From Phallusia mammillata (taxonomy: Eukaryota), in the NCBI GenBank assembly GCA_965637545.1, contig OZ281498.1:8556001-8620000 (forward strand): 64,000 bases of DNA, read 5' to 3'. A program made the position numbers and the translations under genes. The notes below the pieces were generated by a model, which ran no database searches, was not told the DNA's origin, and saw only the letters and a list, made by a program, of their open reading frames with translations. Below, piece after piece: positions 1-64,000 of the stretch. Position 1 is the stretch's first letter. Each line of letters starts with the position of its first letter.

Positions 1-929
1 ACTTTACAACCATGACTTTTCGTTCCATGGGATTTATATGCTGCTTTTGCGACATATGGTATCGAGCGGTGTAACTTTACTGTTCCATGTGTTCTCATGA
101 TTCAGTAACTATTGGAAGCACATATTCAGTGTCGTTGGTACATGTTCCCGTCTTCCTGATATGTTCCAACAGCCTGATCATAAGACAGGCTGTTGCGTAA
201 ACCGGGTGTTTCGAAATAGTTGTGCAATCCATTGCAGTGCTGCATATCTTTGCAAGCGTTTAACTTAAAACAAACTAATAACTGATGTGAGTAAAAGAAG
301 GTACTGTTTTCCAATGATCGCACGAAAAACGAGTATCAGTTTAAAAGCCAATGTTTTATCGTTGATCTCTTCTCTTTTCCATCGTATCCTTTCCTTGAGA
401 TAAATGAGACTTGATGTGTGTTGCGTAACCAGAATAAAAGACAAGAACTAAATTGATCTTTTGTGGATCATGTCGGCTCTAAGCAGCAAGCGTTAAGAAT
501 CGTAATAATGAACTTACTCGCTACTGCAGACGACCGATACGAGCCACGAGAAGCAGAAGAAACAACGAGCTTTCAAGTAAACAATAACACAGCGCGCGCG
601 CACCCTCGCCCCCGTACATGCCTTAAATCAGTGTTCTTTTCAATTTTAACGAAAATACCAAGGAAACATGTTTGAAAACTCTGCGAACAGCGTATTTCGT
701 GCGAAAAAAATAGAAGAAATTCCTACAACTTTCACTGAGCGACTAAAAAATAATGCATTTTTTCGAAAACTTGCGACGCCGGTATAAATAAGTATTGGTT
801 CTGGGGAATTCCCTCAATACTTCGCTTCATGGCAAGTCTCTCAATTCGCTTTATTTCGTTTTTGCAATTTGCACTCGACAAAATTTTGTTCGCTCTTACC
901 TCGTTGAAGCGAGTGCAAAGAAAAATGAC

Positions 930-1170
930 TTACCTTACGACACGTTGCCCCAGTGTAAAGATTTGTACTGAACAAAGAATCGTTGCATTAAATCGACAAC
1001 GCTCGTGACCGAATTCGCGTCAAGCGAGTCATGACGTCACAAAGTCGAGTCACGAATCACCAAACCGTCTACTCACGAACCACTCGATCATGAAGCGAGT
1101 AGGAAGCCATTCTGACGCACTCGCTCAGTTTTCAGTTGGCCAGCATTGCTTTTTGCAATCGTTAAGCCAG
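930..1170. promoter_or_regulatory. Candidate bidirectional promoter with non-coding first exons
   Basis: CpG-richer island with a palindromic CRE TGACGTCA at 1032-1039. Plus-strand donor CCAG|GTAAGA at 1170/1171. Minus-strand tandem donors GTAAGGTAAGT at about 928-938, suggesting a divergent transcript running off the left end. Confidence 0.5.
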
Positions 1171-1506
1171 GTAAGAGTTTTTTCAGACCAGAGAGTTATA
1201 TATTTTTATTTGTTTGTTACTAAATAAGAGAGTTGTCAAATGGATTTAGCGTTTGTTTTGCATTTTATTTTATATTAATTACACTATGTTTTATTGACCT
1301 TAAGCAAGAAAATTAAACACTCTTTAAGATTCAAAAAACAGACAAATCTTTACATCAGCATTTGTCAACTAAAGTAGTCAAAGTAGCACAATAGTCCTGA
1401 CTGAGATTATACGTTTGTAAGTAATCATGTTTCACATTTTACAGACTACTGGTGGTACTGTACCAATTTACATTGCCTTGTGTCTTGGTTTTGGAGCATT
1501 GTTTGA

Positions 1507-3993
1507 ATGAAGGACCAAACTAACATGTTTTATTCAAATGACACAGATGACATAAATGGCAACATGATGATTGTAAATGATGTTTTGTGCTTCATTAATA
1601 ATCACATGTCGACAATCAGTGACAGATCAATAAGAAAGCTTTGCATGGAGACTTACACTCCATTTGCCATTGGCCAGGGACTGCAAGAGCTTCAAAATGC
1701 TTTGGCAAAGTTAGACAAAAATGCAGATTATTCAATAAGTAACAACACTATTACTGAAAATTGCATTGATAATATTATTTTTTTGCTGCGACAAGAGCCT
1801 TTGTCACAGGTTCAGATTGTTTCAAATGGCCGTCACTTTCCAAGGTTTGATGCATACAGTGATATGCTGCAAGTGTCGTCTTTGCTGGATGAAATGAAAG
1901 AGTTGAAGTACCTTGTAAAAGACATGCACACACAACTGAAATCTGAAATGACAACTGTTCAAACAGAACTTTTGTCACTGAAGCAGCAAATCCAATCAAA
2001 TACCAACATGGCTGTTGTGGACCAATCAGTGCCTACAGTTGCAAGCAAAGAATTGAACAAAGGTACGATATACAGCATATATTTAAAATAATTGTGAATT
2101 ATGTTTATATTTCAATCCGTAACCTGGTAATACACACACACAGTTACCTAATTTATTATATTTAAATGCTGATGTATATATATATATGAGAGTAAATAAA
2201 AATTTTGGCTAAATAGAAAAATTTGTTCAAAATGAGAATTGCACACAGTATTTTTTCGCCTTCTTGCTTTTGAGAAAACTTAATGAGTTATCTCAGAAAC
2301 CTTGCTTTTATAATATCGTTCAAACATTATTAACAGATAAAGCAGCCACCATTACTGTGACAAAAGCAAGCCAAAAAGCTAGGAGCCTTGACATGATTGT
2401 GCCCGCATTGCGTCAGAGAGTAGAAAAAAATGTTACAACTCAATCAACAACTGGTAGTCCTGATGCAGATGTGCAAGGTGAATGTGGTTGTCACAAAAAA
2501 TGTTTGTAAGAAAATGTATTTATTTTATAACAAGCTTTGTGCCAGTTCTGTCATTGACCCAGCTACTTTTTAGGACTTCGTATGTTTGTTGTATATATGT
2601 TTTTTACCTTTTTTCGGTTTTGGACATGTTTTTATGGATATCATTTTAACAACCAAACGTTGTCTCTATTTATTTTTTAACTGTTTTTTGTTTCAGAAAA
2701 GAATGTTTCTCCATTATTTATGTTGCCACTACCTGAAAGTGAAACGCTATCAAAACCAATTATATATTTGGACAAGGAAATTAAATCAGAAGAGATTGAA
2801 TTAACTAGTGATGGTAAAACTCACTTGGTTTTTCTTGTGTTTTAAATGTAGAAGTTATAAATGAAATTGTGCAACACTTAAACACCAATTCCATTTTCAG
2901 GGTGCTAAACAAATTGGTTTTAAACTGCTATTCTTACTTTTAAATTACTTTATTCTGTATCTGACAGATGCTGTACCAAGTAATGATGAGGACACAACCA
3001 ATATCTCAGTCTTGGTAGGTCAAACTTTGCATTGAAATAAAGCTAGATATGTAAACAGATATTGGTCGGCATTTTAGGACAATTCAATTGTGGATGATGA
3101 CATTGATTGTGTTTCAATGATTAAAGATAATGATGTACCATCTTTAACACTTGTAAGTATTTCTGTCAGTCTGCTATAGTTGTTTTTAGACCCACACATA
3201 GATTTTGATTAGACCGCAAAAAGTCTCTTTAACAATATTTTTATGCAAAAAATTTTTTTGGGCTGTTTCCCAAAAGTTTTTTGGCCAATTTACTGATTAG
3301 CATGGCAAGGTTTCTTCGTTTTAAGCTTGTTGTGACTCGTGTAAAGGGTAGCATTTTATTGTATTTCACATTCAAAGTGGTAAAAATGCTATTAAACGCA
3401 ATCAGCCTGTATCTTAATTACAAGGTAAAATTTAAGCTAAGCTCTGTGTGCAACCAACAGGCCATAACCAATCAGCTAAGAAAAAGGAATATCACACAAA
3501 TAGTTTAGCATTAAAGGGACAGTTTAAAATAATTAGTGTGAGTGCCAAAGCTCTAAACTAGTTTTTAATTAAATTACTTGCTGTTAGCTAGCTGTTAGCT
3601 ACTCATTTCACGAAGACGGGTTTGTTTTTCATGGGAAACATGAAAGTAAAAAAGAGTGAGATCTTATTGTATTTAATTTACTATCACCCAATTTTTTCAT
3701 GATTAAGCGTTTTTTGTTAACAGACCTATAAACGCGATATGACCACTAACTACAATCGGCGCCCCAGAGTAACGACGTTGATGTCACGGACGTCGACGAA
3801 ACGGGGTGTAAAGCACACGTGTCACATTTGCGGTTACCAGAGCAACCGTACTGACGTCACGCGTCACGTGAGGATTCACACCGGCGAAAAACCATATCCT
3901 TGCTCGGTTTGCGGAAAAAGATTCGCGTTGGGCAGTAATAAACTGAAACACGAAAGGAAGCATCATTTAAAAAAGGACCAGAAAAGGAAATGA
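1507..3993 (+). CDS. 401-aa protein: LINE(CR1/L2)-ORF1-like N-terminal domain, coiled coil, acidic linker, two C2H2 zinc fingers
   Basis: Six GT-AG coding exons with matching phases: 1507-2062, 2337-2477, 2697-2813, 2968-3014, 3078-3152, 3724-3993 (1206 nt, one open frame). C-terminus has [50 protein letters not shown]-terminal [13 protein letters not shown]...IRKLCMETY resembles the (V)NELLCF..NKM....I..LC..FY motif recalled from invertebrate CR1/L2 ORF1 proteins (not searched). Confidence 0.8.
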
Positions 3994-4000
3994 TCTGCGG

Positions 4001-4481
4001 CAAAGTCAAAAAACACAAGTTGTCCAACCTATTGTTACGCAATAAAGCCTATGTAGCCATTTTGTGTCCAAAATTATACTGTGGATAGAGAAAAATAACA
4101 CATAAATTGTCCGATTTTTACAAACTGGACAGCGTGGAGGCGAATTTGATTCACCAAATTGAATGAAAATTTCGGGTTCTAACATTTCAACGCAATATTA
4201 AAAGCTAAATTGTTGTTTTTCACGTAAATTTGGCTGCTTAATTTTCATGTAAACTTTAAATATTTGCGTTCAGCGTGCATTATCACGATTAAATGTTAGA
4301 ACCCAAAAGTTTTATTCAATTTTACCTATGAAATTTGCGTTAAATCCCACCAGTTTGTAAAAATCAGACAATTTATGTGTTTTTCCCTATACCTGCTGTA
4401 TTAATTTGGACACAAAATGGCGTCCATGCGGCTCTATCGCGTAACAATGGGTTGGACTACTTGTGTTTTATATATACTTTG
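4001..4481. mobile_element. hAT-type MITE / fold-back element, 481 bp
   Basis: Termini CAAAGT...ACTTTG, with long imperfect inverted arms covering most of the element (e.g. AAAACACAAGTTGTCCAACCTATTGTTACGC vs GCGTAACAATGGGTTGGACTACTTGTGTTTT). Perfect 8-bp TSD ATCTGCGG at 3993-4000 and 4482-4489. Confidence 0.85.
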
Positions 4482-5526
4482 ATCTGCGGGAAATATCGGT
4501 TACACACTTGTGTGTTATTTACCTATTTGTCGCAAAAAATGGCCACAGTGTTTAGTCGATCAGCCCTACAAGAATTCACTAGGTTTCAAAAAACGGTAAT
4601 TCACTTAACATTGTCCTGGTTGGCAATTGGAAAGTTGGAATGGTAATCTTTTAATGATGAAAAAAGTGGAAACGAGGTGTTTTTGGAAGATTGCTTTTTA
4701 AGCCCAAGTTTGCAACGGTTTGCCTGGGCATTGTTCGTTTGTTTCTTTTTCTTCAAGGTGAGGTTTGTACCAATCAAATGAATCCCCCTACTTAACTGCA
4801 ACGAGCAGTTGTTTTGTCAATTATTCAAATGTACCACGTTATATTCAACCATTTTCTGTCCTATGTGTATATCGTGCCCAGCGGAAGGTATCGCCTGTTA
4901 TTAGGTAATATGAACTACAATTGGAACAGTTGTGTAATGTAAAGCCTCTGTTCCTGTTTTGTTGGAACCGTTTCTTGAAGATCGATTTAAACATACTGCC
5001 AGCTATTTCTTTTACTTAAGACGATTGGAGCTTTTGTTGTTATTTCAGCGACACTCAAATAAACTGGTACAATTCGTCATAAAAACGAAAGGCAACCGAA
5101 CTTACAATAAAGCCTAACAACGGCCACAAAAACACCACATACAGGCATGAGCAACAATCGTGATAAGGTTTCAAAACTGTTAGTAATCTTTTGTATGAAA
5201 AAAGTCCACAATCCGGACTAAACATTGCTGCTGAATAAAAGAGATCAATGACGGAGTTCTTGTGCTTTTTGAGATTTTCTTGCAAAACAAATTAAATCAT
5301 TAGGGCAAAAAATTACTTCGATTAAAAACCAAGGTCAATTGAAGGATGTGACGCTCCCAGTCATTTGTTTTTAAAATAAAGTTTGATCAAAAAAAGTAAA
5401 ACAAAACTGTTGAGCTGCAAGTCATTCCTCTGTTGCAAGACTTACAACGTGTAAAAGTAAGAACGAAGATACAAAATCAGATCTTGTTAAATGTTTACCA
5501 GCAATCGTGATTCAGTCGTACTAATT

Positions 5527-8500
5527 TCAGTTTTCTAACACGACTCTTAAAATCTCTCTATCCACATCAGCTACTTCGCGGTCTGTGCTCCTCACAACGC
5601 AAGAACCAGGACTGGAATCCAACTGTTGCTTCACTACATCTTCTATTATAACGCTCTGCTCCATCACACAATACACCACTCGGCCTTGTAGCGAACTCTT
5701 CAGGACGGTTAAAATGTAACAGCCTTCCGGGCTACGGCAAAACGACTCTGTAAGAACAAGAATGATCCTGCGACTGGCTTGCATTTGCAGTAAAATCTGT
5801 TTGACTGGGACAGCGCCGCATTGGGCATCGCGTTCTATCACTGACACATTAGCTTCTCGTTCAGCTAGCATTGGCAGGAGGTGCAAATCCACCCAATCAG
5901 CGGCCGCCACTACACTCGTGTCGAAAGCAACAAACACATGAAATGCAAAACAGTCGTTTTGGCTGCTTACTGGCTGTTGTTCCAAAGGGCAAGCTTCTGG
6001 GTGGTGGTTTACGTCTTTTCTTACGTATCTGAGCAGTTTGTCTTTCCATGAGACAGATTTGAAGGTCACTGCGGCCATCATGAAGGTCACGAAAAACGCA
6101 AGGAACGTGCCAGATAGCTGAACTGGAAGCAAATACTGGCATGAGTTTCGCGTTGCAAAATGGATTAGGGTCGGAGTAGAGGAAGTCCTCTGTGAGCACA
6201 TTACACATCCTCCATAAAAAGATTCAACAGATGGATGACAACGAGGCAACATACCCGGATAGTCGTTTAACTGGAAATGTTTTGCGCTGAGCCAAGTGCC
6301 GAAGTTGTTATCAATGTTGCAGTGACAGTTGATAGGGTTGCCACGTATATCGAAATGTACGATGGACTTTAAGAAGGCTTTGGGAAACTCTGCTGGCTCC
6401 AGATTGAAAACGCGGTTATACCTGAGGTCCAGGAAACGCAGCTTTGGTGTCTGTTTGCTGAAAAAGTCCGGTGAAACGTGTGCTATCATGTTGTGAGACA
6501 AATCAAGTGTTGTTAGTGCTTGAAAGATTGTTTGCGTCCCACCCGTTGTGAGAATAGAAATCCGGTTTTGTGATAATATGATAGTCGTCAGGTTGACCAT
6601 TTTTTCTACAGCTTTGAAGGGCACTGCAGTGAGAGAGTTGTCCTTCAAGTCAAGATACGTAACAAATGCATTTGGGAAATCACACTTGAAAAAATATATT
6701 GAGCATGATTGTAATGTAATCGATTTAACATTAGGCAAGAAGTCCAAGAATGAAGTGATAAGTTCCGCCCCATCTCCAATTCGGTTTCTGGACAAATCTA
6801 TGAAGTACATATTGCTCAAATTTTGTGTCAACACACCAATAGGCGGCATCGTCATTCGATTCCCTACTGCACTTAAATTGAATTTCATGGTTGTGTTTTG
6901 TAGAAACTGGGGCTTTTTCAGTGCATTGGGATTTGGTATCATTAGGGTTTGCAGATACGGCAAAGTGGTGAACGCTGAGACGGATATTTTATAGAGATGT
7001 GTGCCTCTTAAATCGATCCGGCATAACAGTGGCATGGGCTTGAACGTATCAGATCTAATACGCTTGATGTAGTTGTGGGAAAGGTCAAGCCAACGAACCC
7101 AGCCAAAATAAGTGAAAATGGTGTTCTTCTTGAAATTCAAAGAGTTGAAACTGAGGTTTAGTTTCCAGTTGTCGTTGCAGATTTTACTTTGCTCTGGGGC
7201 CAATATCACCTTTGCGGCAATTGGCAACACTTTGAGCCGATTGAACGACATTTCAATTTTGTTCCAGCTCAACGCCAAAGAGCGCAAAACTGTTAAAGAC
7301 CGAAAAGCATCAATTGATACCCTGCGTATGTTAAGGCGTTGAAGATTAAGCGTACTTAACCGAGTCAGGTTTTCCAGTTGCCGAAAACTCCGCCAGTTAA
7401 CCGTTCTGTAACGGTAGTTTATGAGCTGAAAGTTGTAGTACATGTTTGCATTGCCAAGACGCAGTTCAGTGAGGTTAGTCAACTTGGAAAACGCCCTCCC
7501 TAGCTCCAACCGTTCACTACCACCATACCGATGGTCGCACTTGTATATCACCTCGCCAGAACCGCAGAACATGGTGTTAGATAAATCTAAGATTTTAACC
7601 GACTTAGGTAAAAACCCTGGATTGGTTATATTGGGTTGTAAACAATTGCCGGCCAGGATAAGTTCAATCAGTTGATGATTGCGATCGAAAATGTGGTCGT
7701 CTAAGTACGTGATGCGACAGTTCGATAGGTCTATGGTACTTAGCCTAGGAAGTTGGTCGAATATACCCTTTTCGACTACCAGGGGCTCTAGAAGTGAGAC
7801 GAAGTTTAAACGAAGTACCTGCAATTTCGGTGACAAATCGAAATCTTGTTTTCCGATATTGATGATATAATTTGACTCCAAATTAAGTACGGACAGATTA
7901 GATGTAAGAGCCTCTCGAGGGAAAGTACTAATGCCGTTCTTTTTAAGTGACAGAACTTTTAAAGTGGCGCTATTTTGGGCAAAAGCATTCTGTGGAACAT
8001 AAAACGAACTGCCTTGCCAAGAGTTGCTTCCAAGCAAGAGAACTGTCAAATGTTTCATTGACGATGTCACATCAATTCCAATTCCGGGTATATAGGTTTG
8101 TTCTGCATTTATATATCTTATAAGAGGGGGCAATCTATCGGGCAGTGCAAGCAGCCAAGTATTTCTAAGGCTAAGATACTCCAGTTCAGTCATTACTGAA
8201 AAAGCACCCTCGTCTACAGTCATTGTTACGTCACACAGCGGAAATTTCCCATTGTTTAGCCTCGCACAGTTGTTGTCCAGAAATAAGGCCTTGAGTTTCG
8301 CATATTTTGCAAAATCTCTGGCTGACAAAAACGTTATTTGGTTATGTCTAAGATCCATCACTTGTGTGCTAGCTGTTGCTGTCTGAGGCACTTGTGTTTG
8401 TCCTCGACGACTGCAATTCACATAGGTAAAAGTGTCATTTGGCAAATATCGCAAAATGTCCTTCTGAAAGTCAGCGTTTTCGTCATGTTCTAGCAAACCA

Positions 8501-8619
8501 TGAATCTTTACTGCAGACAGCATTGGATCACACGGGTTTTTAGCTGTAACTCCGTCGACTGGCTTACATAGGTTAAAAACTGTTATGAAAGAAATTACTG
8601 CAATAAGGCTAGCAGCCAT
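5527..8619 (-). CDS. TLR: Toll-like receptor (vertebrate-type, TLR7/8/9-like ectodomain), 1030 aa, single coding exon
   Basis: Signal peptide MAASLIAVISFITVFNLCKPVDG; many LxxLxLxxN repeats; LRR-CT GNPINCHC; transmembrane segment LPVQLSGTFLAFFVTFMMAAVTF; C-terminal TIR-like domain (FHVFVAFD...WVDLHLLPML...ERDAQCG...SRRIILVLTESF). Splice acceptor 20 nt upstream of the ATG (AG at 8641-8640). Confidence 0.93.
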   Translation of the reverse strand: MAASLIAVISFITVFNLCKPVDGVTAKNPCDPMLSAVKIHGLLEHDENADFQKDILRYLPNDTFTYVNCSRRGQTQVPQTATASTQVMDLRHNQITFLSARDFAKYAKLKALFLDNNCARLNNGKFPLCDVTMTVDEGAFSVMTELEYLSLRNTWLLALPDRLPPLIRYINAEQTYIPGIGIDVTSSMKHLTVLLLGSNSWQGSSFYVPQNAFAQNSATLKVLSLKKNGISTFPREALTSNLSVLNLESNYIINIGKQDFDLSPKLQVLRLNFVSLLEPLVVEKGIFDQLPRLSTIDLSNCRITYLDDHIFDRNHQLIELILAGNCLQPNITNPGFLPKSVKILDLSNTMFCGSGEVIYKCDHRYGGSERLELGRAFSKLTNLTELRLGNANMYYNFQLINYRYRTVNWRSFRQLENLTRLSTLNLQRLNIRRVSIDAFRSLTVLRSLALSWNKIEMSFNRLKVLPIAAKVILAPEQSKICNDNWKLNLSFNSLNFKKNTIFTYFGWVRWLDLSHNYIKRIRSDTFKPMPLLCRIDLRGTHLYKISVSAFTTLPYLQTLMIPNPNALKKPQFLQNTTMKFNLSAVGNRMTMPPIGVLTQNLSNMYFIDLSRNRIGDGAELITSFLDFLPNVKSITLQSCSIYFFKCDFPNAFVTYLDLKDNSLTAVPFKAVEKMVNLTTIILSQNRISILTTGGTQTIFQALTTLDLSHNMIAHVSPDFFSKQTPKLRFLDLRYNRVFNLEPAEFPKAFLKSIVHFDIRGNPINCHCNIDNNFGTWLSAKHFQLNDYPGMLPRCHPSVESFYGGCVMCSQRTSSTPTLIHFATRNSCQYLLPVQLSGTFLAFFVTFMMAAVTFKSVSWKDKLLRYVRKDVNHHPEACPLEQQPVSSQNDCFAFHVFVAFDTSVVAAADWVDLHLLPMLAEREANVSVIERDAQCGAVPVKQILLQMQASRRIILVLTESFCRSPEGCYILTVLKSSLQGRVVYCVMEQSVIIEDVVKQQLDSSPGSCVVRSTDREVADVDREILRVVLEN

Positions 8620-9545
8620 TTTTCGACTGTATGAAATGCCTGCAAAAATGGTATGGTGGCCTTTAAAAAGTTTTGCGAGTATTAATTTAACTGGCCGGTA
8701 CAGTAGTTCTGAACGGAGTTTCTTGCAAGCTAAGTGATGCCAACATCAGGCCTAAATTCCGGTAAAGCCAGATTTGAAAAATATAAACATGGGATATAGT
8801 AAAATGTATTTGTTAGCTAACCCCTTGAAGCTCAAGCATTTACTTGATACTGTATTAAAAAATTACATTATTATTTATTCTTGATTATTACCTTGTTCCT
8901 AGTACTGTTCTGTGTCTGAAACAGTTACACCACACTGCTTTTTTTCGTTCAACAAATCTTATTTGGTAGGCTAAATAGCTATATTCGTCTTAAAAGTAGA
9001 ACTGTTATTCTATCACTTACATATATAGAAGCAAGGTTTAACTTTATAAACACGATAAACTCCGCTAGACTGATATCTTGTGTAGAAGGAAGTATCCCAC
9101 TCTATTCTTGAGGCAAAGTGTTTGTCCGTTCATTGTGTTGCTATATATTCTACCCAGACCGTGTATGGGTTTCAGTTTTGGAATTATTAGCCCATTGTTG
9201 TTCCTAGTTTGGACACTGTGCCTCGGTTTGCTTGCAAATGAATCAACTTTTGGCAACGTGCGTTGTTACTGTAGCCAGCAACAAGTACGAAAATTTATTT
9301 TTCAAACAAAAGCTCCGAAGAAAGCCAATGAAAAATATCACGAAGTCTAAAAAACCTCTAATAAAAACTCAAAACTAAAACTCTGTTTTTCAATCACGTG
9401 TTGTCACTAACGAAATGGAAATAAATAGTTCAATCATATTGCACAGTTAAAAACCAAATGCATTGACACGAGCTGTGCAACTGTTTTTGCCTTTGAACTT
9501 AATGTAAGTATAGGCAACATATCCGCAATATGACCAACCAATCAG

Positions 9546-12500
9546 CTACACAGTTAAGGGCACGTGATTGAAGTAATTTGACCAATGAACCCAGCTGTAT
9601 CCATTGTCACACGAATTTTTGTTCCCGCTTTTGTGTACAGCAGACCGGAAAGTCCAATACATGAAATAGAAGTTGCACATTTCGTCTGTGTGCTTGGCTC
9701 CGATGTATGTTGTACGATTTCGTTTGCTCTCCATCACACATCTTGCTGCCTGGATAACATAATTTTGTTTGTTGCTGTGCGTCAAGTAAATCCTGTGTTC
9801 TGCGTTAATTTGGATTTCAAAGGTGTAAGCCTAAATGTATAGGCTACACAAACCTAAAAGTCAGCTTAAATTCTTCTGTTCGACTCCGCTCTTAAACTGT
9901 CGTGGACATGTCTGTCCCTGTTTTCATTATTGTTTGTAAAAGTTGCACTGTCAGGCTAACTGACCATGTTTGATACACAAAGTAATCTGCACCTAATACC
10001 GTCGTGGTAACCGAAACGGGATTTTTGAAAAGCTCAGTAACAACAACACTAACAATAATAACGGCAACCAGCACGTGCCCAAACTACACTTACCAACCAA
10101 TCGCCGTTCCGAATTCTAATGTTTTTGTCTGTAACCGGATAAAATGCTTCAGGTTTCTGTGGGTTCTTTTCCCCAATTAACGTCCAAACTCCGTTCTTAA
10201 CAACATATCCGTATATCATCTTTCCCAGGGCGTGTGCGTGAGTCCGGAAAGCAAATGGATGCATCACTACGTTTCCGTGGTATCTGTGTGTAAAGATTAG
10301 CTTGAGTTTGACTACTGAACACAGTGTATAGTATTTTCTTTCGCTATGACTGTTTGTTGCGTTATTTGCATGTGGTATAGAAATGGAATTCCTAGCAGCT
10401 TGTTGTTGCGTTATGGAAGTATTTTGTTCAGTTTTGGGGGCCGCACAAATATATTGAAAAAGCCGCTAGCGACCCCTTCCTTAAAAGAATACCAAAAATA
10501 ACAGAAATATGGAATTAAAAGCACGAAAAATTGGTAATTCAAGATACTGTGGTCATGTATTGGTAAAACAGTAGTTGAAAATCACGATTTAAGCTTGTCA
10601 ACTTGCTTGCAGTTACGTTATGACAACATTTAAGTTATGACAACTTGCTTGCAGTTACGTATCACACATATCTGACGTTACTCACTTGCATACAATATCC
10701 AAGTCCTTCTTAGAATGTTTTGGAATCGAGCCATCCGAAGAAGCCAAAACATAAATGCCAGCGACTTTAGGTTGAGGTTGGATCGTAGCTACGGCCGTTA
10801 CGGATATTTTGTGAATTCCGTAAGCTGTAGAAATAAAATCACCTTTGAGCTTGTGCGAAAAATATGTGTTTGAATTTTCGTCCCGTTAAAATTGCAGTAT
10901 CGTCTTTAAGGATGTAATGACAATAAGTTGTGCATAGCAACACTACAACTTCATGTTTGAATTTATTTGTTACTACTGGTATATAGTGGATAAAATAAAT
11001 AGTTTCTAGATATAAAAAAAAACATTTGCAAATAGTTTAAGTGTACTCTATGGAAAACCTGCTTAGGAAAGTAATTTAAAAAAAATAAAAAAGTGCTCTT
11101 AGAAACATTAGTCAAAAAACTGCATTCTTTTAAAGCAGTCAAAACATAAGACATTTGAACGTCCACTAAATGTCAAACTTACTGTCTGCCGCCGCCATGG
11201 ATTTGAAATGAACTTGTAGAGTCAGATATTTCACGTCAGTTAGAGCTCCGACCTGAAATCCAACGTCCTTCGGAAGGTAAAAAGCTGGAGCGTCCTTGGC
11301 CCAAGCCCACAAAATCGTTTCTTTTCCAGTACAAGTTGGTGCTTGCACGAACGAACCTTTCTTTCCGCCGTGCATTGCCCCACCGCAATCCCTAACCAAT
11401 AAAATGAGGTGTTTTAGTATCCACTTTCTTGCTGCTTAACTGTCTCTTCAAATCCTGGGCAATCGCTACTTTTCGTACTATTCTCGTAGTTTTCATAGGT
11501 TTATGTCAGTGACTCTTTGGTTTGAGGGATTTTCAAGCAAAACGCGACGCCTTTTAGTATCAACTTTTCTGCTATTTCATGTCCTAATTTGTATGTCAAA
11601 GGTGGGCCGAAAAATAAAACTTTTGCAGTAGCATATTTTCGCAAATGTTGTTGCGCCACATTATAATGTACATTAAATTGTCGTGCAGTTTCTAGTTCTA
11701 GAAAAACCATTGATACAATTTTTGTAATACCGACAAAAAACATTTTGCGACGCCCAAATAAGCACTGATCCGTTTTGTGCATAAATAAAAATCCACCACA
11801 AACCTCATTCACAACGTGCTTTAAATTGGGTTAAAGGGATAAATTCGTTTAACTACCATTTGCACAAGCTTTTTGTGCAGTACATGTGTTTTTATCTTAC
11901 ATAGATTCACCACTAAAATTTTAATTAAGGAAAATGCCCAATGTATTATCAGTGCAATTAAATGCATAATCGGGGTCTACAAATAGCAACGTTTTCATCC
12001 AAGTCATAGCCGTAAAAGGGAAACGTTTATTTGCGTGACTGCTGCGACGTGCCATGGACCATTTCCCGGATAAAACACAGCCCTAACAAGCACTAATCAC
12101 ACAACCAGTGTATTTGAAACTCTCACCATACGCTCAACGTTGTGGAGCCCGGTTCTTTACATCCATACAACAACATGTGATGAGCAACGCTCTGTATAGC
12201 ATGGGGAATATACTCAACTGTAAAACATACATTTTGTTAATTTGATATGTTATAAAAGCCTTGTCTATAATTTTCTTTAGTGATGTAGCAATTGTGAAGC
12301 CTATCTTGTAGTCACCCAAAATTTTTTTATTAGTTTAAATCATTGCCGAAATTTAAGAAGTACCCCCAATTATTTACTTCTGTCCTTTTGCAAGGTTGCT
12401 TATAGTAGCTTATTTTTTTACACACATGTTTTTACACAACAATCACCAAACTATCGGTACTTCGGTAAAAAAAACTTGCTAACATGAAGGCGTAGCCTAA

Positions 12501-14279
12501 ATGCAGACAAGCGGTTATGGCCACTCAAATATAATGAAAGCACACTAGGCTTATTCAAGGCGTAAACCAAATTACATCCTAAAGCCTCGCGTGATTTACT
12601 AAAGAGTTATATAGACCTATAATTATTTTCCCAAAGGAGCTAAAATGACCTTTGCCTAATATTTGGACATTTTCAGCGTACATTTTTCTCGTCAGGTTCT
12701 AACAGTAATAAAATTGCAAATTCAGTGACTCATAGACAAAAATATACGAAATGTAAAAGTTTGGGAGTTATTGAAAAAATACATCAACTTACTAAGGTAA
12801 ATGGTGTCGCGGGCATCATACTTGGATAGTTTGACTGTTGTGCATAAGTATGTATCATCCTGCAAACAAAATGTAAACATAACAAACAGCCTACAGTCTT
12901 GCCATATGGGAATGCTTGAGAGACCGGCTCGATTCGGTATATTGACTTCAATAGGCCTTGTGGTATGATTTATGCACTCAGTCACTTACATAAAAGTAAC
13001 AGTAAGAAGCAGTTAGAAAGGCTAACATTTGTCCTGTACGTTTTGTAAGAAATCAGAGGAAGTTATCAGGGGAACAAAATACACAGCTCTAGTTATTTTA
13101 TAACCCGCGTTTACAAGATTGTTCTGTACTGTCCCAACAAAATCTGTGCTACCAATGGAAAGTTTTATTTTAAAACTCACGTGACTGATGTTGACTGCAG
13201 GCATGCGAATGTTGATGTTGAAACGGTTACTACTTCCTGATTGACTCTTTGACGAGCTGTAAACCAAAATGTGTAATGTGTAATGATTAAAAAAATAATA
13301 AGCTGCAGACCGTGCACACTGTTTCGACCTATAAGGTCTCATCAGTACAACTGGTGACGAGAGATCGGTCGTATTAGCTAGTGTAGGCATCCAACGGCAC
13401 TCCAGTTTGTAAGGAGTAACAGGGTAAAAACCCATGCATAACCTATTCTGTGCGATGCCACCATACACCACAGAGGAAACTGGCTCACAATGACCAAGCA
13501 ACTGCTAGGTCGGAACAGTATGCACTGTCTGCAGTTATCGTTTATTGACTCGATGCTTTTACATTCAAAGAATAATGTAAAAGAAAAACCGTGGACCGCA
13601 ACTATACTACAATAAAGAAACAAAATGTAGCACTCACACAGTGTCTGTAGAGTCACTGCGTACTTTTAAGTCATCATCATCATAATCTTCATCTAAATCG
13701 AATGAATCTGCATTTCCTTTGTCACCATCATATTCGATTAAATCCGGTTCCTCGATAAAATCAAAGCCGTATTCTTGTTCGTCTGAACATTTGTTTGGTT
13801 AAAAAATGGTCCATAAACTTTCGTTTTTTTAATATAAATTTAGTTATAAAAGTGTAGTTTGTGTTGAAAATCAAACCCAAAAGTAGTTTTGCAATGATAA
13901 ACTGTTTTTAGAACTAAAAATCATTAAAAATTGTGGAATGATTGAAAACTAACATCTTCAGTAGGCATTTTTCCACAAATATTAACACAAACGGTCTAAC
14001 CCAGTTGGTCTCAACCTGGGACCTTTCAGGGGTCCATTGTCGATGAAAAATTGAGAACCACTGGCTAACCTCTTACTACAAATTAGAATAACAAACGAAT
14101 AAATGATTATTACCTCTTTCGCCATCGGATGCTTCTATGGGGCCAAACAGATAATCCAAATCATTTTCAAAGTTTTGCAAAGTTTCAAATTCGTCCAAAT
14201 CGGTATCAATATGACCTTCGCAAAACGCTATCAACACAATACAAACTACCAAGCACGCCAAACTCCTATTGTGTGTCAT
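9546..14279 (-). CDS. PHM: Peptidylglycine alpha-hydroxylating monooxygenase, monofunctional (no PAL domain), 428 aa
   Basis: Nine phase-consistent exons: 14114-14279, 13638-13782, 13181-13256, 12793-12859, 12127-12217, 11183-11391, 10686-10824, 10094-10283, 9546-9749. Signal peptide. Copper ligands present: AHHMLL, LQVHF, RTHAH, DEMCNFY. Stop about 40 aa after the Met ligand. Confidence 0.93.
13290..13563 (-). mobile_element. Hammerhead-bearing palindromic element, family H1 (Penelope/retrozyme-like), copy A
   Basis: Shares the core GGGTTTTTACCC...ACTCC..ACAAACTGGAGTGCCGTTG..TG.CTACAC...CCGATCTCTCGTCACCAG with copies at 22248 and 46203. Full hammerhead at the left end on the minus strand; inverted partial copy plus tail GATGCTTTTACA at the right end. 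Confidence 0.85.
13301..13352 (-). ncRNA. Type I hammerhead ribozyme, intact catalytic core, sense to PHM intron 2
   Basis: Minus strand reads AGTTGTA-CTGATGA-GACC TTATA GGTC-GAAAC AGTGTGCACG GTC-TGCAGCT. Stem I is 7 bp (2 G-U), stem II 4 bp, stem III has one mismatch, and the GUC triplet predicts cleavage between 13308 and 13307. Confidence 0.88.
14002..14063. mobile_element. 62-bp minimal hAT (Charlie-like) MITE
   Basis: Termini CAGTTGGTCTCAACCT / AATTGAGAACCACTG resemble the element at 14935. Degenerate TSD GTCTAACC / G-CTAACC. Confidence 0.6.
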
Positions 14280-14429
14280 CTTAATATTTAAACGATATAC
14301 GTTAGCACACTGCAAGCTCCAACATGTACGAAAAGGATTATGCACATTTTACGTAGGCACACTTTGATTTCCTCCTTGAGGAACAGACTGCCTACTACTG
14401 TTACACAATCGATTATGTTTTTTTTTTCG

Positions 14430-14810
14430 AACCATATGTTGTTGCCTTGCATATTTATGTCAAGCTACATCGTTTCTCAATAGTTTCTCACCGTTAAACT
14501 CTTTACTCAAATTGTCCAAAGCTTTCTTGGCATGTAGTTTATGAATTATCTGTCTTTTGTAATGCTTGATTATATCGTGAACAACCTATTGTTTAAGCGA
14601 ATTCCCCATATTTTCCGTCGCAGAAGTATTTCTTTAAACTGCCCAAAACCTTTTTCGCATGTAGTTATCAATTCTGTGTCTAACGAGTATGCTTTTGTAA
14701 TGATTGCTTATATATTGAGCAACATATTGTTTAAGCAAATTCCTAAAAATACTTTCGTCGCAGAAGTACGTATTTCTTAAAACTGTCCAAAACTTTTTAC
14801 ACAGACCATC
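14430..14810. repeat. Degenerate tandem repeat, unit about 140-150 bp, upstream of PHM
   Basis: Recurring CTTTTGTAATG..TT..TTATAT....GAACAAC.TATTGTTTAAGC.AATTCC...TTCGTCGCAGAAGTA...AAACTG.CCAAAAC blocks at about 14555 and 14695, with a partial third copy. Confidence 0.7.
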
Positions 14811-14934
14811 CATCCTATATCAAAAGCATATGCTATTGCAATCCTTACTTGTACTAACCAATATACAGAACGTTGTTAAAGCGAGTTTCCTGATTCTTTT
14901 ACGCAGCAAAGGTTATTACTCAAACTGTCTAAAT

Positions 14935-15387
14935 CAGTGTTTCTCAACCTGGGGGTCGCGACCCCCCAAGGGGTCGCCAAGCAATTTTGAGGGGTCGCGG
15001 AGACGTAACCGAACACGGAATACTTTATCTGTATCATAAAAACTTTCCCTATGACTTTTGTTTAGCATGTAGTAACTCACACGACCGTTTGATTTAGAAC
15101 GGGCGTAACATTATTTGCGATTGTATACTTCTATAATTGCGGGTTTTGGTTTTTCTTAACATAAAAAAAACACGAAATAGTGAAATAGTTAGTGAAAAAT
15201 AGGGGTTTTCCGGAATACAGCAAAACGCCGAACTATTGCAGCCACGTTAAGATTGCAAATGTGTGATGAACACAATCAACACATGCTGGTAGTTAAACTT
15301 CTTGTGTGTGTGCGTATGTATAGGGGTCGCGTGGTGTTAGAAAATCTCTAAAGGGGGTCGCATAGTAAAAAAGGTTGAGAACCACTG
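14935..15387. mobile_element. hAT-Charlie-like MITE, 453 bp
   Basis: TIRs CAGTGTTTCTCAACCT / AGGTTGAGAACCACTG, subterminal GGGGTCGC repeats, perfect 8-bp TSD GTCTAAAT (14927-14934 and 15388-15395). Confidence 0.9.
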
Positions 15388-16269
15388 GTCTAAATCCTTT
15401 CACACAGTTTATGTATCTGGTGTCTTCGACGTATCCTGTTAAAATACCAGTTCTTAGAACCATAAGCAAGATATATCGCTAAAGCTCTAACACTTTTCTG
15501 TCCCAAGAAACTTTGCCTATACAGCCAAACAATTATTAAGATCCAAAGCACATGTTGCTGTAATACTCTAAATACGTTTGGAATAATGTACCTCCAAAAA
15601 AAGATTACTATAAAAAAATTGTAATGCGAATATTTTTTTAATTGTTTGATGGTCATGGCTAACAAAAGAAAAGTCCTTGGCCAAAAGGGTGGTGCCCTTC
15701 GTTTTTGCTGATCGTAACCTTTTCATCAAACTGTCTCCTGGCCTTCTCAAAAGCTAGTGGAAACTATACTTGTGGTACAAATTTGCCAAAATGCATTAAA
15801 ACTGATGGCAACGTTTGTGTTAACTGCGTATCTCGTAAGTTTAAAATACCAATCTATTAGCGAATTAATTTCATACATAAAACAGTCAGCAAAAATTAAG
15901 CGTACACGCTGTTTCTATGCCATGGACTATACCCCAAAACAGCTGCGAATAGTTTATTCACATCACGTCTTACCCTATGGCGTACTGCAGATATTAAGCA
16001 GAAACCCAAACGCCACCCAATTAACGCCGTTGGTAAACACTTCCATACGCCCCAACTGGTTTACAATGCAAGGAAGCAATAGATTGGCGTCTTTTCTTTC
16101 GCTTTTCAGTCGCTCAATGCGTCAACGCTATGGAGGTTTTCGATATTGATTTCAAGAATAGTTTTAGCACTCGCATTCATTTGCTCGGGGATAAACAGTT
16201 AAAGAAATAAATGGGTGATTTTTTTCACTTGTCTAACTGTTATCTATGCCGGATGTGCAAGCTTGGGTC

Positions 16270-16480
16270 AATGACAACTACTAATATTGGACTGCGCACT
16301 TTTATTTACTATAATTGTAGGTTTGTACCAAATAGATTTATATTGAGTTACACAGTTCCCATCAAAATTTGCAAATGATTCTGGCTCTAATATTAGTGCA
16401 AAGAAAACGCCGGGCGCATTGCTCTGCTTAAAAACAAAAAAGGAGTTGGATTCCATTTGAAGCAATGCATTGAGATAATT
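16270..16480 (+). pseudogene. Possible heavily decayed LINE reverse-transcriptase fragment
   Basis: Frameshifted peptides ILDCALLFTII and KFANDSGSNISAK...KELDSI loosely echo the RT motifs ILGPLLF.IYINDL and LFADDT. Stops and frameshifts are present; pattern match by eye only. Confidence 0.3.
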
Positions 16481-17581
16481 TAGCAAGCTACACGTCTTTA
16501 AAAATCTAAACGTCTTTGCGGTACATACAACCTTTTTTGAGTTGGTCGCATTTGACCTGCGCACCCCAGGTTTTATGCCCTTAATCTATGTCATAGATTT
16601 TATGACCTTGCCACTGGCCTCTTATAGATTTTCTTTTCTCCTTTATGCATACTCTTTAACGTACGAAAGTCATAATTTGATCATTTATGATGACAACAGC
16701 GATTGTAAAACCGTTTGCCTTACGATTTATTCTTTATAAGCTCACAGGCAGTTTTAATTTCTATCAAGCTGCAGTTTTAGGTCCTGGTATATTTAGCCTA
16801 CCATAATTTTGTGTTGTTACCTTACCACGTTTACCTGTGTTTTGTAATCCTTATGTGGATTTCAAGACAGCAGTGTTTGAGCGTATCTTTGTTATGGTTT
16901 ACCACTTTACATGTCCAGCCATTAGTGCAACGTGCGAAGGCTTTTGGCAGCCGTAAAACTACGCGTCACGCACTGTCTTTTCAAGATGGTTTTACGTGCT
17001 TACTTTTATATACCTGTGCTACAGAGTTGTAAATAAGCCTGAAATTGGAGCTCGAACCCAAAAGTACAAGCCCGAAACCCGGCCCAAACACGAATCGTTT
17101 TTGAGAAGTCCGTTTAGGCCCGAAAGTTTTATTGACAGGCCTATACATTGAAGCCTCAGGAAAGACCAAGACGAAAGGTAATGTGCCTACAAGACGACAG
17201 TTAATGGGCCTACAAGTAAGAGAATGTGTTTTTATTTTAACTTTTCACATTGTCTGCAATATAATAGGCAGCTAAATTCTCAGATAATAATGTCAATCTT
17301 GTGAAGCACAACCTTTGAAATATCGTTTTTTAAGTTCAATATTCAGAAAATGAAATCAAAGGTGGCAGCACCGCAAAGTATAAGGTCAAGATATTCGTAC
17401 AGTGTTTATCAGATACTTTTAAATAATTTTCCGGAACTTTTAACACAACAAAAATATATGAGCAAACCTTTTGTATTCAAAAAATTTGATGAAGTTTATG
17501 CATCATACAAATATCAGTACAACGATGAAACAAGTGGCAAGTTGTTTGGTAAAAAAGGTCAAATTGCAACTTAACCCCGGG

Positions 17582-20500
17582 TCATCTCCCAATGTAACCT
17601 CCAGCATCGTCATACGTGACGTTGTGAGGTCCCGATAGCGGCGTCAGAACGGCGTCCGGGTGACCCTTACTGACCCCGTTTCTGTATTTTCGATGGTTAT
17701 TGCTTGCATCATCAGCCATCACGTTGTATTCGGCGTCACGTCGCAGTGAGGAGAAAAGATCGGCGTCGGCTTTGTTTTTACCCTGCACGAATAATAAATA
17801 TTGTACGCCAGATATATTCAAGGCGTTACAACGAATCGAGCCGGCCTCCCAAGCATTTTCCTATGACATTGGCTAGAAAGATCTAGCCTGCGGTGGGATT
17901 CGAACCCACGATAGGAGCCTTTGCGGGGCCCTACCAACTGAGCTACACCTATCTGAATAAATAAATATAGTACGCCAGGTCTGTTAAGGGCGTCATACCG
18001 AATCATCCGGCCACTAAGCATTTACCACCGTATGGCAAGGCATAGGCTAAACATCTACCTAGCAGTGGGATTCGAACCCACGACAGAAGCCTACGTGGAA
18101 ATCTAACAACTGAACTACACCTGCACAAATGAACATAACGATAGAATACGTGGATATGACTTTCAGATACGACCCAAATTCAGATACAAAACATGACCTA
18201 AGTTGGTGCCGTCAGTTCATATTCCGTAGAAAACTCATAACGATAGGACAGGCGGCTTCCTAAAAGTCTGGGGCACATATTTTACTTTGTTGTTCCAACG
18301 TGGGGATTAAAGATCCGCTAGTTGACGTAACAGATGTAAGTTCAGAAAAACCACTTAGTCGTTCACCCTTTGGTTTTAAAGATATATATATATTTCGCTA
18401 TTACAGCATCGTCAGTATCTTATTCAAATAGAAACAAATAGAAGATACTGACGATGCTGTAATAGCGAAATATATATATATATCTTTAAAACCAAAGGGT
18501 GAACGACTAAGTGGTTTTTCTGAACTTACATCTATTGCTATAAGGAATTTTACTCTTCACCCACCAAGCAACGGACTGGGTGATTCGAGCTTTAAGTTTC
18601 AATTACGAGTATTGACGTAACAGAGTTACAAAACAGTGCGAATTGGCTTCCTTAACTCGATGTTTTAAACCAACTTGTTTAGAGTCACCAAGTTTTTGCC
18701 ACACAGCTCCAAACAAACATTGCCCCTCACAAAATTTTGTTCTGGCTACGCTAATGCACACAAATAACATCAAACTTCCATCATACCAGAACACAATACA
18801 TTGGTATTGACAACAACGCAATAAAACACCTACCTTCCGCGTCCAGTACTTTTGTCGTATCACCGCCCAATCCACAACCTGTTCTAACGTTGCGACTCTT
18901 GCACCAGTTTCAATTGTATAATTTCTCTTACGATTGTCATCAGCTTCGCGCGCATCAGCAGTTGGCGAGTGGTCCTGTAATGGAAACGTTAAAGTATTTT
19001 ACAGCTTACAGTAATGATGTGACATCCAAAATTTTAGGCACGGCATAGGTTTACACTAAGCAAACCTAGGCTAATGCCTTTGTTGGTACCATCATCAGGT
19101 ACAATGAGTCAGGAAGTCACAACTGTCTGCTAGACTGCACAGCTGTGGGTTTCACTGTTTCTTGTTTTCTGGGCAATTATTGTTTCAACACTTCAGGAAC
19201 TGATGATGCCACATAGGCGAAATATATATATTCCCTTTTTGAACCGACTGATTCTGTTTTACCAAGGATTTTATCGTCCGTTGGTTTTACTGTATTATCG
19301 TCAGTTTAAGCCATGCTGTTGATGGTTTTGATTTATTACTGAAGTTCCGTTTTGTTATTGCAAGTACAATCTTTAGAAACATTTTTTTTACAAAATACAA
19401 ATGTCAAATTAATCTTCACTTACCGATGTTGACGAATTCCAACTTCGATGGTTCATTATGACGCCATAACCATCGTCCACGTGATTGACGACATGGTCCT
19501 CCTCCTCAGTTCGATCGATGCCGACGTCACAAGCCCGACCTTGTGACGTAACAAACTGTTTACAAATTCTGACACACCAAAATTTACATTCATTTTAATA
19601 TCTCAACATACCCTTGTGTTTTACGCAAAGACGAATATACTGGAAACAGGTGATAAAGAGATTGATTGGAGCTGGGGATAAACTCGTCTTTTTCATGTTA
19701 CGAATTAACTTCGCGCGTCCAAATTTCCACTCTGTGTCTGATTGAGCCTGTGTGAGATATGAAAACAGTAATGTTATACTTCGGCATAGATTTGTTTCAT
19801 TAAAAAACGAAAAAACTAATGTAGCCCTCCCGCTTACAACTCTAATCTGATCTACACAACATTTAAAACATTACCTGAATTCTTTGGTAAGTATCAGACA
19901 TCATGGCAATGAGCAAGTTGATGAGCACGATGAGTGTGATGATGTGATAAAGACCAAACACAATTTGGACCAGGTAAATAGTGAAATTCGGACTCTGGTT
20001 GATCGGAGGCAAGTTATCGGGTTCTATAAGTCCGAACAATGCGAAGAAAAGTATTTGAAATGTGTCCAAGGGATTAAGAAGCCTTGCCTCGTCTGTTGTG
20101 GAACCTGCGGATTTTAAATGAACTTTAAAACATTGTATCAAACTATCAATATCAATTAACTATCAATAGTTCAATAATAAGATGAACATTAATTCACAAC
20201 TGGGAGCAGCCCTGAAGCGTCTATGGCTATGCAGACCAGCGATGCGATACACCGAGACTTTCTAACCTACGCCTTGCCATATGGTGGTGAACGCTTGATG
20301 ACCGGTTGATTCGGTATCACGCCTTGAATGAACCTGGCGTACTATGATTTAGTTCAATTGTATTGCGCCAGGTCTATTAATTAAGGCGTTATACCGAATC
20401 TAGTCAGTATCCCAAGCATTCCCATATATGGCATAACTTAAGCTAGAAATATCTGGCCTGCGGTGGGATTCGAACCTACGACCGAAACCTATCCGAGGTT

Positions 20501-23500
20501 TGTGCTTTACCAACTGACCTACACATGGTCAAATAAAGGTTATACTCGTTGCATTGTATGAAAAACAAGAGTTCACATTAAGCCTAAGTTCCCAATAGGA
20601 AACTATTAAACACTTATTTTCTATAGCGAGTTTCGTTAAAATTACGCATCTTTTACAAAAATCTATTGTAATAAACGATTGCCTTATTTGTTACTTGTTT
20701 TTTGTTGGAATTTTTAAACTAATAAGGATTTTTCTTTAAAAAAACAATTACGTGTCATCGTGCCCAAAACACAAAAAAAACCTTTTCAGCAATTATTTGA
20801 ATGTACGCATATAACGTATTTGATATTTGAAAGCATACAACCTGGACCACTGTCGTTTAACTTACCGACTATTGCCGTGGTGTTGGATGTTTCACTAAAC
20901 ACAGGCTGATAGACAGCAGCAAGCCACATGGTAAAAGCAATCTGAAAAAAATACAGTTTTAATTAAGCAGTTGGGAGCATATTTTCATTGAATTCAGCGT
21001 TGTTAATCAGCTTGGAAAGGAGATTATGTTTTGCAAGGGAAAATTCTAAAGCAAATAAGCTACTTTTTTATAACTATTAATCAGAATAGCATTTCAATGC
21101 CAATATAAAAACTGTGCTAAAAATCGTCCTACACCAACGGACTCTTAATTATTACAGGCAATTCCAGTTGGGGATAATATATGCTAAACTGAAGCTTTAT
21201 ATATCACATTGCATAACGAAAAACACAGACTGATCTAAGTGTACTGAAAGCTTCAGTTTAGTATATATATAAATATATATTAAAAGGTTACAGTTTTAAT
21301 TAAACAGTTGGTAGTAAACTTTCATTGAATTTAGCGTTGAGGTGTTTGGCAAAAATAAAAATATAACAACACGAATATAGATTCTGGAAAAAAACATTAG
21401 AATAAAAAAACGGAAAGATATTTTTTTACTTACAATAAATATCATAACGATAACGCCAAATTTAATAAGATCATTCAGAAGACCTTCAATGATTATGGTC
21501 CACGGTCCGAATAAATAATGAAAACTAAAAACAAAATGTGTTGATTATCTCAGCGTAACATTATAACAGAACAGGACCCAGAAAGCTATGTCATTATGTT
21601 ACAAAGATTTCAATCTACGTTAAGTTAAAGGTGAATTGTGGGATTAGAGTCGCAATTTCAAGTAATTGTGTGTTTTTTTGCTCTTAGGTTATGAAAGCCG
21701 GCTATAATATTACAGTTTTGTCTTTTGTTAGCCTAATATTTGTAAAGCAAGCGAAAGTTTCAGCTATACACCAAAGGGCCTCATTTTAATTTTCTACCTT
21801 GTTGAAATTAATAAGAAATTTTTCCTTATAATTTAGTATGTAAAATGTGTGGTGTATATTATAAAATCAGGAGTCACCAGAGACTCAGTACGAGAAATGG
21901 AGACAACACTCGCATACAATAACAGGCTGAAAATTCTAATTTTGCATTTTTTACAGTTTGGAATAAAGAAAAAAAAAACTTACAGGCGCTTACCTTAAAA
22001 ATTCAAGAAATTGCACAAAAGCGAAGGTCATGGCCGCGGAAAGAAATATATTTCGCACATAAATGATTTGCAATCTCACTTCCAGATTGCTAAAGGGAAA
22101 ACCAATCGCAATGATATGAACCACTATCGCCATGGCACATAGCACCAACACAATCGTTCGTATCTGCAGAATAGAGAAAACTGTCTCAAAATGGCCAAGC
22201 AACCACTTGGGAACCAAAGTGATGTCGGCTCAGTGTCACAGTATCAATGTAAAAGAATCGAGTCAATAAATGATAAGCTGCAGACAGTGCACACGGCTTT
22301 TAAGCCTGTTACTCCCTACAAACTGAAGTGCCGTTGGATGGCTACACTATCCAACATGGCCAATCTCTCGTCACCAGCTGCACTGATGAGACCTTATAGG
22401 TCGAGTTTAAAAAAAAAAAAAAAAAAAACAGTGTGCATTGTCTGCAGCTTATCATTTTTTGGCGCGATGCTTTTACAAAGGCGATTCAATTTTCTCACAG
22501 TAGTACAAATTAATTTGCCAACGAGAACATGTAAAAAAGGGTATTTTCAAAAAATATCTCAATCGCATTTTGCCAAGAATGCCGTAACACAAAGAAGGTC
22601 AAACAAAAGCTTTTACTTTAACAAAATGGAAAACTTACCCTGGCTATCCCAGTTCGTCCTCCAGGTCCAGTTATTTCGTTGACCAACACACCGGACATCC
22701 AAACTAGTAGAAGCCATTCGTTCCATTCTGGTATTAAATCACCTTGATTATAGATCGGAGTAATTGGAATAGCTACTGTCGCCACAAACAGTCCCACCTT
22801 TAGATAAAAACAAATGCTGTAAATGTATAGGTACCCCATGTAGTAAAATATTGACAATATCTGGTAAAAGTTTCATTTAAAATAGGGAAAAGATATAATC
22901 GTGTTTAATGTTAAAAAATTTTGTAAAACTAGTTTTTATGTTGGGATATCCACCCAATTGGTCAGGGAATTTTATAAACTAGAAGATCTTTTACAAAACA
23001 AAAACTTTCCTATTTATTGCAAAAAAAACTGGTACACGGTTTCAGTTTAATGACACACCGTAAAGCCAGTAGAATGAAAAAAAATTTAAGCGGAGGCTAA
23101 AACAACCAAAGATGCGGTGAGTTTTGAACTAAATACCCTAGTTTTTTCGCATTCAATGTCCTTCTCACCATGTAAAAGTGGCTGACGAGAGAAACGATGA
23201 ACTTTATGATGGGAATTCGGCTCAAACGGACGTGAAAGGGAAGAGCAAGAAAGAGCCAAAGAGGAGGAAAAAAGACAATTGCGAAAAAGAGAAGAGCAAA
23301 TTTCCAGTCAGCCCAGTTCAAGTTGCCAACCTGCAACATAATGTCAAGTCACGAATAGTCGTGAAATTAACAAGCTGCCCAGAAACACAATCAACCGATG
23401 TTAAAGCGTGAAAATATATACAGAAACTTGGATGCATTAATGTATTAGTAAGCTGCAAATAGTAAAAACTGTCTTGTCACCAGCTGTACTGATGAGACCT

Positions 23501-26500
23501 TATAAGTGATAAAGTGTACACCAGGGCTGTCAAACAAGTTGCACGCAGAGCATTTGAAAATGGCACTCGAGCTTTGCAAACATTCAAATGGTAAATGTTA
23601 TAGGATTTGTCACGCAACCATCATTTTGGCGATTTTCTTGAGTTTAATAAACAATTTTACTTGCATTTGACGACATAAGATTTATTTGACAATTCCTAAG
23701 GTTCTACATGACCAAAATTCGCACGGCGGTTTTCGAGTTGGACACCACTAGTGTACACTGCCTGTAGCTTACTTATCAATTAATGGCTTTAATTTTTTTT
23801 TACTCATATAGTAACATTAAGCAGACACCAATTACAAAGGCCAAGCAGTTGCTGTAGTTTATAGCCAGTTGTGGCATCGAACAGATTTGGTGGGGCGTTG
23901 TTTTTTAGCCTGGTAATACCAACAAACGAACTTGGCAACCTACGGGTCTCATCAGTGTGCACTGTCTGCAGCTTATTGCAAGTATATACTTGGTCAAATT
24001 AAAAAGCCAGTAATTTTGGGCTATTAATGTTTTTAACTTCAGTTGACTACATTTTAATTCTTACCCAGACATCGGACAAATATTTTTGAACTGCGGGATG
24101 CGCAATCACATTTTTCTGCTCACAGTCGATTAAAACGTCGAGGAATGGAGTCGATTTGCGGTCGGTTGCTTTTAGGATGTCGTTTGCACCGTTGTTGGCG
24201 CTGTAGAGCACAAATTGTTATATCTATGGCACATTTACTTGTATGTTTTAATGCAAGGTTGTTACGATTTAATGTATCTGCTTTTCCATTTTTTTATTTA
24301 TTGTATCAATTTATTTAGGATGGTAATAAATATTTTCAGACATTTTTAAAAAAATGGACGGTATGCACATTGTTAATGCAATACTATTGGTTGCATTTGT
24401 GGGCTAAATGGCCAAAATCAATATGACCTCTAAAAAAAACTTCATGGTATTGGTAATTTTTGGTCGTGTCAAAAAATGTCTTGTATACACTTGTCAATGT
24501 AATATAATAGGGTGCATTGTGGGCAAAATGTCATCATCAAAATGACCTCTAAAATAACAAAAAAATCAGAAACTCTTTAATAGACCTTTCTTAGGATTTA
24601 GTACCAGGTTGGTAAAAACTGATCAAACACTCCTTTATGAAAACAAACCTGCATATTTCCAGCAAATCCACCGCTAAATTCTCGCAATAGTTTGAACATT
24701 CCACAAGATTTTTTGCTTGCTCTTTTTCCCGGTTACTGGAAATCATAAAAGCCCGGGACAATTTGGCAGCAGTATCAATTGGAGCAGCTGAAGCAAGGAC
24801 AAATTCTTCCAAGATGTCCATGTTCTTCGTCTGGGCCTCTTCAGCAGTCATAGGGGTCCTTGCTCTGGATGACCCACCCATGGCACTCTGTGGTCTGGCC
24901 TTTTTGGCTGGAGATTTAGCGACCAGCATAAGATCACAGACGAATGATTTTTCGTTGATTAACTTGGAAGTGTCGTGGTCGCATTTGAGTAGGAAACTTA
25001 CAACATTCTACAATCATAAATCAATTGTAAATGTTGACCAGTATTGGAAAGAAATTGATTTATGTGCAAGCTTTAGTAAGTTGGAATAAGGTAAAATTTT
25101 TAAAGACAGATTTTCTCACGACACACTCAACTGAACTTCTGCTAAACCAGTATAGGCCTTTTTTGCAATAAAGGGTCTGTTTATCCCCAAAAAATAGTTT
25201 TCCTATGTGTCAGCGCAGGTAATTGTCATATATTAATGTTACAGTATCAGACAATATTCTGCCAGTACTTTGTTTTAAGGTGCACAGTGTCAAGTCTTTT
25301 GATTAATTTTTGCTAAACTACAAGAAATTAAAACAAATTTTCAAGTCGCTTGCCTTAATTAGTTGCCTAACTCGAAATTGTAATGCTGCATTATTTGTAT
25401 CTGCACACACGCCTTTTTCAGCTGACATAATGCGCTATGGTGACAGCGTTTAAAAAATGTCTTCATATCCAACAAACGTTGAAGAAAGTCTTTTGAACAC
25501 TTACGTAATGTCGTGACGATGCAGCAAACTGAATTGGAATTCTCTTGTCCTGTTTAGTTTCGTGTTTCGTCGAAGCTCCAGTCTCACTTAATAGTTTCAC
25601 CATCTTCAATGAGCCGGACTTGGCAGCAAGATGCAAAGGCGTCAAACCGTTCTAAATCAATAGTAAACCATTAAATTCAAAGTCCACAGTACACCATCTA
25701 GAAGAGGCGTTATTTCGAATCAAACCAGTCTCCCATGTATTTCCTTATGCAGCAGACAGATAAAAAATATTTATCTAACGGTGGGATTCGAATCCACGAA
25801 AGGAGCCTTTTAAGGGCTGGCGTTCAAGCAAATGAGCGGAATTGTTTATGTCAGTTGAATATTGTACCACATACATTATTGCCTTTTGCGTATGCTGGAT
25901 ATGTTTGTAAAGTTGTTTCACGACGACAAGCTATGTTTGCAGTGCTTATTTTACGGTTTATCTGTGATATATCTGGATTTAAACAGAAAGCAAAGCAAAA
26001 ATGGGAGACACACAACCTTTTCGACTACGCTTTTCCAGTAGTATATATGAGCCTTAAAGAAAGGTAATAGCCAACACTAACCTTAAAAAAAACAAGAATT
26101 TTGTTCATATGTTTTGCAACATGACAGGGAAATACAAACTATTGAAAATTTAGTTTTCAAAATAAATTTTTTACTGACCTTATCTGGCACATCAATATCA
26201 GCGCCTTGTCCTATGAGCAGAGCCGCCATCTCCAAGTGGCCGTAAGCAGCAGCATAATGCAAACAAGTAAATCCCTTTGCGTCAACGCATTTCAACTGGG
26301 AAATTGATTTGCTGAGGAGAAGACCCACTACATCTACGTAACCACTGTTGGCCGCTAGATGGAGTGGTGTTGCTTTCTAAAATTATAGATCAGGTTTTAT
26401 GAAAAATGAGGGCGGGAACTTGGCCGAATGGTCCGGCGCACCTGACCCACACACAGACATAAAAAAAACTGATTAAATTCGCATCTGGAAGTGTCATGGA

Positions 26501-29500
26501 TTCGAACCCCGAGAAATTTTTTTATGAAAAGATAGTTATTATTTAGCTGTAAAAATAGAATGTTTGGTCGAATAAGCATTATAATTCATCATAAACGATG
26601 AAGCCACATATGTGTAAAACCAACAAAAAGCTTTAATGAATGCATCAACTTTAGTATTCTGATATACTTCTCATTACATTCCTAAACCGGGACGTGAAAG
26701 AGGTTATACGCAATGTTTATGACGTCAAACTCACTGAAGTATCTAAAACGCAGTGGTAATATTGTGGTGAAAAAAACACACGAGAAATATGTTCTTAAAA
26801 CGGATAAACTGGCGCCGTGGTTTCACAGTTTAATTTACGGTGTTGTGTTGAAAATGCATATTTTTACCTGCACAACTGTCGAAGCTTCCACACTCACTCC
26901 TGGGTAGTTAAGAATCATTCGAACCAGGTTTACATGACCAGACTGGGAGGCGAGATGAAGGGGAGTGAAACCGTACTGTGTGTGGAAATGGGATGTTTGT
27001 TTCATGCACAGACATTGTCAGTGCAATTTAAGTTACTTTACGTCAAAGAAATTGAAGTGTATAAGCTACGTACTACAAAGTGTGATCCATCGAAAGGTCT
27101 CAAAAATTTGGGAGAGACCATAAACGGATTACACTTGAGTGTTTGGAAAAAAACTCGTATGTGGTTGATGCAAAAGCATGCAAAATACATAAGCCTGCAA
27201 AAACATAAACTTACGTCTCTTGTGGCGTCTTTGGATCCCTCTACTTTTATTCCTGGTTGTTGACTCGCCTCTGCGGCCCGAATTCGATGCAGCATCTCCC
27301 GAGTGAAGTCTTCCTGTTGGCATAACGAAAATATGTCAAAAACACGCGATTTTCAACTTTTTTGAACTGCTTTAGCAGTGCTTGGAGCTATGCCTTGGAA
27401 ATGGGAATGCTTGGAAGACCGGCTGATGCGGCCTGACGCTTTGAAAAGGCCTACCGTGCAATGATTTACATTCGAGCGTGTCGTTGTCGCTGGTCTGCAT
27501 GAACACTTCAGGGCTGATCCCAGTAATAAACAAACGTCCACCCTCGCTGATTGTACCTCACATGAAATTTTATCCCTTAATGTGGCTGTTGCCTCATTGG
27601 TTTTCAAGCGTAATTGCAACAATATTTTAAATAGGGAATACAAAACCTAAACACAGATGTTAGAAACACGAGTAGGGCAAAAAGACACGTTTCGAAAAAT
27701 GTCTAAACTTATCTTGTCAACGTGTTATAAACAAATCAATGCCTTACATTTCCAGATTGTGTTGCAACATGTAGAACGTTGAAACCTGTCTTAGAACTGA
27801 CAGTTTGCCACAAACTGCTTAAAGGCAAATTCATCTTCGCTTCAATCTTCTCCTTGTTGCTCACAATCACTTCAATGATATTTGAATGACCGTGTTTTGC
27901 GCTGAGATGTAAAGCATTCATTCCTTCCTGAAAAGAAAACCCATATATGACACGTTTTTCGGTAATTTTGCGAAAAGTACCCATTTTTTATACGTATTTG
28001 TAATCTATTTTAAGACTAAAAAACAAAAATATTTTTTTTTATTTACTGTAGGGAACTATGCCGTAACAAATATACGTAAAAAGCCACAGCTTTACTGTTT
28101 AGGTATGTGCTCTGGCAATAAACAGTCATATTCCCGAGTCTTTAATATTCTTTAATATAAGTGCAGTAAAATTGGACATTTAGAAAAAGTCCTTAAAATG
28201 TTAACAGAACGTTCAGCCAGACAAACGTATTTAAGTTTAATTCTCACATAATACAAGTGTATATACAGTAGGCATAGTTAAACTATACCACATACCGAAT
28301 CTTCGTCCATTAGATTTGCTCCGTTCAGAATAAGTTCCTGAACAACTTCTGCGTGACCTTTGCTCGCCGCTAGGTGGAGCGCCGTGGAATTCGATGTCTG
28401 AAAAATAAACGAAAATTTATTACAAAATTGGGCGAATCTTGGCCGAATGGTCTGGCGCGCCTGATCCATATACAGACAAAAAAAAACAGATCGGGATTCG
28501 TCCCCGGGAGTGTCCTGGGTTCGAACCCCGAGAAAAAAAAGTATTACAAAATTTTATTACAAGTCTAAAAAATAAACAAAAAAACCTGGTGTGATACAAT
28601 CCCTTAATACAAAATTTAATATTCACTTTATTTATAGAAAGAATAAATCCACGGACTTGCAATAAAACAGGCAACTCGACGGCGGACTCATTTATTGTGA
28701 GCATAACGTATTCAGGCGTTGCCCGCCCACCGAGGATAAATATGAAACAAACAATAAATGACACTTACAGAGTTGGTGGCAGTAGTAACGCTCTCCTTGT
28801 TAGAGTTTAGCAATTCATGAATGACAGCCACGCTGCCCTTGGAAGCAGCAATGTGAGCACAGGTCCATCCGCTCTTGTTCGCTTTTGTCACAAGATCACG
28901 TCGGTGGCCAAGAAACATTTTCACAACGTTTGAGTGATCGTTTTCGGCGGCCAAGTGCAACGGCGTCTGGCCATCCTGGGTTTAAGTGAATTTTAAAAAG
29001 TCAGAGAATTTTCTAATGTTACATCCAAAAATAGCAAAAGATCTGAAGAAAACATGAGCGTAAAAATTGTAATTTAATGAAACAGTGTCAAAAAGTCTAT
29101 GCTTTTGCCAAAATTTCTTCTAAAATGTTCTCGATACACTAGTAGTTTCAACTGATAAGTAACAATTAATACCGTAAAATGATCGAAATCATTACGCCCT
29201 TCTTTTTTGCATTAGGTAAGTTATAAATCACATAGGATAAGGTATATCTTAAAAAACATCATTCATCACTCACGTTATCTACAGCTTCTACATCCGCTCC
29301 AGCAGCAAGTAATGTGTGACAGACGTCAATCATTCCATCCTCAGCAGCTTTGTGGAGCGGGGTTTTCTTGTCCTGCATAAAATCAAATAAATAAAGCATT
29401 TAGTTACATGCAAGTGTTCGTTAACCCACAGTCAGTACAGATCGAACAGAAACGCACAACACAATGTAAAAGAAGGTGAATAGTATAGCAGGTATTGTGT

Positions 29501-31790
29501 TGAAATTGGTCATTTGCATCTTTCTGAATCACCGTTCAACCTTCAGTTAGAACTTAGTTGAAAAACAAAACACTTAAATAGACTAACATATTTAATACAA
29601 ACCTATTTCAAATTTAAACATTACAAAAAATGTCGACATACTGGATTTTATGTTTAATAAAAAGATTTTTATAGCAGCAAACCGATTAATTATCTAACTT
29701 CGAGAACTTTAGGGTTCGAAAAAGCCAAGTAAAACCATCGCAAGTATTTTAGATTCACATTTTAAAAACGCCCAAAAAAGCAAATTTTTTTTCAGTAAAA
29801 TAGTTGTAAAAAATTATGTTCGTCATTTGTCACAATGCGCATTTTCACAATGTTTATCTTTTTTATCTACTTCAAAAACAAAGCACCCACCAGACTCAAC
29901 GCATCAATAGAAGCTTTTTGGTCGGTTCCCATTGGTTTCAAGAGATTTTGGACCAGTTTGTTGTAACCACGTTGAGCAGCCAGATGTAATGGAGTCAGTC
30001 CTAACTTGGTCTTAGCATTCACGAACGCCTTCTTCCTAATTAGCATATCCGCAATCACGTGGTGTCCGTTTTCTGCCGCTAGGTGGAGCGCTGCCTTGCC
30101 ATTCTGTAAAATTTCAACATGGAGCGAATTTAAAGCTTCCAAGAGACGGGTTTAAACTTAAGACATCAAATGTTTAGCTCTTAATTAAATAGGCCCTGCA
30201 GTGATGCGGGTAAAATATGACCAAATAGTTGCTTTTTTGTTACAGTTTAGGCAAGAGATTTTGGACCACAACGAACACAGGGGTGCATTCATAGGGGTTC
30301 ACCAAAATACTAAGGGGTCATAAGGGTTCACCCAAAAGGAAAAGGAAATTTTCAAGGAAACAAGGAAATTGTTTTATTGTAAACTGCAAAATATATCTTT
30401 CGTTACCTCATCAAAAACGTCAACTCTTGCGCTGTGCTGAAGTAAAATATCCACAGAACTTTCGTGTCCTTCGTCACTGGCAAATAACAACGGAGACCAA
30501 CCGTTCTGTAACAAAAGTAAAAAAATGTCATTACAGTGCTTTTCAGGTTTTATTCGGAGCCCTTTTTAAAGACTGACTTGTTAAGGACAAAAAACGGGTA
30601 AATAAATTCGTAGAGTTAACCACTATAATCGAGCTTGTTATTAACAGATCAAAAAATTCTTTAACGCTGTTTTTTTGGGGATGAGTGCTTTAGATAAAAA
30701 TAAAATTTAAAGTGATCTGAACAGCACGAAACTTCGTAGTTCGTTTTGCCACATTGGCACCTCAAACCATTCATAAATTGTTTTTTGACTGACGGTTTTG
30801 ATATAACCCATAAAGCAGTGTACTTGCAATGACAGTTTACCGATTTTTAACGTATAGTTTTTTTTTCAACATTGCTTACCAAGATTGCGTTGTTCAGGCG
30901 ACTTACCTTAGCCTGCCTATTAATCATACTCGGCATCTTTTGATGATTTTTGCTGATAAATTCAAGTAACATGCGAAGAGATTTTTCGTTGCCAGCTCTT
31001 GCACAATAATGTAGCGGTGTTTCCTGCAAATAACATCACCACTAAGTTTACTATGTCTGCTTGTTGCTTAAAGTAGGTATTGCGCAATTGTTCGAAGATG
31101 ATGCAACACTGTCGAAATACTATGGCATAGGCAAGAAAATTCAGCTCAACACAACATGAGCTTTAGGTAACGTACGATACTAAGTCCTGCTAAAGTTTTT
31201 TTCCTGTTGGCAAATCTAAATTAATGTCATATTTGATGTATTTCAGTAAAGAGGAAAACAAAAAAGAAGAAAATTAATTAAAGAACCTTCTGGAAAGAGA
31301 CCTTTAAAAAACTTATATTCACCAATGTCCTTGCATGGATGTATGGACATACTAAATATTAATGGCCATCTTTTTTACGAAAAAGGTTTCATACTTAAGA
31401 CGTGATTTAATCTCGATAAGCAGTACTTCGGTTTATAAAATTTAGGACAACTGTTTGTTGATTAACATAATTGTCGTTGTTAATTAACTTTAAAAAATGA
31501 ATTTGACCTCTCCTAAAGCCGGGATAAAATGTCATGAAACGGCCATTGTCAACTTCGCTGGTTGTATGAACACTTCAGACATAAGTGGCGAAGATCCTAT
31601 TGGGAAACAATTTCAAATCTTATACAAACCTGTGTATAGGTTGTGCAGAAATTCACATCCCCGCCATACTGCAGCAAGTGTGTTACAATCTTTACTTCCT
31701 CGTTGGGAAAATGAGCTTGGTCCTCTGTTAACTCGGCAGCCAAGTGCATCGGTGTAACGCCCTCCTACAGAACGTATGAAAATGATTTGT

Positions 31791-31822
<32 letters not shown>

Positions 31823-34800
31823 CAGTCGTAAACAAGGACAGAAATGAATAAAATCGACTTAAGGTTACAAAACGCTTTCAAATGCTTGTGATTGACCCAA
31901 CGCATTTACAGCAAGATTTAAAACGCTTTCAAATGAACAAACCAACAATGAATGAAACTCTTACTCCGCAAGTTTTGAAGTTATAAATTTTACTTTAGCA
32001 AATATATCCGGTTTTACAAATTTAACTTTTGGGGAGACCGTAAATGAACTGCTGGGTCAACCGGTTCAGAATTTCGGAGCATCAAAACTGAAGGATCAAA
32101 ACATTTCAAAAATATCTTTATCTTTCTTGATCAAACGGGTGGAACAAACCAGTGCTATAAACAAAAAAGAAGAAAAAAAGCACGAAAAAATGTTCCATCA
32201 AGAAATTAGGTTTAAAAACCTCTAAACTTCTTAACTTCTATCGCTAATTCCCCCCAGAAAAAAATCCAAAACTCCCAGAATTGGATGATACTACTTATGT
32301 TAAAAAGCTCTAATTTAACCTACATAACATAATTAACTATCCATCATACCGAACCCATTTCTCAGAAAACACGGCCTTAAGCGTGGGAAACCGGGTTTTA
32401 TTTCAGAGAAACCATTCTTTACTTACACTGTTTTCCATGTTAACGCACATTGTGGCTTCATATCTGGAATATTTCGATTCGAGGAAGTCGATCATGTTGT
32501 ATACGATCTCCCACCGACAATGTCGAACAGCAAGATGCAAGGCATTCTCCCCTGACTAAAACAACAGAGAATGATTTACGTTGTTGATATATTATACACG
32601 TTTTGAAATGGACGAAATAGGTCAAATTTTTGGTGTCTGGTAATTTTTTAAGAGAACATTTTGTAGTGTGGTTATTTCGTCACAGGGAATTTCGTCGCTG
32701 GGTAATTTATCACAAGAAAGTTTCATGACCTGAGAGTATTTCGTTACTTGGAAAATGCTTTCCATTCTTTGTTAAGAAAGTTTCATCGTATACTAATTTC
32801 ATTTCATGGTAATTTTATTGCAGAAAATTTCATCGCAGAAAGTTTTATCGCATGGTGATTTCATCGCAGAAAGTTTCTTGCAAGAAATTTCGGTTTAAAG
32901 TACATTGCGATTTCATTGCAATGCGATGAAATTACCACAATGAAATTACAACTAAACGAATTTTGATTCACTTAAAAGACGCAAGATGTACTTTCATTGG
33001 CTACTAGCGAGATTGATCTGTCTCAATTATCATCTTCTTAGTTATGAGTGTACATTTTGTATAGTGGTGATGTTTGAATGTTTTGAGTTAAAAAAAAACG
33101 AAAATTCTGGTTTTTAGTTTAAACATATACCAGGAACAACTATACGTCCAGTGCGACGGCTTGACCAACCTAGAAAAAAGGTTTAAAGTTGACTTTAAAA
33201 TAAAATTTAATGTTGATTTAGGTCACTAGATATCAGATAGCATAATTCTACTGTATTATAGTGTAAACAAGCACTTAATGGTAGAGTGTGAAAAAGTGAA
33301 TGTATAATGTTACAACGAGTGTTTTTTTGCCCTAAGTTTATTCATACCCCAAAATACAAACATCAAGACAAAATTCCGTTTCTACAAACCGATGATTGAG
33401 TTCTCGAGTCTCCGCCTTCCTCCAGCAATAACCTGAATGATTTTAGATTTCCTTTCCTGGCCGCCATATGTACAGCGGTCTCACCGTCCTCTCTCGGACA
33501 ATTTGCGTCAGCTCCCGATTTAATTAACATCTCAGCCACTTGTTCACCTGTACAGCAATAACTTGTTGCATTGAACCCCTTTGCCTTGAGTTTTCATGAA
33601 ACAACTTTTTTTGATAACGCATGAAAGAGTTTCTCGTGTAAGCTTTGCACGAATTCCGAAAGTGAGCACTTCTTTCTACGATGTACATACAAATGGATGC
33701 ACGTTAAACACAACTTATTGGGCTTAAGCACGGATTACATTGTAGTTGTGATTAAATCTTTTATGGTAAAAAACTACAATTGGCAGATTTGTCTTGTTTT
33801 CTGTGACTGCAACCCCATAGTAGCCTACCACAGGACTTTACGGGGCGTGCAGCATATATTGCATCCTGGTGAGCAACATAACTTTAAACTCTGTAACCCT
33901 TTCACATATACATTATATTACATCGTTGTTTACCGTCTGATATTTGGGCTGCAAGATGAAGTGGGGTTTCTTGTTTTTCACCACCCTTGATTTGAACAGG
34001 AGCTCCAAAACCGAGTAGCATTTGTACCACCAGAGGGCGACAGTGTTGCACCGCAACGTGAAGAGCAGTGAGTTTGTCCTAAAAATGGATAAATCTTTTC
34101 CGAAAACAGTTTTTCACATAGGATCACAAATAGCATACTGTTTCATTGCAGTGATTTGCTACCCGATACACTTTGTCATGCATAAATCGTTGCATCAAAC
34201 ATTTACCCACACTCTTCAAACAGTCTCGTTTTACCTTCGTTCTGGCATCCACGTGGGCACCTTTGCTTAGCAACGTCCTAACAACTTCCACGTGATTATT
34301 TTTGGCAGCAGAATGTAGACAGACAGCTCCTGTAAAGCATATTCGGCTTTTTCATTTATAACTTTTGCTTGTGGCATCACCAGTGTTTTTTCGTCCATTT
34401 GGGCCGTTATATTATGGGGGGTGGTAATAGGCTTTAGAGTTTAGAAGTAACCTTTTTGCGATATATTAAGTACGCACTGGATTTTTGTAAAGATTGACAT
34501 CTGAAGTTTAGTTTACTTTGGTCACAAAACAAATGTATAGTGTTCCCATTCAATATTACTCATCAAGGAAAAAGGAAATAGAACCAAATCACTTTGGACA
34601 ACGTTATAGCATATATATTGCATGAATAACATCTATTCACGTACCTGACTTGTTGGGCATATGTAGTGGCACTCCGCGCTTAAGAAAAGTCAGAGCGGTA
34701 TCGGGGTGACCACATTCCGAAGCTATGTGCATCAGTGTACTCCCATCCTGGAAACAGAACGCGCCATACACTCGGTTAACACGGAATCAAGTCGTGAGGT

Positions 34801-37800
34801 AAACATACAACGCCCAGTTATAGGAACACTGATACATAAGTACGTGTTTCAAATTGGGCTTCGCTACTTTAAAATATTTTTTTATAAGTATGATGGTATT
34901 GCATGATAACAAAGTTGCAGACAGAACACAATGTCACTTTACCAGCCTACGGTCAATGTCTCATCACCAGCTGCACTGATAAGACCTTATCGGTTGAAAC
35001 AGTGTACACTGTCTGCATATTTGTTTTTTAAAGGTCCCTTTAATAGTGCCCATCTTCTAACGTTAAATGTGTGTATTTAGGGACTCACCTTTGTGCGACG
35101 AAGAACTGATTTCGGAAATTTCTCAGCTAGTTGTTCTACTACTGCTGTGTGACCTGCAAAGTTAAATTGTTGGATTACTTAACAGTACGCATCGTTAACC
35201 CGACGTTAGACGTTCAAAGTCATTATTTCGTTTTGTACACAACAGTCAAGCATTTTCTCCATTATTCACATTTTAAATTGCCAAAATATTTCACTGCAAT
35301 ATGAAAATAGAGCTGAAACTCTCCCCTGTAATATTATGGACCAATGACAAAAACAGGAGCAGAAATAGCCACTTAGTTAAAAACATGCATGTGAGTATGC
35401 TTGTTTGCTGTAGCATTAAGTATCTATTCTGGGTATAGCGCGTTCAGGTGTTGGCACCGTTCGACGAATGGGAACAAAATAAACAACGTTGATCATTTGA
35501 CATTAAACCAGGGCTGTCAGATTCATTTTCGTGCGGGGGGGCATAATCACCTACTAGTTTTTACGCCAGGCAGAATTGGTAGCAGTCACTTTTTAGTACA
35601 CACGATATTTGTAATGTTTCAAGTACAATAAGCGTAAATTGACGAAGTATAGACCCAGTACCGGCAATTTTAGAAAAGCAAAAAGTTTCTAACCGTTACA
35701 GAAACGAAAAACACGGCACCGACAGCAAAATATAAGAGCATGGGCCGATTTTGACCCACAGGTCGCCAGTTTGACACCCCTGCTGTAAATGACTTGCAGA
35801 CTAAATACAACCTAAAGCCGTTGATGGAAACGCAGTGTGTGGTAAACGATGGTGGAAAGTCAAACAATTCACAAACAGCTTTCCCATTTATCACCCGTCT
35901 GTCGTAAAGCTCTTATTTAGTCAACATTAAATGTCGTAATCTGATCAAATTCGCGCCTACATGTTACGGGTGATTAAAATTATGGGTAAGCATTGTGGGG
36001 GGTTTCTATAAACTGATGGCAATGCAATTAAATTTACAATTTTAAGCAGATTTTTGCTTTAAAGTGGGTCTTATTAAAGTTATGTTTATGCGCACAGCTT
36101 CGCCGATACGGTGTTTTTTGTTTGTTACTCTATAAGTATTCAATTGTTGGTTTATTTTTAATTTTGCAAAGCTTATTTAAACCTTTAATTTAAACGTTTT
36201 TACAAAACCATTGTCATAATCAAAAACAAAACTGTGGGAGAGCTTGTATGAAATAGTTTTTTCCAGGCGTGTCTCAAAAAAAGCTAGAGCGACATTGCCC
36301 CAAACCAATGGAATCAGAATGGTTCAACAAAATTGTAACCAACTTCGTAAAAACATAAAAAAATCAACGGACAAGCAATATAGCAGGTAGATCGAAGGTA
36401 TAAAGCATTTAAGCGTTGCCCACCCACAAGGATAAAAAACAAGCACAGTACGTTTTTATGGTAACCCTACCATGTAATTGAAATTTGTACCTTTAACCGC
36501 AGCAATGTGTAGAGCAGTTCGTTCCAAATGATCAACAAGGTCAGGATTTGCTTTATGTGCGTACAGACACTCGATAATTAGGCTGTCACCCATCGAAGCA
36601 GCAACGTGAAGAGCTGTGGTCCCCTCTTTCTAGACACAAGATACATTTCGCTTGGTTACAACAAGAAATACAAATGGTTTGTTATAATCTTAACTGTGCT
36701 GTTAAACGGACGTTGATTTTGGTCATGACTTGTATAAATGAAATCAGCTAATTTGTCGTTCATGTTTAATTTCTTCAAAAAGCTTTAAGAAACGACCCGA
36801 CGATCCCCTACTACGAAGCTGTCATATGTGCAGCATACGAGGCAGGAAATGGTGCTTGTAATGCGACTTTCGACGTGTTCTCCACTGAGCCTGTGTAGCT
36901 CAGTTGGTAGAGCGCGAGTTCCGGAAAGGCTCCTGTCGTATGCTCGAATCTCACCGCAAGCCAATTTTTTCTATCCTACGCCTTGCCAAATGAAAATGCT
37001 GGGTGACCGGGTGACCGGGTGATTCGGTCAACAGGTCTAGGGTACTGTGATTTACATATGAGTGTGCCGTGAACGCTGGTCTTCATAAACGCTTCAGGGC
37101 CGGTCCCAGGTCTAAATTTACGTTATTCAGTTTAAGTAGAGACTTACGTTATTCAGTTTAAGTAGAGAATTTGGGTAGACGCTCTCACACTTTTATTAAC
37201 CAAACCTCTTACGTTTTGAACATTGACGAGGGATCCCTTCTTGCAGAAGAGTCGAACCATTTCAGCGTCTCTTCTCTCGCACGCCATATGCAGCACAGTG
37301 TTGCCTGTCACCGGATTCTGGTATCTCAGTTGTTCCTCGGCATACTGACTCAACAAATCCCGGTATGCACCTTGGTTGTTCGCCTCAATGGCATAAAACA
37401 GTGGAATCTTTCCATTCTGTGCAATGTTTGAGTAAAGGTTGCTATGGTTCAAAAACACGAGACAACGTTTTTTAAAGTAGCTTGATAAAACATATCAAGA
37501 AAACAGCATTTTTTTCATTGCTGGTGCTTTTTAGTAAGTGCCACAAGAAATTTGAGAAGCAATGCATTAGAACTTTAGCTCAAAGTGTGTCGGTAGACCT
37601 AGTAACATAAGAACTCACAACAGACAAAGTTGACTTAACCGATGAATGGCGTAAAAAGCAGAGTTATTTGACATTGAGCCTGGGATAGGGTTAGGAACTG
37701 AATCTAACGTTATGTATTAAGTTTAGGGATTAGGTTTGTTATTTTTATCAAGGAACTTTACCTCAACCCTTATCGTCAGCATTTTCACACAATTTGAATA

Positions 37801-40800
37801 TTCGCAAATGCTCTTTACGCAATCTGTTAGTATTTAGGAAACTTTGTCTGTTGTGAGTTTTTATGTTAGTAACCTCTACCGAAAGGGTCACAAAGCTTTT
37901 TGCATTGAGTTCAAATACTAAAACTGTACTGTCTTTGTAGTGGTAAACAAATTGATCGTACATTCGAAAATGGACAAACAAACACTAAAGTGGCTTACAC
38001 CTCGCTGTTGCGCACCTTTTTATCTATCGGTTTTATGCGACGTTTGTTTCGTACCTGACTTATCATTATTTCACAGTGTATATAAATGGGTGTAACTGAT
38101 GTGGCCCGGTATGTTACTGGTGATGGCATGAGCATTTGTCAAATCGTTTGAAAAATAACGCATGTCGTTTTTTAAGTCTATTTGGGCCGTTGTTTTCATC
38201 ATTAAACACTAAAGTATATTCAAACAAATGTGACCTTTTTAACAAACATTTATTCGATGACACCGCCTCCAGATTAATAGTCAAATCATTTTTCCCGTAA
38301 CCCACTCACAAAAAAACAGCCTAGGCCTTTAAAGCTTCAGCAAACAACGACAAGGCAACGACTAATCCCTTGATGCTAGACTTGCCCGAAATGCAGACCA
38401 CAAAGCAAATCCACTGATCCTTCATTTCTGACTCGGGAATTACTTATTACGTCTCTGTGGCGCCGTTCCTACAGCTGATATGTCAAATTTCTCGCACCCC
38501 TGTAGGTGGCTTCAATGTACACTCTAATACAATCACATTGGCTGCTTATTTTGAAACATTTGCTTGGCATGGGTGACAACAGTGTAAAGGGTATTCAAAT
38601 GTTTTGCACTAAGATGTCATAAAACAGGGTTGTGCAACCCGCGGCCCTTTGGCAAATGTTTTAAGGCCCGTATAGACGTTTGGATTTTAAACGAATGTGG
38701 TATTTTAACTATTTTAGTGCAGAACTAGCGAGGGATTTGAAATCTTCGTTTGTTTTTGAGCAGATCAATGTAGGTCCGGTGCTTTTTGTAAGTCTTAACA
38801 TGCGAAAAAAATATAAAATATCAGAAATATATCAGAAAAAATACTCTATCTTTGACGAGAACATATCTCTCGTCACCAGCTGCACTGACGAAACCTTTAT
38901 AGGTCGAAACAGTGTGCACTGTCTGCAGCTTATCATTTATTGGGTTGATGCTTTTACATAAAAATACTACATCTGAATAAGGTATTAAAAGTGACTCAAA
39001 CATGTAATTAAAATCTGTTTTTTGACTAATTTTGCGAACCTTGACTATAATCAAATTTTTATCCAGTGTTCAGTTTCCTAAAATGACTGAAGATGCAATA
39101 CGAAACATGTTTGATGCGTTTGCGTGCATTAAATACTTATTATGAAGATTTGAAACCACCAATAGGAGAAGCAAATTTGATCACGTGACAACAAGATTTT
39201 CTGACGTGGCAATTAAATTATAGTAACAGCTAGATAGAGATTCAAATTTGTTTGATTTGGAAAATAACAAATCAATAACAAAACACTTATGTGTCGAACA
39301 ATCAATTTTAAATGAATGTTACCCATTCCAGGCGATGCTGTTTGAATTATTTAAGGTTTAAATGAAATTGGAATGCTATTTTTGAAATACATTTGACATA
39401 CTTTATCTTGTCACAGGTCTCTGTTTCGCTTTTTTGTTTATAAACCTTTACAACGTAACATTTATGGTAAATGCTATGTCGTTTTGTTTTAACTTGATTC
39501 AACTAAAACTTAACAGAATAGAGAACATGCGATCCCCTATACTACGAAGCTGACAAAGTGCAGCATACAAGGTAGGCAAGGTAAGGTTCCTCGTGGGTTC
39601 ATTTCACCGCAAGAAAAATGTTTTTAGCCTATACCTTGCCATATGAATGCCTTGAAGACCGACTTGATTCGTAATGACACCTTTATTATGCCTTAAGGCC
39701 TAATTAGGTCTGGCGTATTATGAAAAGTAAAAAGAGATTTGATGTCGCAGCACTTACCCCGTCTGGTTCGATTCTCAGTATTTTAGGCGTGCTTCTGAGT
39801 AAAGCTTGTGTAACAGCGGCTGAATTATTTCCAGACCTTGCACAAGCCATGTGGAGAGGTAACTGTTGTTTCTCCTGGAAACATAAAGATCTCATAAGAA
39901 TTTTTTTTAGGTAGAAGTGGTTGAAAAACATGACTCTGATTTGTATTGGCTGAAATGATTGGCAAAAGTAATAGTTTGACATTTATATTTAAACGTTGGT
40001 TAGGTTTTATTTAAACATCCAGCAAAATTCTGACAAATACATTTATCTCAAAACAATTGTTCAGTTTATTTCATATGACACATAAAGATTCGAAATGGTG
40101 GGAAGTTATATATTGTATTACAACAGAAATATAACAAATGCTATCCACTAATAATCCAATAGTTTAATTCAGCTTGATTATTTCATACAAATTATCGCGT
40201 ACGAACGCCAGGCAACGATATGGCCGAGTGCCTTAAAACATTCTCGCAAAAAATAGTCACACCTACCCCGCCCTTAAGACTGAGATCAGCTCTCTTCTTG
40301 ATGAGGATGTTGACAATGTCCTCTCTCCCAGTGGCCACAGCAAAATGAATTGCTGCTTGTCCATCCTAGTGCAACATAACACTATGTTAAAAGTTTGCAC
40401 TCTACACAACATGGCCAATTGCGGCAGCTCGAGTTACAACCAAAAAAGCCTTAACATCAAGTTACTTTTTGCTAAGGTTATCTATTTTTGTTAAAGAATA
40501 CAAACAAATCAACAAAATTTCAGCTCTTCCGGCAGTTTTTTTATTCTAATATGCCAACGTTTCGATGTCCCATACGAAACACCTTCATCAGGGTAATGAC
40601 ATAAATTGCAAACACAAGTATTACAAAAACAAATATTGAACTAGAAGGGTGGCTTTCTGATATACTTCCATTTTATATATTCTATACGATATTTACCAAT
40701 TTACTATACACATCATTTGATCTACACATATGATTGTTTTTGTAAACAAAAACTAATGGGTCCCCACACGCGTGTTTGTGCGGATTTACGGTAAACAAAT

Positions 40801-43800
40801 GTTGCGGTGACTTTTAGATTTTTAAGGACAAATTTTTAGAAAGCATTAACCCAACAATAAACATTTTTTGTTCGTATTCTTTTTGCACTATTATTGTCAT
40901 TTAATTACAAAAACATTAAAAAAGAACGAAACAAATACTTCAATTTAATTTCTTGCTTTGACCCAGATATTGTCGTCCAAGGTCGGGTTTTAAACACATT
41001 TTTTTCAAGAAAGCTGTAACAGTTGTGTTACAGACACTTTAAATTAAAAAGCAATTTGCTACAAGTGTACACATAATAATTCGTTTTTCATTTAACTTTG
41101 TTTCGCAAAACCATTGACCTGTAGTAACCTCTCAGGGTGCAACGACTGTTTGACCTATTGACACCGTTTTCAATAGCACGCCGTCCTTACTGTTCAACAA
41201 CACCGTTTAACCTAATTTATACATGCCTTGAGTGTTGATTCCTAAATTTATTGCCAAAAAAACGCTACGTTATGACGAAAGAAAGTTCTGAACTGTGTTA
41301 GTAATACCTACTAGTTGACCTTAAGTAACCCGTGGTCATGCGGCGGCCGACCTGACAACGAGCATTTAAAAATACACATTTATCTTGCAAAAATGTCAAG
41401 TTTATTTTTTCAACTTTATTTTGATTAACAAGTTTTGCTTGACATATACGAAACCGAAGCACGCTTATTAGGTTTAAATCACGTCATAGGTGTGAAACCT
41501 TTGCCAAAACTAAAAATGTGAGTGATAACTTAATAAAACGAAATAGCATTGCTGTGCAAAACAGCTGATTTCTGATCACCAAAACGACGTCTCGTAAAAC
41601 GTCTGTCCGACGTCAAGCTGAGCCCTCCTGCTATCGTAAACCAGTGAGTTACTCTCTTGGGACTTCTGCCTACAGTGTCTTTCTTGACCAAACGAGCGTT
41701 AGACACATTTACATTTCGGGGGCCTGTGGGTGAACCGCTGGGTAATTTGGGGTCAAACTTCTGGAGGATCAAGTTTGGATTAATAACTAACATATGTCCA
41801 AATTTGAATAAATCTGAAGCACTCTTTCTTTACCAAACGAGCGTTACAAACCAGCGTTAAAAATTTTACGTTTCGGGGGCCTGTGGGTGAACCCCTGGGT
41901 CATTCAGGGTCAAACTTCAGGAGGATCAAATTTTGATTAATAACTAACATCTGACAAAATTTAAACAAATTTGAAGCACTCTTTCTTGACCAAACGCATA
42001 TAACAAACCATGTTTTAAAAATTTTGCATTTTGGGGGCCTGTGGGTGAACCGCTGGGTCAATCGGGGTCAAACTTCAGGAGGATCAAATTTAGATTAATA
42101 ACTAACATCTGTGCAAATTTGAATAAATTTGAAGCACTCTTTCTTAACCAAACGCGTCTAACAAGCCAGCGTTAGACAGAAAAAAGAAAAAAGAAAAAAA
42201 AATACGGACAAAAACAATATGTGTCCCCTTCAGGGAAGGGGACCCATAATTATGTAAAGCAAGGAATTGTTTTTGTTTAAAAAATGCAGTGGGTATGTTT
42301 TTCCTGGATCGAAACATGGTGATTGAAATGTTTAAAATCACTAAAGAATGACCAAATCGTATTACAATTGACATTGCATGCTAAACAATTTTGAAGGACT
42401 CCACATGAGTGAATGTCCCCTCTAAACCCTAATCAATAGTTAGAAAATATTTTGACTTTAGTTGACGGATACAAAGACTTTTACGACTCTTGTTCAGCCG
42501 AGTCAAAGGTCGTTTAGCGGCTTATGCACGTGATTTCATATAAGCTGAGTCAAGCTGACCAGTCACACATTGCACATGTCATATCTTCAGATCAACATGC
42601 TATAAACGTGACCCAGCCTTTTTACTTGTCTTATTTGGCAGACCGGCGCCGCCATAAACATTTATAGGCAAAAATAGACGCGAATTGTAAGCATTACATC
42701 AGGATAACAGCATGGGCGTCCGCAGGAAAAAATACAGGGGAGGGCAAACTATCGTCACATCGCCGTTCGATAAACGGTATTTCAGAACAAAAATCATCTG
42801 ACAGTGCGCCCCCTCTTGCCCCCCGCTGCGGACGCCGATGGATAACAGGTTTTAGGTGGAACGTTGAATAGTTTTAATATTTGATTGATTTATGTTTACA
42901 AGGCTGTGGATAACAAATTAAATGTTTGTATAGCTTCCTAGTCAAACAAATCTACGGGTGTAACAGCTTTATAGAACTCAAAAAATGTAAAAAGAGGCGA
43001 CATTTGGTGACATACGGTGGTAAAACATTATTTAAATGCGATGTTTTTGGATGAACAATTTTTTTTCACGGGATTTGAACCCGAGGACGAATCCCAATTT
43101 CGCGAATAAAATATGTTTACATCTGTGACGCGTCGTGTGCAGATTGTTTGTTTAATCGGTGGCATTTGTTAAACCGATATTCTTTCCGACTTTCTGAACG
43201 CACTAATTTTCACAGTTCCCACTTTTGTGGAACATTTATCCCCGTTTCGGAACATCCCACAAAAAGTCTAATTTTATCAAATGTGTTTTGATCATGACCA
43301 ATTTAAACCAAATTTACAACGTTTTATTTATTAGTTTATTTACAAAAGTACAATGCAATGTTATATCCAATGTTTCAACTAGCACTAAATTCAAAACTAC
43401 CTTAGGCGTTTTGTCTATACAATAAACCACGGTTAAACCGGTTTCGGTTAATCTGGATTTTCGCCTAATTCGGACAAAACTTGAGGTACAAATGATTTGT
43501 AATGTGGTAATATTTAACTAATCGACATCGGTCAATCCAGATGTTCGCCTAATCCGGATAATATATGTTTGGTCCAAACGGGTCAAAATAACCATGTTTT
43601 TTTGTAGTTGATACTGGATATGCCGTAAAACGGCAAAAAGCCTATATAGTAATGACTGCTGACTGTTAAATTAAAAAAAACTTAGGATGTTGCATTCAAA
43701 ATAAATCTGCACATTGGAATGACAAGCCTTGGGCCCAATTTAAACTATTTCTTTACTTTGCATGATCCAAAGACTGCGGTATGACGCACATTTGACATTG

Positions 43801-45789
43801 TACGAATACATTGGTATTGACGGCTTTTGGGTTTAGTTAAACATTCCAAAGTCCTTTGGGGAGTTTGCTATTCAATTTGTCCTGAAAATCGCACCGAGGC
43901 AAACAAAAGTGCCACTGGTCTCAGTTGAACAAATTGAGGTGTGGCATAACACAGCTTTGTGAACTTGGTCGCTTAAAGCAACGCTATGCAAATAAAGCCG
44001 TTATCTGGTTTCGTGAAAGGAATTTAGGAACAAAATAAATCTAGAGGCTTTTTGCATAAAATCATTCCAGTCCAACTAAAGAATAAAAATTAATAGAACG
44101 GCAAGAAAGAGTTGGAATAATAAGCCCAAACTGTACAGAAAAAGTCCTATGTTTTCGCTAGCAGTCTTTGAGAAATTTTTAAAAGAAATGTAAGTTACGA
44201 TCAAATACTATAACTTCTTTAAAAGCGCCACACACAAAAACCCAAAAAGATATTTTTGCGTTATTAACGTAATTTGTAAATATGAAGCAGATGCAGTAGT
44301 ATGTAACCCATACGTTTAGCAGCATATAATATCAAACCACACAGAAAAAGTTAAATCATGGCCTTGTGAGCTGTTGTGGCACAATCTATCTTGATTTTAA
44401 CTTAATAGGTCTCATTTTTTAACACTTTACCAGGTGTGACACAAATGTATCACAAAAAACTAAATCACTGTTAAAATCAAGAGCTTATCTACTCACCCTT
44501 GCTCTGTCGTTGACATTTACACCCATCTCGACCAATCTTTCAACAATTACGATTCTGTTGTCACGTGATGCCAGCATTAATGGGTTTAACCCGGTTTTCT
44601 GGAAAATAAAAATCAACTTCAAAACGTGCAATATATAATATAAAAGTCGAAAGTTCGTGAAAAGTTGATTGGTGAGTTTAAATCCGCCGTTTGTACTCTG
44701 TAATATACTCTGTAAATTCAGCAACATTTAATTGTTAACGTTCATTGTTTAATTTCAACCCTTTTTGTCACGGGAACCCAGGACGCTCTCAAGGACGAAT
44801 CTCAATCAAAATTTTGATGTCTGTACTCTGCATACATGTTTCTGCCCTTCAATCAGTGGTGGGATTCAGTCAGTTCGCACCGGTTCTATAGAACCGTCTC
44901 ACGGAATTTATGAGATCAGCAAACCGGTTAGCATTACTGGTTACTGTCAATGGACTTTTTGTAACAGAACTGAAAAATATGACTTTTGTGATAGAACCAG
45001 CCACAAAAATTTTAAATCCCACCACTGCCTTCAATTAACCCTACCCCAAATCTAAGCTATTTCTCTGGTTATCGCCATGATGTGACCGCTAAAATAACTT
45101 ACATCATCAACAACAAACAACTTGGGGTCAGATTTGGCCATATACCGGAGGGCTACATCCACTTGCGTCCATTCACGTTTTAAGGCCAAATTTAAAAGTC
45201 TACTGTTTGCGTCACCCACTGGCACCGTGGCAGCTGTACTGGCACGTGATAAAATTGGAACTTGGTTCGTAGAGGTCCGGGTACTGGTTTCGGTCCTAGT
45301 ACTCTTGGTTGGCCCGGACATGGTTGAGTAGGTCGAACCGGTATAGTATGACGTCGCGCTACCCGGTAACGATCCGGTTCGATTCGTTTCGCCATCGCTC
45401 GTCGCTAATGTAGAAACCGAAGAGACGCGCCGAATTAGCTCTTTGCCTACTTCGGTGTCATGTGACTTTGCGGATGACTGGTCTTCGGATTTTCCGATCT
45501 CGGGTAACGAAACGTCATTTTCCGAAGCTACTTCTTGTCTTTCAGATATAGACGAGAGTTCGGTCTTTACTTCTGCAGCCCGTCTTGCTGTTTTTTTGCC
45601 AATGGATTCTGCGCTTGTCGATCGGTGCCGAATGTTAGCTTTGTCGCCAATCGCCGCCTTTGATTTGCTTTTTAGACTTAGTTGTTTCTTAGCAACGGCC
45701 TGGGCTTCGCCTTTGCTTTGCGGTTCAGGTTGATTGGAGTCAGTCAGTCCGTCATCTTTTTCCGCATCGTCGTTTTGTTTCTTCTCCAT
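17582..45789 (-). CDS. nompC: NOMPC/TRPN1 ankyrin-repeat mechanosensory TRP channel, about 1907 aa, 36 coding exons
   Basis: Phase-consistent exons, 5'->3': 45103-45789, 44497-44598, 40267-40365, 39758-39874, 37213-37416, 36491-36629, 35089-35153, 34645-34747, 34235-34329, 33934-34078, 33390-33547, 32427-32555, 31630-31764, 30907-31023, 30407-30505, 29891-30103, 29274-29372, 28769-28975, 28296-28397, 27748-27927, 27215-27313, 26868-26975, 26179-26376, 25505-25651, 24649-25007, 24065-24200, 23169-23330, 22639-22797, 21994-22163, 21434-21524, 20866-20941, 19875-20104, 19612-19747, 19424-19539 (acceptor least certain), 18834-18974, 17582-17782. Motifs matching NOMPC: DGSTLMHIAS..GH.DTA..FLKRGVPLHMPNKSGA, EFVLAS.APIDTAAKLS, LFGPWTIII, VLINLLIAMMSDTYQRIQAQSDTEWKFG, VVDW..I..KY. 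Confidence 0.95.
17800..18130 (-). mobile_element. Tandem dimer of tRNA-derived SINE family S1
   Basis: Two units, each with box A (GTGTAGCTCAGTTGGTAG) and box B (GGGTTCGAATCCCAC), followed by the family body (CCTATGCCTTGCCATA...GATTCGGTATGACGCC...CTGGCGTAC). Confidence 0.8.
18379..18421 (-). ncRNA. Minimal type I hammerhead ribozyme (Penelope-type, family H2), sense to nompC
   Basis: AAGATA-CTGACGA-T-GCT GTAAT AGC-GAAA-T ATAT A TA-TATCTT: 6-bp stem I, 3-bp stem II, 2-bp stem III with palindromic loop, AUA triplet. Confidence 0.82.
18442..18486 (+). ncRNA. Minimal type I hammerhead ribozyme (family H2), antisense to nompC
   Basis: AAGATA(18442-47)-CTGACGA(18448-54)-T-GCT GTAAT AGC-GAAA(18467-70)-TA TATA TA TA-TATCTT(18481-86). 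AUA triplet; predicted cleavage after 18480. Confidence 0.82.
19196..19234 (+). ncRNA. Minimal type I hammerhead ribozyme (family H2 variant)
   Basis: GGAA-CTGATGA(19200-06)-T-GCC ACATA GGC-GAAA(19219-22)-T ATAT A TA-TTCC. All core nucleotides intact. An inverted half-core (CTGATGATGGTACC on the minus strand) lies at about 19085-19100. Confidence 0.85.
20190..20530. mobile_element. Cluster of S1 SINE pieces in opposite orientations
   Basis: Minus-strand head (box A/B) at about 20455-20525 with its body to 20365; plus-strand body at 20260-20345 (tail-to-tail); minus-strand 3' tail CTGGTCTGCATAG...CGCTTCAGGGCTGCTCCCAG at 20200-20245. Confidence 0.75.
22248..22477 (+). mobile_element. H1 hammerhead element copy B, core disrupted by an A-run
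   Basis: Inverted termini TGTAAAAGAATCGAGTCAATAAATGATAAGCTGCAGACAGTGCACAC / GTGTGCATTGTCTGCAGCTTATCATTTTTTGGCGCGATGCTTTTACA. Hammerhead at 22376-22449 has GAAAC replaced by GA-GTTT-A20-C. Confidence 0.88.
23482..23769 (+). mobile_element. Decayed H1 hammerhead copy C, split by a hAT MITE
   Basis: AGCTGTA-CTGATGA-GACCTTATA-AGTG-ATAA-AGTGTACAC [MITE] GTGTACAC-TGCC-TGTAGCT. The GAAAC and GTC positions are already mutated. Confidence 0.75.
23522..23750. mobile_element. hAT-Charlie-like MITE, 229 bp
   Basis: TIRs CAGGGCTGTCAAAC / GTTGGACACCACTA; perfect 8-bp TSD GTGTACAC (23514-23521 and 23751-23758). Confidence 0.85.
23865..23977. mobile_element. Rearranged H1 fragment
   Basis: GGTCTCATCAGTG (minus-strand half core) fused directly to TGCACTGTCTGCAGCTTAT (plus-strand 3' half). 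Confidence 0.6.
25765..25825 (-). mobile_element. S1 SINE head fragment
   Basis: CGGTGGGATTCGAATCCACGAAAGGAGCC is the reverse complement of the S1 box B region. Confidence 0.6.
26410..26520 (+). mobile_element. tRNA-derived SINE family S2 head
   Basis: TTGGCCGAATGGTCCGGCGCACCTGA...GGATTCGAACCCCGAG; homologous copy at 28430-28530. Confidence 0.7.
27395..27525 (+). mobile_element. 3' half of S1 SINE
   Basis: GGGAATGCTTGGAAGACCGG...GTCGCTGGTCTGCATGAACACTTCAGGGCTGATCCCAG matches the tails at 37070-37110, 20200-20245 (-) and 58640-58680 (-). Confidence 0.75.
28430..28750 (+). mobile_element. S2 SINE head plus shared SINE/LINE 3' tail
   Basis: Head TTGGCCGAATGGTCTGGCGCGCC...GGGTTCGAACCCCGAG. Tail ATTGTGAGCATAA...CGTTGCCCGCCCACCGAGGATAAA is also seen at about 36410-36445 and 57070-57120. 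Confidence 0.7.
31794..31822. repeat. Poly-T run (29 nt)
   Basis: Uninterrupted T run in a nompC intron, just upstream (on the minus strand) of the acceptor at 31765. Confidence 0.95.
32645..32960. repeat. Degenerate array of about 15-nt subrepeats (ATTTCATCGCAGAAAG-like), partly inverted
   Basis: Many TTTCATCGCA/TTTCGTC units, with reverse-orientation GCGATGAAATTA units at the right end; typical of a non-autonomous DNA transposon interior. Confidence 0.65.
34912..35020 (+). mobile_element. H1 hammerhead element copy D (core CUGAUAA)
   Basis: AGCTGCA-CTGATAA-GACC TTATC GGTT-GAAAC AGTGTACACT GTC-TGCA at 34969-35017. G8->A core change. Short inverted arm TTGCAGACAG at the left end. Confidence 0.85.
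35509..35782. mobile_element. hAT-Charlie-like MITE
   Basis: TIRs CAGGGCTGTCAGA / TTTGACACCCCTG; TSD decayed (CATTAAAC vs CTGTAAAT). Confidence 0.7.
36795..37110 (+). mobile_element. Full-length S1 SINE with 5' leader
   Basis: Leader CGATCCCCTACTACGAAGCTG..GTGCAGCATACGAGG, box A TGTAGCTCAGTTGGTAGAGCGC, box B-like GCTCGAATCTC, family body, and tail CGCTTCAGGGCCGGTCCCAG. Confidence 0.8.
38864..38958 (+). mobile_element. H1 hammerhead element copy E (hammerhead 38878-38930)
   Basis: AGCTGCA-CTGACGA-AACCT TTAT AGGTC-GAAAC AGTGTGCACT GTC-TGCAGCT followed by tail TATCATTTATTGGGTTGATGCTTTTACA. Perfect stems I and III; A-C mismatch at the base of stem II. Confidence 0.9.
39528..39720 (+). mobile_element. 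Internally deleted S1 SINE with 5' leader
   Basis: GCGATCCCCTATACTACGAAGCTGACAAAGTGCAGCATACAAGG followed by a box B remnant and the family body. Confidence 0.7.
40551..40599 (-). ncRNA. Penelope-type minimal hammerhead (family H3), weakened stem I
   Basis: Minus strand: ATTACC-CTGATGA-A-GGTGT TTCGTATGGG ACATC-GAAAC GTT-GGCAT. Loop-less AC/GT stem III as in Penelope pLTR hammerheads; only 2 contiguous bp in stem I. Confidence 0.6.
41650..42250. repeat. About 3.3 copies of a 157-bp satellite, probably inside a Helentron-like non-autonomous element
   Basis: GGCCTGTGGGTGAACC recurs at 41721, 41878 and 42036. The array ends in AAAACAATATGTGTCCCCTTCAGGGAAGGGGACCCATAATT, a terminal hairpin of the Helentron/DINE type (family call is inference). 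A related fragment lies at about 32030-32100. Confidence 0.75.
42711..42840. mobile_element. hAT MITE, 130 bp
   Basis: TIRs CATGGGCGTCCGCAG / CTGCGGACGCCGATG; perfect 8-bp TSD GATAACAG. Confidence 0.9.
44854..45027. mobile_element. hAT MITE, 174 bp
   Basis: TIRs CAGTGGTGGGATT / AATCCCACCACTG; perfect 8-bp TSD CCTTCAAT. Confidence 0.9.
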
Positions 45790-46202
45790 ACTTTATCCCT
45801 TCACCCAACTTCGGTTTCAGCGCAATTTTCGATTCGGCAAAGTGTCTGATATATCGAAATCATGTTCTGTACTACTTAGGGCAACTACAATAAAAAAGCC
45901 GGTATGCCATTCGCCTGTTTTGACAATGAAAATCATGAAAAACGTTTTACCTTTTTTTCACTTTATTACCTCTCAGCTATCAAACTCAAACCAACCAAAT
46001 CTTTATACAACTAAAAAATACATAAAACCAAGCAAAGATGCAGACAAGATCAGTGAAGCAGGCCATTTCGCTTTCACTGCAAGTCATCTTATTATCAGTA
46101 CTGCGATTGTTTTCGTAGGACTACACTAAACACTCAAGAGGCGTGAAATTAAACCCTTCTTCATGCTATTTGCCTTTTTCAACAATAAACAACACAACAT
46201 AA

Positions 46203-46390
46203 TGTAAAAGCATACAGCCAATAAATGATAAGCTGCAGACAGTGGCGTTGTGGCATCTCACAGATTAGGTGAGGCATGGGTTTTTACCCTGTTACCCCAA
46301 GTCCCAACAAACTGGAGTGCCGTTGAATGGCTACACAAGCCAATACGGCCGATCTCTCGTCACTAGCTGCACTGATGAGACCTTATAGGT
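46203..46390 (+). mobile_element. H1 hammerhead element copy F, truncated after stem II
   Basis: Inverted arm TGTAAAAGCATACAGCCAATAAATGATAAGCTGCAGACAGTG, the longest view of the core, then AGCTGCA-CTGATGA-GACCTTATAGGT; GAAAC is missing. Confidence 0.85.
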
Positions 46391-47164
46391 AAGACCTGAG
46401 AAACACCTGAGAAAATTAAATCAAAATCGACTGAGCGTTCCAATTACAACACTGTTTCGACTGGTCAAATGTTTCATTTTATTGATGTTTCAGTTTCGTC
46501 GAATACTTGGTATTAAACCGTACTTTTTGATTGCATCGTGGGATCGATATGTCAATACTTTTTAATATTGTTAATTGAAACTGGCTTGTATTTGCATTAT
46601 ATTGGTATTACTTTCTCTCTAAAAAAACTGCTTTTATTTCTGCAAACTTACTTACTTACTCTGCTTTGAAAGCTGGTCAGTATTTTTGCAAACCAAAAAT
46701 AGACTAACTCTGCCTAAAACTGCCTCAAATAGAAATTTAAGTTTGGAAAAGATTTACCACTGAAAGATCAGTGAGGGTCAAAACCAAGGATTCTCATACG
46801 ATGACAAGACAAATGCCAATACGGTGCCGGAACGGCTGTCAGTCATTTGCGGCCAAACTGATCACAGACACCGATGTTGGGCCAAGTAAACTGGGCCGCG
46901 TGCTGGTCCCTGTTCCACAATAGTGTCTAAAACAACAAAATGTCGCCAATTGCCTTGAATAACAGCGCTACAATAGTTCGGGTCTCTACAGTACGGCTTA
47001 ATGTTCAATGGTTGCTTGTTATGGCCGGATATACAAGACTGGTTCCTTTGTGTTGGCCGATAAATGTGGTGAGCAGTCAAACCAAGACACTGGGCTGATG
47101 AAAATCACCAACAACTTGAACTTATATGTCATAACGTAAGACCACTCTTGCAAAATCGACTTTC

Positions 47165-47420
47165 GGCTTACCACAAGTTCAAGTTTTCTTTTTTCCTCGA
47201 GTTCATGAAAGTTATCACCAGTTCATAGGCGTACCACAAGTTTGGGTTGATGTTAAAGTTTTCTTTAAATCACGAGTTCATATTTTATCAAATCATGGCT
47301 TACCACAAGAGTTCGAGTTTTCTTTTTTCCCCGAGTTCAACACAATTTTTACGAGTTCATGCCTTGCCACAAGTTTGGGTTCATGTTAAAGTTTTCTTAA
47401 TTTCACGAGTTCATTTCAGA
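47165..47420. repeat. Tandem repeat, about 130-bp dimer of about 65-bp subunits
   Basis: Repeated TACCACAAG..TT.....GTTTTCTT.....CGAGTTCA blocks. Confidence 0.8.
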
Positions 47421-49202
47421 TGTTACCAGCAGATCATGTTATATAATGCCAAAAAATATTTCAGCACAATGGCTGAGTTGGAAGTGTCCATATGGGATCA
47501 AAGTCTCCAGTTACCCCGTTTTTTGTCGTTTTTGATTAAATGAAAAACATTTGATTATCAATGAATGATTGTCAGAAAGTTTCCTCCAATAAGTTTAATT
47601 CGCTGCAGCAAAAGAAAAATGTCTAAAATATCTCACTTTAAAAAAAACACGTCGTTTTGGTCAGTAGGACTACTTGCGGATAGTGATTTTATCGAATAAC
47701 CAAATAAAGGACAATAGTTCCAACTCAAAAATAGCAAAAAAAACAGGTTTTGCTTACAATGCCTTATATCGCGTAATAATGTAGCGCTCATTTTATTCAG
47801 AAGAAATATACACTGCTCCCCACCCATGGTTCACAACACGACTGCAAGTCCAAGTTCAGTTTTTCAATCCCCTGGAAAGTTTAATGTCTTTCGCTTTCAC
47901 GAAATTCGATTTCTGGGAAAAAGCTACAACGTCATTGCCCCACGTTTTAGGTCGCTGACATTCCTGGCGCGTAAATAAATAAAAGAGTTTTGTCTCGAAG
48001 TTAGAAAGCGCCAATCACCCCAGTGTACATACTAACGATTAAATGCGTCAAAAAGGCTCGGCTTGGACTGCTGTACGTGACCCAAGCTTTGTGAATTTCA
48101 ACTAACCCCTTGGTAAAAGATTTAGGTTTGTTTAGCGGTTTTTCACGCAAGAATACAGGACATTTAATTTCAGCGCGTTTGGTTGCATTTGTCATTACTG
48201 CCGGATCTGACAAGCGCGTTTGTTTGTGTATGATAACTTTCGCCGCCTAAATAAGCGAACAACGCAAAACCGTTTTTTTTTTCAAACCGACGCTCTTTCA
48301 TTATTTAAACTTTCGTCCGTCAGCGGGTAAGCAAAAAAGTCCAAGAACAAAAAAGGGTGTAAAACACAAAATTGTAACATGGGTATATCAATATTCGAAA
48401 CTCCAACCTAGAAAATCCACAGATGGTTTAATTCTATTCTATTAAACTCGATTTTTTAGTCGAGACTGTAGGTCCTATAGGTCCATTTGAATTGATCCTT
48501 TGGGATCCTTAGGTTAATTGATTCAAGAAAACAACCAACCCTCTTATCAATGTTAGTTTGTCAACATCAACATCAACCACGTCGATCCCACACCGGCGAA
48601 CACACAATGCCTCGCCATCTGTCATAAATCTTCAACGAGACAATAATTTACACAACCGACACCTGTCACAAGACACAATCGCCCCTATCGTCCCTCGCTC
48701 CCTTAATGTCAACCCTTGCTCAAGTGCCCAAGCGCCTAAAAGCACCAAAACCTCGCGTGTGACGAGCGAGCGATTTTTCCGATTTCACCAGGACGTGTTT
48801 GCCGAGGCTGGGCCGGGACGCGCCAACCACAAACAGGGGGAGTGAAATAATGCAGCCTGATCCTTCGCGTTGGTGCCTTTTCATCGCTTTACGGCGCAGA
48901 CGCTGTTTGATGACAGCTAGCAAAAGTGTTGCCACCAGCTGAGATTTCAGTCATGGCGATTGGTTTTTGACTCGGTTTTTATGAACGTCGCTTTTGGTAG
49001 CGTGAAGAACATGATAAAACACATACGATTTGCTATCTGCTGATAAGTTCGCACCCTTAAAAAAATCGATTTCTTTAATCACGGTTTTTCATCGAAACAT
49101 TGTGTCATAAGTTTAACTACTAATATCACTGCCGTATAAAGCGATATGTTTAAGTATGCAAACGTTTTGGAAAATGTCGATGCCATCATCAGTGATATAA
49201 TA

Positions 49203-52200
49203 TTAGTCGTTAAGCTGACGAAGAGATCCGTGCATAGTGTTCCATTCCAAAGTACGCTGTATCCAAACGAATTTGTACCCGTATTTGTTTTGCTGCAGGT
49301 GTCCTAGGTAAGGTTACAGTACAAGTACTAAATCAGCAGGCACTATCCTTTTCTAACCACAAGTGCAGGCTTACAAGACTACCCTAAAAAAGTCAGAGTT
49401 TTACACTCAAAAAATGTTTTGAATTACTTATTGTTAAACATATGTGACGTCATAATGACCAGAACAAACACTGCCTGGTACGCGAACTAACATGTAATTG
49501 TAAGCATCATGGTGGTCAACATATAACACGTGTAGTTCACTCATCACTGGTTTTGCCAATTCCTATCCGTATAGTGCAATAACAAAGCACTTTCATAGCC
49601 AAGCAAACGACAAAACCTTTGGACTCCATAAAACCCTTGTTTGCTGTCAAATTTACGACCACCTTTTTCTCATTGCGTTTCACTGTCCTTACACTTTCAA
49701 TGATCGCGTTTGTGCCGTGATCTTGTAAACTAAACATGCAGAAGTCGAAATGTGACAAAAAGCACTTAATAGATGCAATATTAAATCACCACTGGTCCAA
49801 CAATCAACATACACCAATGCCTCCAATTTGCTGTCAAAAGTTTCCTATTTTACGACAATAAAATTGGTTTACAAAAGCGTACAACTGCTTTTAAACTATG
49901 CAATACAAAAAGAAGTTAATATAGACTCCAAAATACACATTAGGAAAAAAGGTATTGTGTGTACAAACTTCAAACTACGTTTTGCTACCTTAAAGAGGTA
50001 ATATCCAATAGCTGAGTACAACGTTGTTTCATTTCATACACTTGTTCAGACACTTCTGCCGTTAACATAAGTAAACACCTGAACTTAGCACTTTCCTTGA
50101 TTTCTTCTCCAAGGTAAACTCTCTGCCCACTGCATGATCGTGTACAAACTTGGCTTTCCAGTCAAATAACTTTCATGAAATCATAACCGCGGCTCAGATG
50201 AAACGTCTGGGCTCTCAGCGGGTGGCAGTCACTCCTTAGCTCTCTGTTTACGCTACTTATCTTACCCTCGCGTAGAACACGGGCTATAACCAACAGTTTA
50301 ACTAACCGCTGGCGAAGAACAGACGCCGGACACTGAAAAAAGTGCCTTCACGAGCCAACGCAAGTCTAACTTCTGCGGCGTTCGTTGGGCAACAGGCCCG
50401 TCTCGCAAAACACAAAGCCACCAATTGACAAGTTGACTTGACTTCGCTTCGCGGGGGTTCGGACGCTTGCCCGCAGAAAACTCGGGTGGCCATAACAGTA
50501 CAGCAATCGTGGTTTTATGCCACAAACGCTATTTTCCTTTGCGTTGGGAACTGAGACTTTTGTTTCGTGAAAATCCGTCCCGTCTGAGGAATGCCTTTCC
50601 AGAAGCAGATCGACGTGTTTTGTTTGCTTTTTGACTCACAACCATTAGAGAAGTTCAGCGTTTATTGCTCCACTTTTCAAATGCGTGTGCTTTACTGATA
50701 AGTACACATGGAAAGTAATGGCAAGCCGACAAAGGACTGGCAAGCAGTTCGATTTGGAGTCTTGAATTTGACTATAAAAGGCCTGTTATTTCAGAAGTTC
50801 TGAAAATTAACCCACAAGCTTCTATTACACTCCAGTTTTACATAACATTTTTTTTGTTTAGCCTAAAATCATTCAAGTGTACCCCCTACAGGAGTCAATT
50901 TAACCTCGGTTTACAAACTCTAGCTCATATAATATGCGTATTCAGCTTATCCGAGTAAAAAACGAAGTTTTAAAAATCGCTTTCACGTTTGCAAGCCGGG
51001 TATGTACAAAAATGAAATAGATTTAACACAATTTTAGGACAAAAAAAGCATGTCCACACGTTTTGACATGAAACTTACAATCTGCTGTTGATATTCGAGG
51101 TAGTAGTGAACCCATAATTTCTTCTCATATTCATCTTTTAGTCGTGAAGCCACCTCTTCCCAGTCGAACTCTTTGGCGACATCATCCGTTTTTTCAGCCG
51201 GAACGTTTGCCTCCTGAAGTTCACAAGTTATTATTAGTGTAAGGATATGAATCACGTGATTGGGTTTTCAAAATTCATATTAGTGAAAATAGTCTGAAAA
51301 GAACTTAAAGAAGAACTTATTGAACCAGGAATAAAATCTCACTATTATCAATTTAGTTATCACCAATGATTTTCAGTCTTTACAAATGAAAATTGTTGTT
51401 AATATTTAACGATTTAGAAAGCTAAAGTCACAATGATAATAGCATTAGATATTTCGTAAAACATCTAACTTTTGTCCATAACTCGGTTAGTTATTACGTT
51501 AACGTGTTTCAAGTTTCTGTTTAGTTCGGTGAACCAGTTAAACGAGCCACATAAATTCCTGATTAAACCTGTTTACTTTTGATTTTCCGACGACATAATA
51601 GTATTAAACTTCTGTTTAATGCTTCTGCATATGCGTTTTCGAAGATAAACTGTGGTTGTGTCAAGTTTTATACACAAACTTTATCTTGTGATACTTTTTT
51701 TGAATTGGGCTATGCCAGGAGTCGCCAACACTTCCAACTAAGCCATTTATTTGTAGAAACACAAAAATCCTGTACAGCCAGAGCAGCAATGCAAAGCAAA
51801 AACACAAAATCGGTCTCTCTCTATTTTGTTCCAACACAAATTTATTTGTACTAAGCATTATATCCAACTAATTGGCCATTGTGAGGTCAAGTACAATCGC
51901 ACTTAAAAAACGTATCATGTTTACGCACAAAATAGCCTTTGATTGACAAACTCAATTCATACAATTCAAATTAAAAAATAACCATTTTCGAGTGGCCTTT
52001 TAATAAGTTGTGTTGGTCTGTTAAATTGCTTCGTGTAAAACTGATACGATTTAAATTGACGTTTTTGTGGTATATCAGTTACAATGTAATCTATGTCCTT
52101 ACAGGCTTATTATATTTGTTACAGCCACATTAAATATCACTCGTATCGATTTTTAATATACCTCGCCCCTCAAGAAAACCTGCCAAAAGTGGGAATAGTG

Positions 52201-52566
52201 TAAAATGGTTTGAAAGGTCATTTTTATCGATCAATCGTGTAATGTTTTGCGTTTCATTTAAATGATACAATTATTGTCAAGCCAATTTACCGATAAAGGG
52301 CTGTCTTAAGAAACAACCGTTTTGATGACAGTTTCAATTTCAGCCAAAGGTTTCTAAACCTTTTTCTCTCTATACCTCATTGAAGATAAAAATCTGCCCT
52401 AACTTTCTTTAATGCACTATAATTTTATATTCTAAACAAATTTGTCCTATTTGTATTCAATTAACCCCAATTAAAAGCATGTAAAATATTTCCCTAAGAG
52501 TTAAGTTTACCGCTATAGTTAAGAGTTATATGCAACCAGTTAAGCTCGACAATTTACACTTACCAT
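49203..52566 (-). CDS. Tentative uncharacterised 192-aa protein (6 exons)
   Basis: ATG|GTAAGT at 52564-52566, then exons 51079-51213, 50266-50332, 49989-50148, 49617-49729, 49203-49303 give one open frame (MEANVPAEKTDDVAKEFDWEEVASRLKDEYEKKLWVHYYLEYQQQI...YKFVWIQRTLEWNTMHGSLRQLND*). Two splice sites are weak and no family is recognised. Confidence 0.4.
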
Positions 52567-53734
52567 CTTGTTAATTGCTTAGTCCGGAAGTGCTTTCATT
52601 TTTGTATTTTCCACACATAAGTTGACCACACCCAAAGTTAAAAATTACTTGATCAATCCTTTCAAATTCCCAATCTGCGTGTTAAATCAACTGGCATTAA
52701 AAGGCAGTCACCCTTATCAACTTAATGACAACTGCTGTTGTTTTTCATGGCCTAAACATTACATAGCCGATTGAAAACTGTTCGCAAGCCCCGAAAGAGA
52801 TTGCTATGAGACGTTATTCAATCTGTGCTATCAGCTTTCACATTGTACGCGGTTTTTAATTGTCGGCATAGGGGCAGGCGTATAGGATCGATAGGCGTAT
52901 AGATAGTTTTTTTTTTCCTTTCATTTTCATTTTATTATAATTTCAAGATTTTTAGCCGAAACGCACCGATGACATTTTTCATAGCACGGGGGACGTTTTT
53001 CGCGTGTTTGGGCCGTTAAGCTGAAACCTGAAAGCAATAGTAACATGTTTTGGTAACCACAGCGCTAACACTGTTAAACGCGAATGGGCGGGAATCTTAC
53101 AGTTGCCACTAAACAAGGAGGCGTCGATGATGTGTTGAATAGATCCAGTTCTGTACAATTACCATTATAACACATTTTTCAGGGGTTTAAAAAACGAAAA
53201 CCAAACGCCTTGGAAGCTAAAATCAAACGCAATGGTAATTAGGCGACGAATTAAAAAAAACGCATTTTTTCCAAGAACAGATTTTTTGCATTGATTGTGT
53301 TGCCTTCTGTACATTTTGCGCTATACTTTGTTGCTTTCCAATTACTATTTAACGAATACTTCTGTCAATTAGTTTTTTCCTCATGTCTTACAAATAACCT
53401 ACATATTTATTATCACCTGATTGTATGATGTTTATGATAATGAGGTCATGGGTCATTTGCATGTTTTGTCACGCACCATTAGTCACAGAAAGTTTTGGTG
53501 TTTTGGGTTGTTGTTTGTTTTCAAACAAGTGTTATAACTTGTTACTTCTAGCAGAAACAGGCTTTGGCGTTTAAGTGACTACTTTTTATTGCAAACTTTT
53601 TTAATTAGTGGTGACTGTTCTGCACTATAACTTTCGTTTCATTTGAGTCGATTGGTTTCTGCCAAATTATTTTCCTGACTTCTGGAAGGGTGAATCACAC
53701 TTAATTGTTTTATCAGTGATACCAAAAACTAAAC

Positions 53735-55252
53735 ATGACCAACAAACAAGGCGTGCTTTGCCACATGGATGGCATGGATGCTTGTAAAGAGAAAGACTGG
53801 CTAAGAGCTTTGTCATTGTTTCAAGAAGTCCAGCCTGCCTCTGCAGCAGTAACTTTCAACATAGGAATGTGCCATATGCAGTTGGAACAGCATGAAGATG
53901 GGGCTACTGCATTTGGAGAATGTGTTTCTAAAGATAAATACATGGCTATTGCACATTTTCAACATGGTGTAGCTTTGACTTACACCAAAGAGTATGAGAA
54001 CTCCATTGAAAAGTTTAAAAACTGTTTGGAGGCGCTGCGTGGGAATTCCTGCATTGATTATAAACAGTTGGGCATGAAGCATAAGCTGTTTGCATGTGAA
54101 GTGCAAATGAATCTAAGTGTGTTATACTTGTTTACTGGGGACTACACAACTGCTACAGAGTGTCTTGAAAAAGGTGTGGTCTTGCCAAGAGATGAAAACA
54201 AGCACTTTTATATCAACAGTGCATTGGATGCTTTGACCAACCAAGACTGGGGGTTCTTTGGCGATGGCCCATTGGAACGACTTGTTGTCTTGCCGAACAC
54301 TTGTTTTTTTGCCCCGAGCAAGGCAAAGATGGAAGGTCTGAAACAGAAATCAAAGTTCAGGGACACTGCAAAGGTTGTCTCAGCTACTGATGATACATAC
54401 TCGTTTGTAGGCTTCGTTGGACCAAAGAAACTCCAGAAAGAGAGACAAATGGTTGAAAGTGGTGTCAGTCAGACTCCGATGCCAAACGTAGATGCCCCAC
54501 CTCTACCCAACATAGCTCCACCCCGAAAACTCTCCGCTGTGAGATCACCTTCCCCCGTGTCAAGCTCACCGTTTCCGCCAATGCCGTTAACAGCTCCCCC
54601 TCCTTTAAGGAAACCCTCATCTGATCGCAATGGAAAGCCACCTATTAATCGTGAATATAAACCAAATGGTAACAATTTGGTAAACGAACTCTCCCAGCAG
54701 ATGTCCGACTCGAGAGTAAAGCAAAAACCAATGTCAAGACCACCTCCTCCAAGCAAACAGAGCATTTCTAGCACCATTCACTGTAACTTGACGTTAAATC
54801 TGAATATTCCAAAGAAAAAAGTGAACACATATAATGATCTGTTAGAGGTGTTGTCACAAAAACTGAGTGAAATTCAAGACCAACTTGATGTCAAATCTAG
54901 ACAAATTGCATTGTCAACCAATGAACCACAAATTGGATCATCTATTCGAATTGATGATGAATCTTGGCGTGATATATTCCTAAGAGCAGCTCGTGACAAA
55001 CAGATGCAAATGACTTTGGATATTGATAAAAAAACAACTGTTGGTTCCCCTCCAGCAGTTAACATGGACAGAAACAGCAGTCCCCCAAAACCTTCGATGA
55101 AACCCCCTCCTCTGCCACCGCAAGCTGCTGAAGAGTTGTATGTTGATGCGAGATCTGTGCAGCAAAATGACACTATTTATGTTGATGCCAGGTATCGACA
55201 ACAAGAGCAGGAAAGTTTATACACAACATCAGTTCAACCCAGATTCAGATAA
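53735..55252 (+). CDS. NCF2: p67phox/NOXA1-like NADPH-oxidase activator (TPRs, activation domain, Pro-rich region, PB1-like domain), no SH3, 505 aa, intronless CDS
   Basis: N-terminal TPRs (KDWLRALSLF...FNIGMCHMQL...KDKYMAIAHFQHG...LRGNSCIDYKQLGMKHKLFACEV) and FFAPSKAKMEGLKQK...AKVVSATDDTYSFVGF match p67phox-family motifs. Acceptor TTTTATCAG lies 18 nt upstream of the ATG. Confidence 0.9.
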   Translation: MTNKQGVLCHMDGMDACKEKDWLRALSLFQEVQPASAAVTFNIGMCHMQLEQHEDGATAFGECVSKDKYMAIAHFQHGVALTYTKEYENSIEKFKNCLEALRGNSCIDYKQLGMKHKLFACEVQMNLSVLYLFTGDYTTATECLEKGVVLPRDENKHFYINSALDALTNQDWGFFGDGPLERLVVLPNTCFFAPSKAKMEGLKQKSKFRDTAKVVSATDDTYSFVGFVGPKKLQKERQMVESGVSQTPMPNVDAPPLPNIAPPRKLSAVRSPSPVSSSPFPPMPLTAPPPLRKPSSDRNGKPPINREYKPNGNNLVNELSQQMSDSRVKQKPMSRPPPPSKQSISSTIHCNLTLNLNIPKKKVNTYNDLLEVLSQKLSEIQDQLDVKSRQIALSTNEPQIGSSIRIDDESWRDIFLRAARDKQMQMTLDIDKKTTVGSPPAVNMDRNSSPPKPSMKPPPLPPQAAEELYVDARSVQQNDTIYVDARYRQQEQESLYTTSVQPRFR

Positions 55253-55969
55253 GCTCTTATAAACTGTGAAACTGCTTTGCATACAATTTTGCTTTCAAAT
55301 TTATTAATATTTCTATGTTTAAATGAAATAAACATCAATCTGATGGCTGTTTTTTGTTGAATTTCTTGTGAAAACATTTTAATATATTTGATCAACAGAA
55401 AGCACTTACACAATATTTGTAAATTTGTCTAAAAATGTTTGATAAATATACATTGTCTGAAAGTACTTGCAGTTTTTTATTGTATCAAATGCTATTGAAG
55501 TGTTCCATTCTATGTGTTGTATATTATACATAGTATGTATAGGGAGTTGTTATAATGTGCGTTTTTTTCACAAGTGCAATTTTTTATTATTGATCACAAG
55601 TATTTGTGTCAAAAACCAAGTGTTTTTTCTGTACTGTCAACAAAAAGATTATTAGGTTACATAAAAAAGCATTACCACATGACATTCAACATCAAGAAAA
55701 TGCAGATTAACCAATTTTTTTGAAACATTTCTTTTAAGGCCTACTTTGAAATAAAAATATTTGGTGCAAATGCATATTTAATGCTTCTTTATACTGTATT
55801 ATTTCATTGTGTAATAGTATTGTACAGCTATACACATACAAGTACTTCCGTATACATTATCATGTGCACTTATTTATACACTTTTTTTTACTCCAGCCTG
55901 TAGGTCTAGGGTTTAGTAGTAGTTTTTTCCATCAGGCTTGAATTAAGTTTCTGAATCCTATTTCGGAGT

Positions 55970-58900
55970 ATGTCGGAAAAAGAAGCCTCCGCCAAGGCTG
56001 AAGATAGTGAACATGAAAGTGAGGAAGATGAAAGTGAAATCCTAGAGGAAAGTCCATGTGGAAGATGGCTGAAGCGAAATGAGGAGGTAAAAAATAGAAA
56101 TCATACATTCTACCCATAGTTTAGTTTGTTCTTTGAACTTGGTTAAGCTTGTCATGAACTATATGTGCATAGTTTTTGTTACACATTTTGTTGTTAAAAA
56201 TTTTGATTTTTTTGCGAAATATCATGGGTGAGACAAGTTTTTACAAGAGTTTTTGAAGCCTTTCACAGTTTGAGACCGGAGTGGTAATAATTTAATTATA
56301 ATTGCTTGAAAATAATTTGTTGAAAAATGTGTAATATGAGTCGCATTAACAGAGGTTGAAAATAGTAAAAACTTTGTTTCTTTACATGAAAGCCAAACTA
56401 AGTTACTGCTATGCTTTATTATAAAATGAGGTGCAGATCATTTTACGTACTGTGTAAACAAATTCTGCAGGTAATTGATAAAACAGGTGCTTGATTTATT
56501 ACCGTCATTGTTTTGAATAAGATATTATATACTGGTTTGAACACAGGAAGCTGACTACATGCTTCTATTAGATATTACATGCCCACCTATACACTTTTGA
56601 AACTTAGATAGCTTGTCTATTCGAATTCCTTTGTGTTTTGCAAGGTTTGAAATTTTAATGCTTACCTATTTTATTATGTATCCTTGCAAATCCTATATAT
56701 GTCTTATTGTTTTCAAAATAGTAAAATAAACAAACAAGATGAAAGTCATGTTTAGCATGGTAACTAGCCAACTACAATATCAAAAATACCTGCAAAACAA
56801 ACAGGTTAAACTGACTTTCAACTCCCAAGAGCCGCCAAGATGGTGCAGTGGTTAGTGCAACCACTTTGTGTTCTTAAAGTTGTTTGTTTTAAAGCTATCT
56901 GGTCACTTGTGTTTCTCTAAGCAAGAAACCTAATGCTGCTTTTAGCATTGCTCAAGCCCAGTGGCTCTCAATCGGTTGAACTAAAAAGAAGTCAATAAAA
57001 GTTGAAAAAATCAAATGAAAAATGATTCAACCGACTTGCAACAAAATAGACAGCTTGACAGCAAATACATTGTGAGCATAATGCATTCAGTCATTGCCCT
57101 CCCACAGAGGATAAAAAACAAGAGATTTGCCCTCAAAAGTAATCAAAACTGATGTATGGAATGTTTAACATTGTAGTGTTGAATGAGGATAAAAATAAAC
57201 AAACTTTTGAACTTTTTGAAAACTCAACATGTGTTTTTATTGTGGTTTTTGTTCACAAACAATTTTGTTGTACTTAGGTTTCACAGCGAAATGTTCCTGG
57301 TATTGATTGTGCTTTTCTTGCAATGGACTCTGAGGAAGGAGTTGAAGTTGTGTGGAATGAAGTTTTATTCTCAGAGAGGAAAAGCTACAATGCACAAGAG
57401 GTAATTTTAGTGTCCCTCAACCGTAAGTCAAGCAACCCAAATGAGTCTATAAAAGGTTTTCATTAGTGATGCACCGAACCCGCCTAAAAAGGTTCGGGCC
57501 GAAACCGAAATTTCGGCCGAATCAGGCTGAACCGAAAATCCCCGTTTCTATAGATGTTTTCAACTGAAATGTGTCGTTGATGCGAGTGAAGTGAAATATG
57601 ACAAATCAAAATCACTTCAACAATGCTGAAGCTTTACTAAACTTGTAATATTTTGCAGACAACGTGTAGATTTTATAGATACAGCAATTAGTTGCTTCAT
57701 GACGTTTCGTATTGGTGAAAATGATAGTTTGCGCATTAATTCCATGCAATAAAAAAATTTTCAAAAAAGTTCGGGCCGAAACCGAAACATCGGAAAACAG
57801 CGTATTCGGGCGAAATGTTTCGGCCAACCGAAACTTCGGTGCATCACTAGTTTTCATTAATAGTCCAGGACCTAAACTGGGAAATACTAGTTTAAATTTT
57901 AAACTGCGAATGCCGCAAAGAAAAATTTAAATGAAGGACCATAGTATTTCAGGCAAAATGATTTTTTTTGTGTTTCTTTTTATCATACCATACAGGGTTT
58001 TACAAATCCAATTTATTTTGTTTTTATTTTGTAGTCTAAATATGAAACATTTTTGTGGTTTAGGAAAAAATTCGAGCAGTGTTTGACAATCTGACCCGAA
58101 TCGATCATGCAAACATCGTGAAATTTCATCGCTACTGGATTGATTGGTCCAAGAACGATCCACAAAAAACAAGGGTGTGTATATCTTTAATGCAAATTTT
58201 TACCATGCAATCAGTATAAACACATATGTAAACATTATTCTTATAAGGTGTTATTAATCATGTTTAGACTGTGAAAAATAAATTTATTGATGACAAAAAT
58301 GTTAATTCAAGTTGAAAAGTGGTTTTTAGTGCCATGCATGTATTATATGCTTGTGTCAGGCAATGGTTTGTAGACATGTTTTTGTTAAATATTGTAATAT
58401 ATGTTTGGTGCATGTAAATGTATTACAACTCTTTAACCATCATGAAGCTGATTTAATGTTGGACAATAAATTCCACCTTTAGTTAATTGTGGTCAATGAC
58501 AATGCTTCTTGTCAAGCATGCATAGGGTTTCTGAATCACATCACCACTGTCTGTCTTATATACTGCACATGTCAGCTTCATAATAGGTGATCACAAGGTT
58601 GACCAGTAATCAGCTCAGATGGACACAAATTCATAACTAGGATCAGCCCTGAAGCGTTCATGTAGACCAGCAATCACAGCACTCTTATATAACTTACCTA
58701 TATTACTACTAAGTAACAGCAACAGTATGTTATAGATTAAATTTTTGATTTACAGGTCATCTTTATCACGGAATACATGAGTTCAGGCTCAGTGAAAAAA
58801 TTTCTCAATAAAACAAAAGACGTTCACAAGTATAAGAGCTCAAAGTCATGGAAACGCTGGTATGATGCAACTTTCTTATACCCCTGCTTACCCAACTTTT

Positions 58901-61900
58901 CTTATACCGTGATAATACATTTCCACTCTCAATGTGTTATTAAGTTGATCAATGTCTCGACAAGATGCACCTGTTTTCATATTGTGTGTCATTACCGCAA
59001 CTTTGTAAAGAATTTTTTTAAACTTTAAATATTTGTACACTCAAACGCAGGTACAATTTGAAACATTCCGAAAATTTGTCGCACAAAACCTTTTTTTTCA
59101 TTTTCTGGGCAATCATGTTTTTGTATGTTTGCAAACATAACTTCATGAACTTAAAGAAAGTTCCGTTTAGTTTTACTTACACACATATTAATATTTGCAG
59201 GTGCAGACAGATTTTATCGGCACTTAGTTACTTGCATAGCTGTGATCCTGCCATCGTCCATGGTAATCTGACATGTGACACAATATTTATTCAACACAAC
59301 GGCTTGCTCAAAATTGGATCAGGTTTTTATTGTTGTTGTTTTTCAGCATAGCTGTTGTAACATAAAAAAAGCATTATTGTACATTGTAATGTGTTAAAAA
59401 GTCATTTAACATGTTTTAAACATTATCCCTAAAGTAAACTTGTAATATTTCTTAAAAAAGTAAATGTGTCGAAAAAAACTTTTTGGGGGGATTTGTGCAA
59501 AATCGACCTGTTTTTTTCCAAGCAGTGATTTATGGAAGGTTGTTTGTTGTTGCAAATCAGGAGTTAGAAATAGGATGAATTTCCAGGCATGCGCGGTAAT
59601 ATTATTGGACTCCACCATAAACCGGAACAACATGCATCTTCTCACGTATAATACACACGCAACTTGCAGCAACTAATATATAGATCATTTGCAGGCCTTC
59701 ACACCGCAGCTGATAAATCGATTTTCCGTCTTAGTCATCGCACGTTAGGGAATTTACCTAACTTTAGTACGCGCTTCCTTTAATTCAACTAGATACCAGA
59801 TAGAGCGAGAGCTACGAACACAGGAACTCACACGTACAAAAGTTTGCGAAATTTCGGTAGGTGGCGCAAAGAACATTCGCGAACTTTTAAAATCCAATTT
59901 GTGTGAAAAAATGCTGACGGTTAGGGCTAGTAGGGTTGGGCCCACAATAATAATAACAATAAAATCAAATAAAAAAACTAGTTCGTTATGTTAAATTTTG
60001 TCCCCAGCCCCATCCCAGTCTCACTGTGAATATAAAAAATTGCGCTCTTTACGCCATCTTTCAGTATTTAGTAACTTTCCTACAGTCAGTTCCTATGTTA
60101 GTATTTCCCCCATTCAATGGTTGCTTGCGTTTGGTGCAAACCTTTATGTCCTGTATACACGGAAGCGCAGACTTCACTATGCGTTGTGGATTGGATGAAA
60201 AATGACCGTTGCCTGTGTATACTGTAAACCACCTGTCATGTTCTAGTCCAGTCTGCTGATGTCATATTGTTTACGTGCGAACTGCAATATCCGTGGCTGA
60301 CTTGCAATTGTTTAGGTTCATTGCCGTCCAATTTTCTGCCTACGTGCGTTTCAAGGGGCGAAAAATTGCTATGATAAATGGGTTTTCGAGAGGGGTAGTA
60401 TTGACAAATGATATAGTCAGGCTAAAGGTAACGGATTAATAGAGAAATGAAAATTTATTTTTGCAATTTACTAAAAAGTAAACAATTGTTATCTTGCTTT
60501 GTTTGATGAACGAGATAAAATAGGAAAACGCGTTTGTAATATAAAAGGGAAAATATAACCCTTTTATATTACAAACACGTTTTCCTATTTTATCTCGTTC
60601 ATCAACGGTATTTTGTTCCTTTACTCTGAAACAATTTCTTCCATAAAAGCCTGTGTAGCTAAGGCGGTAGAGCGCCAGTCCCGGAAAGACTTCAGTCGTG
60701 GGTTGAAATCCCACCGCAGAATAGTATTTTCTAGCCTACGCCTTTTCATATTTTGTAATCCTGTGTAGACCGATTTGCTTTGATACAACGCTTCCAATCA
60801 GCATATCGTACTTCGAATTAAATATGTGTGAGTCGTACTTGAGGGTCCAAAATTTCTGCAGTGCTTGACATATAAATTAAAGTACCCACGGGGCCCTAGG
60901 TATGCCACTGTCGTGGGTTTGAATCCCATCGCAGGCCTGATTTTTCTACCTTATACCTTACTGTACATAGGAATGCTTGGAAGGCCAGCTCGTACTATGA
61001 TTCTTTGTTAAAAAGTTCCATTTATTTTACAGTTGCACCGGATGCGATTAGAAATCACGTGAAAACTTATTTGGAAATCCACAAAAACTTTCACTACTTT
61101 GCACCAGAATGTACAGGTGGGTCATTTTCTTTACTGTATCGCACACGGTTAGCAGTTATCCCTAGCAAATAAAATCATGTGCTAAACACAGTTTTTGAAA
61201 ATGTGGTTAAAAATGTGTCAACAAAATTTGTGTTTTTTTTTCTTTGTCACCCAATCGACAATTTATTTGTACAATCAAACAAATACTAGAAACACTATAC
61301 ACGTACTTAAAATGAAGTTTAATTAAGATCATACATGCCAAGGAACTTGTCTATATGTAAAATGAATTTTCACACAGACGTTTTAACAAGAATGACAGCG
61401 AATTTTAAAACGTCTGCTTAAAGATGTGTTCCATACGAAAACGTTAGGTTTTGATTAAGCAAATAATCCTTTGTTGATTTTTTTGTTACTTTTAAATTTT
61501 TATCACCAAATTACCATCTGTACTGAACGAAAAATAACTGGAACGTATGTTTTTACAACAGATACAGAAACAGGTAACATCACTCCTGCAGTCGATATAT
61601 ACTCCTTTGGCATTTGTGCATTGGAAATGGCGCTACCCAAAGTTCAATTAGTCGGCGAAAACAAGAAAATAACACCTGCAGATATCGATAGAGCAGTTAA
61701 TATGTTGGACGATACGCAGCAAAGAAACTTCTTGAGGTAATATTTTGGGTTCCTGTGAAACTACAAGTGTTCTGTTCAAATCCGCATTTTAAGCAAATCT
61801 ATATTGTGACAGAGGTACAACGTTTTTTTGTCACATCGTATTTGGTTTAACTCCTTAATCCCAGTGTTTATAAGATCCATTTGATTAGTGATTTATCCGA

Positions 61901-63397
61901 GTATTCTGACCTCTTGACCAGTGTTTTTCAACATTTTTTGAACCACCAAACACTATACGCAATAAAATAATCTTGCGCACACCAAACAAAATTTTATGAT
62001 TATGCAATAAAATAAACAAAAGCTGACACTCAACTACTGTATTTTACTTAAGCAGCAACAGGCCCTCGCTAATACATTTTGAATACTTCACAACCAGTTT
62101 TATTTTTGCACAATAATAAATGAAGCAATTATCGATGAAATTGTTGATAGTGGAAAATTGTTTTCATAAAAGAAAAGCTATTTACGCTCATTATGTTGAC
62201 ACAGTGGTTTTCGACCGGTGTTCTATGAAACACTAGTCAAACTCATCAATTCCTTGCGAAACACCTGACGATCTTTTGCGGAACACCGGTTGAAAACCAA
62301 TAAATTTTGCAAGGGAAACATAAAGGCACTGTTTTTGGTTAGAATCGGAGACTACTTAAATTAAGTGAAGTCGGGCTCCCACATTTTTTGAAAAATTAAG
62401 TCTGTTTCGAATATTTTTACCGACTCCACATGCTCAAATATCTACGTGCATGTTCGCACAAGCAGAGCATATAATAATAAATTATGCCATCATCTTAGGG
62501 GAGCCGAGTTTGTGACTTACGTAAAGCTGGTGCCCTGACTTCATTTAAACCCAAGGGTCACATGTCAGCGGTCACGTTTGTCAATATATTGACGGCGGTT
62601 TACGAAAGTTACGTTCCTGCTATAGTTTCCTCAAAGTTTGACCGATCTATTGACCTTTGTGTTTCGCTATTGCACGAATTATGTTTTTTAAGCGGTTAGA
62701 AATTTGTTATATAGCAGAAACATTTTCGTAACACACCAATAAACGCGGAGTAAGCTGCAGACAGTACACACTGTCTCGACGTAAAAGGCCTCACCAGTAG
62801 TCACACTGCAGTTTGTTAGGAGTAACAGCCTGAATTGGCCACACTAGGCGACACAGCCAATGCCTTGTAACCAGCTGCACTGGCGAGACCTTATAGGTCG
62901 AAACAGTGTGTATTGTCTGTAGCTTATAAACAAAACAAAAATGCAAAACAAATTCGTGGTTTGTGACTGATTTTTTTTCCGAATATGCTTTTCATAGCTA
63001 TAAGCTGCCGTATTCCTGTATTTTTGCAAAAAATAATTTAAAACGTTTGACGGACTGAGTATAGCTGGTTTCCAATAAAAGCTTACTTGACAATATTAGA
63101 CCCTAAAATAGAGCTTATTTGACAAAGTTTAAAATACCAGGGAAGTCGCATTAAAATGGCCTTTGTTGGGGCAACGGCTTTGCTTTGAAACAACGTATTT
63201 GGCAGTTCCAAATTAAAACGGACTAGGCATGACAGATGCTTATCTGCATAAACTAATAAAAATTTCATTTATTAGATTGTGCATATCCAAGGACCCGGCC
63301 GAGCGCCCTTCAGCCCGTGATCTCTTGCTCCACCCAGTGTTGTTCGAAGTCCACTCTCTTAAACTCCTGTCGGCGCACGCATTCGTCAAGCATCAAG
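55970..63397 (+). CDS. NRBP: Nuclear receptor-binding protein (pseudokinase), 5' part; continues beyond the last exon found
   Basis: Exons 55970-56086, 57278-57400, 58064-58174, 58756-58859, 59201-59322, 61033-61116, 61562-61736, 63276-63397. Motifs [110 protein letters not shown]. Confidence 0.95.
56830..57120 (+). mobile_element. tRNA-derived SINE (family S3) with shared tail
   Basis: Head GATGGTGCAGTGGTTAGTGC; tail ATTGTGAGCATAATGCATTCAGTCATTGCCCTCCCACAGAGGATAAA is shared with 28690-28745 and 36410-36445. Confidence 0.6.
57464..57849. mobile_element. hAT MITE, 386 bp
   Basis: TIRs TAGTGATGCACCGAA / TTCGGTGCATCACTA, CCGAA subrepeats, perfect 8-bp TSD GTTTTCAT. Confidence 0.92.
60648..61000 (+). 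mobile_element. Two S1 SINE pieces
   Basis: TGTAGCTAAGGCGGTAGAGCGC...GGGTTGAAATCCCACCGCAG at 60655-60720; second box B plus body at 60908-61000. Confidence 0.7.
62750..62928. mobile_element. H1 element copy G with two inverted, mutated hammerheads
   Basis: Plus strand 62873-62924: AGCTGCA-CTGGCGA-GACCTTATAGGTC-GAAACAGTGTGTATTGTC-TGTAGCT. Minus strand 62753-62800: CTGGTGA-GGCCTTTTACGTC-GAGACAGTGTGTACTGTC-TGCAGCT. Confidence 0.85.
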
Positions 63398-63764
63398 GTT
63401 TGGACAATGATTTGTCTAAATCTGTTTCCTGTTTTTTACTGACGTTATAGGATTCGCCCGATTTGCCTCGCCTGTATCGGGTTTTTTCCGCACTTAATGT
63501 CGAATATCTGCGCCGACACCGTATTTCAGGGCCAACCCTTCTACGTTGAGCATTTAAGCTGCACCCCGCCATCTTAAAGACGATTTTTATCAGCAAAATG
63601 TTATGTTTTTTAACATTCCGATTTAACCATAAGAACTTTGTGACAAGTTGACTACGTTTTATATTATTGCAATGGCAGTGTGGTTATATTTTTGATTTAA
63701 TAGATTTTAAACGAGTCCTATGTGGACTATTAAATTCGTTTTGGGTAAAAACTGGTAAATCTGG

Positions 63765-64000
63765 CGATCCCTCACTACGATGCTGGAAGGTGCAGCATAC
63801 GAGGCAGACAACCGTACTTGTAATGGTGCAGCTCAGTTGATAGAGCGCGAGTCCCAGAAAGACATATGTCATGGGTTCGAATCCCACCGCAGGCTAGATT
63901 TTTCTGGCCTACGCCTTGCCATAGACGGAAATGGGAATGATTGGAGACCGATTGATTCTGTATTACGCCTTTAATGTAGGCTTGGCGTATTGCGGGTAGA
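63765..64000 (+). mobile_element. S1 SINE with 5' leader, runs to the window end
   Basis: GCGATCCCTCACTACGATGCTGGAAGGTGCAGCATACGAGG leader; box A GCAGCTCAGTTGATAGAGCGC; box B GGGTTCGAATCCCAC; family body. Confidence 0.8.

What the first reader, a model, noticed from the sequence alone, without database searches (positions are those of the whole stretch)
13290..62928. Dispersed family of non-coding hammerhead-ribozyme elements (H1) with a built-in inverted anti-ribozyme arm
At least eight related copies (13290, 22248, 23482, 23865, 34912, 38864, 46203, 62750) share a structured core of about 120-150 nt. The core ends in a textbook type I hammerhead, AGCTGCA-CTGATGA-GACCTTATAGGTC-GAAAC-AGTGTGCACT-GTC-TGCAGCT, plus a fixed tail ending GATGCTTTTACA. 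Most copies begin with an inverted duplicate of that 3' end, of variable length (about 10 nt up to a whole second hammerhead), so the RNA could fold into a long rod that masks stems I and III. No ORF, no consistent TSD and no tandem monomers are seen here. Type I hammerheads and inverted terminal copies are known from Penelope-like retroelements, and tandem non-LTR retrozymes give circular RNAs in some animals. A monomeric, palindromic family with a 5-6 bp stem III looks like a distinct non-autonomous, ribozyme-driven parasite. I cannot establish from the sequence alone whether it is already described.
Basis: partly seen in the sequence, partly recalled or inferred. Interest (0 to 1): 0.92.

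Follow-up and report, generated by a model that had tools for sequence, protein, structure and literature searches.

The report
Hammerhead retrozyme copies with Penelope-style insertions
The repeats are real but decayed copies of a small non-coding jumping element that carries a self-cutting hammerhead ribozyme, a kind already described in other animals (retrozymes), and its "inverted arm" is a scar of how it inserts, not a built-in switch.

Summary
All eight window sites belong to one repeat family whose 3' part is a complete type I hammerhead motif followed by a fixed tail.

The reading as a new, monomeric, palindromic parasite does not hold.
- **Unit and copy number:** genome-wide the unit is a 282-nt non-coding monomer. 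The 38-nt ribozyme core occurs 326 times exactly and 1062 times with up to 3 mismatches, against 0 in reversed-pattern controls.
- **Tandem copies:** they exist elsewhere, with 160 tail-to-head junctions and arrays of at least 5 units.
- **Flanking repeats:** 17 of 36 insertions have direct repeats of 10-16 nt across their boundaries, against 0 of 36 controls.
- **Inverted arm:** its length and breakpoint vary. Copies sit head to head. One arm ends at position 282 and the other near 254, so a 28-nt tail is present on one side only.
- **Link to Penelope-like elements (PLEs):** this anatomy is published for PLEs. A resident PLE fragment pair in this window (18334-18621, 12-bp duplication) shows it too.

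PLEs with reverse transcriptase and GIY-YIG endonuclease are abundant here. All 25 sampled PLE 3' ends carry a different, minimal hammerhead and show no similarity to the monomer.

Best reading: a non-LTR retrozyme family, probably moved by PLE enzymes. Earlier follow-ups of this scan reached the same reading on other DNA of this genome. Self-cleavage and circular RNA remain untested.

The parts
13290..13509 (-). Inverted arm, monomer positions 38-263. It holds the best-preserved hammerhead of the window (13297-13356, minus strand).
   Evidence: blastn to the natural monomer, 87% identity; alignment
13506..13563 (+). Direct arm, monomer positions 222-282, ending in the full tail GATGCTTTTACA.
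22167..22294 (-). Inverted arm made of a partial tandem: monomer 234-282 joined tail-to-head to 1-81 of the next unit.
   Evidence: sequence
22312..22477 (+). Direct arm, monomer positions 137-282. An A-rich insertion of about 23 nt (around 22404-22428) breaks the GAAAC part of the ribozyme core.
23472..23803 (+). One direct copy, monomer positions 191-281, split by about 228 bp of unrelated DNA (23522-23749).
23852..23976 (+). Decayed, rearranged copy: monomer 74-148 and 224-255, with a 13-nt inverted piece at 23945-23957.
34912..34934 (-). Short inverted arm, monomer positions 231-253. Its outer end is of the short class without the tail.
34948..35017 (+). Direct arm, monomer positions 180-249. 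The ribozyme core is mutated (CTGATAA).
38865..38958 (+). 5'-truncated single copy, monomer positions 188-282, preceded by an 8-nt inverted piece (38853-38860). It is flanked by the direct repeat AAAAATACT (38837-38845 and 38960-38968). The first pair of helix II is broken (G10.1 to A).
46203..46244 (-). Inverted arm, monomer positions 239-282, with the full tail at the outer end.
46247..46390 (+). Direct arm, monomer positions 90-226, cut off inside helix II of the ribozyme.
62751..62798 (-). Inverted arm, monomer positions 207-254, decayed.
62831..62927 (+). Direct arm, monomer positions 160-255. It has no tail and the core is mutated (CTGGCGA).

Best explanation
The eight sites are old, mostly disabled insertions of one family of non-LTR retrozyme. 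This is a 282-nt non-coding retroelement whose 3' part is a canonical type I hammerhead, followed by 37 nt ending in TTTTACA.

**Likely life cycle (inferred from the published class).** Tandem or read-through transcripts cut themselves at GUC (after monomer position 245). The 282-nt RNA is circularised by a host ligase. A retrotransposon reverse transcriptase then copies it at a staggered chromosomal break.

**Shown here.**
- The family, its monomer and its copy number.
- Tandem arrays.
- Flanking duplications of roughly 7-14 bp.
- Frequent 5' truncation.
- A strong excess of head-to-head double insertions, in which one arm ends at position 282 and the other near 254.

**Inferred.** The enzymes are those of the resident Penelope-like elements (PLEs), because this anatomy is their hallmark and a PLE fragment pair in the same window shows it. 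The 'inverted anti-ribozyme arm' is therefore a by-product of integration. It would mask the ribozyme if transcribed, but it is not a conserved part of the element.
For: **Family and counts.**
- 1739 first-look candidates genome-wide.
- Exact 38-nt ribozyme core 326 times; up to 3 mismatches 1062 times; reversed-pattern controls 0.

**Monomer and tandems.**
- 282-bp unit, repeated at least 5 times in L005 and as dimers in L006 and L017.
- 160 tail-to-head junctions across the chromosome-scale contigs C1-C8.
- No ORF longer than 53 codons even in a trimer; GC 49%.

**Ribozyme.**
- CUGAUGA, GAAA and GUC are present, with helices of 7, 5 and 5 bp.
- The 60-nt motif alone takes exactly this three-helix fold as its minimum-energy structure.
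- Rfam Hammerhead_1 aligns over its full length (model positions 1-45) with every core position matched.

**Retro-type insertion.**
- Direct repeats of 10-16 nt straddle the boundaries of 17 of 36 insertions, against 0 of 36 shifted controls.

**PLE-type anatomy.**
- Among the first 100 listed exact cores I count 19 head-to-head pairs, 1 tail-to-tail pair and 6 tandem pairs.
- Outer ends fall at position 279-282 in 27 cases and at 249-263 in 20 cases, with the mode at 254.
- Published PLE insertions have an inverted 5'-truncated copy, partial tandems and a tail at one end (PMC8557442).
- Window 18334-18621 is a head-to-head pair of PLE 3' ends, 98% identical to the L062 family. It has a 12-bp duplication (TTGACGTAACAG) and an extension of about 80 nt on one side.

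**PLEs in this genome.**
- 878 first-look candidates, many with open frames of 700-1000 aa.
- Sampled ORFs from PLE loci match RT and GIY-YIG in Pfam. On the one ORF that carries both (L039, 705 aa), both matches fall below Pfam's cut-off.

**Published class.** Non-LTR retrozymes: monomers of about 170-400 nt in tandem, type I hammerhead, coexistence with PLEs (PMC7229834; bioRxiv 10.64898/2026.07.22.740005).
Against: - No Rfam family reaches its gathering score: Hammerhead_1 scores 22.8-23 bits against 34.
- There is no covariation. None of the 17 pairs changes on both sides, because the copies are too alike.
- Self-cleavage, transcription and circular RNA are untested.
- No sampled PLE shares sequence with the monomer. 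All 25 PLE 3' ends carry a minimal hammerhead with a TATATA or ACGT palindrome in place of helix III, and blastn finds no match at E up to 0.01. The homology to PLE terminal repeats reported for Xenopus retrozymes is therefore not seen here.
- The 30 loci used for the anatomy were picked as best matches to a probe that includes the full tail. Each therefore has at least one 282-type end by selection.
- Only 63 of the 878 PLE candidates were scored.
Confidence: 0.8

Rival explanations
1. The copies are simply 5'-truncated 3' ends (pseudo-LTR pieces) of an autonomous Penelope-like element that was not sampled. They would not be a separate non-autonomous element.
For: - The anatomy of the insertions is PLE-like.
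- Only 63 of 878 PLE candidates were scored, so a PLE clade with this 3' end could have been missed.
- In Xenopus, retrozymes are homologous to PLE terminal repeats.
Against: - The tail is followed directly by the monomer's own 5' end at 160 sites, and whole 282-nt units repeat without any ORF between them.
- None of 25 PLE 3' ends, from about ten sequence groups, resembles the monomer or has its long helix III.
- The one retrozyme copy near a PLE (L033) has its own 11-bp flanking duplication.
Confidence: 0.08
2. It is a SINE moved by a LINE: a polymerase III transcript that borrows a LINE's 3' end.
For: - It is short, non-coding, dispersed and 5'-truncated, with flanking duplications of variable length.
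- Hammerhead-bearing SINE-like elements exist in schistosomes (reviewed in PMC6765202).
Against: - A permissive Rfam scan of a dimer finds no tRNA-, 5S- or 7SL-like head.
- There is no poly(A) or microsatellite tail; the end is a fixed TTTTACA.
- Head-to-head arms with a tail on one side, and tandem units, are not LINE features.
Confidence: 0.06
3. It is a class II element (MITE or foldback), and the hammerhead-like motif merely lies in its terminal inverted repeats.
For: Some copies have both ends formed by the inverted tail: 22248-22477, and L024 with outer ends at positions 279 and 282.
Against: - The arms are usually unequal (282 against about 254), and inner breakpoints vary from position 1 to 251.
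- Many insertions have a single arm.
- Head-to-tail tandem units exist.
- The flanking duplications vary in length.
Confidence: 0.03
4. The inverted arm is a selected anti-ribozyme module that regulates self-cleavage.
For: A transcript through both arms would form a perfect hairpin of about 45 bp: -96.6 kcal/mol, z = -15.6, against -17.9 kcal/mol for the ribozyme fold.
Against: - Arm length and junction differ at every locus.
- Tandem arrays and many single copies lack the arm.
- The same structure arises in PLE insertions that carry a different ribozyme.
Confidence: 0.03

Closest known systems
Metazoan non-LTR retrozymes (Cervera and de la Pena 2020, PMC7229834)
   Same: - Type I hammerhead in a non-coding monomer of a few hundred nt (282 here, against 170-400 published).
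- Tandem dimers to multimers plus dispersed copies.
- GC below 50%.
- Flanking duplications longer than 4 bp.
- Coexistence with PLEs that carry minimal hammerheads.
- The processed monomer is predicted to be highly self-paired (-100.4 kcal/mol, z = -2.6).
   Different: - Helix III has 5 bp with a 4-nt loop. That is longer than the 1-2 bp called usual for metazoan type I hammerheads (PMC4209133).
- The host is said by earlier scan notes to be an ascidian. The searched library holds no paper describing a retrozyme or a PLE-linked hammerhead in a tunicate. One genome paper only counts 9 type I hammerhead loci in Didemnum.
- Most copies here are single or head-to-head rather than long arrays.
Penelope-like elements and their pseudo-LTRs (Craig et al. 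2021, PMC8557442; Cervera and de la Pena 2014, PMC4209133)
   Same: - Hammerhead a few tens of nt from the 3' end.
- Strong 5' truncation and partial tandems.
- An inverted 5'-truncated copy at the 5' side.
- An extension ('tail') at one end only (28 nt here, 30-40 nt published).
   Different: - No ORF.
- Canonical rather than minimal hammerhead.
- No detectable sequence similarity to 25 sampled resident PLE 3' ends.
Retrozymes derived from PLE terminal repeats in Xenopus (Li, Clavereau and Pollet 2026, bioRxiv 10.64898/2026.07.22.740005)
   Same: Co-occurrence with PLEs, and a mixture of monomers, dimers and multimers.
   Different: That work rests on sequence homology between retrozymes and PLE terminal repeats, which was tested here and not found. 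The link here is the anatomy of the insertions, which that text does not describe ('inverted' and 'tail' do not occur in this sense).
Twin priming inversions of LINE-1 (from my own knowledge: Ostertag and Kazazian 2001)
   Same: An inverted 5' segment joined to a direct 3' segment within one pair of flanking duplications. L033 fits this well: inverted 66-258, then direct 251-282.
   Different: In most copies here the two arms overlap widely, with both holding the ribozyme region. A single linear monomer cannot be the template for that; a multimeric or circular RNA, or two RNAs, would be needed.

Membership tests
Non-LTR retrozyme | Type I hammerhead with the conserved core (CUGANGA, GAAA, UH cleavage site) and three helices, helix I open | tested here: met
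   The consensus reads AGCUGCA-CUGAUGA-GACCU-UAU-AGGUC-GAAA-CAGU-GUGC-ACUG-UC-UGCAGCU. The minimum-energy fold of the 60-nt motif is this junction. Rfam Hammerhead_1 aligns over model positions 1-45.
Non-LTR retrozyme | Monomers of about 170-400 bp in head-to-tail tandem, from dimers to multimers | tested here: met
   282-bp unit; at least 5 units in L005; dimers in L006 and L017; 160 tail-to-head junctions genome-wide.
Non-LTR retrozyme | Non-coding, with no LTR, primer binding site or polypurine tract | tested here: met
   The longest open frame in a trimer is 53 codons. The unit has no terminal direct repeats. PBS and PPT were not searched for separately.
Non-LTR retrozyme | Flanking duplications longer than 4 bp, where present | tested here: met
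   17 of 36 insertions have boundary repeats of 10-16 nt, against 0 of 36 controls.
Non-LTR retrozyme | Self-cleavage and accumulation as small linear and circular RNA | not testable with these tools
   No transcript data and no bench assay were available.
Non-LTR retrozyme | Coexistence with autonomous PLEs that carry minimal hammerheads | tested here: met
   878 first-look PLE candidates, many with open frames. Sampled ORFs match RT and GIY-YIG in Pfam. Minimal hammerheads lie in all 25 sampled 3' ends.
PLE-derived retrozyme (homology to a PLE terminal repeat) | Sequence similarity between the monomer and the 3' or terminal repeat of a resident PLE | tested here: not met
   blastn (word size 7, E up to 0.01) of the monomer against the 21 fetched PLE 3' stretches gave no hit. 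At E up to 0.001 against the six GIY-YIG loci, the only hit was a separate decayed copy in L042. The sample is incomplete.
PLE-type insertion | Inverted 5'-truncated copy, partial tandem and an extension at one end only | tested here: met
   The same anatomy is seen in a resident PLE pair at window 18334-18621.
Rfam RF00163 Hammerhead_1 | Score at or above the curated gathering score (34 bits) | tested here: not met
   22.8-23 bits; nothing at gathering score in the window or in 15 loci. The loss comes mainly from the 8-nt insertion in helix III.
Structured RNA supported by covariation | Compensatory changes in the helices | tested here: inconclusive
   None of the 17 pairs changes on both sides among 28 distinct rows. 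The copies are too alike. A pattern search for other CUGAUGAG...CGAAAC...GUC hammerheads returned only mutated copies of this family plus one hit that looks unrelated.
MITE / class II foldback | Equal terminal inverted repeats and a flanking duplication of fixed length | tested here: not met
   The arms are unequal with variable breakpoints, single-arm and tandem copies exist, and the duplications vary in length.
SINE | tRNA-, 5S- or 7SL-derived head and a LINE-like or A-rich tail | tested here: not met
   A permissive Rfam scan of a dimer gave no such match. The 3' end is a fixed TTTTACA.

The most novel reading that the evidence does not exclude
This family may give the first insertion-level evidence that a retrozyme is moved in trans by Penelope-like enzymes without sharing any 3' sequence or ribozyme type with them. 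The retrozyme and resident PLE fragments show the same scar: head-to-head 5'-truncated arms, an extension on one side only, and a flanking duplication of about 10-12 bp. None of 25 PLE 3' ends resembles the monomer. If so, the PLE machinery recognises something other than sequence homology, perhaps the hammerhead fold or a short terminal motif such as CTT(TT)ACA. That motif recurs near several PLE 3' ends here, but this is a weak lead.
Probability: 0.4. Interest if true: 0.5.

Novelty: new member of a known kind. Interest (0 to 1): 0.3.

Why it matters
It places a hammerhead retrozyme family in a genome that earlier scan notes attribute to an ascidian. The searched literature does not cover that lineage for retrozymes. 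The family has more than a thousand young copies whose boundaries are still readable.

Those boundaries are the useful part. They show the Penelope-type scar that the literature describes for PLEs but not, in the papers read here, for retrozymes. This makes the proposed PLE dependence directly testable.

For annotation, these sites should be masked as a retroelement. They should not be read as regulatory ribozymes of the host genes around them.

Tried and rejected
- **Rfam at gathering score.** The window and 15 loci gave nothing. Only sub-threshold hammerhead hits appeared at permissive settings.
- **Strict in-window hammerhead pattern.** It found one degenerate hit, no better than chance, because the window copies are decayed.
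- **Covariation in the family.** None was found.
- **Second canonical hammerhead family.** The search returned only mutated copies of the same family plus one hit that looks unrelated.
- **PLE with the same tail.** Six GIY-YIG loci and 21 further PLE 3' ends were fetched and none matches. The one copy next to a PLE (L033) is an independent insertion with its own duplication.
- **Arm 5' ends at the ribozyme cut site.** This would have been a footprint of cleaved RNA. The junctions lie between about positions 231 and 252 without a peak at 246, so the idea was dropped.
- **Flanking duplication of the 5-kb palindromic PLE pair in L039.** It was not clear.
- **Organism name.** It was not verified. 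The window's ORFs gave only LRR and TPR domains, and the tools hide the source of the window's own proteins.
Full report
**1. The observation**

- blastn among them and against a natural full-length unit gives the coordinates listed under 'parts'.
- The shared blocks are far above chance. The 24-nt stretch from GAAAC to TGCAGC occurs 9 times against 0 in shuffles. The tail GATGCTTTTACA occurs 5 times against 0.65.
The 38-nt stretch from CTGATGA to GTC occurs 326 times exactly in the 240-Mb assembly and 1062 times with up to 3 mismatches, with 0 hits for the reversed pattern.

Inside the window, however, the copies are old (72-93% identity to the unit) and none keeps the ribozyme fully intact.
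- The best is 13297-13356 on the minus strand.
- Copies 34976, 38885 and 62880 have changes in the core or in the first pair of helix II.
- Copy 22383 has an A-rich insertion.
- Copy 46372 is cut off.
- The copy at 23472 is split by about 228 bp of foreign DNA.

**2. The element genome-wide**

A search of the window's own assembly gave 1739 first-look candidates. The fetched loci show a complete unit of 282 nt (for example L005:640-921, minus strand).
- It repeats head to tail at least five times in L005, next to an assembly gap that I left alone.
- It occurs as dimers in L006 and L017.
- The tail-to-head junction occurs 160 times across the chromosome-scale contigs C1-C8, mostly singly, with some runs at 282-bp spacing.
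- The unit has no open frame above 53 codons even as a trimer, and 49% GC against about 37% for the window.

So 'monomeric' and 'no tandem' describe this window, not the family. Even here, 22167-22294 holds one tail-to-head junction.

**3. The ribozyme**

The consensus has every conserved core position: CUGAUGA, GAAA and the GUC cleavage triplet after unit position 245. Helix I has 7 bp, helix II has 5 bp with a 3-nt loop, and helix III has 5 bp with a 4-nt loop.
- The 60-nt motif alone takes exactly this junction as its minimum-energy fold (-17.9 kcal/mol).
- Rfam's Hammerhead_1 model aligns over its full length but scores only 22.8-23 bits against a cut-off of 34, mainly because of 8 extra nt in helix III. 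Nothing passes at gathering score.
- There is no covariation. Among 28 distinct rows, none of the 17 pairs changes on both sides, because the copies are too alike.
- A pattern search for other hammerheads of this architecture found only mutated copies of the same family plus one hit that looks unrelated.

The case for a ribozyme therefore rests on the complete match to a very well-known motif. It does not rest on comparative or experimental evidence.

A 5-bp helix III is longer than the 1-2 bp described as usual for animal type I hammerheads (PMC4209133). It should let a single motif fold on its own.

**4. How the copies are built**

I mapped 36 insertions (30 genomic loci, one more locus and the window) to the unit.

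- **Flanking repeats.** 17 of the 36 have direct repeats of 10-16 nt straddling their two boundaries, against 0 of 36 when the right flank is taken 200 bp away. By eye the true duplications are about 7-14 bp. Examples are TTTGCGGGATC in L006, TGTTTAACAT in L009, and TTTCATGTTTA in L033. In the window, AAAAATACT flanks 38865-38958.
- **Truncation and double arms.** Most insertions are 5'-truncated and many are double, with two arms whose 5' ends meet in the middle. Among the first 100 listed exact ribozyme cores I count 19 head-to-head neighbours, 1 tail-to-tail and 6 tandem.
- **Two classes of outer end.** The outer ends of the arms fall at position 279-282 (27 cases) or at 249-263 with the mode at 254 (20 cases). 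In double insertions, usually one arm has the last 28 nt and the other lacks them.
- **Variable inner ends.** The inner ends range from position 1 to 251. 15 of 55 lie at 157-169, in a predicted hairpin (TGGCTA-CAC-TAGCCA inside GCCGT...ACGGC).
- **Caveat.** The 30 loci were chosen as best matches to a probe that contains the full tail, so one 282-type end per locus is expected by selection. The partner arms and the window copies are not biased in this way, and they show the short class often.

**5. The Penelope-like context**

The genome is rich in Penelope-like elements (PLEs).
- A GIY-YIG search and a search with one 705-aa ORF gave 434 and 878 first-look candidates, many with open frames of 700-1000 aa. 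One tandem run has a 3.3-kb period.
- Sampled ORFs match RT and GIY-YIG in Pfam. On the 705-aa ORF that carries both, both matches fall below Pfam's cut-off.
- All 25 PLE 3' regions I read carry a minimal hammerhead a few hundred nt past the ORF. It consists of CTGAYGA, a short helix II, GAAA, and then a TATATA, TGCA, TTAA, TCGA or ACGT palindrome in place of helix III. This is the kind published for PLEs (PMC4209133).
- None resembles the 282-nt unit.

The anatomy, however, is the same. Craig et al. describe PLE insertions as strongly 5'-truncated, in partial tandems, often with an inverted 5'-truncated copy at the 5' side and a 30-40-bp tail at one end only (PMC8557442).

This window holds a clean example from a resident PLE. 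Positions 18334-18621 are two head-to-head PLE 3' ends (98% identical to the L062 family). They are flanked by the 12-bp repeat TTGACGTAACAG (18322-18333 and 18622-18633), with about 80 extra nt on one arm only. L039 holds a 5-kb palindrome of two PLE copies.

**6. Reading**

The family fits the published non-LTR retrozymes (PMC7229834). These are non-coding monomers of a few hundred nt with a type I hammerhead. They are found in tandem and dispersed, in genomes that also hold PLEs with minimal hammerheads.

The published model is that multimeric transcripts cut themselves, the monomer is circularised, and a retrotransposon's enzymes copy it back into DNA, with PLEs as the favoured helper.

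My data add that the insertions carry the PLE scar, which supports that helper. The arm differs at every locus, so it arises at integration. Because the two arms usually overlap widely, the template was probably a multimer, a circle or two RNAs rather than one linear monomer.

A transcript across both arms would indeed bury the ribozyme in a 45-bp hairpin (-96.6 kcal/mol), but that holds for any inverted duplication.

The steps from transcription to circular RNA, and the identity of the helper, are inferred and not shown.

**7. Rivals**

- **MITE.** Excluded by unequal arms, variable breakpoints, single-arm and tandem copies, and duplications of variable length.
- **SINE moved by a LINE.** Unlikely, because there is no tRNA, 5S or 7SL head, no A-rich tail, and the scar is wrong for a LINE.
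- **Truncated ends of an unsampled PLE.** This remains possible at a low level, because I scored only part of the PLE candidates. The direct tail-to-head junctions without an ORF argue against it.

**8. Known or new**

The kind is known. I found no paper in the searched library that describes a retrozyme or a PLE-linked hammerhead in a tunicate. One Didemnum genome paper only counts 9 type I hammerhead loci.

The papers read here do not describe the head-to-head, one-sided-tail scar for retrozymes. The Xenopus preprint that links retrozymes to PLEs does so by sequence homology, which I tested and did not find.

Earlier follow-ups of this scan reached the same overall reading on other stretches of this genome. 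They name the host as the ascidian Phallusia mammillata, which I could not verify.

The contig is not human.

Noticed in passing
window 18322-18633: The 200-bp 'palindrome of two minimal hammerheads' is a head-to-head pair of 5'-truncated 3' ends of a resident Penelope-like element (98% identical to L062, a copy of this family elsewhere in the genome). It is flanked by the 12-bp duplication TTGACGTAACAG, with about 80 extra nt on the right arm only.
   Followed up: yes
window 19192-19363: Another PLE 3' end with a minimal hammerhead (TATATA in place of helix III). It is 91% identical to the 3' region of L057, a PLE copy elsewhere in the genome.
   Followed up: partly
natural monomer L005:640-921 (minus strand), positions 157-169; loci L002-L030: The 5' ends of arms pile up at unit positions 157-169 (15 of 55), inside a predicted hairpin (GCCGT..TGGCTA-CAC-TAGCCA..ACGGC). 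This could be a stop or switch point for the reverse transcriptase, or the 5' end of a shorter RNA of about 120 nt.
   Followed up: partly
G000:C8:5590164-5602118: Four PLE ORF matches (47% identity to the query, open frames of 942 aa) lie at an exact 3300-bp spacing: a tandem array of whole PLE copies.
   Followed up: no
L039:2404-7391 (G000:C4:7517403-7522390): A 5-kb near-perfect palindrome (97.7% identity) made of two PLE copies head to head. One has an open 705-aa frame with weak RT and GIY-YIG matches.
   Followed up: partly
PLE 3' ends in L039, L044, L054, L062; retrozyme tail: Several unrelated PLE families and the retrozyme end in a similar short motif: ...TTCTTACA, ...GGTTTTAC, ...AACTTACA, ...GCTTTTACA. 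This could be chance in AT-rich sequence, or a shared terminal signal.
   Followed up: no
window 60508-60600: A 93-nt near-perfect hairpin that gives sub-threshold hits to several microRNA models on both strands. It is probably a small foldback repeat rather than a microRNA.
   Followed up: no
window 14929-15393: A 467-bp stretch 96% identical to DNA about 0.9 kb downstream of a PLE ORF on another chromosome (L058). It is another dispersed repeat of unknown kind.
   Followed up: no
window 36889-36962: A tRNA-like match (29.4 bits, cut-off 29) with mismatched acceptor and T stems. It is probably a tRNA-derived repeat or a pseudogene.
   Followed up: no
window 23522-23749: About 228 bp of unrelated DNA inserted into the ribozyme region of a retrozyme copy: a nested insertion of another small element.
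   Followed up: no
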